Translations under genes and position numbers: made by a program
Shown here: piece after piece, positions 1-64,000 of the stretch
How the letters are laid out: every line of letters begins with the position of its first letter
Position numbering within the stretch: position 1 is the stretch's first letter
Sequence record: NZ_KX443399.1
DNA: 64,000 nucleotides
Source: a plasmid
Strand: one strand, 5' to 3'
The notes under the pieces: generated by a model
Seen by the model: the letters and a program-made list of their open reading frames with translations, nothing else
Database searches by the model: none
What the model was told of the DNA's origin: nothing

Positions 1-9328: not shown

Positions 9329-10216
9329 GTGAATGTTGATGAACTCCGCTGGTTTGTGGCGTTAGCAGAATCGGAGCACATGCGCGATGCGGCTGACGAC
9401 TTACACATCTCTCAACCGACCCTTTCGCGGGCGCTTGCTCGCATCGAACGACAGGTTGGGGTGCCCCTTTTCGATCGGGTGAACCACCGCCTGCAGCTCA
9501 ACGACTACGGCCGGATCATGCTTGAGCATACTCGCCGGAGTCTGACCGAACTTCACTCCGCCAGTGAGCGGATCGCTGCGCTTCGTAATCCTGAGACAGG
9601 CACTGTTCGGCTAGGCTTCCTGCACTCCCTTGCGAGTTGGTTTGTGCCCGAGATCATCCGGGTGTTTCGCGAGAGCGCACCTAGGGTGAAATTCGCGCTG
9701 ACCCAGGCTCCGAGCGAGGACATCGTAGCCATGCTGGCTCGTGGGGAGATTGATGTCGCAGTGATCGGGCCACGGCCCGCCGCGGACGAGTTCGACTGGT
9801 ATGAGCTGTATGTGGAACGTCTTTGTCTTGCTGTACCGGAATCTCACCCTTTATCGGGGCGTGCCACTATCCGCCTAGCAGACGCTTCCGATAACGCTTT
9901 CATTATGCTACGCAGGCCGTTCGGGCTCCGCAAGCTGGTCGACGAGCTGTTCGCGGCTGCTGATGTCGTACCCCGAATCGTCTTCGAGACAATCGAGATC
10001 CCTACGATCGAGGGCCTGGTGGCCGCGGGTTTCGGTGTCGCTGTGGTGCCTTCGCCCAGGCCCACCAAAGAGACCGAAGGTGTCAGATACGTACCTCTGG
10101 ACGATGTCGGAGCCTTTCGCCCGATTGGCCTGGCGTGGCCCGTAGGGCGAGAACCCTCGCCCGTCGTTACGCGCTTCCTCACGTTCCTAGCAAACCGCGG
10201 TCAAGGGGCTATCTAG
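9329..10216 (+). CDS. LysR-type transcriptional regulator (virR-like position)
   Basis: N-terminal LysR HTH 'LRWFVALAESEHMRDAADDLHISQPTLSRALARIE' plus a substrate-binding domain. It is the first gene of a five-gene co-directional cluster. Confidence 0.85.
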   Translation: MNVDELRWFVALAESEHMRDAADDLHISQPTLSRALARIERQVGVPLFDRVNHRLQLNDYGRIMLEHTRRSLTELHSASERIAALRNPETGTVRLGFLHSLASWFVPEIIRVFRESAPRVKFALTQAPSEDIVAMLARGEIDVAVIGPRPAADEFDWYELYVERLCLAVPESHPLSGRATIRLADASDNAFIMLRRPFGLRKLVDELFAAADVVPRIVFETIEIPTIEGLVAAGFGVAVVPSPRPTKETEGVRYVPLDDVGAFRPIGLAWPVGREPSPVVTRFLTFLANRGQGAI

Positions 10217-10331
10217 AGGTGTCGCCTGCGGTGTATGGCCGGAACGCCGCAGACATGATGCGATTCATGCATCGCCGGCAGCCGTGAACCGAATTGGACA
10301 CTAGGCCCTAACCCCTCCTAGCGTCGTCACT

Positions 10332-11594
10332 GTGGACGATCGATCGAAAAGGCAAGCGCGCCCGCAGTATTCGCTCCCCACGGACATGCGATATGTGATG
10401 TGGCGCACATCGGCAGCGCTCTTCCTGGTCGGAGTTGCGACCTTCGCTTCGCTCAATGCACCACAGTCAATTCTGTTCGCGATTGGGCAGGATCTAGGTC
10501 TTAACCCCGCGAGGGCGGCGCTTGTCACTACTGCATCGACTGCAGGAGTGGCTGCGGGCGTCTTGCCCTGGGTTGTCGTCTCCGACCGAGTGGGCCGCTA
10601 CTGGGCGCTTACCTCGTCTGCGACGTTGTCCGCATTGACAGGCTTGGTGGTCCGCGCACTTCCTACGTTCGAGACCGTACTAGCAGGACGAGTTGCAGAG
10701 GGAATGATGCTCGCGGGTGTACCCGTAACCGCCATTACTTACGCCAGGGAACGTCTACCCGGGAAATACACGGCTAGGGCCGCGGGGTTCTTCGTCGGGG
10801 GCGCAACCGCCGGGGGTGTAGCGGGACGTCTCGTCTCCAGTACGGTCACTGACTCCTTTGGCTGGCGCGCAGGACTATTCGCATCGTCCGCCTTCTCGAC
10901 GGCTGTCGTAGTGCTGTTCCTTCTCGTAGCTCCCCGTAGGGCGGATGGAAGTCAGTCCCCACGGGCCGGCAGTCGGGGGAGGTGGAAAGCCCTCGTGACG
11001 GGGCGGCAGGCAGCAATGTATGCGCAGGCATTTCTACTTACAGGAGCGTTCTTTGCGCTGTACGACTATATCGGGTTCCGTTTGGGTCGTGACCCATTCA
11101 ATCTGTCACAGCAGCAGATCGGACTGATCTATGGGGCCTATCTGGCCGGAACGTTTGCGTCTCTGTCCGCAGGGTTTCTTGTCGGTGCAGTAGGTCGGCG
11201 CCCAGTACTGCTATTCGGGACAGGAGCGATATTTCTGGGCGGGGTGGTGACCCTCGCTAGCACCCTATGGATGTTCGTTTGTGGCCTAGCGCTCGTAACT
11301 GCCGGGTTCTTCGGTGCACATTCAGTTGTTTCGGGATGGGTCGGAGCTGAAGTGTCCGCCGGTACGCGGGCATCATCTCTATACACGCTTGCATACTATG
11401 GGGGTGCGAGCTTATTCGGGTGGCTCGGCGGGGAGGCGTACCAATCGTATAGTTGGCCAGGCCTCGTGGCTGGGGTAATGCTCTTAACGACGATCGCAGC
11501 TATATTCGCCCTCGCCCTGCTGTCGGAAGGGGGACCCACAGTCGGCACTGCTCGGAAGGGGCTACATCTAGAACCTGTATTAGGAGGGCAATGA
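10332..11594 (+). CDS. MFS transporter (icgA-like position)
   Basis: About 12 predicted TM helices and an MFS motif 'GRLVSSTVTDSFGWR'. Confidence 0.8.
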   Translation: MDDRSKRQARPQYSLPTDMRYVMWRTSAALFLVGVATFASLNAPQSILFAIGQDLGLNPARAALVTTASTAGVAAGVLPWVVVSDRVGRYWALTSSATLSALTGLVVRALPTFETVLAGRVAEGMMLAGVPVTAITYARERLPGKYTARAAGFFVGGATAGGVAGRLVSSTVTDSFGWRAGLFASSAFSTAVVVLFLLVAPRRADGSQSPRAGSRGRWKALVTGRQAAMYAQAFLLTGAFFALYDYIGFRLGRDPFNLSQQQIGLIYGAYLAGTFASLSAGFLVGAVGRRPVLLFGTGAIFLGGVVTLASTLWMFVCGLALVTAGFFGAHSVVSGWVGAEVSAGTRASSLYTLAYYGGASLFGWLGGEAYQSYSWPGLVAGVMLLTTIAAIFALALLSEGGPTVGTARKGLHLEPVLGGQ

Positions 11595-11742
11595 CAACAC
11601 TGGTGCCGCACAAGAATGTAGGAGGGACTTTACGTTTGTGCATTGGATGGGGTCTTCAGCGGGGAAGCTACACGCACGAATACGACGAACTGACAAAAGT
11701 ATCGCGCGGATCGAAACCTAAGTGGATGAGAGGGGTGTAGTT

Positions 11743-12318
11743 ATGTATCTGTCACAACCGGCTCGAAAGTTCTTGGTAAGGACAGCTGTGCCCGTAACCA
11801 TCGTAATGGCCCTCGCTGTCCCGAGGGGGTGCGCGCCTCCGCCACCATTACCGGCGGCCCCTATACAAGATCCCAGTGCTCCCACGCACGATCCGCGCGT
11901 CGGTCCGGCAAATTATAGCGACGGCACGGTTCTTGTACGCGCTTCATCCAATATTCCCGAGCCAGTGATACGCAGTGTCAGCGAGCAGCAACAGTGGACA
12001 GTGAACGGCGTGTTGGCGAGCGCGTTGGTGTACCAACGGCTGACGCTCACTGTTGAGGGTGGCGAGAAATTTGAGGGTTATGCGGGAGGATTGTCTATTC
12101 CGGGAGCGGGGATCGTCTGGGGCACGCTTTTCACCGACGACATACAGCGACTATATGATGGGACAGAATCGTTTGAGTTCAACGCGGTCGGGCCGTATCT
12201 CAACGTCAACTTCTTCGACGGCCGCAGCACATTACTCGGCCACGCGCAATTGGGAGGAGTCAGCTCGGTAATCGGTATTGGCGGCGGTACGGGAACCTGG
12301 AAGGGTGAAGTAGCGTAG
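11743..12318 (+). CDS. Vap family protein (vapH-like position)
   Basis: Conserved Vap core 'FEGYAGGLSIPGAGIVWGTLFTDDIQRLYDGTESFEFNAVGPYLNVNFFDGRSTLLGHAQLGGVSSVIGIGGGTGTW'. Confidence 0.8.
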   Translation: MYLSQPARKFLVRTAVPVTIVMALAVPRGCAPPPPLPAAPIQDPSAPTHDPRVGPANYSDGTVLVRASSNIPEPVIRSVSEQQQWTVNGVLASALVYQRLTLTVEGGEKFEGYAGGLSIPGAGIVWGTLFTDDIQRLYDGTESFEFNAVGPYLNVNFFDGRSTLLGHAQLGGVSSVIGIGGGTGTWKGEVA

Positions 12319-12397
12319 TCCAATCGAAAGATTGCAGCAGAAACGCCAGCACCAGAACAGTCGCCAGAACGTTAGGGCAGTAGAATGATTCAGTGAG

Positions 12398-12835
12398 GTG
12401 AGCATGCACTCCCTGAAAACTATCGGACTTCCTCTCGACCTGCTTTCGAATCCGAATCGAATCCAAAACAGCCCAGTTTTCCCCCCGGAGCACCGTGTTG
12501 AGCTGACGCTGGTTGGAATCATCGACTCACGGCGCGGCCAGGCGACCAGAATAATACCCATCGATGACGAATTGCGTGTCAATCCAGCCCACCCTGGCGC
12601 GCCGGCTGTCGCACTTGAAGTCGGGACCGTTCTCGGCGATTGCTTTGTTTTTCTTGTTCCAGTCGTGTGGGATTCGGCCGAAAATCAGTGGAAGAAGGTG
12701 GCCGATCACGTCGTGGCAGGCGGAAACTTCGCAGCAGGCGGTGCAAAGTTTGAAGACCTCGTAGAAGAGCTCACCGGAGCGAGTTTCTACGGCGCGGTCG
12801 CTGTGCACGACAAAATTTCCCCGTTTCCGCGATGA
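12398..12835 (+). CDS. Hypothetical protein (orf7-like position, between the vap gene and the response regulator)
   Basis: ORF with an RBS. Its position matches the virR-icgA-vapH-orf7-virS order known for the R. equi PAI. Confidence 0.5.
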   Translation: MSMHSLKTIGLPLDLLSNPNRIQNSPVFPPEHRVELTLVGIIDSRRGQATRIIPIDDELRVNPAHPGAPAVALEVGTVLGDCFVFLVPVVWDSAENQWKKVADHVVAGGNFAAGGAKFEDLVEELTGASFYGAVAVHDKISPFPR

Positions 12836-12944
12836 GTTCCGCGATAGGAAGTGAGGAGAGGTTCTTCATGGGGTGCTATTGGAAATATTCATACCTCGCC
12901 CATGACTGTTAGTGAAGTGCTTAACTAGTGTGTGAGTAGGTGGT

Positions 12945-13709
12945 TTGGGCATGGAGTCAATTCGCGGTATATCGGTCCTTCTAGCTGACCGTGATCCGGC
13001 ACTACGAACCGCCACGCGGCGCGAATTTGAACAACTGGGAATATTGGTCCGAGAAGCTGGAGCTGGCGATGAAGTGCTCAGCTTGGTGTGCACGCGGCAA
13101 TTTGACCTAATTGTTCTGGATGTAGACCTACCCGGAATGAGCGGGGATAAACTCTGTCGAAAGCGAGATAAACAGAAATTCCCCGACATTCCTATAATAC
13201 TACTCTCGTCCAGGAATGGCGAACAGGAACGGATTGCCGGACTTGAGTCGGGTGCCGACGACTATATACTTAAACCAGTCAGTGCGCGCGAGTTGGCATT
13301 ACGTATTGCCCGTATTCTCGACCGCTTAAGAGTTCGGGAGGGAGGGAATCGGGCGCCGCAGCGTCTTCCGCTATCCGACGAGACAATTCAACTGTATCCT
13401 GCCGCGCGTTGTATATATGTTAACGGAGACATGATTACCCTCACTTCCCGAGAGTTCGACCTGCTCGCGTACTTCATGAAGAACCCTTTCGTCATCCACT
13501 CGCGCCAGGATCTTCTTGAGCGCGTATGGAAATGGTCATACGGCGATATATCCACGGTCACCGTACATGTTAGACGACTGCGAAAGAGGCTGGGGCACTA
13601 TTGCCGGATTGAAACGGTCTGGGGGCGCGGGTATCGCTGGATCCCTGGACCTCAGGTCCGGCATTCCGGTACCACCGGTGACGAGAGGCTAGCTGGCCCA
13701 CGATGTTGA
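12945..13709 (+). CDS. OmpR/PhoB-family response regulator (virS-like position), no cognate kinase nearby
   Basis: Receiver domain ('VLLADRD...DLIVLDVDLPGMSGDKL...ILLSSRNGEQERIAGLESGADDYILKP') plus a winged-helix output domain ('LTSREFDLLAYFMKNP...VHVRRLRKRL'). Confidence 0.85.
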   Translation: MGMESIRGISVLLADRDPALRTATRREFEQLGILVREAGAGDEVLSLVCTRQFDLIVLDVDLPGMSGDKLCRKRDKQKFPDIPIILLSSRNGEQERIAGLESGADDYILKPVSARELALRIARILDRLRVREGGNRAPQRLPLSDETIQLYPAARCIYVNGDMITLTSREFDLLAYFMKNPFVIHSRQDLLERVWKWSYGDISTVTVHVRRLRKRLGHYCRIETVWGRGYRWIPGPQVRHSGTTGDERLAGPRC

Positions 13710-13796
13710 AAAACGTATATTGCGGGCCTAGGGGTTCTGGCTAGACAACGGGTGGGCATATCCGGCTCCGGGGTTGCGTTGACGCATTGAAAGACG

Positions 13797-13826
13797 CCTA
13801 CTCGTGTAGGCGCCTTTCGCAACTCG
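13797..13826 (+). terminator. Hairpin downstream of the response regulator
   Basis: AAAGACGCCTAC-tcgt-GTAGGCGCCTTT, one mismatch in the stem. Confidence 0.4.
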
Positions 13827-14090
13827 TGCGACGGGATAAAGCATTTAGGTACTGCAGGCAACTGCTATCCTGTGGCCGCTGGTAGAGCCCCAGTAGACGG
13901 TTCAGCGAAACGCGCGATACGCGCTACCCCAGGTAGACCCAGAGGATCGGGCGTCACAAAGCGGTAATAATTTCTCCACTTTATAGACCGGTAATGGGGC
14001 TAGTATGACTCTTGCCCGGATCGCGATCGCTGAAGTCGGCGGACGCTTTTATCGAGGGCACTCCAAAAATACCCCGGAAGGAGAATAGTA

Positions 14091-14642
14091 ATGGGGAACG
14101 CGCGCAGGTCATTGGTAAAGGCTGCCGCGGCATCGACGCTGACAGCGGCCGCAGTTATGGTTCCTGCCGGCGTGGCGAACGCTCAGCCGCTGGACGTTGG
14201 AGGTAGCAGCACGATCTTTGTGAATGACGCTTTTGGCTCTGCCTCGATGGGGGACCACGGTAGTAGCAGCTCGGCGCCTGAGACCGCGCCAAAAGTGCGG
14301 AGTCAGGCGGCGGCCAACCAGGAACAGCGCTACGACGTCAAGGGCAACGTTATTAGCGCGATCTTCTACCAGCAGTTTCGGGTGGAAGGACCTCAGGGAA
14401 AGGTGTTTGATGGTCAGGCCGGAGGGGTGACCATCCCAGGCGGAGGAGCGTTTTGGGGTTCCCTTTTCACGGGTGACTTGAACCGTCTCTACTCCGATAC
14501 CGCCTCGTTTGAGTACAACGCACTGGGCCCGTACTTGAACATCAACTTCTTCGACAAGAACGGAGTACTGCTTGGTCACATCCAGGCTGGCGCGGTCAGC
14601 AGCGTGGTTGGTGTCGGTGGCGGAACGGGCAGCTGGGCGTAG
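14091..14642 (+). CDS. Vap family secreted protein (vapA-like position)
   Basis: Signal peptide 'AAAASTLTAAAVMVPAGVANA' and core 'YDVKGNVISAIFYQQFRVEGPQGKVFDGQAGGVTIPGGGAFWGSLFTGDLNRLYSDTASFEYNALGPYLNINFFDKNGVLLGHIQAGAVSSVVGVGGGTGSWA', which resembles VapA as I recall it. RBS GGAAGGAGAA. Confidence 0.85.
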   Translation: MGNARRSLVKAAAASTLTAAAVMVPAGVANAQPLDVGGSSTIFVNDAFGSASMGDHGSSSSAPETAPKVRSQAAANQEQRYDVKGNVISAIFYQQFRVEGPQGKVFDGQAGGVTIPGGGAFWGSLFTGDLNRLYSDTASFEYNALGPYLNINFFDKNGVLLGHIQAGAVSSVVGVGGGTGSWA

Positions 14643-14689
14643 CTGTTCGAGGGGAACATAACATTCGCAAGACCTGGCAAAGGTCCGTC

Positions 14690-14722
14690 CAGGGTGGTGC
14701 GGGGCAGTCTTCGGCTGCCCCG
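14690..14722 (+). terminator. Perfect 12-bp stem hairpin after the vapA-like gene
   Basis: GGTGCGGGGCAG-tcttcg-GCTGCCCCGCACC. Confidence 0.5.
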
Positions 14723-14989
14723 CACCACCACGTGCGTAGTAGGCCCGATTCCCGGCCTAAGCGCTCCATGGAGAACGTCAAGGGCCAGATCGGCGGGATA
14801 TCGGCTGAACGCTAAGCGTCATAAAGGTGCTGCGTCCGCATACGCTGGTGAGCCCGGAGGATGGTTCAGAGCCGGTATATCTTGCAAGAGAACTTTCCTT
14901 CGGAAGGGGCGTTTGCCTATGCGTCAGAACGTTGGAGGACCGGATCCGGCAATGACTCGGCTTAGTCGCATTTCTCGGTACGTGGCGTG

Positions 14990-15255
14990 GTTGTCAGTGC
15001 GCTATTCTGTCAGCACCTGGAGAGCGGGGCGGATGGGTGAAATACGTCCGACGGCGACGGACTGCCCGTTCCACGCAGAGGAAAATTGTGGGGAACATTA
15101 TTGTTCACTTGGGATCTGCAAAGGTTATACGAAAAAATCGCCTTTTTTGAATTTGATGCGGCGGGACTGTTCGTAAACGTCAGCTTCCTCCATGGCCGTG
15201 GTAGCTCACTCGGTCAGGGGGAGCGGGGCAGTGAGCTCGGCAGTAGGGATTGACT
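14990..15255 (+). pseudogene. Degenerate vap remnant (frameshifted)
   Basis: Reading 'FEFDAAGLFVNVSFLHGRGSSLGQG' (compare Vap 'FEFNAVGPYLNVNFFDGRSTLLGH') in one frame is preceded by a 'L..LY' segment in another frame. There is no intact ORF. Confidence 0.45.
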
Positions 15256-15464
15256 GGGGTACTGGAAGAGGGCACGTCGTACGAAAGGGCTCGTACGACG
15301 TGCCGTGGTGGCTCTTGAGTGAGTTGGGGGTCCGACTGCTCACTAAAGATTGATCCCAACCGCGCATCGGATTGTTTTGGGTTCTTTCCCGGTATAGTCC
15401 TGCTCTCGCTCAGAAGCGCGTTGGCGTGGGAGTGCGGCTGTTTTGATCTGCAGTGGGATGGGGA

Positions 15465-15621
15465 CGACTTGCCCGCAGTTTACATCCGCGTACCTGCGGG
15501 CAAGTCGTCTGTGATGGTGCAGTGATCGGGATGCCTGCACCAGCGACTTGCCCGCAGTTTACATCCGCGTACCTGCGGGCAAGTCGTCTGTGATGGTGCA
15601 GTGATCGGGATGCCTGCACCA
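15465..15621. repeat. Tandem duplication of a 78-bp unit, each copy carrying a perfect 13-bp inverted repeat
   Basis: Two identical copies (15465-15542 and 15544-15621). Each contains GACTTGCCCGCAG-N14-CTGCGGGCAAGTC. Confidence 0.8.
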
Positions 15622-17987
15622 TCGGATGCGACTGACGCACGTCTGGGGCTCGTCAGCCGTTCGGAGTGAGTCCGGCTGTGGGAGATGGGGTCGCTCACTC
15701 CGCGTTCAGAGGTTAGTGGACAACACGCGCTCTCGAGTAGAACGGGGCGGATATGTCAGAATGATGTAAGAAATGCATTCGGTGTGTGCCGGGTGATAGA
15801 TCATGCTCCGGTCGGTCGGTTTCGCATAGGCCAAGACGTTGATCGAGTCGTCTGCCGAAGGAGCGGGTTCTCGGGGCCGGCCGACCCGCTAGCCCTGCGG
15901 GGGCCGGGGGAGGGGGGTACGCCGTAGTCGGAGTGTTTAGGGTTACTTGTGGGCAGCGCCGCCGAAATGCGTAGTCTTGACAGGTAGGCGCATCCGGACA
16001 CATTATGCTTATGCGAGTTCTGGCATAGTGTTCCCGCATGAGCATTGGACACTGATCTCATGGCGACAATGCGTAGCTGTCCGCGCTTGCCTGTAGCTCA
16101 GCTGGGCGCCACCGATACTAGCTGGCCCGGGCACGCTCCCCGGGACGTACCGACGAGGAGGTGTGGATTCATATGAGTAACGATGGAAGTTCCTACCGCA
16201 GTTCGATGTTTCATCGGTACCTCAACCTCGGTTCGGTTCCTGCAGCCAAAATCCTACGTAGCGTTATCCCGTTGCGCAGCATGCGCAGGCATCTAATACT
16301 TAGATATTTGTAGGTCCGTGCCCTGGTTCCGTTTTATATAAGGAGCCGACGCATGAAAGCTCTTAAGTCGCATGCCCACGCCCTCACCGTTTTCAATCTA
16401 CTCAGTAGGTGCTGGCGATCAGTCGCCGATTTTTGGGCGCGTCGTAATCTGACACCCCAGGAGCGCGCCAACCTGCGCGCCGGTTACACGCCACCGGCGG
16501 TAATCTCGGCGTCGCTGGGCGGGGGAACACACTTTTAGATTCTGCCTGAGCGGACGCCCTCGACGTTCTCGTGTTCCTTATACAGCTGACAACGGCATAC
16601 AGCTGACAACGGCCTGGACCGCAGAAACCACTTGCACCGACGGCGGTGTGTGCGACAGTTTCCTTCAGGAACTCGAGCATGTCGTGTCGTGCGGCGAGAG
16701 TAGTCCTTGAGCATGGCCGTGATGGTGTGCCATCAGGTGACCTCGGCGATCTGCGAGAGGGCGGTGCGCATATCCTCCATCTCATTCTGCTGGACGACTA
16801 CGGCGGCGATGGCGTAGAACGTCTTGTCGCGGTATACAACCGGATCGGGAATCTGACACGACTCGTCCATCCACGAAGGCGACGTACCGCTGATCCGCGC
16901 ACACGCATCCCGACGATGTCGCCTTCGTGGAGGTAGCGGCGATCGGTAACCGCTGCGCCGACAAGTGATGTATGTCGCCGGAAGGAGCGGTTGGCCGATG
17001 GTGACGGGTCGAGTCGAATGCGGTGGGAGTCGGAAGTATCGATCCGAACTAGGCCTGGCGTGAAGCGCAAAACAATCAAGCCAGCATCGCGACCTACACT
17101 GCGTAGTGTGGGCGCGAGGGAAGTGCCATACGAGGCGATCACAGAGGCCGCCGAAGCAGTTGCGGAGAAGATCGACGTACTGCTTGAGCGGGCAAACGAC
17201 GCCGTAATTCGAGCGCCGCGACCCGGTTCAGAAGCGTGGCGACAGGCGTGGGCCGCCCGCGATACCGCCGCTGGACGCGCCGCGAGCGCACACCGCGCCC
17301 GGATCAAGACCGCCGTCTGATCGGTATGCGATTGAGAGGCTCGACGCGCCGGTCATACTGACGTCGCAGCTCTGCGATAACGGAGCGGACTCGAGGGCCT
17401 TGGGGTTGGCGCGGGACGATTACATATCGAAACCATTCGGCCAGTGAGAACTTTTGCGGACGGCGCGGCTCCTGAATCTTAGAAGCACAGAGGTGATTGC
17501 GGGTATGCCGGTCGCTGACGACGCATCCAGCCCCATCCGGAAACTCTTAGCGTATACATTGACGATTGTGCTGTTTCGCTAACCTGCGGCGAAGTCAAAT
17601 CGCTCACGACGAGTTCACTAAGAATGCATTCTAGATGGGGGATTTACTGCGCAAAATTATGGCGGATGTCGCACCAGGGATTTAATCTACCGTCGCGATA
17701 CGTGTTGGAAGGTTGCGTCAACGTCTGGGCGAGCATTCTCGCATCGAGGCCGTCTGTCGGAGGATGATTCGCCCTGACGAGGGATTGGAGGTTCGTAGCC
17801 CTATCTAACGGGGCGGAAGATATTCCTTGTTTTTGAGAACCAACGATACCCGCAACCTCGACGAGGGGCGTAATTGTTCCGTTAGGATTATTGGGTTTTA
17901 GTACCGCATGCGATCAACTATCGTAGGAACTGTCCGAGGGTAAAGAGCTTCGTGACGATAGAAGGGCGATGTTCAAAGGGGAATAAG

Positions 17988-18500
17988 ATGAAGGCCGTAC
18001 GAAAGACGGTGTCTAAGTCAATCGCTGCTACAGTCGCAGTGGCGACTGTAGCAGCGATCCCAGCTGGCGTCGTTAACGCGGCTGTATTGGATTCCGGTGT
18101 CGACATCATGCTTTCTAAGAATCCCGCCTTGCGCGCGCCAGAGTTGAAGAATTCTGACTCGGAGCAGCAGTATCCGGTACATGGCTTTGCTGCGAGTTTC
18201 ATCTTCTATCAAACTGTATCGATATTGATTGATGACGACGGGCGAGGAAGGGCGGGCAGGACATTTGAAGGAGAAGCCGGTGGCATTACTACGCCCGGTG
18301 CCGCGGGGTTCGTCGGAGTCCTATTCACGAGCGATCTCGAGCGGCTCTACCGCGAGACGGTTTCATTTGAGTACAACGCTGTCGGACCGTACTTGAACAT
18401 CAACCTTTTCGCTGGTGACGGAAGTTTACTGGGGCACGTCCAATCTGGCGCTATTAGTATTTTGGTAGGCATCGGAGGGGGAAATGGCACCTGGCTATAG
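17988..18500 (+). CDS. Vap family secreted protein
   Basis: 'MKAVRKTVSKSIAATVAVATVAAIPAGVVNAAVLDSG' is a VapA-like signal peptide. Core 'FEGEAGGITTPGAAGFVGVLFTSDLERLYRETVSFEYNAVGPYLNINLFAGDGSLLGHVQSG'. Confidence 0.8.
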   Translation: MKAVRKTVSKSIAATVAVATVAAIPAGVVNAAVLDSGVDIMLSKNPALRAPELKNSDSEQQYPVHGFAASFIFYQTVSILIDDDGRGRAGRTFEGEAGGITTPGAAGFVGVLFTSDLERLYRETVSFEYNAVGPYLNINLFAGDGSLLGHVQSGAISILVGIGGGNGTWL

Positions 18501-18657
18501 CTGAGCCTGACCCAAGTCGATATTGCCAACGAATCGGACCGGTGGAATAACGAATTCGCAGCCCGAATTGCCGTGCGGTAGGCCGCACTGCTTCTAGCAG
18601 TTGGGGTGCCGCGTGGAAATGATCTGTTTTAAGGGTAGGGCTAGGGAGGGGTCGAAC

Positions 18658-19182
18658 ATGTCCCGTATGGGTCGTCCATCCAAGGTAGCAACCGTTGTGG
18701 CGGGTGCCCTATGCCTCTTGCCCTTGGGAGGCACTGTACGTGCCGAAGTAGTTGCTCCTTCAGTGCGGGACGGGTTGCAATCCGCTCATAGTAAAGAGGC
18801 CGAAGGGGTCACGCTTGGCGGCGTCGTAGTACCGCGGCCGCTCAATACAGATTCCGACGAACAATATTCGGTTCATGGGGTCGTTGTCAGTGCGGTGTTT
18901 TATAATTATGTGCGAATCTCCGTCGACGGGGGAATGACCTTCGATGGAGAGGGTGGTGGGCTATCCACTCCGGGCGGAGGTGCATTTTGGGGAACTCTTG
19001 CAACTAGCGATCTTCAGCAGCTATACGACGAAACTGTGTCGTTCGAATGCAATGGGGTTGGCCCGTATTTGAATATCAAATTTTACGACAGTTACGGGAG
19101 CATCCTCGGGAGTGTTCAGGCGGGCGGTGTCAGCACTATGATTGGCATAGGCGGAGGGAATGGGCGATGGCATGTGGTGTGA
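18658..19182 (+). CDS. Vap family secreted protein
   Basis: Signal peptide plus core 'FDGEGGGLSTPGGGAFWGTLATSDLQQLYDETVSFECNGVGPYLNIKFYDSYGSILGSVQAGGVSTMIGIGGGNGRW'. Confidence 0.8.
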   Translation: MSRMGRPSKVATVVAGALCLLPLGGTVRAEVVAPSVRDGLQSAHSKEAEGVTLGGVVVPRPLNTDSDEQYSVHGVVVSAVFYNYVRISVDGGMTFDGEGGGLSTPGGGAFWGTLATSDLQQLYDETVSFECNGVGPYLNIKFYDSYGSILGSVQAGGVSTMIGIGGGNGRWHVV

Positions 19183-19197
19183 CGCTAGGTCCGCGCG

Positions 19198-29319: not shown

Positions 29320-29604
29320 ATGCGGACAGTTCCCATCGACGAGGCCCAGTCAGAGCTGCCGCGCCTCGTCGACCAGGCCGCGCGCGGCCGCGAGTCCTAC
29401 GAAATCACCCGCGACGGAGACCGCGTCGCCGTGATCGTCGGCGCCGACGACTACGACGCCCTGCGCGAGACCATCGTCGTTCTCGCCGACCAATGGATAT
29501 ACGCCGAACACCTCGTCGGCCAGGCCGACATCGCCGCCGGAGATGTCCTCGACGTAACCGGGCTCACCGCGCTCCTCGCCGAGGAACGCCCCCACCGCAG
29601 CTGA
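29320..29604 (+). CDS. Phd/YefM-family antitoxin-like protein with no adjacent toxin
   Basis: 'MRTVPIDEAQSELPRLVDQAARGRESYEITRDGDRVAVIVGADDYDALRETI' is the Phd/YefM fold signature. Confidence 0.55.
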   Translation: MRTVPIDEAQSELPRLVDQAARGRESYEITRDGDRVAVIVGADDYDALRETIVVLADQWIYAEHLVGQADIAAGDVLDVTGLTALLAEERPHRS

Positions 29605-29710
29605 ACGACCAACGCGGCCGCCACATTCTGTGCGGAAGCGCCAGAAAAGCAGCGTGAACTGGGGAAACGACACGTCCCCTTTCGTGCTGAGCCAGAGAGA
29701 GGAACACGCA

Positions 29711-29878
29711 TGAAGCAGGGAGACCTCGTGAAGGTCCACGAGAAGGGCCGCTCGGTCTTCACCATCGTCACCATCGACGAGGAGGATGGCAGTGCGGTCA
29801 TCGAGTCAGCGATTGACGCCCCCGGCAAGTACCCCTTCCCCGCTCCGCTGGCGGGCCTGGTGCGCGTCGAGCAGTAGG
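29711..29878 (+). CDS. Small ORF (55 aa)
   Basis: RBS AGAGAGGAAC, with the ACGACACGTCCCC motif 40 bp upstream. Confidence 0.3.
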
Positions 29879-30120
29879 GGTACCCCGTAAACGTGCGCGT
29901 CGCCGTGGATCTTTTGGTGCAGGACCCCGCGAAGTTCGGCGCGCCGTTCTTCGGCGGGTCGGGCTGGTACCGCTGATCGCCGTCTGGCACTGACCGCGCC
30001 CCACGGTGCGGGTCTGAAGCACTGTGTGGAACATCGACCTGTCCAGGCCGAGATCCGCTGGAAGATTGGCAAAAGGCCCCTCCCGAGCCGGGAGGGGCCT
30101 TTCTCGTCGAGCGTGTCGCG

Positions 30121-30807
30121 CTACGGACGGCGAGGACCGCGGGCTGCGAACACAGCGACCGTGCCGACCACCGTCAGATCGACCGTCTCGAACGCGGCAT
30201 CCAGCGCGGTCTCGAGTCCGGCCTGGTCGTCGTCCCGGTTGTGGAAGACCTTCATCGGGCCGTTGTAGAGCGCGCACAACGCCTTACCGAGGGGATTGTG
30301 CGGAACCCCGGTGCCGAGGATCGTCGAGCCGAAGAACACCCCGTCATCGGCGACGACCGCGGCGATGTGCGCAAAGCCCTTGCCCTTCTCGGCCCAGGTC
30401 CCGGGCACGCAGTGCATGACGAAGTTCGCCGCCACGGAATCGAACTGGCCCAGGCCAGTGTCGATCGGGGCGAGGATGCTGCCGGTATGCGACGTGGGCG
30501 CGATCCCGCGACCGGCCAACCGGCTGGTCGTCAGCTTCATCGTTGCCGGGTTGAGGTCCATCAACGTCACCTCGGGCGAGGCGGTCGGGTACGTCGCGTG
30601 CTTGAGGTACCACCCAGTGCCGGGGCCGATGTCGAGGTGACGCGCACCGAGATTCGCGTCGTAGTGTGCGAGTAGACGCTCGGTCGGACATCCCCACGCG
30701 AAGCTGTTGCTGACACGGAGGACGAGAGTGTCGTACACCGCCAAGGCCGCTCGGTTGTAGAGCGCTGCTCCGTCCTTCTCGGCCTGCGTGACTTCGCTCT
30801 CCGACAT
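30121..30807 (-). CDS. SAM-dependent methyltransferase (paralog of 8338-9093)
   Basis: 'ARHLDIGPGTGW', 'GVFFGSTILGTG', 'VFHNRDDDQAGL'. Confidence 0.75.
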   Translation of the reverse strand: MSESEVTQAEKDGAALYNRAALAVYDTLVLRVSNSFAWGCPTERLLAHYDANLGARHLDIGPGTGWYLKHATYPTASPEVTLMDLNPATMKLTTSRLAGRGIAPTSHTGSILAPIDTGLGQFDSVAANFVMHCVPGTWAEKGKGFAHIAAVVADDGVFFGSTILGTGVPHNPLGKALCALYNGPMKVFHNRDDDQAGLETALDAAFETVDLTVVGTVAVFAARGPRRP

Positions 30808-30917
30808 CCATTTCCCCTAGTAATCGACACTCTCCAGCCAAACAGCCAGAGTGGTCGATGGTAGTGGGGGACTTGCAGTGACAGCGGATCGACGAGGTCG
30901 CACGGTGTGTGCGTCGA

Positions 30918-31124
30918 TCAGCGTAGTTCGATCAGCAACCAGGAGATCGACACGCACGCGGCAGTGAACGCGGTGATCAGGAGTGCGGGCACCGTCCCCA
31001 CTCCGACCATCAATGCGAAGACGCCCGGCACAGTGAGGATCACCACAATGCACAACCACCACACAGCTTTCGGCGCGCGAGTGTCTGCCGGGCTGTGCCG
31101 TTCTGGTTTCGGAAGATTCGCCAT
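30918..31124 (-). CDS. Small two-TM membrane protein
   Basis: 'MANLPKPERHSPADTRAPKAVWWLCIVVILTVPGVFALMVGVGTVPALLITAFTAACVSISWLLIELR'. Confidence 0.3.
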   Translation of the reverse strand: MANLPKPERHSPADTRAPKAVWWLCIVVILTVPGVFALMVGVGTVPALLITAFTAACVSISWLLIELR

Positions 31125-31357
31125 CTCAACTGTCCCCGTACAGATGTCGTATGTAGGAAGCTCAGGCGGGAGACGCACAGACCCGTCATGCACGTCCCCC
31201 GCCACCTAGCGCGGCGCCCTCGAGCGCTCGGTCTGCCAGCAGGCCGGCCAGGGTTCCCCCACCAACTGACCGCCCACAGTCGACGGTAGTCCAGCGACTG
31301 CGGCCGCACGAGAGAGCCCTAGCGAATTGCACTGCGGTGCAATGATTTAACGATCAA

Positions 31358-32080
31358 TTAGTCGGCGTGGTGGACCGGTTCGAGCAGTTCAGGAGAGTTG
31401 TTGCGAACGGAATTGACCGCTGTGCTCACCTCCCGCGGAATCAGATGCGGCTCGGGGATCGAGTTCACCAGGGCCTGCACGTCGTCGCGATCGGTCAGCT
31501 GCGGATCGAGCCAGTGATCGACGAACGAGTCCGGAAGGATCACCGGGCACCGATCATGGATGTGTCCGAGCGAGTCCTTGGCCGGGGCAGTCAAGACAGT
31601 TGTCGTCCATAACCACTTGTCCGGGTGGTCGTCAGGCAGGTCGGGGTTCGGCCACAACTCGTAGAGGCCGGCCATTGCGAGTACACCTTCGCCGTGCAGG
31701 TAGAACGGCGTCTTCGGTCCGTGCGCCGACTTCTGCCACTCGTAGTAGCCATCGGCCGGCACGATGCACCGTCGCCGCGCGGCGGCCGCCCGGAAGCTGG
31801 GCTTCTCGGTCACTGTCTCCGATCGCGCGTTGATCATCCGCGAACCGATCTTCGGGTCCTTCGACCACGCCGGCACCAGGCCCCACCGAACCGACGACCG
31901 GAGCTGGCGGACCGGCTCCGCCCCCGGGTCCTCACGCGGCGCACGCTCGAGGATCACCCGCACATCCTGGGTGGGGGCGACGTTGTACGACGGACCCAAC
32001 GCGGGGCCGACCGACTCGACGACGTCGAACAAGCTCCGCAGTTCACGATCTGTCGTCGTGCTCGCATAGCGCCCACACAT
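31358..32080 (-). CDS. SOS-response-associated peptidase (SRAP/YedK, DUF159), intact
   Basis: Starts 'MCGRYAS' with the catalytic Cys2. 'SYNVAPTQ', 'IVPADGYYEW', 'GHIHDRCPVIL'. Confidence 0.8.
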   Translation of the reverse strand: MCGRYASTTTDRELRSLFDVVESVGPALGPSYNVAPTQDVRVILERAPREDPGAEPVRQLRSSVRWGLVPAWSKDPKIGSRMINARSETVTEKPSFRAAAARRRCIVPADGYYEWQKSAHGPKTPFYLHGEGVLAMAGLYELWPNPDLPDDHPDKWLWTTTVLTAPAKDSLGHIHDRCPVILPDSFVDHWLDPQLTDRDDVQALVNSIPEPHLIPREVSTAVNSVRNNSPELLEPVHHAD

Positions 32081-32625
32081 GCCGAACTCCCGTCGCCGCA
32101 GGTACGGAACGGACGATACGGCCGCACGCTGGACCTGGGACGGATTCGCGCTCGTCCTGTGGAAGCGGCTGGCCGCCCAGACTGTCTTCACCCACGTCGT
32201 CCATCACGGGAACCTTTTCGATCCTCGCCGCATCTGACCTGATGAACGGGACAGGATGAGAGCCAGTTTCCAGCCGGTCGAAGTGATCCTGCCGAAGTGA
32301 GATCACAGGCGTGCCCGCACGCTCGAAGAATCCTGTCCCGTTCCACGGCGCCGTGACACCAAAATCATTCGCCCCCAATTGTTGTCGGGGGATCAACCTG
32401 CAAGGAGTGCTCGTGAATATCGTCTACCTCGCATCGAATCTGCTCGCTCTGGCAAACAATGCTCTGGTCTTCGGCGCCAACCTGAACAACCTGGGCTCCG
32501 CGCGCGTCTGAACCGAAGTTGGCAGGGGTCGTTCTCTCATTGACGGGGGAGAACGACCCCTGCCTCATTCGGCGTTGCCACTGGCCGCCGCAAGCAAACC
32601 GCGACCGGCCGATCTCGACTGGCGG

Positions 32626-32660
32626 GGAACTTTCCGCTCCGCGGCTGCATCTGACTGTGT
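32626..32660 (+). promoter_or_regulatory. ECF-type promoter (GGAAC-N16-GCATCTGA), copy 1
   Basis: GGAACTTTCCGCTCCGCGGCTGCATCTGACTGTGTAG, 45 bp upstream of the start codon at 32702. Confidence 0.6.
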
Positions 32661-32701
32661 AGACGCGGAGGAACGGTCCTCCGCATGGGGAGGAGAACGA
32701 G

Positions 32702-33406
32702 ATGAGCAGCCCGGAGAACACCGTCAGTGACTACTCGCGTCTGGACGAGGTCGACAAGAACATCGACGACCTGAAGATCGACCCGATCCAGCCGGAGACC
32801 ACCGATGAGCCGGCGCCGTCGGCGGTCGAGTCGGAACACGCTGTTCCGGGTATCGACAACGGCGCGAACCCGGTCGTCATGGGTGATCCGGAGTCCGCCA
32901 CGTTCGTCGACCCGGCGTCGCCGGCCACCGCGCCGCCCGGTAACTACGCGTCGGCCCGGGACATCGACGGCGACGGGGTCGTCGACACCACGATGATCGA
33001 CCTCGACGGTGACGGTGTTGTGGATCAGATCAACCACGATACGAACGGTGACGGGGTCATCGACGTCGTCGAGACCTCCACCCGCGGCGACGGAAAGTTC
33101 GACGCGATTGAGCGTGACACCGACCACGACGGGGCCGTCGACAAGGCCGAGCTGGACATGGATGGCGACGGCGCCATCGACACCGTCGGATTCGACACCA
33201 ACGGTGACGGCAAGCCCGACGAGATCGACATGGACACAGACGGCGACGGCCGCATCGACACCGTCGCCCTCGACACCAACGGTGACGGCACATTCGACTA
33301 CATGGGCATCGACACCGACGGTGACGGCCTGGCCGACGAGATCCTGACCGATGCCGGCCAGACCGGGGACTGGAACCAGGTCCCGGACGCCTCCGACCTC
33401 ATCTGA
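32702..33406 (+). CDS. Acidic secreted-type protein with about 12 D-x-D-G-D-G-x-x-D calcium-binding-like repeats
   Basis: Repeats such as 'DIDGDGVVD', 'DLDGDGVVD', 'DTNGDGVID' recur throughout the C-terminal two-thirds. Confidence 0.6.
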   Translation: MSSPENTVSDYSRLDEVDKNIDDLKIDPIQPETTDEPAPSAVESEHAVPGIDNGANPVVMGDPESATFVDPASPATAPPGNYASARDIDGDGVVDTTMIDLDGDGVVDQINHDTNGDGVIDVVETSTRGDGKFDAIERDTDHDGAVDKAELDMDGDGAIDTVGFDTNGDGKPDEIDMDTDGDGRIDTVALDTNGDGTFDYMGIDTDGDGLADEILTDAGQTGDWNQVPDASDLI

Positions 33407-33443
33407 CCCGGCCACCCACCCTGCACGGAGACGAGACCCGTTG

Positions 33444-34355
33444 ATGGACGACACCTACGGCATCAGCATCGGCGACGAGCTGATCACAGCCGCTACCGAC
33501 GAGACGACCGATCTGGCCGACATGGGTCTGGAGATCGGCGATCCGCTACTGCCCGGTCCGCCGATCCTTCCCTCAGACGTGGACACCGACCAGGAAGCTG
33601 CACCAGTCCCTTCCACACCGCCCGCGCCGGCCGAGCCACCGGCCCCTGCCGTGTCCGTGCCCGATCTCGATGAGCCGGCCGCTCCCGCAGTTGATACCGA
33701 CGCTGCGATCGTCGCGCCGGTCGAGGAACCTGCGGAAGGCACCCACGGCAATACGGCCGCCTGGACGGGGGATTGGTTCTTCCAGGAGGTCGACGGGTAC
33801 TGCGGGCCGTCGTCCGCGGCGCAGTTGGTCTCGGAGTACACGGGCCTGGACATCTCCGATCCGCAGCAGCTCGTCGACCGCGCTCTCGAGCTCGGGTTGT
33901 TCGTCGGTGGGGACCCGACGAACGGCATGACGATCACCTCGCTGGAGGTGCTGCTCGAGGACCAGGGCGTGCCGTGCCACGTGGAGTCCAGCAGCATGGA
34001 CGACCTCGCGGCCAAGCTCGATGACGGCTACGGGGTGATCGCGATGGTCGACTCGGGCGAGCTGTGGACACCCTCGGACGAGGTCGTTGAGGACGACACC
34101 GCCGACCACGTTCTCGTGGTCGCCGGCATCGACACCGACCGCGGCGTCGTCACGCTCTCCGACCCGGGGAATCCGAACGGCAACGGGCTCGAGGTGCCGA
34201 TCTCGCAGTTCGAGGGTGCATGGGCGGATTCGGGGCACACGATGCTCGTCGCGGACGACACCGACCCCGACCTGGTGGCCGATGCTCCTGCGGATGAGAC
34301 GGCGATGGCGTTGCAGCCGCGGCCGTGGGCGATGGTCGACCTGATCGGGACGTGA
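33444..34355 (+). CDS. Protein with a C39-like (papain-fold) cysteine peptidase domain
   Basis: 'FQEVDGYCGPSSAAQLVSEYTG ... DHVLVVAGID' resembles the Peptidase_C39_2 Q/C...H arrangement. The N-terminus is Pro/Ala-rich. Confidence 0.45.
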   Translation: MDDTYGISIGDELITAATDETTDLADMGLEIGDPLLPGPPILPSDVDTDQEAAPVPSTPPAPAEPPAPAVSVPDLDEPAAPAVDTDAAIVAPVEEPAEGTHGNTAAWTGDWFFQEVDGYCGPSSAAQLVSEYTGLDISDPQQLVDRALELGLFVGGDPTNGMTITSLEVLLEDQGVPCHVESSSMDDLAAKLDDGYGVIAMVDSGELWTPSDEVVEDDTADHVLVVAGIDTDRGVVTLSDPGNPNGNGLEVPISQFEGAWADSGHTMLVADDTDPDLVADAPADETAMALQPRPWAMVDLIGT

Positions 34356-34391
34356 CCGCGCATCCTGAGTCCCGGCACGTCAGAATTGGTG

Positions 34392-34428
34392 GGAACCTTT
34401 CCGCTTCTGGCTGCATCCAACCGGTAGG
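34392..34428 (+). promoter_or_regulatory. ECF-type promoter, copy 2
   Basis: GGAACCTTTCCGCTTCTGGCTGCATCCAACCGGTAGG. Confidence 0.6.
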
Positions 34429-34458
34429 TGACCATTTTCGACGGGAGGCGGTAGCGCG

Positions 34459-34809
34459 ATGACGGAACCGGACGTGAGCCTGTGGCAGGCGCTCGGCATC
34501 TCGGCCGACGACGCCCTCGAACAGGTCCCCGACGACGTGTGGGCGTCGGCGGTCGCGCACGCGGTCGACCCGGCCACCCCCGAGGTGGACTCCTCCCTGG
34601 TCCCGGACATGGACGACTCCGACCCGGACCCGTTCGAGAGCGACGGTGACCTCGCCGCGCTGCTGCACGACGATGCCGCCGGTAGTCACGATGGGCTGGG
34701 CGGCGTTGACGACATCGACCTCGGTGACGACTTCGACGATGCCGGTGCCGACGGCCACCACCATCACGACGCCGATGATGGTCTCGACGTCGACGACAAC
34801 GGGTTCTGA
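34459..34809 (+). CDS. Highly acidic protein (Asp/His-rich C-terminus)
   Basis: 'DDAGADGHHHHDADDGLDVDDNGF'. First gene downstream of ECF promoter 2 and upstream of the sigma factor. Confidence 0.45.
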   Translation: MTEPDVSLWQALGISADDALEQVPDDVWASAVAHAVDPATPEVDSSLVPDMDDSDPDPFESDGDLAALLHDDAAGSHDGLGGVDDIDLGDDFDDAGADGHHHHDADDGLDVDDNGF

Positions 34810-34932
34810 CCAGTCTCGATGCCGCGCAGAAGGCCTTTCGCTCTGCCCTGGGCGGGAAGCCTTCCCTGGCTGCCGGATACACTTCGCGGCGGCTGATCGA
34901 GCCGATCGAAAAGATCCTGGGGGGATCCTGAC

Positions 34933-35460
34933 GTGACTGATGGGGAATTGCTGGCCTTGTGCCGGCAGGGGCACGAGACCGCGTTCTCGGAGTTGGTGGG
35001 CCGCTACCGGAACCGCCTGTGGTCGATCTGTTTCCGGGTGACCGGCAACCGCGAGGACGCCGAAGAAGCCGTCCAGGACACGCTGACTTCCGCGTGGCAG
35101 AACCTGCACAAGTTCCGGGGCGACGCGAAGGTCTCCACCTGGCTGTACCGGATCGCCGCCAACGCCTCCCTGGCCGTGGTGCGCAAGCGCAAGGAAACCG
35201 TCGCTGACCTCGACGTCATCGAACTCGAAGACCCCGCCCCGCTCACCGCGGACAGGGTCGCCGACGTCGACGCCGTCCGCCGCGCCCTCGCCGAGCTGCC
35301 CGAGGACTTCCGCGTCGCGGTCGTCCTTCGCGAGTTCGCCGAGATGTCCTACGCCGACATCGCTGAACACCAAGGCATCCCGGTCGCCACCGTGAAAACG
35401 CGCATCAACCGGGCCCGCAAACAGCTGATCACGCTGCTCGCACCGACCCAGACCGGGTAG
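34933..35460 (+). CDS. ECF (sigma-70 family group IV) RNA polymerase sigma factor
   Basis: Region 2 'RYRNRLWSICFRVTGNREDAEEAVQDTL' and region 4 'LPEDFRVAVVLREFAEMSYADIAEHQGIPVATVKTRINRARKQL'. Confidence 0.85.
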   Translation: MTDGELLALCRQGHETAFSELVGRYRNRLWSICFRVTGNREDAEEAVQDTLTSAWQNLHKFRGDAKVSTWLYRIAANASLAVVRKRKETVADLDVIELEDPAPLTADRVADVDAVRRALAELPEDFRVAVVLREFAEMSYADIAEHQGIPVATVKTRINRARKQLITLLAPTQTG

Positions 35461-35467
35461 GCCGGCG

Positions 35468-35656
35468 GTGACAGAAGACCTGCCTGAGACCGAGCGTTTG
35501 CGCCGCGAGCTCGAGATGCTCGCCGACGTCCGTGCCCGCATCCGCGACTCTGTCGGCCCCGATGCCCGGATCCCGACCGGCACCGTGGACGCCGTTCTCG
35601 ACGACTACAACGCCGCCCTCGAACGTGAACGAGGCGACGACCCGGACGTGGAATGA
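35468..35656 (+). CDS. Small acidic protein (possible anti-sigma or partner)
   Basis: 62 aa, immediately 3' of the sigma factor gene. Confidence 0.3.
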   Translation: MTEDLPETERLRRELEMLADVRARIRDSVGPDARIPTGTVDAVLDDYNAALERERGDDPDVE

Positions 35657-36174
35657 CCGCCGAGTACGACGAGGACGAGATCGACGAGTGGCCAAGCCGA
35701 ATGGGTCGCACCCCGATCGGACCTGCGATCCACGTGCAGTTCGCCAAGGAAGCACACCTCGCGCTGATCGCTGTCGCCGAGCCTTTCGGGCAGCGTCGAC
35801 GCAGTGCCGTCATCCGTGTCGCGATCGGCCGCCTACTCGCGGACGGCACCGACCTGGACGCTCTGGTGCGTGAGAGAGAGGCGAACCGTGCCACCAGGCC
35901 GGTCTTCTCGAGCATCGTGAACATGCACCTCGGTCAGGAACTGGCCGACAACCTCTCTCGCGTCGCCCGCGACCTTGGCACCAATCGGACCGAACTGATC
36001 CGCATCGCCGTGGACCTCTTTCTCGTCGACCTCACGCAACTGCGTCTCGTCGGCACCCCGTTCGACCTCGAAACCGCGATCAACGCCGAAATCTTCAACG
36101 GCGAAGCAAACCGTGACCTACTGATCAGACGCCGATTGCGCAGGGAGGCCGAACGTCTCGGCACTGCCCAGTAG
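35653..36174 (+). CDS. Protein with two tandem ribbon-helix-helix modules
   Basis: 'IHVQFAKEAHLALIAVAEPFGQRRRSAVIRVAIGRLL' and 'VNMHLGQELADNLSRVARDLGTNRTELIRIAVDLFL'. Confidence 0.45.
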   Translation: MTAEYDEDEIDEWPSRMGRTPIGPAIHVQFAKEAHLALIAVAEPFGQRRRSAVIRVAIGRLLADGTDLDALVREREANRATRPVFSSIVNMHLGQELADNLSRVARDLGTNRTELIRIAVDLFLVDLTQLRLVGTPFDLETAINAEIFNGEANRDLLIRRRLRREAERLGTAQ

Positions 36175-36603
36175 CCGTGCTTCTTGCCGTGCGTGAGGTG
36201 GGCGGCCATTGAACCGTGTGGCTCGGTCACCGAGAAGTCGTCGGCCGGTGGCGCGGCCTGTGGGTTACGTTCCAATTCAGGGGCGGGGAGCCCCGGAATC
36301 AGGGGAGGGGAATCGAGCATGGGTGCAGCAGCATTCGTCCGCGACCGGGAAGCAGTGGGGAAGCTGCTCACGGTGGCGGCCACGATCGTCGTTCCGTACG
36401 CGCTCTGGCCGCTGGTCATGGTGTGGGCGGTCCTGTACTTCAGCACATCCGGGGTTAAGCGCCTGGCCACTCGGAGGTGAGATCAGCCGTCGGGCAGTGG
36501 CTGCACGCCGGGGGACGTGTCATCTTCCCAGCTGACGGCCGCGAATGGGAGATCGGACGTGTGGTGGCGCGGCGGTACGACCTTGCGCCGGGGCGTCGGG
36601 TCC

Positions 36604-37320
36604 TTACGGGTTGGTCGTGGTGACGGTGCCGTCGCCTTCGACGAACAGTCGGTAGCCGAAGTCCTTGAGGGGATTGTCGGGGCTGGTTCGCGCGTACTGG
36701 GCGAGCGACATCACTGCTCCACACGGTTTCGTGTCAAGCTTGAGGACGAAGAATGCTGCGGACATATCGCTGGTCCTTGCCTGAATGCCAGCAGTGCCAA
36801 GAGGTTTGTCGCCCACCTCCTTGGACAGGTCCGTGGCGCGTGTGTAGGTGACCGGCTGCCCGTTCAGTGGGCTGGTCGAGTCGATCGAAGAGTCCCTGTT
36901 CTGAGCGGTGTCGAAGCCCATGCAGTCGATCGGCCAAAGGTGCCAGGTGACTGCCTCGTTCACCATCTTGTTGGTCGTCGCCCGGTCGTTGTCCACACTG
37001 CGGATGAAGTCGGTAAAGCTGATCGTCGACAGGTCATGGCCCGGCCAGGACACGATGTAGATGGATTCCTCCTCGACGCCGAAGAGGGCTCGGCTATCGG
37101 CGGCGGTCAGCTCAAAGGCGCGGGCGCCCTCGGGAAGATCGGTATTGAACGTCGCCGAGCCGACCGTGAACTGGTCGGCGTAGACGTGCGCCTCCTCGGA
37201 TGCGGAAGTCACCTGGTCATCTGGTGCGTCGGTTGAACATCCGGCGATCATGGAGACGACGGTGGCTGCCGCGATCACCGATGCAGCGAGGCGGCGGGTT
37301 CCGGAAGCAAGCGTGGTCAT
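36604..37320 (-). CDS. Lipoprotein
   Basis: Signal peptide with the lipobox 'VVSMIAGCS'. Last gene of the dynamin operon. Confidence 0.55.
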   Translation of the reverse strand: MTTLASGTRRLAASVIAAATVVSMIAGCSTDAPDDQVTSASEEAHVYADQFTVGSATFNTDLPEGARAFELTAADSRALFGVEEESIYIVSWPGHDLSTISFTDFIRSVDNDRATTNKMVNEAVTWHLWPIDCMGFDTAQNRDSSIDSTSPLNGQPVTYTRATDLSKEVGDKPLGTAGIQARTSDMSAAFFVLKLDTKPCGAVMSLAQYARTSPDNPLKDFGYRLFVEGDGTVTTTNP

Positions 37321-37351
37321 GTGGGATGAACTCCGTTTCGGTGAGCGGTGG

Positions 37352-39193
37352 CTACAGCAGGCCGGTGCGCTGCATGAAGGACTTCGCGGCCGCCGTGTCC
37401 GGAAAACCCACCGACGTGATGATGAGTCCGCTGTCCATGCTGGCGAACTGAGTGTTGACGAGTCCGTTCTTGTCCTCAATTCGGGTTGCGGCTGTCCGGT
37501 TAGTGTTCTCGGACAGCAGTTCCGGCTTGTCGTACTCGCGCCATCCGAGAACGGTCTTCTTCGCCTCCGACTTATTGACACGTGCTGTGTAGGTGAGTGG
37601 AGCGAGCGGGTCCAGGCCTTGGGCGAGTGGTGAGTTTGTGTCGAGTCTGCATGTGACTGCCGCCTCCCCGTTGGCGGAGAATCCGGATACGAGGCAATCG
37701 CTTGCCCTTTCAAGGCTGGGCGGAAGAGCTGCGACGACCGATTCACGTGTAGCGGGATCGGCCCTAACTCCCGTCGAGGGTGTGGAGGAAGTCGATCCCG
37801 GCGCTGTCGACGGCAAGGATCCAGATGAGGACGACGCATTTGGGTCCCCCTCGCCGTTGCCGAGCGCCTGGGCGACGACGATGCCCCCACCGATGACCAC
37901 GACCGCGGCGAGCGCGGCGGCCCCGATGAGCAGGGGCTTGCGGGACTTCGCGGCAGTGGTGGGCTGGTCCACGTGCACGTCGGCAGGAAGTCGCTGCGGA
38001 GCAGGCTGCTGCGGACCGGCCCAGCTAGACGCGGGCACGGGTGTTGTGGGCGATGGCGTAGCCGGCGGTGCTGTGGGTGCCGGCGCCAGCGCCTGGGTGG
38101 CGATGAGTGCGCCGCGGGCGACGACGGTCTTGGGGTCGTCGAGGGTGGCGATCGGGCCGAGGGCGGCGAGGCGCTGGTGCACGAGCGGGATCCGTGAGGA
38201 GCCGCCGGTCAGGTAGAGGGCTTTGAGGTCGCCGCCGGTGATGCCGGCGTCGGCGAGGGTGGCCTGGGTGAGGGAGACGGCGCGGTCGATCTCGGGGGCG
38301 ATGAGGTCGTCGAACTCGTCGCGGGTCAGCGACAGGGTTTCCTGCTGGCCAGGGGCGGCGACGGTGATCGTCGCGGATGGGGCCTCGGACAGCAGCTCTT
38401 TCGCGCGGCGGATGGAGTCCTCGAGTGCGCGCAGCACGTTCACGGGTGCTTCTCGGCGCAGGTAGTCGAGAAGTTCGGGGTTGGATTCGCGGAGTTCCTG
38501 GTCGACCCAGCGGCGGATGATCGCGTCGAGGTTCTTGCCGCCGAGGCCGTTGTCGCCGCGGGCGGCGATGACGGTGAATCCGCCGGTGTCGGTGGCGGTG
38601 AGGACGGCGATGTCGAGGGTGCCGCCGCCGAAGTCGAACACCGCGATCTTCTCGCCCGCGGCGATGGTGTCGGTGCGGGTGTAGAAGTGCGCGGCCGCGC
38701 GGGGCTCGGACACTGTCGTGACGCGATCGCCGGTGAACCCGAGACGCCCCGCGGCCGACAGCAGGACCTGGATCTCCTGCGGGGACCAGCCTTCCGGGTG
38801 CGTGAGGACCAGGCGGGCCGGGGGTTGCCCGTCGTGCGCGGCGACCGCGCGGGCGAGGACGGCGCTCAGGATCGCGGCGATCGGGAGTGCGGGGTCGAGG
38901 TCGTAGCCGTTGAGGGAGAGCATCCCGTGGCCGATGACCCGCTTCGGGGAAGGCAGGAATCCGGCCGGGTTCGCTTCGGCGCGGTTGAGGGCGACCTCGC
39001 CGACGACGATCGTGTCTGGGGATTCGACGAACACCGCCGATGGGAGCAGGTTTCCGTGGTGGGAGAGCGGCAGGGTGGAGATGGTGCCGCCGATCGCGTC
39101 GGTGTGCGCGGCGGCGGTGTTCGAGGTGCCGAAATCGACTGCCAGTGACCAGGATTGCGGTGCCATTGCCTGTCCTCTTCCGTTCTCGTTCAT
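37352..39193 (-). CDS. Hsp70-family (actin-like ATPase) protein with a C-terminal TM segment and an extracytoplasmic domain
   Basis: 'LAVDFGTSNTAAA', 'IAVFDFGGGTLDIAVL' and 'LYLTGGSSRIP' match Hsp70 phosphate-1, phosphate-2 and adenosine motifs. A hydrophobic stretch 'LLIGAAALAAVVVIGGGIVVA' follows. Confidence 0.75.
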   Translation of the reverse strand: MNENGRGQAMAPQSWSLAVDFGTSNTAAAHTDAIGGTISTLPLSHHGNLLPSAVFVESPDTIVVGEVALNRAEANPAGFLPSPKRVIGHGMLSLNGYDLDPALPIAAILSAVLARAVAAHDGQPPARLVLTHPEGWSPQEIQVLLSAAGRLGFTGDRVTTVSEPRAAAHFYTRTDTIAAGEKIAVFDFGGGTLDIAVLTATDTGGFTVIAARGDNGLGGKNLDAIIRRWVDQELRESNPELLDYLRREAPVNVLRALEDSIRRAKELLSEAPSATITVAAPGQQETLSLTRDEFDDLIAPEIDRAVSLTQATLADAGITGGDLKALYLTGGSSRIPLVHQRLAALGPIATLDDPKTVVARGALIATQALAPAPTAPPATPSPTTPVPASSWAGPQQPAPQRLPADVHVDQPTTAAKSRKPLLIGAAALAAVVVIGGGIVVAQALGNGEGDPNASSSSGSLPSTAPGSTSSTPSTGVRADPATRESVVAALPPSLERASDCLVSGFSANGEAAVTCRLDTNSPLAQGLDPLAPLTYTARVNKSEAKKTVLGWREYDKPELLSENTNRTAATRIEDKNGLVNTQFASMDSGLIITSVGFPDTAAAKSFMQRTGLL

Positions 39194-40641
39194 CAGCGGC
39201 GGGCCATCATCGCGTAGGTGGCCAGCAGTGCGGTCAGTGCGGCGTCTTCGGCCGCGGACATCGTGGAGATCGACTGCCGCTGCACCCAGGCCAACCGCTC
39301 GGCGATCGCCGCCTGCACGTCGGGGTGTCCGGCGGCCGGGGTGAGGCCGACGCGTTCGGCATCAGTGGTGCCGAGCAGGATCCGGTTCAGTTCGTCGACG
39401 ACGGGGGAGTCGGGGTCGGCGGCGAGCATGCCGCGCAGGCACCCGAACAGCACGACGTCATCCATCACCGGTTCGCGGCGCACCTGGTGGACGATGAGCC
39501 GGATGTGGTCGCGCTGGGGGTGGGTGTAGGCGAGCTGCTCGAGCTCGTGGACGATCCGGCCGGCGCGGTGGATCGCGGCGAACCGGCCCAACGTCTGGTG
39601 CAGGACCTGCTGCAACGTCGCGATCCCGGAGCGGTCGGAGAGCCACTGGTTCAGCGCGTGCGCGCCGCCGGTGGCGGCGCCGCGGCCGCGGATTAGCCCG
39701 TATTCGCCGACCAGGTCGAGCAGCCGGTCCCGCAGCTCCGGGGTCAGCGGGGCGGGAGTGTCGGAGTCGACGAGGTCGATCAGCTCGAACGGATCCAACC
39801 CCGCGAGGGCGGCGACGGCGCGGGCGTCGGCCTCGGTGAGCCGGCCGGTGTGGCTGGTCTCGGCCAACAGGCCCGCGACCGGAAGCACGGTCAGCACGGT
39901 GCCGTCGAGGGCGCGGGCGAGGGTCTGCGCGTACTCGTGGGCGTGGCCGAGCGGATCACGCTGCCCGAGCGCGCCTTCCCCGAACCCATCCGCGCGCGAC
40001 AGCACGCCCAATGTGTTGAGCGGGGTGAATCCGAGCTGACGCAGAAAGCTGATCTCGTCGGCGCGCGGCACCGAGTCGAACAGGAACACCGCGGCATCGG
40101 CATCGACGGAGGCGGAGCGGGTCTGCTCGAACCCGTCGATCAGCGCCCGCCGGGTTGCGGCGTCGTTCTCCACCGTCAGGGTGGCGAGGCCCGGGGTGTC
40201 GATCAGGGCGAGGTCGCGGATCGCGGCTGAGGGCAGGAACCGGTGCACGTAGGCGATCTCGGTGACTGGCCGGCCGAGGTCGGTGGCGTGGCCGCGTTCG
40301 ATCGGACGCTGTGTCCGCTGGCCGTCGAGGCCGACGACCTCAATCCGCGAGGGTGCCCCGTCCTGGTAGACGGCGACGACGTTGGTGGCCTCGAGCGCCG
40401 CGGTCTCGGCGACCGGCGCCCCGATCAGCGCGTTCACCAGCGTCGACTTGCCCGCCTTCAACCGCCCGACGACAACCACCCGGGGCGGTGACCACAGCGT
40501 CCGGCCGATCCGGTTCGCGTGCGCGACCAGATCCCCACCGAGACCGGCGAGGGCGTGCAGGCTCCGGTCGAGGACCGCACGCACCGGATCGAGCACCGGC
40601 TGCCCCGGCGGCAACTGCTGCGGGATGCTCGGATGCACCAT
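39193..40641 (-). CDS. Bacterial dynamin-like GTPase
   Basis: P-loop 'GRLKAGKSTLVNALIG' and switch 'DTPG'. Confidence 0.7.
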   Translation of the reverse strand: MVHPSIPQQLPPGQPVLDPVRAVLDRSLHALAGLGGDLVAHANRIGRTLWSPPRVVVVGRLKAGKSTLVNALIGAPVAETAALEATNVVAVYQDGAPSRIEVVGLDGQRTQRPIERGHATDLGRPVTEIAYVHRFLPSAAIRDLALIDTPGLATLTVENDAATRRALIDGFEQTRSASVDADAAVFLFDSVPRADEISFLRQLGFTPLNTLGVLSRADGFGEGALGQRDPLGHAHEYAQTLARALDGTVLTVLPVAGLLAETSHTGRLTEADARAVAALAGLDPFELIDLVDSDTPAPLTPELRDRLLDLVGEYGLIRGRGAATGGAHALNQWLSDRSGIATLQQVLHQTLGRFAAIHRAGRIVHELEQLAYTHPQRDHIRLIVHQVRREPVMDDVVLFGCLRGMLAADPDSPVVDELNRILLGTTDAERVGLTPAAGHPDVQAAIAERLAWVQRQSISTMSAAEDAALTALLATYAMMARR

Positions 40642-42546
40642 CTATGCCACCCCCGCAGTGCTGGTGGCCGGCGCCTGCGCGGCCGCGGTCAGCTGGGCGA
40701 TGACGTTCTCGATCTCCTGGCACTTGGTGGTGATCACCCGCTGGTTCTTCGACAGCCGAGTGACCGTCGCCTCCCGGGTGGCTGCGTCGAGGCGGGCAGC
40801 TTCCTTCGCGTCGGCGATCTGCGCCTGGACCTGCTCCATCGTCGTCTTCACATGGTCCCGGTAGCGGATGACGATCTCGGGCCGGCTCATCGACAGCGTC
40901 GCCTCGAGCATCCGGGCCGTCGTCAAGCGGGCGGTGGCCAGGGTTTCCCGCAGCCAGGACAGCAGATTCGACTTCCCGCTGCGCATCGCCTTCCAGCCCA
41001 GGTTCACCCCGACCCAGACGACCCCGGCCACCGCGCCGACACCGATCAGCGCGCCGAGCATGCTGGTGCCGATCATGCCCATCGTCAAGATCGACGGATC
41101 CAACAGCCCCTGACGCTTGCTGGCCACCTCACCGGTCGTCAGCCGCGGATCCAGCGATGCAATGACCTGCTGCTCGATCTCCGCCCACACGACCTCGGAG
41201 TCGAACAGTTGCATGACGATCGCCCGGACGCCATCGAGGAACGCCTGCACGGCGGCGGTCATCGCGCCCTGGAGATCCTTTTCGATCTGCGCGGTGAAGT
41301 GCTGCGGATTGCGTCGCAGCACCGCCATCCCGGACTTGTTGATCGTTGTCGTCCACCGGGCCTTGATCTCCTCGAGGCGTTCGTCGAGCACCGCCAGCGC
41401 GGCCTGCCGGGCGAGGGTGAGGTCCCTGCCGAGATACTGCTCCCACTGCCCGGAGTGGTCCTTCAGCTCCTGAAGCCGGTCTCGTTCGGCGGTCAGCTCC
41501 GGCAACGCGGCACCGGAATCCTGCGCGATCGCGATGTCGGCGGCGTTCTTCGCGTTGATCTTCCGCAGCCCCTCGAGCGCGGTCCGCAACCCGTCGGCGG
41601 CGGGCAGCGCGGCTCCGAGGTCGAGCCGAGCGCGGATCTCCGCCCGTAGCTCCGCGATCCCCGAGGCCCGTTCCCCGGCCAGGCGGCGGGCCGGATCGGC
41701 GTGGTCGGCCGCGGCGAGCGCGCGCAACGAGGACACCCCGATGACCGGGATCTGCCTGCGCAGATGCTCCTGAAACAGGCGGCGGTTCTCGGCGGCGATC
41801 GGCTGCCACCGCCGTAGGTTCTTGTCCGTCTTCGTCACGGCGACCACGACGGAATCCACTGTCGCCGAGGCACCGCGGATGAACTCCATTTCCGGCGCCG
41901 TGAGCGGGGTCGTCGCATCACACACGACCACGAGCACGCACGCGGTTTCGGCGGTGCGGGCGGCGAGCTGCGCGTGCGCCGGATCCAGACCACCCGCACC
42001 GGGGGTGTCGACGACGACCGCGCCGCCGAGAAGGTCGGTCGCGGTGGCCACCACCGCACCGGTCGGCAGCACCTCGGTGCCCGGGTCGACCACGCGCCGC
42101 CCGCTGGTGGTGATCCAGTCGGCCAGCTCGGCGCGGTCGATGCGCTGCACCCCGCCCGGGATCAGCAGCTCCGCGGCGCCGGCGGGGAGGGTGTCGGTGG
42201 CCGGGACGAAGTGCACCGTCGCCGACGTCGACGACGCGACATCGACCGGGGACGCCCCACGCTCTCCGATCAGGGCGTTCACCAGCGACGACTTTCCGCG
42301 CTTGACCTCACCGACCACGACCACCGACCGGGTTTGGGTGTCCGCGCGTGCCTTCGCTTCCGCGAGATCGGCGGTCGCCGCGTAGCTGTATTTCCGCAGG
42401 ATCGACACCGCCGACGTGAGCACGGATGACGCCTGGTCATCGAGAGAGAGGCTGGTCGGTGCGGTCGATAGTGCAGGCACGGCGGCAGCCGACGACGCGA
42501 CAGATCCCCCAGACGATTCCACGACACTTCCCCCAGATGGTCCCAA
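40642..42546 (-). CDS. Bacterial dynamin-like GTPase (second member of the pair)
   Basis: P-loop 'GEVKRGKSSLVNALIG', 'VVDTPGAGG', followed by a long alpha-helical stalk. Confidence 0.7.
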   Translation of the reverse strand: MGPSGGSVVESSGGSVASSAAAVPALSTAPTSLSLDDQASSVLTSAVSILRKYSYAATADLAEAKARADTQTRSVVVVGEVKRGKSSLVNALIGERGASPVDVASSTSATVHFVPATDTLPAGAAELLIPGGVQRIDRAELADWITTSGRRVVDPGTEVLPTGAVVATATDLLGGAVVVDTPGAGGLDPAHAQLAARTAETACVLVVVCDATTPLTAPEMEFIRGASATVDSVVVAVTKTDKNLRRWQPIAAENRRLFQEHLRRQIPVIGVSSLRALAAADHADPARRLAGERASGIAELRAEIRARLDLGAALPAADGLRTALEGLRKINAKNAADIAIAQDSGAALPELTAERDRLQELKDHSGQWEQYLGRDLTLARQAALAVLDERLEEIKARWTTTINKSGMAVLRRNPQHFTAQIEKDLQGAMTAAVQAFLDGVRAIVMQLFDSEVVWAEIEQQVIASLDPRLTTGEVASKRQGLLDPSILTMGMIGTSMLGALIGVGAVAGVVWVGVNLGWKAMRSGKSNLLSWLRETLATARLTTARMLEATLSMSRPEIVIRYRDHVKTTMEQVQAQIADAKEAARLDAATREATVTRLSKNQRVITTKCQEIENVIAQLTAAAQAPATSTAGVA

Positions 42547-42672
42547 CCCCGCGCGGATCCCCCAGTTGATCCACGACCGTCCTAGAGGCTAACCACCCCG
42601 CCCGGAAAGCCGTGCAGGCGGCCCAATTGCGCAGGCACCGCACGAACCAGAAGGGCCGGACAGGCGATCTCG

Positions 42673-42709
42673 GGAACCTTCTCGTGGCCGATTGCATCTG
42701 ACTGAGTGA
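42673..42709 (+). promoter_or_regulatory. ECF-type promoter, copy 3
   Basis: GGAACCTTCTCGTGGCCGATTGCATCTGACTGAGTGA. Confidence 0.6.
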
Positions 42710-42759
42710 CGCGATCGGAAGAACCGTCCTCGCGAACTTCGGAAGGAATCGAGCAGGCC

Positions 42760-43341
42760 ATGACTACTCCCGCACCGCAGAACACCGGCACCACGAGCGA
42801 GTCGAGCATCCCGGAGGCGACGTTCTCGTTTGGGGCGTCGGGCTCTGTCGCGGGCTCGTCGGTCGATGCGTTCGAGGTCGACCTGAGCGACATGCTCGAT
42901 GGCCCGGGTTCGAGCGAGGTGTCGATGCAGTCCTTCGATGGCGGTATCGCTGCCGGGGGAGGGATTTCGGTCGGGGGCGGTGTCGAGGTCTCCATCGGCG
43001 CACCGGGCGGGATCCCCGAGGTCAGCATCGACGCGGGCGGCCAGTTCGCCGCCGATGGCCAGTACGGGGCGTACGGCAGCTACGACGATGTCGACCTGAG
43101 CGTCGACGCCGACACCGGCGAGAGCGAGGTGTCGATCGACTCCGCTGAAGCTGGGCTGTCTGGGTACGGAGGTGCGGCCGGCGGCGTCGAGTTCGGTGTC
43201 GATCTCGGTGTGAGCCCGCTCGACGCTGTCCCGGAGGTCGCTGTCGATACCGGGTTCGAGTTCGCCGCGGACAACGGATTCGACATCGGTGGCGGCTACG
43301 AGCACGTCGAGATCACCCAGGACGACGGCGCCGCGATGTGA
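42760..43341 (+). CDS. Acidic Gly/Ser/Asp-rich repetitive protein
   Basis: Repeats of 'VS.D...GG...'. Sits 50 bp downstream of ECF promoter 3. Confidence 0.45.
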   Translation: MTTPAPQNTGTTSESSIPEATFSFGASGSVAGSSVDAFEVDLSDMLDGPGSSEVSMQSFDGGIAAGGGISVGGGVEVSIGAPGGIPEVSIDAGGQFAADGQYGAYGSYDDVDLSVDADTGESEVSIDSAEAGLSGYGGAAGGVEFGVDLGVSPLDAVPEVAVDTGFEFAADNGFDIGGGYEHVEITQDDGAAM

Positions 43342-43358
43342 CAGGGCAGCGCATTCCC

Positions 43359-43396
43359 GGGAACCTTTTGCCTTCTCGCTGCATCAGACCTTGTGA
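43359..43396 (+). promoter_or_regulatory. ECF-type promoter, copy 4
   Basis: GGAACCTTTTGCCTTCTCGCTGCATCAGACCTTGTGA. Confidence 0.6.
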
Positions 43397-43487
43397 GCAC
43401 CAAAACCGGGGGAGCGGACCTGCGCCGCGCGTAGCGCGCATCGGCCCGCCGAGCTGCACGAACGAACACCTACGGAGGGAAGAGACG

Positions 43488-44699
43488 ATGCGAGTGAAGA
43501 TCGCACCGATAGCTGCGGCCGCGGCCGCCACGGCGGTCCTGTTGACCGGGTGCGGCACCGGATCCGCTGACGAGCCGGCGCCGGAGCAGGTGGCGGGCGA
43601 CGTCGCGGTGGTCGATGCGAGCATCCTCGACACCGGCGGCTTCCGGACCACCCCGCAGGCGCAGTTCACCACGATCGGTGACGACTTCCGGGGCCGCTCG
43701 ATCGAGGGCCAGCGGATGGCCGAGTACGTGGTCAATCCGATCGAGATCGACCCGCAGCTGACGGACCTGACCGAGATGTCGACGTACGTCATCAAGGACG
43801 GCAAGTCTCTGAGCACCCTGCTGCCGGACCCGATCCCGCAGGCCGCCGTCGACAACGGCATGCTCGCCGGGTTCTCCTCGGCCCGCTCCACGGCCGGCCG
43901 CGAGGACGATCAGTCCCTGATCAACGCCGTCCTCCGATTCCCGGACGCCGCAACCGCGCAGAAGGCCGCTACCGCGCTGCACGAGGCGACGATGACCACC
44001 GACTACGGCGCCGGGCTGCCGCAGGCGGGTGCGATCGACGTCCTGCCCAGCACGCTGGTCAGCAACCGCGAAACGGCCGGTGAGATCGCCACCAACGCGT
44101 TCACCCCGTACAACGAGTACGTCCTCTACCAGTGGACGAACACCCCCGTCGCGGAGAAGGACTGGGCGGCGAAGACCATCGCGAAGACCGTCCGCGATCA
44201 GGGCCCGCTGATCGAGAAGTTCGCGGCCACCGCGCCGGGCGACTTCGCGAACATCAAGGTCGACGTCGACAGCGTGCTGCGTCTGACGATCCCGACCGAG
44301 CGCACCTCGACGAGCGAGTTCGCCGTCTACGGCCCGCGCGGCGCTTCGCACTTCGCGAACGATCCGGCCACCAAGCTCGCGATGTTCGAGGCCACCGGCA
44401 CTACCCGCCAGGCCGTCGACCAGACCACCGTCTACCTCTCCCAGACGGAAGAGGGCTCGAAGAAGCTCGCCGAGCAGATGGGCGCTGCCTTCGAGACCGG
44501 CAGCGGCCTGACCCCGACCACGGCGCCGGCGAACGTCCCGAACGCCAAGTGCTGGACCAAGGACACCCCGCAAGGGGTGGGAACCAAGTGCCTCGTTCAG
44601 CACGGGCAGTACGTCGGCGAGATCACCACGATGGACAACGAGAAGCAGGCCCACCAGCTCACCGCCGCGCAGTACCTGATTCTCACCTCGCCGAAGTGA
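43488..44699 (+). CDS. Lipoprotein (403 aa)
   Basis: 'MRVKIAPIAAAAAATAVLLTGCGTGS' contains a lipobox. RBS GGAGGGAAGAG. Confidence 0.65.
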   Translation: MRVKIAPIAAAAAATAVLLTGCGTGSADEPAPEQVAGDVAVVDASILDTGGFRTTPQAQFTTIGDDFRGRSIEGQRMAEYVVNPIEIDPQLTDLTEMSTYVIKDGKSLSTLLPDPIPQAAVDNGMLAGFSSARSTAGREDDQSLINAVLRFPDAATAQKAATALHEATMTTDYGAGLPQAGAIDVLPSTLVSNRETAGEIATNAFTPYNEYVLYQWTNTPVAEKDWAAKTIAKTVRDQGPLIEKFAATAPGDFANIKVDVDSVLRLTIPTERTSTSEFAVYGPRGASHFANDPATKLAMFEATGTTRQAVDQTTVYLSQTEEGSKKLAEQMGAAFETGSGLTPTTAPANVPNAKCWTKDTPQGVGTKCLVQHGQYVGEITTMDNEKQAHQLTAAQYLILTSPK

Positions 44700-45246
44700 T
44701 CGCCTGATCCACACCGTATTTCAGCGCGTCGCACACCGTGGCTACACTCGTCGCTGACAGAAAACGACCGCGCCGATCGTGATCCCCCAGATCCCCAGGC
44801 GCGGCGCGCGGGATGCGCTGTCCCCCAGACACCCGCGCAGTGCCCCGGCCGTCCTTCCCCGGACGCCGGGGCACACCCCTATCCAGGGGTTGTCAGCATC
44901 GGATTGGTGAGATGACGGGAGGCGCCACTCCAGAGTTTTACGCCCCCCGCCACGCAGCATCCGCACCCAGTCGGGGTTGAGCGCGCGATGCCACGGCGTC
45001 GGCGGAGCCCCCACCAAAGGCCCTCCCCGCCGACACGAGCGAGAACACTAGCCGACAGAGCGCTGCCGCCGATCTATTCAAATGACCGAAAGGCGTTGCC
45101 GTGATGACGATCTGAATCGCTCGTGCAGGACGTCCGCGTGCATTCCCGCAAAGTCATACCGAGTACGTGGCGCCACCGTGCGCTGTGCACGGAACTGGTC
45201 GTTGCTTTCCCCTCTGCATATGCGGTGATCACCTACGATCTGCCCA

Positions 45247-45729
45247 ATGCGCAGACTCACAGCAGCTGGATTCCTCAGCACCGCCGCCGCTCTTGTTCTC
45301 GCGGCGCCCGCCTATGCGGCAGCACTACCGGCTCCTACGATTGCTGCGGAGGTCACCGGCGACGCCGTCACGGTCACCTTCACCGCACCGGAGGAAAGTA
45401 GTTGGTGTGGCAATGGAGTTATGTCCCGTGACGTAGCCGATGCGCTTGTCGAGCAGCTCGGCACGCTGTCTCCTGGTGGAGGGTTCGCCTTCCCGGAAGA
45501 TCGCGTGTGGCCGGTGGCCGTAGGTGATGACGGCGCGATGATCGACGGAGGAGAGACCTCCACGGTCACCATCGCGGGCATGAAAGACGGCAAGTACACC
45601 GCCATCACGGTCTGCACGGCATTCATCGACGGCCAGCATCAAACCTCGTACTTGGCTGCCCCGTTCCAGATCGGTGGCTCCACAGGCAGCCTGGGGAGTC
45701 TGAACCAGTTCGATTTCCTCGGTTCCTGA
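45247..45729 (+). CDS. Secreted protein
   Basis: Signal peptide 'FLSTAAALVLAAPAYAAALPAP'. Confidence 0.5.
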   Translation: MRRLTAAGFLSTAAALVLAAPAYAAALPAPTIAAEVTGDAVTVTFTAPEESSWCGNGVMSRDVADALVEQLGTLSPGGGFAFPEDRVWPVAVGDDGAMIDGGETSTVTIAGMKDGKYTAITVCTAFIDGQHQTSYLAAPFQIGGSTGSLGSLNQFDFLGS

Positions 45730-46049
45730 GCCAGCCACAGCGGGCTGGCCAGGGCAGACGGGACCGGATGAGTTCATCGGGGACATGCCCTGAGCGTGAA
45801 GAAGGACCGGGTGCGTTCGGTCGCCTCTCGGCGATGGGCGCAACGCAGCTCCAGCCGTACGGAACTCTGCGAGGGCAAGGGTTTGAGCCCGGGGGACACG
45901 GAACGCAACCGATCCAGCCATCTCAACGTCGGCCCTGGCGCACCTATTCCGAAAGCTCCGTGACCTGTACCACCGCGGTCGTAGGCTGGTGTGCATCGTC
46001 GGCCTGCGCCGAGGTCGGGAGCGGGGCCGCCAGAGCTGGAGGTTCACCG

Positions 46050-46454
46050 ATGAACCGTCTTCGTCGAGCGGTCGTCGTCGCTGGAGCCGGTGCTGTGCTG
46101 CTGTTGACAGCGCAACCGGCGGCCGCCGCACCGACGGACACCGTCTTCCCGATCCCGGTGGTGTGGGTCGGACGCGGGGTGACCAATCTCCCCGGAGGGG
46201 ACATCGAACACATCACCGCGAGCACTGATCCGGCGACGCCGGGTGTCACCCGGTTCACCGGGACGCCCTACGCGGTCCATTGGCGCAACCTCTCGACCGG
46301 CGCGAACGGCAGCGTGATCGTGGAGTGGCCGAGCGTCGAAGTCCACACCGGGCCCGGCATCGTCGTCGCCACCGCCACCCCTTCGGAAGTCATGCTCGCC
46401 GCGTGGTCGGGGTTGACTCTGCTGGCCGGTGCTGGTGGCTGGGTGGTGCCCTGA
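46050..46454 (+). CDS. Secreted protein
   Basis: RBS GGAGG and signal peptide 'VVVAGAGAVLLLTAQPAAAAP'. Confidence 0.5.
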   Translation: MNRLRRAVVVAGAGAVLLLTAQPAAAAPTDTVFPIPVVWVGRGVTNLPGGDIEHITASTDPATPGVTRFTGTPYAVHWRNLSTGANGSVIVEWPSVEVHTGPGIVVATATPSEVMLAAWSGLTLLAGAGGWVVP

Positions 46455-46457
46455 CGG

Positions 46458-47243
46458 TCAAGGTTTCGTTCGGGTGGTGCCCCAGTCGAAGCCGAGGTTG
46501 TCGAGTTCGGTGATGCGGTCCGGGGTGAGTGACGGGCGGCCGTGGCGGCGGTCGACGCGGCGGGTGGTGACCCATAGCCCGAGGCGGAATCCGTCGGAGC
46601 AGGTGAACCGGTGGGGGACGCGGGCGTGCCCGTGCTCGGCGACGTAGTCGGAGAGATGGGCGACAGCGTTCGTCCACCTCTGCTGCTCGACCGTTGCGCG
46701 GCCCGTTGCCTGGCCCCAGTCGAACCCGAGCGCGTCGAGATGGGCGATCCGCTCGGGGGTCAAGGTCGGGGTCTGGCTGCGTCGTTCGGTGCGGCGCCGG
46801 CTCACCCATGCTCCGAGTCGGAATCCGTCCTCGCATACCCAGCGGTGCGGCACGTCGAGGTTCCCGTGCTCGTCCCGGTACCGGGTCAGGCGCGCGAGAG
46901 TGGCGGCCCACTGCTCGGCGAAGCCGTCGACGGAGCGGCCGGGCCGGGGTGGCGCCCAATCGAACCCGAGCGCGTCGAGCTGCGCGATCCGCTCCGGTGT
47001 GAGGCGGTTCGCGCCGAGGCGGCGGTCCTCGCGGCGGTGCATCACCCACGACGCCAACCGCATCCCGTCCGCGCACACGTACCCCTTCGGGACGCGGGCG
47101 TGGCCGTGTTCGGCGATGAACGCCTCGAGGTGCGCGATGCCGTCCGCCCACAACTGCGCTGGTGTCTTCCCGGCCCGCCTGTCCGGTCGGGCCGGCACCA
47201 TTTCCGGATCGGTGGTGGCCGCGGCCCGGGGTGCTACTCGCAC
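46458..47243 (-). CDS. Helicase-associated (HA) domain repeat protein
   Basis: Three repeats of 'W...HL..F...HGHARVP....C.DGFRLG.WV..RR......LTPERI..LDALGFDW'. Confidence 0.7.
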   Translation of the reverse strand: MRVAPRAAATTDPEMVPARPDRRAGKTPAQLWADGIAHLEAFIAEHGHARVPKGYVCADGMRLASWVMHRREDRRLGANRLTPERIAQLDALGFDWAPPRPGRSVDGFAEQWAATLARLTRYRDEHGNLDVPHRWVCEDGFRLGAWVSRRRTERRSQTPTLTPERIAHLDALGFDWGQATGRATVEQQRWTNAVAHLSDYVAEHGHARVPHRFTCSDGFRLGLWVTTRRVDRRHGRPSLTPDRITELDNLGFDWGTTRTKP

Positions 47244-48300
47244 GCGACGCCGTCGTTGTCACGGTCGAGCTTGCTGCTGTAGCCGGGCTCGCCGCGCATG
47301 ATCGGTGCCGCGCCGGCCGCCCGGGCGGCGGCGCAGTTCGCGTACGAGACACCCGCCCCGCTCGGCGCCGGCGCAGGTGCGGGGGCGGGCGCCTGCTCGC
47401 GGACCGGCGGCGCTGGCGCGGGGGCCGCGGTGGTCGGCGCAGGAGCGGCTGCCGGGACCGGTGCGGGTGCGGGGGAACCGGTGCAGGAGGCGAGTTCGCG
47501 TGCGATCGCATCCTTCTCGGCCTGGGTCATCCACAGCCCGTACTTGAGTTTCACCTCGAACTGGCGCGTGACGTAGGTACACCGGTACGCCTTGTTCGGC
47601 GGCAACCAGGTCGCGGCGTCGCCGTCGCCCTTCTGTCCATTGGTAGGGCCGTCGACGGCCTGCAAGTTCAGGGGATCGTTGGCGAAGTTGCGGCGGGTCT
47701 GCTCGTCGAACTGCTGAGCACCCTTCTGCCACGCATCCGAGAGGGCGACGATGTGGTCGATCTGCACGGCGTTCGAGGTCCCCTCACCGCGGGTGAACGC
47801 GATCGTCCGGCCGGTGTAGGTGTCGTTCAGTGTGCCGGTGAGGACGGTGCACCCGTTCGATCCGGGCTTGATCGTGATGTCGACCAGGTCCCGGCGCAGG
47901 ATGTCGTTGCGGTATCGCAGCCGTTGTGCCCGCCCTCGACGGTGACATCGTCGGACCATGCCTGCCCGAACAGTGCCCGGTCGTAGCCGGTCTTCGGCGC
48001 CCTGCCCTTGACCGGGATCGCATCCAACGTCGCAGCGGCCGCCCGCAGAGCGTCGTCGTCGCTGACCTTGAGCAGGGGAGTGGGCGGCGGCAACGCCGTC
48101 TCCGACGACGACACGACCGCGCTGGTCGTGGCGCCCGAGGCCGCAGACGACGTGGCAGCCACATCCGGCTGCGCGTCCGCGTCCTCGCACGCGGTCAACG
48201 CCAGCACCGCGGCCGCGGATACAGCGGCGGCGATCAGTGCGGTGCGGGCACGATGGGCAGCTGCCCGGTGCGGGCGTAGCGAGGCGAGAGCAGACAACAC
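47234..48300 (-). pseudogene. Secreted lipoprotein nuclease (DUF1524 HNH-like plus C-terminal Excalibur Ca-binding domain) with a 1-nt frameshift
   Basis: The N-terminal frame has a lipobox 'LALTAC' and '...GGHNGCDT'. The downstream frame continues 'RNDILRRDL...VQIDHIVALSDAW...NLQAVDGPTNGQKGDGDAATWLPPNK' and ends with the Excalibur motif 'DRDNDGVACE'. The sequence reads ACCGCAAC where ACCCGCAAC would keep the frame. Confidence 0.55.
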
Positions 48301-48470
48301 GACGTTTCCTTCATGCAGGCTGGGGCCCGTGCACGCACTGACCCGGATGCGGATAGGCGGTGCCGCCCCCGACGGCGACACGAACCGCTATGTCTACCAG
48401 GGAGGCCGCCGAATGTAGCGAAGCATCGACGGAGTTCAGCTGCACCGCCAGCAGTCTCCCCCGGAACGCT

Positions 48471-48527
48471 GCGTCGTCTTTACAAGACGACAACGACTTG
48501 TGTACCTTCATGTCTTGTAAAGACGAA
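48471..48527. promoter_or_regulatory. AT-rich long inverted repeat (putative operator)
   Basis: GTCGTCTTTACAAGACGAC ... GTCTTGTAAAGACGAAG, 30 bp upstream of the GTG start at 48559. Confidence 0.45.
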
Positions 48528-48558
48528 GGCGTCTTCAAAACTGTGGAGGGGTACTGAC

Positions 48559-49128
48559 GTGGCAATACTTGTGAACATACGGCGCTCGGGGGCTTCAGCG
48601 GCGGACGCTAACGAGATCATGGAGGCCGCAAGCGGCAACTGGGTTGTCAGCGAGAATGCGCTCGACGAGTACGGCGACGTCGTGCTCGCGATCCTGCACA
48701 ACCGCGTGGTCGGTGCCTTCGATTTACTCTCGTGGAAAGAGGCGGAGAACGGCCGCTACCACTTCGAGCTGCGTCCGTCCGAGGACTACGCCGCACTGGT
48801 CGGACGGGACAGCCCGAGGCAGTGGAAACAGGGGCAGGCCAACCCCGTAGCGTTCGTTGACAGCGATGACCTGGATACCAGCGGCAATACAAGCGAAGCG
48901 CCCGCCCCGAAGCCGCGCCGAGGGGTCCACCGAATCGTCATCGAAACCAAGGGGCTCTCCGACGCCGAGGCTGCACGACTGCATCACGCGCTCATCGTTG
49001 TCGCCAAGGCCTCCGGGCATCTCCACGACTACCGGACCACTTCGCTGGTCCGGGAGATGAAGGCAGCCCAGGACGAAGCCGTCTTCCCCTACGGTTCGGC
49101 GAAGGCGCCGCGGGCACAAAAGGACTGA
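48559..49128 (+). CDS. Hypothetical protein
   Basis: RBS GGAGGGG 6 nt upstream of the GTG. 189 aa. Confidence 0.45.
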   Translation: MAILVNIRRSGASAADANEIMEAASGNWVVSENALDEYGDVVLAILHNRVVGAFDLLSWKEAENGRYHFELRPSEDYAALVGRDSPRQWKQGQANPVAFVDSDDLDTSGNTSEAPAPKPRRGVHRIVIETKGLSDAEAARLHHALIVVAKASGHLHDYRTTSLVREMKAAQDEAVFPYGSAKAPRAQKD

Positions 49129-49192
49129 TCGCCACACCGTCGGCCTGGGCGGCCGTTCGCCTGGTGCAGCACCCGTTTGACATCGAAAGTCG

Positions 49193-49229
49193 GGAACCTT
49201 TCTGCGGCAGAACGCATCTGAATGTGTGA
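49193..49229 (+). promoter_or_regulatory. ECF-type promoter, copy 5
   Basis: GGAACCTTTCTGCGGCAGAACGCATCTGAATGTGTGA. Confidence 0.6.
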
Positions 49230-49263
49230 GCGGGAAATACGATCCCGCCGCTTCGAGAGAGGG

Positions 49264-49509
49264 ATGCAGATGGGGAAGAAGATTGCGCAGGGTCTGGTGC
49301 TGGCAGCGGCCGCAGCGGGTGTGACGCTCGCGTCGATCGGAGTGGCGCAGGCCGCCACGTACGGCCCGTACGCCTACGACCAGTGCCGAATGATCCAGGC
49401 AGGCGTGACCACCCTTCAGCCGGGGCAGGTTCTGTGCACCACCGCCAACGGTCTGCCGGGCGCAAAGTACGTCCTGCCCATGACGCAGGGTGGGGTCACG
49501 ACGCGGTAG
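49264..49509 (+). CDS. Small secreted protein (about 80 aa)
   Basis: Signal peptide 'GLVLAAAAAGVTLASIGVAQAATY' and two Cys residues. Confidence 0.45.
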   Translation: MQMGKKIAQGLVLAAAAAGVTLASIGVAQAATYGPYAYDQCRMIQAGVTTLQPGQVLCTTANGLPGAKYVLPMTQGGVTTR

Positions 49510-49587
49510 CCCTCGCGCACGATGCACCTGGTCGGCCGCCGCCGCCGGGTGTATCGGCATGTTTCAAGGGAGGGGCGAGCAAGCTCT

Positions 49588-50558
49588 CTAGTGTCGTCCG
49601 GGGAGATCGACATCGCGCGGCGACTTGTCGTCGCGCAGGCCCTTCCACGCGGGGTGCCGCAGACTTCCGCCGGCGTACTCGCGGAACTCGACATCGCCCA
49701 CCAGTTCGGGCTCGACCCAGTGGGCTCCTTTGGTGTCCCGGGTGGGCGGCGGTGCGGCGAGGGGGCTCGTCGGTCGCTCCAGCTGTGTGAGCTGAGCGCG
49801 CAGGGCCCGTCGGCCGGCACCAGTGAAGCCGGTGCCGACGTGCCCGATGTAGGTGAGCTGGCCATCACCGTCGTACGCGCCGAGTAGCAGCGATCCGACG
49901 CCGCCGCGGGCGCTGCCGGTCCCGTCGACCCAGCCGACGACGACGGCCTCGGTGTTCGCGCGCAGCGGGTGCTTGATCCAGGTAGGAAAGCGGCGGCCCG
50001 GGCGGTAGGTGGAGTCGATGCGCTTGGCTACCACGCCCTCGAGGTGGTGCTCGCGGGCCAGGTCGAGCATCCGGTCACCTCCGACATCGGTCCAGTACGG
50101 CGGGACCTGTACCCGCGGCCCGGAGAAGCCGAGCGCGTCGAGGTCGGCCCGCCGCTCGACGTACGGCAGCGAGGTAGTGGAGTGGCCGTCGAGGGAGAGG
50201 ACGTCGAACAAGTAGAGGACCACCGGAACGTCGGCCCGGAGCGCGGTGGTGGGCCGCAGCACGTGCATCCGGCGCTGGAGCCGGCCGAACGAGGGCCGGC
50301 CCTTCGCGTCGAGGGCGACGATCTCGCCGTCGAGGATCGCGTCGCGGCCGTCGAGGACATCAGCGAGCGGGTCGACCAGCTCGGGAAAGCGGCAGTGATG
50401 TCGTTGCCGTTCCGACTGAACAGGCGGCTGGAACCCGAATTGACCTGAGCAATTGCCCGTTGGCCATCCCACTTCATCTCCCACGCCCAGCCCTCGCCCT
50501 CCGGCAGCTGGCCGAGCGTGGCCAACATCGGGGACGGCACCACCGACGGCGAGGGCAT
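49588..50558 (-). pseudogene. ATP-dependent DNA ligase (LigC/LigD ligase-domain type) with a 1-nt frameshift
   Basis: The N-terminal frame has motif I 'EMKWDGQR'. The C-terminal frame has 'DGEIVALD', 'LEGVVAKRIDSTYRPGRRFPTWIKHP' and an OB domain. The sequence reads TTCCCGAGCTGG where TTCCCGGAGCTGG would keep the frame. Confidence 0.6.
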
Positions 50559-50699
50559 ACCCCGAGTCTGCGGGAAAGGCGTTCGGGCGGAGGCGGAACG
50601 GTGTGATCGGCTGCGCGACTGGGGACCTGTCGTCTCCGCAGGTCAGGATCGGCGTGTAGGAGCTGATGATGCGAATTTTACAATCCGCCAACGCCTTCG

Positions 50700-50735
50700 G
50701 GTTGCAACATCGCAAGGAACACCTGTAAGGGTATT
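50700..50735 (+). promoter_or_regulatory. Conserved sigma-70-like promoter/operator cassette, copy 3
   Basis: GGTTGCAACATCGCAAGGAACACCTGTAAGGGTATT. Confidence 0.5.
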
Positions 50736-50761
50736 GGCGTACCCAACGAGAGGAGATCGCG

Positions 50762-50908
50762 ATGACCGCGACGATCGAGCAGGCCACCAACCGCTACCGC
50801 GCCGCAATCCAGGGCGACGACCAGGCGGAGTTCATCGCCGCCAAGAGTGCGCTGATCGAACTGAAGACCGGCACCACGCTCACCGGCGATCAGGCCGCCT
50901 ACATCTGA
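50762..50908 (+). CDS. Small ORF (48 aa)
   Basis: RBS GAGAGGAG. Downstream of the conserved promoter cassette at 50700-50735. Confidence 0.3.
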   Translation: MTATIEQATNRYRAAIQGDDQAEFIAAKSALIELKTGTTLTGDQAAYI

Positions 50909-50989
50909 TCCGGAGGGCCCCGCACCAGCGTGCGGGGCCTTTTCACTAGATCAAAGACGACGTAAGATGAACGAAGATGGAGGGGAAAC

Positions 50990-51424
50990 ATGGGACGTTC
51001 AATCGCAGAGCTTGCTGAGCAGATCGCCTCGGCCGCCCACGACGGGCAGGTCGACAAGGCGGGTCGGCCCTACATTGCGCACCCGGCTCGTGTCGCCGCA
51101 CGCGTGGCTGGTGACGAACGCGCCGTCGCGGCCGCCTGGCTGCACGACGTCGTCGAGGACACCAGCGTCACGCTCGCCGAGCTCGAGGAAGCGTTTCCGC
51201 CGGAGGTGACCGTCGCCGTCGACGCGCTCACCCGCCGCCGCGGCGAGGAGCCGGCCGACTACTACGCTCGTGTCCGCCAGGTCCCGCTGGCGCTGACGGT
51301 CAAGCTCGCCGACCTCGACGACAACAGCGACCCGCAGCGCCTCGCGCAGCTCGACGCCCCGACCCGCGACCGCCTTACCACCAAGTACGCCCGCGCCCGG
51401 GCTGAGCTGACCGCGGGTGTGTAG
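50990..51424 (+). CDS. Small alarmone hydrolase (RelA/SpoT HD-domain protein)
   Basis: 'AHDGQVDKAGRPYIAHPARVAARVAGDERAVAAAWLHDVVEDT' is the (p)ppGpp hydrolase HD motif. 144 aa. Confidence 0.75.
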   Translation: MGRSIAELAEQIASAAHDGQVDKAGRPYIAHPARVAARVAGDERAVAAAWLHDVVEDTSVTLAELEEAFPPEVTVAVDALTRRRGEEPADYYARVRQVPLALTVKLADLDDNSDPQRLAQLDAPTRDRLTTKYARARAELTAGV

Positions 51425-52223
51425 GTCGGAGGAAGGGGGCGGCCGCAGATGCACCGATCACCGACGACTCCAGTCGAAGTCGCTCGACGATCTGCGCCCC
51501 GACCCGGCCCCAGGCCGCCCGGACGTCGACTGGGCACACGACCCGGCCAACGCCCCGGAATACCTGTACGAGACCTACCCGACCTACGTCGCCGGGATCG
51601 TCGTCGACATGATGGCCACCGCGAAGCAGCAGGAGTCGCAGATGACCTCTGACGTGCTCGACGCACTACCCTCCGATGCCCGCATGCACGGCCTCGAGTT
51701 CCGTATGAAGAGCCCGGACTCCCTCGCCCGCAAGCTCAACGACCGCTGCGAGAAGTCGCCCATGCGCGATCCGGAGCACATCGCCGACGCGATCACCGAC
51801 GTCGTCCGCTACACCGCGATCTCCGACCCGGACCGAGTCGTCGCGACCGCCCGCACGCTGGCCGACCGCCTCATTGAGCGCGGCTGGACGATTACCGAGG
51901 TCGAACACTCCTACCTCGACGGCAACCAGTACAAGGGCCTGCACCTGCTCGCCCGCCACTCCAGCGGCCGCGTCGCGGAGTTCCAGTTCCACACCGAGGC
52001 ATCGCAGAACGTCAAGGACGCCACCCACGTCGACTACGAAGCCGTCCGCGACCCGCGACTGCCGCTCACCGAGCGGGCCGCGCTGGTGGAGAAGATGACT
52101 GCCGTCTGGGCTCAGGTACCCACCCCGGCCGGCGTCCCGGAGCTGACCGAACTCGGCGGCTGCAAGGTCGCACCGAAACGCTACGCACCACCGAAGACGA
52201 ACCGAGGAAGGGACGCACAATGA
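51417..52223 (+). CDS. RelA/SpoT-synthetase-like nucleotidyltransferase (small alarmone synthetase / toxSAS-like)
   Basis: 'GLEFRMKSPDSLARKL', 'ITDVVRYTAI', 'YKGLHLLARH...VAEFQFHTEAS' align with the G-R-K-S, D-x-G-R, Y-x-S-x-H and E-Q-RT motifs of the synthetase domain. The start overlaps the hydrolase stop by 8 nt. Confidence 0.65.
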   Translation: MCRSEEGGGRRCTDHRRLQSKSLDDLRPDPAPGRPDVDWAHDPANAPEYLYETYPTYVAGIVVDMMATAKQQESQMTSDVLDALPSDARMHGLEFRMKSPDSLARKLNDRCEKSPMRDPEHIADAITDVVRYTAISDPDRVVATARTLADRLIERGWTITEVEHSYLDGNQYKGLHLLARHSSGRVAEFQFHTEASQNVKDATHVDYEAVRDPRLPLTERAALVEKMTAVWAQVPTPAGVPELTELGGCKVAPKRYAPPKTNRGRDAQ

Positions 52224-52777
52224 GCCTCTACATCGTCAGCGACCACGGCCAGGACCAGTGGCTCGCCTACGTGGACACCGAAAACCCCGGCGTCTACGCC
52301 TACGTCGCGAACCTCGGCCGCTTCGTCTTCCACCGGCCCCTTGGCGAGGACTTCTACATGGACCGCGAACTCGACTGGACCCCCGTCAACGCCGAGGTGG
52401 CGCGAAAGACCATCACCGATGACGTACTCGGCAAGCTCGACGGCCGCCGCCACAGCGACTTCCTGACCAGGCTCGAGGCCGAGCCAGACCAGCGCTCGGT
52501 CGAGGACGTCTTCGGCGCCCAACCGGTCACCGACCTCAACCCAACCCCGCAGCAGCAGGCCGAAGCAAAACTCAAAGCGCTGGCGAGCACGCGGCCCGGC
52601 GAATGGCTCACCTGGAAGCTCTACGACCGCGGCCGCCGGCAGCTCGCGAGCGTCGCAGCCCGAGACCTGCGCACCGGGAAGATCGCCGCAGTCCGAAAGT
52701 CCGGCCTGCACATCGACTCCCGCGTCACACCCACCGCAGACGGCCGACTCGCAGTCGAGATCGCACGAACCGCGTAG
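52220..52777 (+). CDS. Hypothetical protein, third gene of the hydrolase-synthetase operon
   Basis: ATGA start/stop overlap with the upstream gene. Confidence 0.45.
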   Translation: MSLYIVSDHGQDQWLAYVDTENPGVYAYVANLGRFVFHRPLGEDFYMDRELDWTPVNAEVARKTITDDVLGKLDGRRHSDFLTRLEAEPDQRSVEDVFGAQPVTDLNPTPQQQAEAKLKALASTRPGEWLTWKLYDRGRRQLASVAARDLRTGKIAAVRKSGLHIDSRVTPTADGRLAVEIARTA

Positions 52778-52830
52778 GCCGGACCCGAAGCCGGACTGAA
52801 GTGAATTGAGAACCAGTAGCGAAGGGGAAG

Positions 52831-54330
52831 ATGAACGCGTCATCGAGCGCAAGTCCAGCTGAGGCCAAGACTGCACCGTCACAGGTGGACGATGGAGGCG
52901 ACGCACCAGCGGAGCCGGAGAAGAAGTCGCGGTATCCATTTGTCCGCATCGCGCTGTACGCAGTCGGGGCCGGATTCACCGCCGCCGTCCTCTGGTGGAT
53001 AGCCGCCGAATGGGCAACCGCAGACGGCAGCAACGTGTGGTGGGAGAAGTGGCAGTGGTGGGGAGTCGCACCCATTGTCGCCGCCGTCGGGGCGACGGTT
53101 GCGGGGCTTGTATGGGTGTACCGCAAGTCGGACCGTGCAGGCCCGGACGAGGACGGGCTCTCGTTGTTCAGGCTCGTCATCGCGGGTGTGCTCGCTGGGG
53201 TGGTCATGATGATCGCTCTGGTGTGGTTGCAGGCGGAACTCTTCACCGCCCCAGGGGCATCCCTCGTGTCAATCGGCGGCCGCGAGACCCTGAACATCGT
53301 TCGGTCTTCCGCCTTCGCAGTCGGCGCGCTCGGCGCAGTCGCCGTCCTGATCGTCAACTACCGCAAGCAGAAGTCCACCGAGGCTGCACTCGTACTTGAC
53401 CGCGGCAAGCACGCTGACCTGTTTCAGCAGGCGCAGGACAACCTGTCGCTCGACCGTGAGAAGCACGCTGATCTGTTTCAGCAGGCGCAGGACGACCTCG
53501 CGCATGAGCGCCAGAAGCACGAGAAGCAGATGGAGCTCGAGAGGGCTAAGCAGGCGGCCAGCGATGCCGCAGCACTGCACGATCGCTTCTCGAAGGCCGT
53601 GGTCCAACTTGCAGACGATAAGCCGGCCATTCGCCTGGGAGGCGTCTACGCAATCGCGGGCGTTGCTACCGACTGGCAGCTGAAGAACAACTTCCTCCAC
53701 CTCCAGGCGTGTGTGGATCTGCTCTGCTCCTACCTGCGCAGCGTCCCGTCAATGTCAGACAAAAAACGACTCGCCTTCACAGGTGTTGATGACGACGCCC
53801 ATGCGCTCGCCCTCGATCGCGACGTGAGAAAGGCAGCTCTCGAAGCGCTCAGCACTCTCGGGAAACCCGACAGCGAACGCAGCAGCATTGCCCAGTTGGT
53901 GCGGAAGTGGACACAGGAGACAATGGCGCCCCTCGTGGGGGAGGCGCCCAAGCTGGCGGTGGATCTGCACGGGGCCTCATTCAGGAATCTCGATCTGCGG
54001 AACGCACGTCTCGCCGGTTTGAACCTCTCGAATACCGACTTCCGCGGGGCGGAGCTTGCAGGAGCGAGCCTCGCCCGAGCGAATCTCTCCCGAGCGGATT
54101 TCGACCAAGCGAACCTCTCCGGAGCGATCCTCGCTCGAGCGACCCTCACAGGAGCGAACCTTACGAAGGCGAACCTCACCCGTGCGAACCTCGCCGGCGC
54201 CACCCTCTACGGCGCAAAGGTAGATGGTGCCAACTTCTACGAGGCCAGGGGACTCGACACGATGAAGCCCGGTGTCGACAAGTTGCGGGCCGAAGGCGGC
54301 CTCAACCTGCCCGAGCAGGATGACGACTAG
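52831..54330 (+). CDS. Membrane protein with C-terminal pentapeptide repeats (paralog 1 of 3)
   Basis: Four TM helices, a coiled-coil, 'AVVQLADDKPAIRLGGVYAIAGVATDW', 'LCSYLR', then repeats such as 'ANLSRADFDQANLSGAILARATLTGANLTKANLTRANLAGATL'. Confidence 0.7.
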   Translation: MNASSSASPAEAKTAPSQVDDGGDAPAEPEKKSRYPFVRIALYAVGAGFTAAVLWWIAAEWATADGSNVWWEKWQWWGVAPIVAAVGATVAGLVWVYRKSDRAGPDEDGLSLFRLVIAGVLAGVVMMIALVWLQAELFTAPGASLVSIGGRETLNIVRSSAFAVGALGAVAVLIVNYRKQKSTEAALVLDRGKHADLFQQAQDNLSLDREKHADLFQQAQDDLAHERQKHEKQMELERAKQAASDAAALHDRFSKAVVQLADDKPAIRLGGVYAIAGVATDWQLKNNFLHLQACVDLLCSYLRSVPSMSDKKRLAFTGVDDDAHALALDRDVRKAALEALSTLGKPDSERSSIAQLVRKWTQETMAPLVGEAPKLAVDLHGASFRNLDLRNARLAGLNLSNTDFRGAELAGASLARANLSRADFDQANLSGAILARATLTGANLTKANLTRANLAGATLYGAKVDGANFYEARGLDTMKPGVDKLRAEGGLNLPEQDDD

Positions 54331-54444
54331 GAAGACGCGAGGGACGTGTCATCAATGCTGGTGAACGCAGGTTTCTCGTGGCCCGAAGTCCGGGCATGAG
54401 TGTTGTAGGTGTGTGACGCCGGCCGCGGGGGTAGGAAGAAGGAC

Positions 54445-54801
54445 ATGGCAGCGAAGTACGAGTGCGACGGATGCGGAGTTGCGGCATGCGATCTGCCCGA
54501 CGGCGTGGACCCGGCCGAGGTGTTTCTGAAGGTCCCGGAGGGCCAGGTGCTGTGCCAGGCCTGCATCATGGCCGTCCAGCAGGGCTCGGGGACCTGGAGC
54601 GCACCGATCCGCGGTGATCTGCCGCCGTACCACGATTGGGAGGGCGACCCGATTGTCGCCGATGACCGTCCGAAGACGGCCGCGGACTACTGGCGCGACG
54701 CACAGGCCGGCGCGCCAGCCGAGCGGGATTCGGCGCCGGCTGGAGGAATCCTCGGGTTCTCGTCCGAGCCGTTCGTTCAGGAGTACCGGCCCGAGCAGTA
54801 G
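54445..54801 (+). CDS. Zinc-ribbon protein
   Basis: 'CDGCGV...CQAC' forms two CxxC pairs. RBS GGAAGAAGGA. Confidence 0.4.
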   Translation: MAAKYECDGCGVAACDLPDGVDPAEVFLKVPEGQVLCQACIMAVQQGSGTWSAPIRGDLPPYHDWEGDPIVADDRPKTAADYWRDAQAGAPAERDSAPAGGILGFSSEPFVQEYRPEQ

Positions 54802-54910
54802 CGCCCCCCGCGGCCGAGGGGGGACGTGTCATCTGCGCAGTTCACGCATCAGATTTCGCCGAGGACTGCCTGCGATCGCGTTGTTGGGGAGAAGTAGCCT
54901 CGGTCGTGTG

Positions 54911-55393
54911 GTGATTGATCGCGCTGTTCTGGCCGCCCGCATTCGTCAAGCGCATCTCGCCGCGCTTCCTTCGTTCACCGCTGGGCCGCTCGACGAATCC
55001 ACGACTATCGTTGTGGCGCAGGCACTCGCGACCGAGGACGCCACGCTTACGGTCACGGTTTCCTCGAGTCGGTTCGACGTCGGTCCCCGGGGGTGGGACC
55101 TGGCCGCCGCCGGGACCGCTGTGACGGTGACTGTGACGTGTACCGACACCGAGTCCGGTGCCCGTCGGCACGTGCAGCTCCGGGAGCCGGAAGCGTGGGC
55201 GCGTGCCGTCATCGCTGAGGTCGACGACGGCACGACGCGGGTCTACCTGCTCGGTGGTATCGACCCCGAAACCGGCCAGCCGGAGCGGGGACTGGTCGCC
55301 TATCGCTTCTTCCTCGCGGAGGATGCAACGCCGATTCGTGTGCCTCCACAGCTACTGACCACACCGCACTACTGGATCGGCCCGCTGGACTGA
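54911..55393 (+). CDS. Hypothetical protein
   Basis: GTG start, 160 aa. Confidence 0.35.
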   Translation: MIDRAVLAARIRQAHLAALPSFTAGPLDESTTIVVAQALATEDATLTVTVSSSRFDVGPRGWDLAAAGTAVTVTVTCTDTESGARRHVQLREPEAWARAVIAEVDDGTTRVYLLGGIDPETGQPERGLVAYRFFLAEDATPIRVPPQLLTTPHYWIGPLD

Positions 55394-55424
55394 TCTGGGT
55401 GTGACCGGAAGCGGGACAGATACT

Positions 55425-56036
55425 TCAGGACTCCACGCGCCCGCGATGCAGCTCGAGCGGCGCGAGATGACAGTTCAACAGCACGGCCATCTGATCGCGG
55501 GCGTCGTCGAAGGGGGTGCTGGACTTGAGCGCGCGGGCCTGCACGATGGCGCCCTCGATCACCGACAGCAGCAGACCCGCAATCTGTCGGGCGGTGGTGT
55601 GCTCGAGGCCGGCGCCGACGAGTCCGTCGGCGAGCCGTGAGGTCCACTCGGTGAACGCCTGACCGGCGGCAGCCTGCACGGCCGGGGCGAGTTCGTCGAG
55701 CGCGGCGGCCATCATGAACGAGCCCTTTCGGTACTCGCTGGATTCGAGTGGTTCGCGCCAGAACGCGAACAGCTCGTCGAGCCACTGCTCGATCGACGGC
55801 GCGACGGCCAGGGCGTCGGCCATGACGCTCAGGTGCGAGTGCACGATCCTGGACACGATCCGGGTAGCGGTCTCGACGAGTTGGGCCTTGCCCTGCGGGA
55901 AGTGCTGGTACAGCGAGTTCCGGGACGCGTCGGCGCGCTTGAGTAGATCGGTCAGTCCGGCGGCGTGCACGCCGACTTCCTGGACCGCCGCGACGGTACT
56001 GGCGAGGAGTCGGGCGCGTGGCCGTAGGGAAGTCAT
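55425..56036 (-). CDS. TetR-family transcriptional regulator
   Basis: 'AVQEVGVHAAGLTDLLKRADASRNSLYQHFPQGKAQLV' is the TetR HTH. Confidence 0.85.
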   Translation of the reverse strand: MTSLRPRARLLASTVAAVQEVGVHAAGLTDLLKRADASRNSLYQHFPQGKAQLVETATRIVSRIVHSHLSVMADALAVAPSIEQWLDELFAFWREPLESSEYRKGSFMMAAALDELAPAVQAAAGQAFTEWTSRLADGLVGAGLEHTTARQIAGLLLSVIEGAIVQARALKSSTPFDDARDQMAVLLNCHLAPLELHRGRVES

Positions 56037-56091
56037 GGCGCGGCCCTTTCCAGTTTGTGTGGACTGATCGGTTCATGTTCGATGGAGTCTG

Positions 56092-64000: not shown

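Follow-up and report, generated by a model that had tools for sequence, protein, structure and literature searches.

Six copies of a two-block motif on a virulence plasmid of Prescottella (Rhodococcus) equi are probably promoters (probability roughly 0.78) for RNA polymerase with the ECF sigma factor that the plasmid itself encodes. The window, meaning the whole 64-kb stretch of DNA analysed, belongs to a pVAPN-type linear virulence plasmid, and its sequence supports an autoregulated ECF regulon. A preliminary description of this DNA had already read the motif as an ECF sigma promoter, a reading to which both the family of the sigma factor and the conservation of motif, spacing and targets around homologous sigma genes point. 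Our search of the literature on pVAPN plasmids found no transcript, start-site or binding data.

34933..35460, + strand, ECF (group 4) sigma factor, 175 aa, identified by Pfam, NCBIfam and PDB relatives

Pfam analysis of this protein revealed a Sigma70_r2 domain (6e-18, residues 21-87) and a Sigma70_r4_2 domain (2e-17, residues 114-165), and nothing besides these sigma-2 and sigma-4 domains, with neither region 1.1 nor region 3. The protein passes the TIGR02937 sigma70-ECF model (95.5 bits, cutoff 42.9), and its PDB relatives are SigW, AlgU, RpoE, SigE, SigH and CnrH, with 5wuq (2e-25), 6in7 and 1or7 among the best. By Pfam, TIGR02937 and PDB relatives, the ECF sigma gene proposed earlier at this position is canonical. 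Domain content, length, superfamily model, and an AAC-type -35 with a short -10 at fixed spacing all agree with the ECF family.

A search of the 64-kb window for GGAAC-N16-GCATCWGA gave five exact matches, all on the + strand, with a mean chance level of 0.01; five or more matches were reached in 0 of 100 dinucleotide-preserving shuffles. Together with 34392, which carries a variant -10 block, the sites number six:

32209..32237, + strand, predicted promoter P1, GGAAC-N16-GCATCTGA preceded by G (exact match, matrix 52 bits)
32626..32654, + strand, predicted promoter P2, GGAAC-N16-GCATCTGA (exact match, matrix)
34392..34420, + strand, predicted autoregulatory promoter P3, GGAAC-N16-GCATCCAA (matrix 44.5 bits)
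42673..42701, + strand, predicted promoter P4, GGAAC-N16-GCATCTGA (exact match, matrix)
43360..43388, + strand, predicted promoter P5, GGAAC-N16-GCATCAGA (exact match, matrix)
49193..49221, + strand, predicted promoter P6, GGAAC-N16-GCATCTGA (exact match, matrix)

A matrix made from the six sites scored them at 43-54 bits and the next best window position at 9.5. The search of the rest of the plasmid that had been suggested earlier yielded none beyond these six, in the window or the remainder of a complete pVAPN; the P. equi chromosome may carry further target sites.

The motif itself is real, and its description required several amendments. Five copies had been claimed, 32209-32237 being absent from that list. 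The -10 sequence GCATC(T/A)GA, given for all five listed sites, is found at four, while 34392 reads GCATCCAA with two mismatches, and the fourth listed site starts at 43360, not 43359. An N4-GTGA tail occurs at 3/6 sites and not at the remaining ones. The distance of 35-50 bp upstream of start codons is correct, measured from the motif end, for P2 (47 nt), P3 (38 nt) and P6 (42 nt), and not for P4 (58 nt), P5 (99 nt) or P1 (175 nt to the start of a 32-aa ORF). The -35 block is wider than first stated, reading GGGAAC(C/T)TT in 6/6 sites, and the full pattern at the six sites is GGGAAC(C/T)TT-N13-GCATCNRA. Partial conservation of the spacer was confirmed at its start (TT, then T/C and C/T).

All six sites are intergenic and share the strand of the gene that follows. 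The DNA flanking them is unrelated outside the motif; they are therefore not copies of a longer repeat, and a mobile-repeat origin is likewise disfavoured. It is highly improbable that the repeats are binding sites of a protein such as RHH/CopG, plasmid maintenance sites or small-repeat remnants rather than promoters. The sigma operon does include an RHH gene, and repeated operator or partition sites are frequent on plasmids, but the motif consists of two blocks with a fixed-length spacer of free sequence, lacks dyad or direct-repeat symmetry, and is always oriented towards the next gene at promoter distance. It also accompanies sigma in loci L003 and L008, where tblastn and annotation show no nearby RHH gene, and the 18-kb region yielded no sigma-70-type promoter as a substitute.

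In the proposed promoter mechanism, domain 4 of sigma would contact GGGAAC(C/T)TT as the -35 element, and domain 2 would contact the -10, whose core would be the invariant TC...A within GCATC(T/C/A)(G/A)A, 16 nt on. RNA synthesis would begin a few bases beyond the -10 block, and the plasmid sigma, rather than another, would be the factor reading the motif. P3 would drive an operon in which sigma is the second of four genes:

34459..34809, + strand, acidic partner protein, 116 aa, with conserved N-terminus and acidic tail
35468..35656, + strand, 62-aa helical protein, third gene of the P3 operon (ORF)
35653..36174, + strand, ribbon-helix-helix (RHH, CopG-like) protein, 173 aa (Pfam RHH_1 1.2e-4)

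Autoregulation, as first proposed, agrees with this gene order: P3 precedes the partner gene by 38 nt, sigma follows, and the 124-nt gap between them contains no strong terminator (RNA fold z -1.0). Sigma is presumably co-transcribed from P3, and since P3 would drive an operon containing sigma, positive feedback of sigma on its own synthesis would result. The same -10 variant as in P3 recurs before partner/sigma genes of other Rhodococcus replicons (L002, L005, L006), which argues that P3 is no degenerate copy. A putative promoter before the partner/sigma operon is also present in L002, L005, L010 and L090, and in L006 a motif site lies downstream of sigma, before the partner gene. The start of the RHH gene overlaps the stop of the 62-aa ORF, and a CopG-family gene is likewise found downstream of sigma in L005. 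Homologues of the 62-aa protein are encoded upstream of sigma in L006 and beside a DUF7373 gene in L003.

Of the 10 comparison loci searched, 9 have the partner gene next to sigma and L009 does not; in L090 a 120-aa gene follows sigma. A conserved stretch of ~50 aa (LG..P..VW..A...DP...D..VPDMDD) forms the N-terminal region of the partner, and beyond it lies an acidic, disordered tail with His residues. AF2 gives a pLDDT of 70-86 to residues 1-60 alone, where it models three short helices. Searches of Pfam and PDB gave no relative, and the 38 protein clusters found are every one named 'hypothetical'; the source-named clusters are from Rhodococcus, Prescottella or Gordonia, bar one partial Streptomyces record. 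The partner is a candidate regulator of the sigma factor and may control its activity. Among the proteins neighbouring sigma, none gave an anti-sigma match in Pfam or NCBIfam. That no recognisable anti-sigma factor is encoded nearby is a counterpoint to the promoter reading.

P1 would produce a structured RNA with a 32-aa ORF, and P2 would drive genes for a protein of the DxDG calcium-binding type and a C39-like peptidase:

32244..32565, + strand, predicted P1 transcript (sequence, RNA fold z-score -3.76)
32702..33406, + strand, acidic DxDGDG-repeat (EF-hand-like) protein, 234 aa (Pfam EF-hand_5 4.7e-8)
33444..34355, + strand, C39-like cysteine peptidase, 303 aa, second gene of the P2 operon (Pfam Peptidase_C39_2 5.7e-8)

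The predicted P1 transcript comprises a 100-nt leader (32244-32343) closed by a 14-bp stem, the 32-aa ORF (32413-32511) behind AAGGAG, and a strong hairpin (32520-32565), and its region has no Rfam family match. P1 is identical in pVAPN1572 and pVAPN94-27, and a 1-nt deletion in pVAPN1572 breaks a longer 66-aa frame, leaving the 32-aa ORF intact. DxDG homologues stand behind the motif in eight loci (L002-L005, L007, L008, L010 and L011), and the C39-like peptidase gene occupies the equivalent position in Rhodococcus plasmids. The DxDG-gene promoters of seven replicons have only the two blocks in common: their upstream regions align at a mean of 53%, and the invariant columns of the promoter part are GGGAAC.TT and GCA.C..A.

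The remaining sites would drive genes for a Gly/Asp-rich protein (P4), a lipoprotein with a PknH-like sensor fold (P5) and a small secreted peptide (P6); the minus-strand operon beside P4 is listed last:

42760..43341, + strand, Gly/Asp-rich acidic protein, 193 aa (ORF)
43488..44699, + strand, DUF7373 lipoprotein, 403 aa, lipobox LLTGC (DUF7373 8e-51, DUF7373_C 6e-28)
49264..49509, + strand, predicted secreted peptide, 81 aa (ORF; RBS GAGAGAGGG before ATG)
37352..42546, - strand, dynamin-like / GTPase / Hsp70-like operon (Pfam Dynamin_N, HSP70; weak LeoA/LeoBC matches)

The Gly/Asp-rich protein has no Pfam match and, among the comparison loci searched, a homologue in L002 only. The AF2 model of the lipoprotein has a mean pLDDT of 88 and, among PDB structures, is closest in fold to the extracellular sensor domain of PknH (4esq, E 3e-5), then to TiME; variants of the motif lie upstream of the DUF7373 genes of L003, L004, L005 and L008. 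The 81-aa peptide, which has two Cys and a signal peptide with AQA|A at its end, is annotated in pVAPN1572 and pVAPN94-27 as a hypothetical protein. Both blocks are retained in P4 of p1-WH99, where the spacer is altered, and in P6 of pVAPN94-27, where spacer and upstream context are different. P4 is divergent from the dynamin/Hsp70 operon, as previously noted; no minus-strand motif was found upstream of that operon here, and elsewhere the motif precedes the dynamin operon (L003) and the Hsp70 gene (L005, L008). The targets had been described as all exported or acidic. The lipoprotein and the 81-aa peptide carry export signals, and the export part does not extend to the rest, as no recognisable signal was found in the DxDG protein, the C39-like peptidase, the Gly/Asp-rich protein or the acidic partner.

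Sigma homologues 51-94% identical, from Rhodococcus and Gordonia plasmids, have the two-block motif before the same gene families. Near sigma homologues with an identity of 51% or more, the strict form GGGAAC-N-TT-N13/14-GCA[AT]C gave 17 matches within 217 kb; near 76 distant ECF genes with comparable G+C, it gave 0 within 1.18 Mb. Loss of the spacing in homologous plasmids had been named as a refutation; the outcome favours the promoter reading, since the spacing was kept across 29 sites from other replicons, many of them orthologous and so not independent counts. In the Rhodococcus clade the fourth -10 position is T in 20/20 sites, with a spacer of 16 nt in 17/20 and 17 nt in 3/20, and in Gordonia plasmid sites it is A in 9/9 with a 17-nt spacer, the two Gordonia plasmids being close relatives of each other. 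The -10 block thus follows the sigma clade, GCATC with N16 versus GCAAC with N17, the sigma-2 region differs between the two clades, and more distant sigma homologues have a -10 of CTCCAA or CTCTTA.

These comparisons also bear on whether the promoters are read by a chromosomal ECF sigma of the host, the plasmid sigma having other targets or being redundant. A GGAAC -35 is common to many Mycobacteriales ECFs, including SigE/SigH (PMC10012870) and SigM (GGAACCG; PMC13491425), sigma homologues also occur on chromosomes of other species, and a sigma of the same specificity may exist on the P. equi chromosome. We nevertheless consider such a host factor unlikely: the motif is restricted to sigma-gene surroundings in every replicon examined and absent around the 76 other ECF genes, the -10 block varies with the sigma clade, the sigma or partner gene itself is always preceded by one site, and the known host-type -10 elements CGTT and GTT are unlike CATC (PMC10012870).

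With reading by the plasmid sigma preferred, the conserved targets would be the DxDG protein, joined in Rhodococcus by the C39-like peptidase, together with the DUF7373 lipoprotein and the sigma-linked acidic partner. The motif lies upstream of DxDG, partner/sigma and DUF7373 genes in most replicons, and of Hsp70, dynamin and MspA porin genes in some. The regulon had been described as lying on a virulence plasmid backbone; the module, which also includes two dynamin-like GTPases and an Hsp70-like protein, was found as well on environmental Rhodococcus and Gordonia plasmids and on some chromosomes. It is an old unit, conserved in replicons of Rhodococcus, Gordonia and Williamsia, and a Mycobacteriales backbone unit that is not specific to virulence plasmids. 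Because it holds the dynamin-like GTPases and the Hsp70-like protein, its role is most likely a response that would remodel or protect the cell envelope or membrane. A broader reading, which we put forward tentatively and think rather doubtful, joins sigma, partner, DxDG protein, PknH-like lipoprotein and dynamin/Hsp70 into one unrecognised Mycobacteriales signalling and repair module. The soluble acidic partner would there represent an anti-sigma (or co-sigma) factor of a new class, the tandem PknH-like sensor domains of the lipoprotein would supply the envelope signal, and the dynamin-like GTPases, Hsp70-like protein, porins and C39-like peptidase would remodel the membrane or envelope. Such remodelling might take place during conjugal transfer or host-cell entry, parallel to SigM in mycobacterial conjugation.

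The motif and comparative data turn a stretch of the pVAPN backbone, in which many genes are annotated only as 'hypothetical', into a regulon that can be tested. The seemingly unrelated DxDG protein, C39-like peptidase, DUF7373 lipoprotein and dynamin/Hsp70 cluster now form one conserved module that numerous large plasmids of Rhodococcus and Gordonia carry. Each -10 variant specific to a clade (GCATC, GCAAC, CTCCAA) has its own sigma homologue; such a natural series lends itself to work on ECF promoter specificity, and these pairs could be used for orthogonal expression switches in actinomycetes. For R. equi, the question raised is whether a plasmid-borne envelope regulon plays a part in plasmid transfer or intracellular survival. 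Knowledge of the ECF sigma mechanism is unchanged by the pVAPN regulon, a familiar kind of gene switch that was previously unstudied.

Like RpoE, SigW and AlgU of E. coli, B. subtilis and P. aeruginosa, the plasmid sigma is a two-domain protein of about 175-190 aa, and its system shares with the RpoE/SigW type a predicted promoter before its own operon and a small regulon enriched in envelope proteins. The E. coli sigmaE promoter has GGAACTT and GTC (PMC6648896); the -35 here, GGAAC(C/T)TT, is near the former, and the TC core of the -10 resembles the latter. Corynebacterial SigE/SigH promoters read GGAACN-N16-CGTT (PMC10012870), and the geometry of both systems is like that of the plasmid motif, whereas the -10 letters here are CATC. 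As a counterpoint to the promoter reading, the -10 is CATC/TC..A and not the common CGT. Unlike RpoE and SigW, the plasmid-borne sigma has no recognisable membrane anti-sigma factor of the RseA/RsiW type, its conserved neighbour being a soluble acidic protein outside known families, and it misses the equivalog cutoffs for RpoE (TIGR02939, 107.9 bits against 236.15) and SigW (NF007223, 119.3 against 209; TIGR02948, 109 against 243.1).

Of the named NCBIfam models, mycobacterial SigM (NF007225 equivalog) scored highest, at 142.3 bits, below its cutoff of 190; mycobacteria and P. equi belong to one bacterial order. SigM has a -35 of GGAACCG and a small, ESX-4-centred regulon whose products are exported or of the effector type, and recipient cells of M. 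smegmatis need it for conjugation (PMC13491425). In contrast to that system, no RsmA-like anti-sigma factor was recognised here, no Pfam match to WXG100 or another ESX family was found among the plasmid targets, and the targets are DxDG, C39-like and DUF7373 proteins, with dynamin, Hsp70 and porin genes in other replicons. A link of the plasmid regulon to conjugation is speculation.

Among the groups of the 2021 ECF classification, ECF125, ECF127, ECF292, ECF287 and ECF295 are listed for Mycobacteriales with soluble or no anti-sigma factors (PMC8999054). By description, the plasmid sigma resembles these as an actinobacterial ECF with no recognisable classical membrane anti-sigma; the main text of the classification paper does not mention dynamin, Peptidase_C39 or Rhodococcus.

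CnrH is among the PDB relatives of the plasmid sigma (4cxf, 1.9e-11). Encoded in cnrYXH-cnrCBA on plasmid pMOL28 of Cupriavidus metallidurans, CnrH is a plasmid-borne ECF factor whose few cognate promoters lie on that plasmid as well, including one ahead of its own operon; it serves metal resistance and has CnrY and CnrX as defined regulators. It differs from the pVAPN sigma in phylum, function and the possession of CnrY/CnrX, and the sequence kinship is distant. With the CnrH system, a self-contained plasmid ECF regulon is already a known kind.

A search of the 64-kb window for GGAAC-N16-GCATCWGA returned five exact matches, all on the plus strand, at 32209, 32626, 42673, 43360 and 49193, while shuffled sequence gave a mean of 0.01 matches and 0 of 100 shuffles reached five. 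Allowing two mismatches added a sixth site at 34392, reading GCATCCAA. The five sites listed in the preliminary description were right in substance, but the exact match at 32209 was missing, 34392 is not the perfect copy it was taken for, and the fourth site, placed at 43359, was one base off; the proposed N4-GTGA extension holds at three of the six sites and fails at the other three. At all six sites, a G stands before GGAAC and (C/T)TT after it, giving a -35 block of GGGAAC(C/T)TT. With a matrix derived from these sites, the six scored 43-54 bits and the rest of the 64 kb no more than 9.5 bits. The flanks of the sites are unrelated, so the shared sequence is a short motif rather than an extended repeat. 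A lone GGAAC-N17-GCATCCCT match at 53235 does not have the GGGAAC.TT extension and was taken as a chance match. Further sites on the rest of the plasmid, a possibility raised earlier, were not found: the complete plasmid pVAPN94-27 has the same six and no others, and neither the 50 kb left of the window nor the right end holds one. Between 32 and 50 kb, a scan with the sigma-70 consensus returned no promoter of housekeeping type and a terminator scan gave a result at chance level; on the minus strand of this window, no copy of the motif was found ahead of the dynamin operon.

All six sites, designated P1 to P6 as predicted promoters of the plasmid ECF sigma factor, are intergenic, and each is oriented toward the next gene.

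32209, plus strand: P1, then a leader of 100 nt with a 14-bp closing stem, a 32-aa ORF behind AAGGAG, and a strong hairpin
32626, plus strand: P2, upstream of an acidic DxDGDG-repeat (DxDG) protein (EF-hand_5), then a C39-like peptidase
34392, plus strand: P3, upstream of an acidic 116-aa protein (the partner, 34459-34809), the sigma factor, a 62-aa ORF and an RHH protein, in that order
42673, plus strand: P4, upstream of a Gly/Asp-rich protein, divergent from the dynamin-like/GTPase/Hsp70-like operon
43360, plus strand: P5, upstream of a DUF7373 lipoprotein
49193, plus strand: P6, upstream of an 81-aa peptide with a signal sequence
37352-42546, minus strand: operon of two dynamin-like GTPases and an Hsp70-like protein, found together with the sigma module on numerous plasmids of Rhodococcus and Gordonia

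The gene layout agrees with the earlier view of P4 as divergent from the dynamin/Hsp70 operon, and the partner and sigma genes behind P3 are separated by 124 nt without a strong terminator. The targets had been described as all exported or acidic. Recognisable export signals were found only in the P5 and P6 products, the lipoprotein and the 81-aa peptide; the four acidic proteins have none, and "secreted" is therefore not established for them. The DxDG protein has a YxxxD sequence close to its N-terminus that might have been a type VII secretion signal; as homologues do not conserve it, this reading was dropped. PDB sequence searches with the lipoprotein and the peptidase gave no match, nor did PADLOC for sigma or its targets.

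P1 appears to drive a short unit spanning 32244-32565, with a leader stem formed by GAACGGGACAGGAT...ATCCTGTCCCGTTC and an ORF encoding a hydrophobic, Asn-rich peptide of 32 aa, MNIVYLASNLLALANNALVFGANLNNLGSARV. In pVAPN1572, a 1-nt deletion breaks a longer 66-aa frame and spares the 32-aa ORF. The unit could encode a small peptide, act as a small RNA, or do both. No Rfam family was detected between 31 and 51 kb. A tblastn search of plasmids with the 32-aa peptide gave no match and is uninformative, since it missed even those pVAPN copies that are identical to the query; the shortness of the query and its partial low-complexity masking are the probable reason. The 174-aa minus-strand CDS annotated here by PGAP in pVAPN1572 looks spurious.

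Comparative evidence is the core of the case. By tblastn, the sigma gene was found on 45 plasmids, including 18 from Rhodococcus, 5 from Gordonia and 4 from Prescottella, in most cases close to a dynamin/GTPase/Hsp70 cluster; in Rhodococcus it generally also follows DxDG, C39-like and acidic genes. A contig profile search with the sigma alignment returned, among the matches listed, mostly generic ECF genes, with at least four useful loci (L008-L011); 76 other loci from this search served as the negative control. On P. equi p1-WH99 (sigma 94% identical), both promoter blocks are kept before the DxDG and Gly/Asp-rich genes and the spacers are changed. The motif precedes the DxDG operon, the dynamin operon and the DUF7373 gene on R. 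erythropolis pLRE138 (69%); the Hsp70 gene, the DxDG operon, the partner-sigma pair and the DUF7373 gene on R. opacus pLPS8 (64%); and the Hsp70, DxDG and DUF7373 genes in Rhodococcus sp. 1R11 (59%). Two Gordonia plasmids (51%) carry the form GGGAAC-N17-GCAAC..A, found upstream of genes for MspA porins, a DxDG-type protein, a DUF7373 protein and a small secreted peptide. On a Gordonia chromosome (47%) and the R. rhodochrous chromosome (59%) the sites read GGGAAC-N16-(C/A)CTCCAA or CTCTTA, and again precede the partner and DxDG genes. These comparisons bear out the expectation in the preliminary description that the spacing should be conserved when homologous plasmids are aligned.

Upstream regions of seven DxDG-type genes have a mean identity of 53%, and the invariant columns in their promoter part are GGGAAC.TT and GCA.C..A. 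The consensus of 20 Rhodococcus-clade sites is GGGAAC-C-TT-T-C, 11-12 free bases, and GCATC-(T/C)-(G/A)-A. The fourth -10 position is T in 20/20 Rhodococcus-clade sites and A in all nine Gordonia plasmid sites, where the spacer is also one base longer (9/9); the sigma-2 region likewise differs by clade (FRGDA versus FRGES, RIAANA versus RVAANN). The strict pattern GGGAAC-N-TT-N13/14-GCA[AT]C occurred 17 times in 217 kb near close homologues, compared with 0 in 1.18 Mb near 76 unrelated ECF genes of equal G+C. Taken together, the conserved blocks, the co-variation and the strict-pattern counts tie the predicted promoter motif to this sigma clade. Each of the two Gordonia plasmids has one MspA-family porin gene behind a clade-specific motif (L004, 15361; L007, 10400), so that the regulon there seems to include a porin.

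L004, 14571-15227: Gordonia plasmid porin region
L004, 12790-13437: Gordonia plasmid porin region
L007, 9605-10264: Gordonia plasmid porin region

Domain-model searches revealed no classical anti-sigma factor among the neighbouring proteins. Of ten comparison loci searched, nine (L009 being the exception) have the acidic partner beside sigma, and at the R. rhodochrous locus (L090) a 120-aa gene lies 3' of sigma in the partner position. The family has a conserved N-terminal region of ~50 residues (P..VW..A...DP....D..VPDMDD), followed by an acidic disordered tail; the AF2 model shows three short helices in residues 8-35 with moderate confidence, and disorder past residue 60. No relatives were found in Pfam, NCBIfam or the PDB, and the source-named members of its 38 protein clusters are from Rhodococcus, Prescottella or Gordonia, except for one partial Streptomyces record. 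Among candidate regulators of sigma the partner is the strongest, and it may act as one; Mycobacteriales ECF groups with soluble or no anti-sigma factors, and an obscure mechanism, are on record (PMC8999054). The partner/sigma promoter has a CCAA -10 variant in all four Rhodococcus-clade replicons having such a promoter, and this recurrence suggests that the proposed sigma feedback loop is tuned in strength.

The 32-50 kb interval is 94-96% identical to P. equi pVAPN plasmids (pVAPN1572, pVAPN94-27 and one further record); pVAPN is a linear, ruminant-associated virulence plasmid with a backbone like that of the environmental Rhodococcus plasmid pNSL1 (PMC5434932). A comparison of positions 1-20000 gave 99.9% identity to pVAPN94-27 over the first 15.6 kb, where the match ends. 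At 6-20 kb the G+C content is lower, at 55-60%, and the sequence matches regulator genes of the LysR and Lrp/AsnC families that also occur on equine pVAPA plasmids; because of these shared genes this stretch is presumably the vap pathogenicity island. The sigma regulon region sits in 65-70% GC backbone. The interval between P5 and P6 (44700-49190) is variable among pVAPN variants, with a DUF6615 gene in pVAPN94-27; P6 and its peptide gene are retained, with differing spacer and upstream context.

The DUF7373 lipoprotein (43488-44699) gave a confident model (pLDDT 88). Its fold is closest to that of the M. tuberculosis PknH extracellular sensor domain, followed by TiME, and suggests a ligand-binding or sensor role in the envelope. 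In PADLOC the two dynamin-like proteins matched LeoA/LeoBC weakly. The R. rhodochrous chromosome carries the whole set as a single compact island (L090, 5510-14202), in the order 251-aa gene (DxDG position), GrpE-like, Hsp70, DUF7373, sigma and the 120-aa gene, continuing with two dynamin-like genes on the opposite strand. Most economically, the regulon would be a response that protects or remodels the membrane or envelope; that it is linked to conjugation, as SigM is (PMC13491425), is speculation.

The sigma protein (175 aa) consists of sigma-2 and sigma-4 domains only. It passes the ECF superfamily model but falls below every equivalog cutoff, the best named model being mycobacterial SigM (142 versus a cutoff of 190); among solved structures it is closest to SigW, AlgU and RpoE. 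The motif is of the type expected for an ECF sigma factor: E. coli sigmaE recognises GGAACTT and GTC (PMC6648896), and the M. abscessus SigM -35 element is GGAACCG (PMC13491425). Corynebacterium SigE/SigH recognise GGAACN-N16-CGTT (PMC10012870), equal in geometry to the GGAAC-N17-CATC found here but different in the -10 letters. A full-text literature search, with the original pVAPN paper outside its scope, returned no description of sigma, its motif or DUF7373. As a kind, self-contained plasmid regulons of this sort are known: plasmid-borne ECF factors with their own promoters include CnrH of pMOL28, which is among the structure relatives matched by sigma. What is unusual here is the combination of an uncharacterised partner with a conserved, unstudied target set.

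Follow-up and report, generated by a model that had tools for sequence, protein, structure and literature searches.

Four co-directional open reading frames, designated DLP1, DLP2, HSP and LPP, are located on the minus strand at positions 36604-42546 of the window, i.e., the whole stretch of 64,000 nucleotides (NZ_KX443399.1) that was analyzed. The source of the window was confirmed to be a pVAPN-type plasmid, the virulence plasmid of Rhodococcus (Prescottella) equi. At the DNA level, pVAPN plasmids of P. equi were 95-96% identical, and identity reached 99.6-99.9% over positions 1-15621, comprising the relaxase gene and the virulence island; DLP2 showed 99.6% protein identity in the plasmid comparison. 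The relaxase is of the MobF type, and the plasmid is linear and conjugative or mobilizable. The four genes had originally been described as an operon and candidate module. This delimitation was too narrow, since the functional unit also includes a DUF7373 lipoprotein, a C39-like peptidase, a protein with calcium loops and an ECF sigma factor whose putative promoter motif recurs. The features are as follows:

32207..32238, plus strand, ECF-type motif upstream of an unannotated stretch containing only a small ORF candidate (32311-32511)
32624..32655, plus strand, ECF-type motif preceding EFh and C39
32702..33406, plus strand, EFh, protein with nine tandem DxDxDG loops of predicted calcium-binding type (Pfam EF-hand_5, 32.6 bits)
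33351..34355, plus strand, C39-like (papain-fold) cysteine peptidase (Pfam Peptidase_C39_2, 33.6 bits)
34390..34421, plus strand, ECF-type motif GGGAAC-N16-GCATC preceding h116 and the sigma factor gene
34459..34809, plus strand, h116, small Asp/His-rich acidic protein with an N-terminal motif kept in 7 loci
34933..35460, plus strand, ECF sigma factor limited to regions 2 and 4 (Pfam Sigma70_r2 64.9 bits, r4_2 63 bits)
36604..37320, minus strand, LPP, lineage-specific lipoprotein of 238 aa with a Mog1/PsbP-like fold
37352..39193, minus strand, HSP, Hsp70 nucleotide-binding domain, transmembrane helix and outward domain; likely start 39166
39193..40641, minus strand, DLP2, shorter partner dynamin-like GTPase (Pfam Dynamin_N and MMR_HSR1)
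40642..42546, minus strand, DLP1, IniA-like bacterial dynamin-like GTPase (Pfam Dynamin_N) with a conserved hydrophobic membrane paddle
42671..42702, plus strand, ECF-type motif in the DLP1/h211 intergenic region, facing h211 and away from DLP1
42706..43341, plus strand, h211, Gly-rich acidic protein divergent from DLP1, no signal peptide
43358..43389, plus strand, ECF-type motif ahead of the DUF7373 lipoprotein gene
43488..44699, plus strand, DUF7373 lipoprotein (Pfam DUF7373 N 174 bits, C 98 bits; lipobox LLTGC)
49191..49222, plus strand, outlying ECF-type motif before the gene of a small secreted protein (49264-49509)

Both GTPases matched the Pfam model Dynamin_N (DLP1 48.5 bits, DLP2 35.4 bits, cut-off 27), and DLP2 additionally scored 37.4 bits against MMR_HSR1. 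The G1 (GxxxxGKS) and G3 (DTPG) motifs, as well as G4 (TKxD in DLP1, SRAD in DLP2), were kept across 14 homologues of each protein, so that the prediction of intact P-loops and DTPG switches held for both GTPases and neither appears to be a pseudogene. The start of DLP1 is ambiguous (TTG 42546, GTG 42522 or GTG 42477). Its hydrophobic segment at residues 486-514, the paddle, is predicted to insert into the membrane, and DLP2, in which a hydrophobic segment is absent, is predicted to be soluble. The best solved relative of DLP1 is IniA of M. smegmatis (6j72; 57 bits, E 2.4e-14), the alignment covering mostly the GTPase domain and neck; for DLP2, IniA was followed by the C. jejuni DLP 5owv. Neither protein matched the Pfam DO-GTPase models.

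In HSP, a Pro-rich linker connects the cytoplasmic Hsp70 nucleotide-binding domain to a single transmembrane helix, and a Ser/Thr-rich linker and an alpha/beta domain follow on the extracytoplasmic side. Its match to Pfam HSP70 (113 bits) was confined to the nucleotide-binding domain (DnaK residues ~5-377), and it remained far below every cut-off of the NCBIfam equivalog models. The phosphate-1 (DFGTSN), phosphate-2 (DFGGGTLD) and adenosine (TGGSSRIP) motifs and the equivalents of K84 and E163 are invariant in the family; judged by these residues, the domain is predicted to be ATPase-competent. HSP thus shares every catalytic and nucleotide-contact motif with DnaK and HscA, but lacks their interdomain linker, substrate-binding domain and lid and carries a transmembrane helix and an extracytoplasmic domain instead. 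The helix is the one strong hydrophobic segment (residues 422-440), preceded by basic residues and followed by two invariant cysteines. Outside, a linker of ~40 aa leads to a folded domain of ~135 aa that carries these cysteines (AlphaFold2 pLDDT 91.6). Accordingly, the earlier description of HSP was correct regarding nucleotide-binding motifs, membrane segment and missing substrate-binding domain, but not in depicting the outside part as merely Ser/Thr/Pro-rich. Among non-Prescottella homologues, this outside domain retained ~24-35% identity compared to ~65% for the ATPase domain. A DnaJ or GrpE gene was not present in the window; the Hoyosella locus harbors a weak GrpE-like gene.

The abutment of DLP1 and DLP2 noted in the original prediction was confirmed (the stop codon TAG adjoins ATG), whereas the one-nucleotide overlap of DLP2 and HSP was not. 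HSP more probably starts at ATG 39166, as suggested by the ribosome-binding site GGAAGAGGA, the fit to the family alignment and a near-identical 604-aa cluster, and a 26-nt gap would therefore follow DLP2.

The real start of LPP corresponds to MTTLASG..., followed by the lipobox IAGC; a 428-aa ORF reaching 37890 was rejected as an artefact of the longest-ORF rule. LPP shares its Mog1/PsbP-like fold with the mycobacterial envelope proteins LpqN, Mtc28 and Apa. All 10 clusters of its family originate from Prescottella or close relatives, and in P. agglutinans the gene follows the sigma factor gene rather than the Hsp70-like gene. LPP, previously counted as a module member, is thus an accessory of the Prescottella lineage. 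The island's conserved lipoprotein is the DUF7373 protein, usually encoded divergently from DLP1 and found in 7 related genome loci and also in loci L083 and L085-L087; envelope lipoproteins of the island are this protein and, in Prescottella, the local LPP.

EFh is acidic (26% Asp+Glu) and devoid of a signal peptide. None of its homologues, found in 12 related genome loci, possesses a transmembrane or signal segment; the protein is predicted to be cytoplasmic and to bind calcium through its loops. The C39 peptidase has an acidic N-terminal region and an uncertain start codon; its residues Gln145, Cys151, His253 and Asp271 do not vary among 9 homologues. The peptidases of Leifsonia, Tessaracoccus and Anabaena carry DxDxDG loops as an N-terminal fusion. 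An N-terminal hydrophobic segment is absent from the homologues, and the Actinoplanes and Tessaracoccus copies feature one near the C-terminus. The h116 gene always follows the ECF-type promoter and precedes the sigma factor gene; its product, which had no Pfam match, represents a candidate regulator of the sigma factor. Homologues of h211 were not detected outside pVAPN relatives.

The best named model for the ECF sigma factor was NCBIfam SigM (142 bits, under the cut-off of 190); orthologues scored 140-214 bits in 12 related loci, and an anti-sigma factor was not identified. The promoter motif GGGAAC-N16/17-GCATC occurred seven times in the window versus 0.6 expected matches, a number reached by 0/100 shuffles, and six matches are strong sites, each ahead of plus-strand genes. 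The site in front of h116 and the sigma factor gene suggests autoregulation. In relatives, the motif was located directly upstream of HSP (L003, L004, L005, L019, L083) and also upstream of DUF7373, EFh and the sigma factor operon, the DUF7373 arrangement being repeated in L003, L004, L005, L007 and L083. Altogether, module loci (222 kb) contained 34 sites and control loci (805 kb) a single one. The weight matrix for the promoter was scored on the loci it had been trained on and is partly circular, whereas the exact-pattern shuffle test is independent. Since no ECF-type site precedes the DLP1-DLP2-HSP-LPP operon in the window, this pVAPN operon is probably expressed independently of the island sigma factor. 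Likewise, the DLP pair has no ECF-type site of its own in most relatives.

The four-gene set of pVAPN is one copy of a conserved and widespread actinobacterial island of ~12 kb. Its invariant core comprises the heterotypic dynamin-like GTPase pair DLP1 and DLP2 and the single-pass membrane protein HSP, and EFh is a core partner of this trio. Usual partners are EFh, the C39 peptidase, at least one envelope lipoprotein and a dedicated ECF sigma factor. Linkage of the Hsp70-like gene to dynamin-like genes in other genomes had been named as the test of the module, and the neighbourhoods show such linkage: genome loci anchored on HSP contained both DLP genes in 8/9 cases when the flank measured 6 kb or more (12/15 at 3 kb or more), and, in the reverse direction, DLP1 and HSP accompanied DLP2 at all 24 DLP2-anchored metagenome loci with enough flank. 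At the latter loci, EFh (22/24), the ECF factor (13/24), C39 (12/24) and DUF7373 (10/24) were also encountered. Linkage of HSP to the DLP pair was observed in Rhodococcus, Gordonia, Williamsia, Millisia, Corynebacterium, Hoyosella, Smaragdicoccus, Leifsonia, Actinoplanes and Tessaracoccus, and the gene set is kept in shuffled order across Mycobacteriales, Leifsonia, Actinoplanes and Tessaracoccus. Plasmid location, considered special in the original prediction, is not a distinguishing trait, as 28 PLSDB plasmids and many chromosomes carry the island. In C. freiburgense, a chromosomal island is inserted between core genes; here, in R. koreensis and in others, chromosomal islands lie away from transfer genes. 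Neighbours in R. koreensis, Hoyosella and pVAPN include Lsr2, SRAP and toxin-antitoxin genes. The one cyanobacterial relative examined, Anabaena pANA01, encodes the DLP pair and a C39 peptidase without an Hsp70-like gene.

An experimental study of the module or any of its members was not found in the literature searched. Among known systems, IniA and IniC of the mycobacterial iniBAC operon (~640 and ~493 aa) likewise combine, in tandem and within the Mycobacteriales, a longer DLP that binds membranes with a shorter one, and are similar in size to DLP1 (611-634 aa) and DLP2 (482 aa). Both island proteins have IniA as their nearest solved structure, the sequence relation being distant, and an iniBAC-like role, in which the membrane is kept intact under envelope stress, is proposed for the island. 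However, the annotation features no IniB-like or IniR-like gene near the island, and to our knowledge the iniBAC neighbourhood lacks an Hsp70-like gene as well as genes for a C39 peptidase, a calcium-loop protein and an ECF sigma factor. The Eleos anti-phage system (LeoA/LeoBC, formerly 'Dynamins') has two adjacent dynamin-like genes, as in the island; it is not known to include an Hsp70-like protein, a sigma factor, a calcium-loop protein or a peptidase. An association of dynamin-like proteins with an Hsp70-fold ATPase, initially thought to be without precedent, has a forerunner in the cyanobacterial 'chaperone clade', in whose conserved genomic context a DnaK-domain gene comes after the dynamin-like one (Jilly et al. 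2018, PMC5827413). This clade belongs to another phylum, the neighbourhood remark includes neither the architecture of the DnaK protein nor a regulon, and the likeness is one by description. Moreover, DO-GTPase/GAP1 conflict systems, which are enriched in actinobacteria, associate two paralogous GTPases with an Hsp70-family protein, in some cases without peptide-binding domain, and with peptidases, GrpE and variable partners, many of the components being membrane-associated (Kaur et al. 2020, PMC7159879). DO-GTPases constitute a TRAFAC family of their own, in which Walker B has a glutamate and GAP1 is an obligate partner (PMC7159879), whereas the island encodes dynamin-family GTPases with DTPG and no GAP1.

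Based on these results, a sigma-factor-linked response to cytoplasmic-membrane or envelope damage is tentatively proposed as the best explanation, at slightly less than an even chance. The sigma factor would turn on the HSP, lipoprotein, calcium-loop and peptidase genes via GGGAAC-N16/17-GCATC promoters. The DLP pair would assemble at damaged or curved membrane and seal or remodel it in a GTP-driven manner, as proposed for IniA and DynA of B. subtilis, and recruitment or recycling of the DLP assembly may be coupled by the membrane-anchored HSP ATPase to a cue on the envelope side or to a partner lipoprotein. More speculatively, the DxDxDG protein and the peptidase might together read calcium entering via a breach and, equally speculatively, cleave a regulator, possibly h116; the basis of the calcium-sensing step is the loop motifs and a single domain fusion. 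The proposed response is consistent with the linkage, the conserved catalytic motifs, the signals that indicate topology and the repeated occurrence of the promoter motif, with IniA being a membrane-fission protein induced by cell-wall stress, with the fusion of DxDxDG loops to the peptidase in distant members, and with the fold shared by LPP and mycobacterial envelope proteins. Sigma control of the GTPases stays putative because the ECF-type site is missing before the DLP genes in the window and in most relatives, and chaperone-type action of HSP on DLP polymers would be without precedent because HSP has no substrate-binding domain.

The patchy, island-like and often plasmid-borne spread, the shuffled order and the fast-evolving outside domain are equally typical of anti-phage or anti-mobile-element conflict systems, and such a system, resembling Eleos or an analogue of the GTPase-HSP70-peptidase systems described by Kaur et al. 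(2020), is the main rival, although a rather unlikely one. Here, invaders would be recognized at the envelope by the variable HSP ecto-domain and the lipoproteins, with a threshold set by the GTPase pair and HSP. The effectors would be the DLPs and the peptidase, which would close the membrane to incoming DNA, postpone lysis or trigger abortive infection. DLP1 aligned end to end to the PADLOC model LeoBC (E 1.4e-11) and DLP2 weakly to LeoA, but scores were low (42 and 25 bits), the DLP2 match comprised the P-loop only, and 0/7 partner proteins matched PADLOC models. Kaur et al. (PMC7159879) class combinations of paired GTPases, HSP70, peptidases and variable partners as conflict systems, whereas the GTPases of the island are of the dynamin family with DTPG as Walker B, without Pfam DO-GTPase match or GAP1-like partner. 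The accessory nature of the island (28 plasmids, the C. freiburgense insertion, the Lsr2, SRAP and toxin-antitoxin neighbours), the rapid divergence of the HSP outside domain and the lineage-specific lipoproteins would fit a conflict system; however, the conserved genes include no nuclease, NADase or pore-former, and an own ECF sigma factor with autoregulatory promoter and lipoprotein targets corresponds to the classic design of an envelope-stress regulon. The absence of homologues from 50,697 phage genomes is neutral in this regard.

Vesicle-based or other unconventional export, for which the DLP pair would pinch off vesicles with EFh, h211, h116, C39 or lipoproteins, is regarded as improbable. 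Vesicle roles have been proposed for IniA/IniC of M. tuberculosis and LeoABC of E. coli, and membrane fission by IniA as well as four strongly acidic, signal-less island proteins that share their regulation with lipoproteins and with a small secreted protein point in this direction. However, the DxDxDG proteins and a papain-like peptidase with intact active site equally fit cytoplasmic roles, the tail-anchored peptidase of distant members suggests action at the inner membrane face, and nothing in the data indicates cargo selection. Finally, a housekeeping function in mating-pair formation, entry exclusion or partition of pNSL1/pVAPN-type linear plasmids, suggested by the MobF-encoding plasmid itself and by many matches on Rhodococcus and Gordonia plasmids, is highly improbable and largely refuted because chromosomal copies exist away from transfer genes, and its variant of functionally meaningless adjacency fails because chance is excluded by the 24/24 linkage across rearranged gene orders.

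Based on genome scans in both directions, two intact dynamin-like GTPases (DLP1 and DLP2) and a membrane-spanning, ATPase-competent protein with an Hsp70 domain (HSP) were shown, at the level of genome sequences, to form an obligate genomic partnership. The genes are part of an island of about 12 kb on a linear Prescottella (Rhodococcus) equi virulence plasmid of the pVAPN type. The four co-directional genes of the original prediction, including that for a 238-aa lipoprotein (LPP), are present on the minus strand as described:

40642-42546, minus strand, DLP1, dynamin-like GTPase (start at TTG 42546, GTG 42522 or GTG 42477)
39193-40641, minus strand, DLP2, dynamin-like GTPase, first base directly after the DLP1 stop codon
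37352-39193, minus strand, HSP, Hsp70-like gene
36604-37320, minus strand, LPP, lipoprotein gene beginning 31 nt past the HSP stop, with a GGAG ribosome-binding site ahead

For the DLP1 homologue, GTG 42477 was chosen as start by RefSeq, whose labels for these genes are only 'dynamin family protein', 'GTPase' and 'Hsp70 family protein'. The predicted abutment of DLP1 and DLP2 was retained, whereas the 1-nt overlap of DLP2 and HSP was not, since HSP probably starts at ATG 39166 rather than at the ATG overlapping the DLP2 stop codon, as deduced from the ribosome-binding site GGAAGAGGA, the N-termini of all homologues and the near-identical 604-aa cluster P0001. No promoter-like site was found when the operon was scanned for sigma-70 promoters, and the terminator scan of the operon returned one terminator-like site only, which is below the number in shuffles. 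The region 36000-43500 shows 95-96% identity to pVAPN03-56 and KX443401, and the DLP2 protein is 99.6% identical to its KX443401 counterpart. Window positions 1-15621 are 99.6-99.9% identical to the part of both plasmids comprising the MobF relaxase and the virulence island; the matching pVAPN region is annotated with the MobF relaxase and with LysR and Lrp/AsnC regulators and is assumed to represent the vap virulence island, acquired by horizontal transfer. The G+C content of positions 6001-20000 is 0.55-0.60 versus 0.65-0.71 elsewhere.

In the forward scan, an alignment of HSP homologues was searched against one genome per species, yielding 79 loci whose six-frame ORFs were searched with the window proteins. 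HSP relatives scoring above approximately 170 bits and having enough flank possess both DLP homologues within 8 kb, barring L012, L013 and L008, the latter being a short Dietzia contig. Of the 9 HSP-anchored loci with 6 kb or more on either side, 8 encode both DLPs, as do 12 of the 15 with 3 kb or more. Linked loci include those of Leifsonia, Actinoplanes, Tessaracoccus and Smaragdicoccus, so that the association reaches past the Mycobacteriales, and no DLPs were found at the loci of more distant Micromonospora Hsp70-like proteins and of ordinary DnaK. Called-gene tables of C. freiburgense, Hoyosella rhizosphaerae, R. koreensis and P. agglutinans independently show the DLP-HSP linkage. For the reverse scan, an alignment of DLP2 homologues was searched against metagenomes, which resulted in 80 loci; with a single DLP2 sequence as query, nothing was found in the metagenomes. 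DLP1 and HSP were each encoded at all 24 reverse loci having 6 kb or more of sequence on each side, a figure that overstates the number of independent observations because near-duplicate contigs of the same study are included. The HSP neighbourhood analysis proposed in the original prediction supports the linkage, and the reverse scan does so as well.

Two Rhodococcus chromosomes (L012, 5493-9815; L013, 8010-12331) carry tandem Hsp70-like ATPase paralogues, which match HSP via the ATPase domain and transmembrane region only, lack its outside domain, have no DLP genes within 8 kb and probably represent a sister family with another partner. In Hoyosella rhizosphaerae (L086), a 142-aa gene product with a weak match to GrpE, the Hsp70 nucleotide-exchange factor, is encoded between DLP1 and DLP2 (5693-6121), and DLP2 is separated from HSP by two inserted VbhA antitoxin genes.

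The Hsp70 match of HSP is confined to the nucleotide-binding domain, and every alignment ends at approximately DnaK residue 377. The phosphate-1, phosphate-2 and adenosine motifs are present, and every nucleotide-contact motif is invariant in the HSP family. Beyond the ATPase domain, HSP continues with a Pro-rich linker; a single transmembrane helix at residues 422-440, preceded by basic residues, then leads into a Ser/Thr-rich linker and a C-terminal outside domain, which features two invariant cysteines and is unrelated to the Hsp70 substrate-binding domain. HSP has the ATPase motifs in common with canonical Hsp70 proteins (DnaK, HscA, HscC), whereas the substrate-binding domain and lid, which follow a hydrophobic linker, were absent in alignments to Hsp70 families and are replaced. 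Accordingly, the predicted architecture was right concerning the nucleotide motifs, the transmembrane segment and the missing substrate-binding domain; its Ser/Thr-rich part proved to be the linker preceding the two-cysteine domain. Searching the outside domain against 1.8 billion representatives returned 18 matches, 7 of which, at 564-646 aa, are HSP-type proteins of full length that carry the domain C-terminally, while the other 11 (86-360 aa) are fragments or possibly standalone proteins. This domain evolves much faster than the ATPase domain. Pfam searches at E-values up to 5 gave nothing credible for the outside domain, LPP, the small Asp/His-rich protein h116 and the Gly-rich acidic protein h211.

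Both DLP1 and DLP2 passed the Dynamin_N cut-off of Pfam. The motifs GKS (G1), DTPG (G3) and TKxD or SRAD (G4) are kept across 14-17 homologues, at least 14 of each protein, confirming the intact P-loops and DTPG switches that had been predicted. The putative hydrophobic paddle of DLP1 (residues 486-514) is conserved, and DLP2 is without a paddle. M. smegmatis IniA represents the nearest solved structure to both, scoring 57 bits with DLP1, where the alignment extends into the neck (query residues 60-373), and 28 bits with DLP2. These values are below those within the island family, where members from other orders reach 113-204 bits for DLP1 and 142-222 bits for DLP2, so that the DLPs are regarded as distant paralogues and not orthologues of IniA/IniC. 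Judged by their annotations, the genes around the operon include no IniB-like or IniR-like gene. Regarding the Eleos system, the LeoBC model matched DLP1 over its full length (42 bits, residues 35-611), and the LeoA profile matched DLP2 with 24.6 bits over the P-loop stretch only (residues 52-93). A scan of phage genomes for DLP1 homologues found none. An identity as DO-GTPases was rejected, as Walker B reads DTPG in all homologues and Pfam gives Dynamin_N and MMR_HSR1, neither DO-GTPase1 nor DO-GTPase2; none of the neighbouring proteins matches a Pfam family of the GAP1 partner.

In order to find conserved neighbours, window ORFs at 28 to 52 kb were searched against related loci. The following genes were of particular relevance:

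32702-33406, plus strand, EFh, protein with nine DxDxDG calcium loops in a 13-residue period, 26% acidic, no signal peptide, Pfam EF-hand_5
33351-34355, plus strand, C39-like cysteine peptidase, Pfam Peptidase_C39_2 above cut-off
34459-34809, plus strand, h116, Asp/His-rich small protein, directly upstream of the sigma factor gene
34933-35460, plus strand, ECF sigma factor, Pfam r2 and r4_2 only
43488-44699, plus strand, DUF7373 lipoprotein with signal peptide and lipobox ...VLLTGC

Among the 24 DLP2-anchored loci, EFh was present in 22, the ECF sigma factor in 13, the C39-like peptidase in 12 and the DUF7373 lipoprotein in 10; the predicted four-gene unit is thus too narrow, these genes being conserved neighbours as well. 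The commonest order in Mycobacteriales is DUF7373 (reverse orientation), DLP1, DLP2, HSP, EFh, C39, small acidic protein and sigma factor (all forward), and on pVAPN the EFh-to-sigma block is convergent to the DLP-HSP block. The catalytic residues Gln145, Cys151, His253 and Asp271 of the C39-like peptidase do not vary among 9 homologues. Leifsonia, Tessaracoccus and an Anabaena plasmid encode the peptidase with DxDxDG loops fused to its N-terminus, which argues for loops and peptidase working together. No anti-sigma domain was recognisable among the sigma factor neighbours, of which h116 is the sole constant one. The genes of its homologues in L003-L007 and P. agglutinans (L083) always have the promoter motif on one side and the sigma factor gene on the other; the proteins share the N-terminal motif L..LGI..DD....PD.VW..A...A.DP......D..LVP.MDD as well as a tail that is rich in Asp and His and contains HHD-type repeats. 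This protein may be an unconventional sigma factor regulator or a metal-binding protein.

LPP, which the original prediction had counted as a module member, is an accessory rather than a core component. None of the 19 related genome loci encodes a homologue, and the family comprises ten clusters among 5.8 billion proteins, all from Prescottella or close relatives. For 6 of the 10 clusters, the contig is as long as that of an HSP homologue, suggesting that both genes are on one contig. In P. agglutinans, LPP follows the sigma factor gene and not HSP; this moved position and the Prescottella-limited distribution indicate a lineage-specific island accessory. The LPP signal peptide ends in the lipobox ...SMIAGC, and the lipobox cysteine is kept in LPP and DUF7373 homologues. 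Kinship of LPP to the HSP family was rejected, as profile-profile comparison found no relation.

Downstream of the sigma factor gene, a 62-aa helical ORF (35468-35656, plus strand) and a gene for a 173-aa CopG-type ribbon-helix-helix protein (35653-36174, plus strand) follow, and a second copy of the trio is present in P. agglutinans (L083, 20946-21682). Furthermore, a gene for an SOS-response-associated peptidase (SRAP) adjoins the island in pVAPN03-56 (L001, 3359-4081), presumably corresponding to window positions ~31358-32080 (minus strand). Such a gene is also located beside the island on the R. koreensis chromosome (L087, 2465-3217), where Lsr2 genes flank the chromosomal copy; these neighbours are a hint of a mobile context common to both copies.

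When upstream regions were searched for dyads, the motif GGGAAC-N16/17-GCATC was identified. The form GGAAC-N15-17-GCATC occurs 7 times in the window versus 0.6 expected, and none of 100 shuffles reached 7. Six of the seven sites are strong copies of the extended motif cGGGAAC(C/A)TTT...GCATC(T/C)(G/A)A, which recurs in related islands of other genera, and all are on the plus strand, five of them directly ahead of a clear gene:

32207-32238, plus strand, strong ECF-type site ahead of a small ORF candidate only (66 aa, 32311-32511)
32624-32655, plus strand, strong ECF-type site ahead of EFh
34390-34421, plus strand, strong ECF-type site ahead of h116 and the sigma factor gene
42671-42702, plus strand, strong ECF-type site ahead of h211
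43358-43389, plus strand, strong ECF-type site ahead of the DUF7373 lipoprotein gene
49191-49222, plus strand, strong ECF-type site ahead of a secreted protein gene at 49264

In related loci, the motif is located directly upstream of HSP, even where HSP follows DLP2 (L004, L005, L083), as well as ahead of DUF7373, EFh and the sigma factor operon, and in Actinoplanes (L019) it heads an HSP-DLP1-C39-DLP2 operon. Both in the window and in L004-L007, the sigma operon is preceded by a GGAAC-type -35 site, representing the sigma factor's own predicted promoter. The DLP pair is usually without the motif (weak sites in L006 and L020 only), and no ECF-type site, low scores included, was found in the window ahead of the DLP1-DLP2-HSP-LPP operon. 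In total, 34 sites were counted in 222 kb of module loci versus 1 in 805 kb of control loci, a contrast that is partly circular because the weight matrix was trained on module loci; the shuffle test is independent of this training.

Site 32207 points into approximately 400 bases (32240-32620) without an annotated gene in the closest RefSeq plasmid, and its product may be either an RNA or a small protein. The gene at 49264-49509 (plus strand), 5 kb outside the island, encodes a protein of roughly 80 aa that has two cysteines and a signal peptide and for which the pVAPN03-56 annotation gives no more than 'hypothetical'.

Paired bacterial dynamins are known, their partners and triggers for the most part are not, and B. 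subtilis DynA provides an analogue for membrane remodelling and sealing. The island belongs with the paired bacterial dynamin operons, among which comparative genomics defines it well. It would respond to membrane or envelope damage, with the sigma factor driving the GGGAAC-N16/17-GCATC promoters; the DLPs would remodel or seal the membrane, by analogy to IniA and DynA, and HSP would link the envelope side to DLP assembly. The main rival explanation is an anti-invader conflict system, for which the accessory and often plasmid-borne nature of the island, the much faster divergence of the HSP outside domain relative to the ATPase domain and the resemblance of the GTPase, Hsp70 and peptidase theme to the conflict systems of Kaur et al. 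can be put forward. However, PADLOC support is weak, no partner protein matches a PADLOC model, and the regulon design is of the envelope-stress response type. Concerning the original reading as a candidate membrane-remodelling or defence module, the linkage was substantiated and the four-gene unit with its lipoprotein abandoned.

Extending the envelope-damage reading, the island would be a bacterial counterpart of eukaryotic calcium-triggered membrane repair, including a peptidase-released sigma factor and Hsp70-dynamin resealing, which we consider improbable. Calcium entering via a membrane breach or an invader's channel would be read by the DxDxDG-loop protein, which would activate the papain-like peptidase by a calpain-like logic, which the fusion in distant members supports. 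The peptidase would destroy the small acidic protein holding the ECF sigma factor, and the membrane-anchored Hsp70 ATPase would load or recycle a heterotypic dynamin polymer, resulting in a resealed membrane. The calcium, peptidase and anti-sigma steps are speculative and draw on the motifs present, on the fusion of loops and peptidase and on where the genes lie. If true, the small acidic protein would represent a new kind of anti-sigma factor, and a bacterial dynamin-Hsp70 partnership would resemble that of dynamin with Hsc70 and auxilin.

The island provides bacterial dynamins with a fixed partner set, namely a membrane-anchored ATPase with the Hsp70 nucleotide-binding domain only, a calcium-loop protein, a cysteine peptidase and envelope lipoproteins, and with a predicted regulon featuring an explicit promoter motif. 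What these dynamins respond to and work with thereby becomes testable in the tractable hosts Corynebacterium, Rhodococcus and Gordonia. Moreover, HSP represents an uncharacterised Hsp70 architecture with a transmembrane helix and an outside domain in place of the substrate-binding domain. The studied copy resides on the backbone of R. equi pVAPN, a ruminant and human-associated virulence plasmid, and the IniA/IniC pair, to which the DLPs are distantly related, has an effect on the drug tolerance of M. tuberculosis relatives.

Full-text literature searches turned up no paper on a dynamin-Hsp70 module in actinobacteria and no mention of 'DUF7373'; these genes are unmentioned in the pVAPN comparative paper, and the text of the ECF reclassification paper is likewise silent on any context with Hsp70, dynamins or GTPases. 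For a cyanobacterial 'chaperone clade', a DLP gene followed by a DnaK-domain gene was recorded without further analysis (PMC5827413), so that novelty does not extend to the bare idea of a dynamin-Hsp70 neighbourhood. No description was found of the actinobacterial family combining an Hsp70 ATPase domain, a transmembrane helix and an outside domain, of its strict two-way linkage with the DLP pair, of the partnership with calcium-loop protein and peptidase, or of the sigma factor regulon and its promoter. On the Anabaena sp. 90 plasmid pANA01 (L168, 717-8470), a DLP pair adjoins the C39-like peptidase, whose N-terminus carries DxDxDG loops, and one neighbour matches DO-GTPase2 weakly. Since an Hsp70-like gene is absent there, the DLP-peptidase link may be older than the Hsp70 link.

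Follow-up and report, generated by a model that had tools for sequence, protein, structure and literature searches.

In Cellulomonas marina, the synthetase FaRel is encoded by the central gene of a three-gene operon, and it is neutralised both by the product of the upstream gene, the small alarmone hydrolase (SAH) ATfaRel, and by that of the downstream gene, the two-domain protein AT2faRel, for which the N-terminal domain is enough (PMC7229694, PMC11782079). Bacteroides caccae likewise guards a (p)ppApp-type synthetase in two ways, structurally and enzymatically, in the cluster Apk2–BcTis1–Aph1, in which Tis1 is always present and the SAH is sometimes absent (PMC10083569). The hydrolases of the Aph family have a compact eight-helix fold without the extra helices of (p)ppGpp hydrolases, form tetramers, and cleave (p)ppApp, not (p)ppGpp (PMC10083569). 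Two further synthetases are SaEAS of Streptomyces albidoflavus (PDB 8VX3; PMC12691689), which has a Sec signal peptide and stands alone in the genome without immunity genes, and Tas1/Apk1 of Pseudomonas aeruginosa (PDB 6OX6), a PAAR/Rhs-fused secreted type VI effector that is paired with Tis1 and has no hydrolase partner.

Here we describe three tightly coupled genes, for an HD hydrolase, a stand-alone RelA/SpoT-type synthetase, and a 185-aa protein, at positions 50990–52777 of the window (the whole 64,000-nucleotide stretch of DNA analysed). The locus is probably a tripartite FaRel-type toxSAS toxin–antitoxin (TA) module, composed of a synthetase toxin and two antidotes. Every computational test agrees with the original prediction of a candidate three-gene toxSAS module with a SAH antidote, on the basis of an Aph/PbcSpo-type hydrolase, a catalytically intact synthetase near the toxic ones, and an obligate third gene. 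Two of its statements need correction. A SAH antitoxin is not the hallmark of toxSAS as such, being specific to FaRel and to the Apk2/Aph1 system, while most toxSAS use non-enzymatic antitoxins (PMC7229694); and the hydrolase-first, three-gene layout, taken there as unusual, is that of the already published FaRel operon (PMC7229694, PMC11782079). What is new is a candidate, plasmid-borne copy of the FaRel-type design.

Organisation of the locus on a pVAPN-type plasmid

The window shares 97.9% nucleotide identity with pVAPN1572 of Prescottella (Rhodococcus) equi and is a pVAPN-type plasmid of this species. pVAPN is a conjugative virulence plasmid (PMC5434932), and this identity bears out the earlier description of the DNA as a virulence plasmid. 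The same three CDS are annotated by RefSeq in pVAPN1572, and these annotations and our ORF calls agree exactly with the reading frames, coordinates, and overlaps first proposed.

All the features described here are on the plus strand. Gene 1 (50990..51424) begins with ATG and encodes 144 aa, and a Shine-Dalgarno-like GGAGGGG (50979..50985) can be read 4 nt 5' of its start codon. Gene 2 (51417..52223) begins with GTG, encodes 268 aa, and overlaps gene 1 by 8 nt. Gene 3 (52220..52777), of 185 aa and with an ATG start, is joined to gene 2 by an ATGA overlap at 52220–52223, and is preceded by a second Shine-Dalgarno-like sequence, GAGGAAGGGA (52204..52213), read within the 3' end of gene 2.

Upstream of the three genes lies a GC-rich hairpin with a 12-bp stem followed by UUUUC (50914..50946), with a predicted folding energy of −30.2 kcal/mol (z = −5.7) that none of 200 shuffled sequences equalled. 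This hairpin is likely the terminator of an upstream 48-aa ORF, marking the 5' boundary of the transcription unit of the module; its run of only 4 T let it escape a simple terminator scan. In a composition check, the GC content of the module (66–70%) was similar to that of its flanks, giving no compositional sign of a recent foreign origin.

The hydrolase and the synthetase

Gene 1 was proposed to be an HD-type (p)ppGpp hydrolase, and its HD character is clear: Pfam HD_4 matches it above the gathering score (E 4.5e-11), and the metal-binding and catalytic residues H17, H52-D53, E56-D57, D108, and N112 are all present and invariant in 26 partner hydrolases. Its best solved relative is the (p)ppApp hydrolase Aph1 (7SMG, E 1.2e-23), and its length of 144 aa, against 149 for Aph1, fits the compact eight-helix Aph fold. 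The specificity of Aph is defined by six residues (D24, R96, D116, R119, K133, and Y134 in Aph1 numbering; PMC10083569). All six are found in gene 1, as D22, R94, D114, R117, K132, and Y133, and they are conserved in 25–26 of the 26 distinct partner hydrolases. Gene 1 also matches phrog_990 (E 2.6e-48) and shares 43% identity (E 4e-23) with gp220, a metal-dependent phosphohydrolase of phage PVP-SE1. The SAH of this phage has been assigned to PbcSpo, the subfamily that contains ATfaRel (PMC7229694), so that gene 1 would belong there too on the assumption that gp220 is the SAH tested by Jimmy et al. From these sequence features, gene 1 is predicted to be an Aph/PbcSpo-type SAH that acts as an enzymatic (type IV-like) antitoxin by degrading (pp)pApp.

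Gene 2 contains a RelA/SpoT-type pyrophosphokinase (SYNTH) domain at residues ~66–244 (51612..52148), the predicted toxin. All four of the motifs claimed for it are present, although only Y-x-G-x-H (Y172-K-G-L-H176) and E-F-Q-F-H-T (E188 to T193) had been quoted correctly; the motif given as G-R-K-S reads F-R96-M-K98-S99, followed by S102 and K106, and that given as D-x-G-R reads D128-V-V-R131-Y. All of 15 relatives keep R96, K98, S102, K106, D128, R131, Y172, H176, E188, and Q190, and K173 is almost as constant. The score of gene 2 against Pfam RelA_SpoT (PF04607) is below threshold (21.5 vs 27 bits), but this is outweighed by its match to the SYNTH domain of SaEAS (8VX3), with E 1.2e-21 for the single sequence and 1.3e-28 for the profile, and gene 2 has the SYNTH fold. 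The sequence thus supports gene 2 as a catalytically intact SYNTH enzyme, closest to the known toxic alarmone synthetases. A 60-residue PADLOC match to LmuC (E 5e-4) was judged spurious.

As originally stated, gene 2 has no regulatory domains of the TGS/ACT type. It does have, however, an N-terminal extension that had been overlooked, comprising residues 1–65 from the GTG start (51417..51611) and carrying the motifs M-C-x-S-(C)-x-x-G-G-R-R-C-x-D-H and P-D-V-D-W. This extension is kept in relatives down to about 33–45% identity and, with the exception of residues 3–9, is ordered in a joint model of genes 2 and 3.

The conserved, Cys-rich extension could serve as a recognition signal, were gene 2 an exported or transferred effector—a toxin against other bacteria or the host that reaches its target cells, for example, together with the conjugative plasmid via a type IV or type VII route, with genes 1 and 3 providing immunity. 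SaEAS, the closest solved relative, is itself an alarmone synthetase that is exported, homologues in Streptomyces that lack signal peptides have been reported beside Trw conjugation genes (PMC12691689), and XopAD type III effectors and MuF phage proteins end in the same SYNTH domain. The N-terminus of gene 2 is nevertheless hydrophilic and without a Sec or Tat signal, and searches with Pfam, NCBIfam, and PADLOC found no LXG/WXG, PAAR/Rhs, MuF, DUF4157, or SKWP domain; the XopAD and MuF models matched gene 2 only in their C-terminal SYNTH part. Moreover, no secretion-system genes recur beside the triad in 41 loci, where parA and defence or TA genes recur instead, and tight translational coupling with the hydrolase gene in first position is typical of a TA operon. 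Delivery of gene 2 as an effector is, on balance, quite unlikely.

Concerning the chemistry of the synthetase, two toxic activities had been offered, of which (pp)pApp synthesis is better supported than tRNA pyrophosphorylation. By residue count from the alignment and the numbering of PMC12691689, K154 of SaEAS corresponds to Glu163 of gene 2, which is invariant in the relatives, and N169 corresponds to His176; with these replacements, acceptor specificity is not readable from sequence. Since SAHs are also able to reverse tRNA pyrophosphorylation (bioRxiv 2021.04.30.441581), the presence of a hydrolase partner is not enough, on its own, to settle the substrate of the toxin either. A tRNA-targeting toxSAS, with gene 1 reversing the modification and gene 3 serving as antitoxin and phage sensor for abortive infection, is unlikely: the full Aph signature of gene 1 points to (pp)pApp, and we found neither relatedness to FaRel2, CapRel, PhRel, or PhRel2 nor a pZFD/PAD1 antitoxin with a YxxY motif. 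The only member of the module with many phage homologues is the hydrolase, and a phage origin of the module was rejected, as no relatives of gene 2 were found among 2.9 million viral contigs.

Gene 3 and the conservation of the triad

Homologues of the three genes occur together in 29 of the 32 related loci with sufficient flanking sequence, which come from Rhodococcus, Clavibacter, Curtobacterium, and Streptomyces plasmids; a single-protein genome scan gave three Rhodococcus loci. Their close packing is also maintained: the hydrolase and synthetase genes overlap by 8 nt or are 2–6 nt apart, and, in most loci, the synthetase and gene 3 homologues overlap by 4 or 1 nt. The gene for the hydrolase has been lost, and that for gene 3 retained, in locus L010 and in the fusion loci L012/L013. 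Adjoining the triad is parA in seven loci, and type I R-M, Shedu SduA, VapC, GmrSD, and AbiEi genes are among the other neighbours.

Gene 3 is an obligate partner of the synthetase, and one that evolves faster, with identities of 27–37% against 42–45% for the SYNTH protein; an alignment of diverse gene 3 homologues contains no conserved stretch of 7–10 residues. An exhaustive profile search resolved two homology units, an N-terminal domain at residues ~1–100 (52220..52519) and a C-terminal domain at residues ~105–185, which with the stop codon occupies 52532..52777 and has the secondary structure order a-b-a-a-b-b. The N-terminal domain also stands alone or in tandem, and in a natural fusion, P0135, present on two independent contigs, it is joined to a gene 2-like synthetase without the C-terminal domain.

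When gene 3 was modelled together with gene 2, as one artificially fused chain from an unpaired alignment, the pLDDT of its N-terminal domain rose from about 80 to about 94, and the joint model reached a pLDDT of 92.2 and a pTM of 0.80, compared with 81.6 and 0.50 when gene 3 was modelled by itself. We predict from the occurrence of this domain and from the model that the N-terminal domain is the toxin-binding, neutralising part of the protein; the C-terminal domain possibly has an auxiliary role, sensory or regulatory.

In the sampled loci and plasmid records, the gene 2 family occurs for the most part on actinobacterial plasmids and on contigs resembling mobile elements, and this distribution argues against a non-toxic signalling pair, in which genes 2 and 1 would tune (p)ppGpp/(p)ppApp levels in the manner of RelP/RelQ with a SAH, and gene 3 would be a regulator, with no killing involved. 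Such a pair is highly unlikely for other reasons also. An obligate, fast-evolving partner and a natural fusion are typical of TA and immunity systems, and TA-like operon architecture predicted toxicity in five of the five subfamilies tested by Jimmy et al. (2020), while RelP and RelQ were non-toxic (PMC7229694). A grouping with these housekeeping enzymes had been named in advance as an outcome that would count against a toxin, and profiling gave the opposite, gene 2 being much closer to the toxic SaEAS than to RelP/RelQ.

Proposed mode of action and comparison with described systems

Starting from the observed domain identities, catalytic and specificity residues, synteny, translational coupling, fusion, and confident joint model, we infer the toxicity of the FaRel-type module, the nature of its product, the physical binding of its partners, and its biological role. 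Gene 2 would be a constitutively active synthetase that moves a pyrophosphate group from ATP onto the 3'-OH of adenine, and possibly guanine, nucleotides. Its product would be (pp)pApp, with or without ppGpp, and growth would stop as ATP/ADP are drained and purine synthesis is blocked. Two antidotes, co-translated with gene 2, would keep the synthetase harmless: the gene 1 hydrolase, stripping the 3'-pyrophosphate from the product (type IV-like), and gene 3, whose N-terminal domain would bind directly to the synthetase (type II-like) and whose C-terminal domain would have an accessory role, possibly in sensing a trigger. On plasmids, the module most likely serves for stabilisation (addiction), for abortive infection, or for both.

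If active, it would be a (pp)pApp-based addiction or abortive-infection device for pVAPN and several other actinobacterial plasmids, among them plasmids of Clavibacter sepedonicus, which causes potato ring rot, and of Curtobacterium flaccumfaciens, the agent of bean wilt, and would help explain the persistence of these plasmids. While it reveals no new principle, it would add to the tripartite FaRel design a second example, located on a plasmid, bearing on why two antidotes are needed and on what the auxiliary domain senses—questions for which the fusion of the synthetase to the N-terminal domain of gene 3, and the stand-alone and tandem forms of that domain, are starting material.

The likeness to the C. 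marina operon, which was drawn from operon layout and published description, extends to gene order (an upstream SAH, of the PbcSpo type in C. marina and possibly here too, a central synthetase, and a downstream two-domain protein), actinobacterial host, tight gene overlaps, and a third protein without database annotation. FaRel Y175 and ATfaRel D54, the positions mutated in the published work, also fall within the ranges 170–179 and 53–59 of the present family, a circumstantial agreement in residue numbering. Unlike that operon, the module described here is plasmid-borne and often beside parA, and the Cys motif of gene 2 is not mentioned in the FaRel papers cited above. Furthermore, AT2faRel is described as Tis1-like plus pZFD-like, whereas neither fold was detected in gene 3 by a profile search and two fold searches, and kinship with these families was rejected.

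A broader proposal is offered tentatively. Gene 3 might represent a new two-domain family of toxSAS antitoxins, unrelated to Tis1 and to the pseudo-zinc-finger antitoxins, whose N-terminal domain clamps the synthetase and whose C-terminal domain senses a trigger, for instance loss of the plasmid or the presence of a phage protein. The Cys-rich extension of the toxin might add metal- or redox-dependent control, and the triad might be a maintenance or defence device common to the virulence plasmids of Actinobacteria that cause disease in animals and plants (R. equi pVAPN, Clavibacter sepedonicus pCSL1, and Curtobacterium flaccumfaciens plasmids).

Gene 2 lacks the signal peptide of SaEAS, has another N-terminal extension and two dedicated partner genes, and carries Glu163/His176 in place of K154/N169. 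No similarity of gene 2 to Tas1 was detected with HMMER, and Tis1 was not among the structural neighbours of gene 3. With Apk2–BcTis1–Aph1, the triad shares a synthetase with two protectors, structural and enzymatic, and gene 1 is clearly homologous to Aph1 and has all of the specificity residues; gene 3, in contrast, has no detectable relation to Tis1, and gene 2 stands alone on plasmids, whereas Apk2 makes up the C-terminal domain of a prophage-encoded MuF phage-capsid protein. The pattern of retention is the same in both, with the structural partner kept where the hydrolase is lost. In one Streptomyces plasmid, the genes are permuted to synthetase, gene 3 homologue, and hydrolase, which is the order of Apk2–BcTis1–Aph1.

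Organization of the module and its likeness to the FaRel operon

The candidate module lies at window positions 50990–52777. Gene 1 (50990–51424, 144 aa, ATG start), a small alarmone hydrolase (SAH) of the HD type, overlaps by 8 nt the stand-alone RelA/SpoT-type synthetase gene 2 (51417–52223, 268 aa, GTG start), which is in turn coupled to gene 3 (52220–52777, 185 aa) by an ATGA overlap. On re-reading of the window, the positions originally predicted for the three ORFs matched exactly, and the description of the replicon as a virulence plasmid was borne out by 97.9% identity to pVAPN1572 of Prescottella (Rhodococcus) equi, for which RefSeq annotates the same three CDS. A strong hairpin with a short U-run (50914–50946; –30.2 kcal/mol, z = –5.7 by RNA folding) is located 3′ of the upstream 48-aa ORF. 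Genes 1 and 3 each have a Shine-Dalgarno-like sequence ahead of the start codon, so the triad looks like a separate, translationally coupled unit.

The hydrolase-first, three-gene layout had been put forward for testing as an addiction or anti-phage module; this architecture is already published for the FaRel operon (ATfaRel-FaRel-AT2faRel) of Cellulomonas marina. FaRel makes ppApp and ppGpp, with depletion of ATP and GTP; it is neutralized by the upstream SAH ATfaRel, an activity abolished by the substitution D54A, and more weakly by the downstream AT2faRel, which acts on the cognate toxin only (Jimmy et al. 2020, PMC7229694). Of the two domains of AT2faRel, the N-terminal one is sufficient for neutralization; the C-terminal one, similar to the pseudo-zinc-finger domain (pZFD) of antitoxins, is dispensable and may be sensory (Dominguez-Molina et al. 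2024, PMC11782079). Compared by published description, the design of this operon appears to be matched point by point by the pVAPN triad, and the mutant positions FaRel Y175 and ATfaRel D54 fall within the triad-family ranges (170–179 and 53–59, respectively), whereas the equivalent Tyr of FaRel2 is at position 128. The Apk2-BcTis1-Aph1 cluster is built along similar lines, with the gene order of one Streptomyces triad (L040, see below). Since the arrangement belongs to an already described kind of system, the pVAPN triad is a new member, predicted from sequence; the literature searched made no mention of the module on pVAPN or plant-pathogen plasmids.

The interpretation as a candidate three-gene toxSAS (toxic small alarmone synthetase) toxin-antitoxin module was supported. 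In the best-supported reading, which we consider probable, gene 2 would be a toxic (pp)pApp synthetase, with or without ppGpp production, gene 1 would degrade its product, gene 3 would bind gene 2 through its N-domain, and the module would serve plasmid maintenance and/or abortive infection.

The hydrolase and the synthetase

Gene 1 scored above the Pfam HD_4 threshold. Its best solved relative was Aph1 of Bacteroides caccae (7SMG, E = 1.2e-23), which hydrolyses (p)ppApp and not (p)ppGpp, a specificity defined by the six-residue signature D24, R96, D116, R119, K133, and Y134 (Ahmad et al. 2023, PMC10083569). All six were found in gene 1 when mapped through the HMMER alignment (D22, R94, D114, R117, K132, and Y133), and the signature was retained in 25–26 of the 26 distinct hydrolases accompanying gene 2 relatives. 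Gene 1 also shares 43% identity with the phosphohydrolase of Salmonella phage PVP-SE1; the SAH of this phage has been assigned, like ATfaRel, to the PbcSpo subfamily (Jimmy et al. 2020, PMC7229694). A tRNA-pyrophosphorylating toxin, the first rival identity for gene 2, is considered unlikely.

Of the four motif strings originally read in gene 2, two were inexact (they are really F-R-M-K-S and D-V-V-R-Y), while the underlying motifs themselves are present. The Pfam RelA_SpoT match was sub-threshold, and the catalytic residues were invariant or nearly so across 15 relatives. Among PDB sequences, gene 2 and its family profile detected only 8VX3, the synthetase domain of SaEAS, an exported alarmone synthetase of Streptomyces albidoflavus (E = 1.2e-21 with the single protein and 1.3e-28 with the profile). 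SaEAS, whose products include both (p)ppApp and (p)ppGpp, is toxic if retained in the cytoplasm (PMC12691689). Gene 2 also matched the C-terminal domains of two protein groups already known to carry synthetase domains of the Apk-like alarmone type, XopAD type III effectors and MuF “head morphogenesis” proteins (PMC12691689, PMC10083569). Such relatives would suit a transferred effector with its partners as immunity genes; gene 2 has neither a signal peptide nor a secretion-associated domain, no secretion genes recurred beside the triad in the loci surveyed, and we rate this second rival slightly lower than the first.

The N-terminal ~65 residues of gene 2 form a conserved extension with the motif M-C-x-S-(C)-x-x-G-G-R-R-C-x-D-H (window 51417–51470, residues 1–18), found at the same position in the related loci L002–L041. 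The motif could be a small metal-binding knuckle. Its second Cys is lost in the Rhodococcus clade, and GTG is almost always the start codon of gene 2 relatives.

Gene 3 and its relation to the synthetase

Gene 3 matched no family in any library searched. A word-indexed search returned relatives from Rhodococcus and Prescottella only, and an exhaustive profile search recovered at least 150 representative clusters, resolving two homology units (residues 1–100 and 105–185) that also occur separately. One relative comes from Microbacterium. The most informative architecture is P0135, in which a synthetase resembling gene 2 is joined to the gene 3 N-domain only; it is encoded on two independent metagenomic contigs (L012 and L013, both 5001–6143) with no hydrolase gene nearby and with MoxR/VWA and peptidoglycan-peptidase genes adjoining. 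P0135 may combine toxin and antitoxin in one chain, as CapRelSJ46 does. Further architectures of the family (P0105, P0069, P0064/P0067/P0073, P0079, and P0145) include four N-domains in tandem (P0105), a C-terminal LuxR-type HTH, basic C-terminal tails rich in Lys, Ala, and Pro, a fused P-loop ATPase, and an N-domain preceded by a HAD-like domain.

Modelled alone, gene 3 reached moderate values (pLDDT 81.6, pTM 0.50). Profile and fold searches with it gave no convincing structural neighbour and matched neither Tis1 nor the pseudo-zinc-finger antitoxins, although Tis1-like and pZFD-like folds are described for AT2faRel. A single-chain model of genes 2 and 3 was far more confident (pLDDT 92.2, pTM 0.80; all five models at least 89.5), with gene 3 residues rising to pLDDT ~94, as judged by pLDDT and pTM alone for a chain with an artificial covalent link and an unpaired alignment. 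This gain suggests that the two proteins form a defined complex. The more novel possibilities raised by the module concern gene 3, which may represent a new antitoxin family, and the Cys-rich extension of the predicted toxin.

Conservation and genomic neighbourhood

Linkage was surveyed with HMM searches for all three genes across the window and 41 loci (42 sources). The three were co-stranded in 29 of the 32 loci with enough flanking sequence, down to ~33% synthetase identity, in hosts including Rhodococcus, Prescottella, Clavibacter sepedonicus (pCSL1), Curtobacterium flaccumfaciens, and Streptomyces plasmids. The junctions were kept (–8 or +2 to 6 nt between genes 1 and 2; –4 or –1 nt between genes 2 and 3); a linear plasmid of Streptomyces sp. 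NBC_00637 (L040, 5061–6978) has the order synthetase-gene 3-hydrolase with intergenic gaps and no overlaps. Gene 3 diverges faster than the synthetase (27–37% versus 42–45% identity). In incomplete loci (L010 and the fusion loci) the hydrolase is the missing gene and gene 3 never is. A non-toxic signalling pair of genes 1 and 2, the third rival, is considered very improbable. Each of the three rivals was weakened by specific tests.

A ParA-type partition ATPase gene lies divergently and directly upstream in five loci (L027, 2731–3438; L041, 3710–4414; L028, L029, and L032) and within 2.8 kb of the triad in two more (L006 and L039). Its adjoining position hints at a role of the triad in plasmid stability. 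The divergent ParA is a trait of the whole Clavibacter/Curtobacterium-type subclade, and the pVAPN arrangement differs. Other neighbours were type I restriction-modification genes, Shedu SduA, a VapC/HTH pair, GmrSD-type nucleases, and AbiEi. No gene 2 relatives were found in the viral contig collection.

On the window itself, an ATP-dependent DNA ligase gene shortly upstream of the triad is divided between two minus-strand frames. The short one (50028–50558) covers the beginning of the adenylation domain with its K-W-D-G motif (PF01068 positions 19–60), and the long one (49588–50790) covers PF01068 positions 55–202 and the C-terminal domain. The divided gene is probably a pseudogene with a frameshift; pVAPN1572 lists no CDS at this site. 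Downstream (52831–54330, plus strand) is a 499-aa membrane-anchored pentapeptide-repeat protein, whose place next to the triad is not conserved on other plasmids. Its gene contains a 54-nt tandem repeat (2.1 copies, 53407–53521) whose copy number seems variable, as the orthologue encoded by pVAPN1572 is shorter by 36 aa. A protein with a GmrSD C-terminal nuclease domain and an Excalibur calcium-binding domain is encoded 2.8 kb upstream (47234–48190, minus strand), and in L014 (165–974), an unrelated metagenomic locus, a GmrSD_C protein directly precedes the triad. pVAPN1572 (L001, 817–5888; by offset approximately window 39500–44600, minus strand) also carries clustered genes for a dynamin-family protein, a GTPase, and an Hsp70-family protein; the dynamin-family protein and the GTPase weakly match the Eleos defence proteins LeoBC/LeoA (E = 1e-10 and 3e-6). 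About 9 kb downstream of the triad, the annotation shows an AbiV-family gene.
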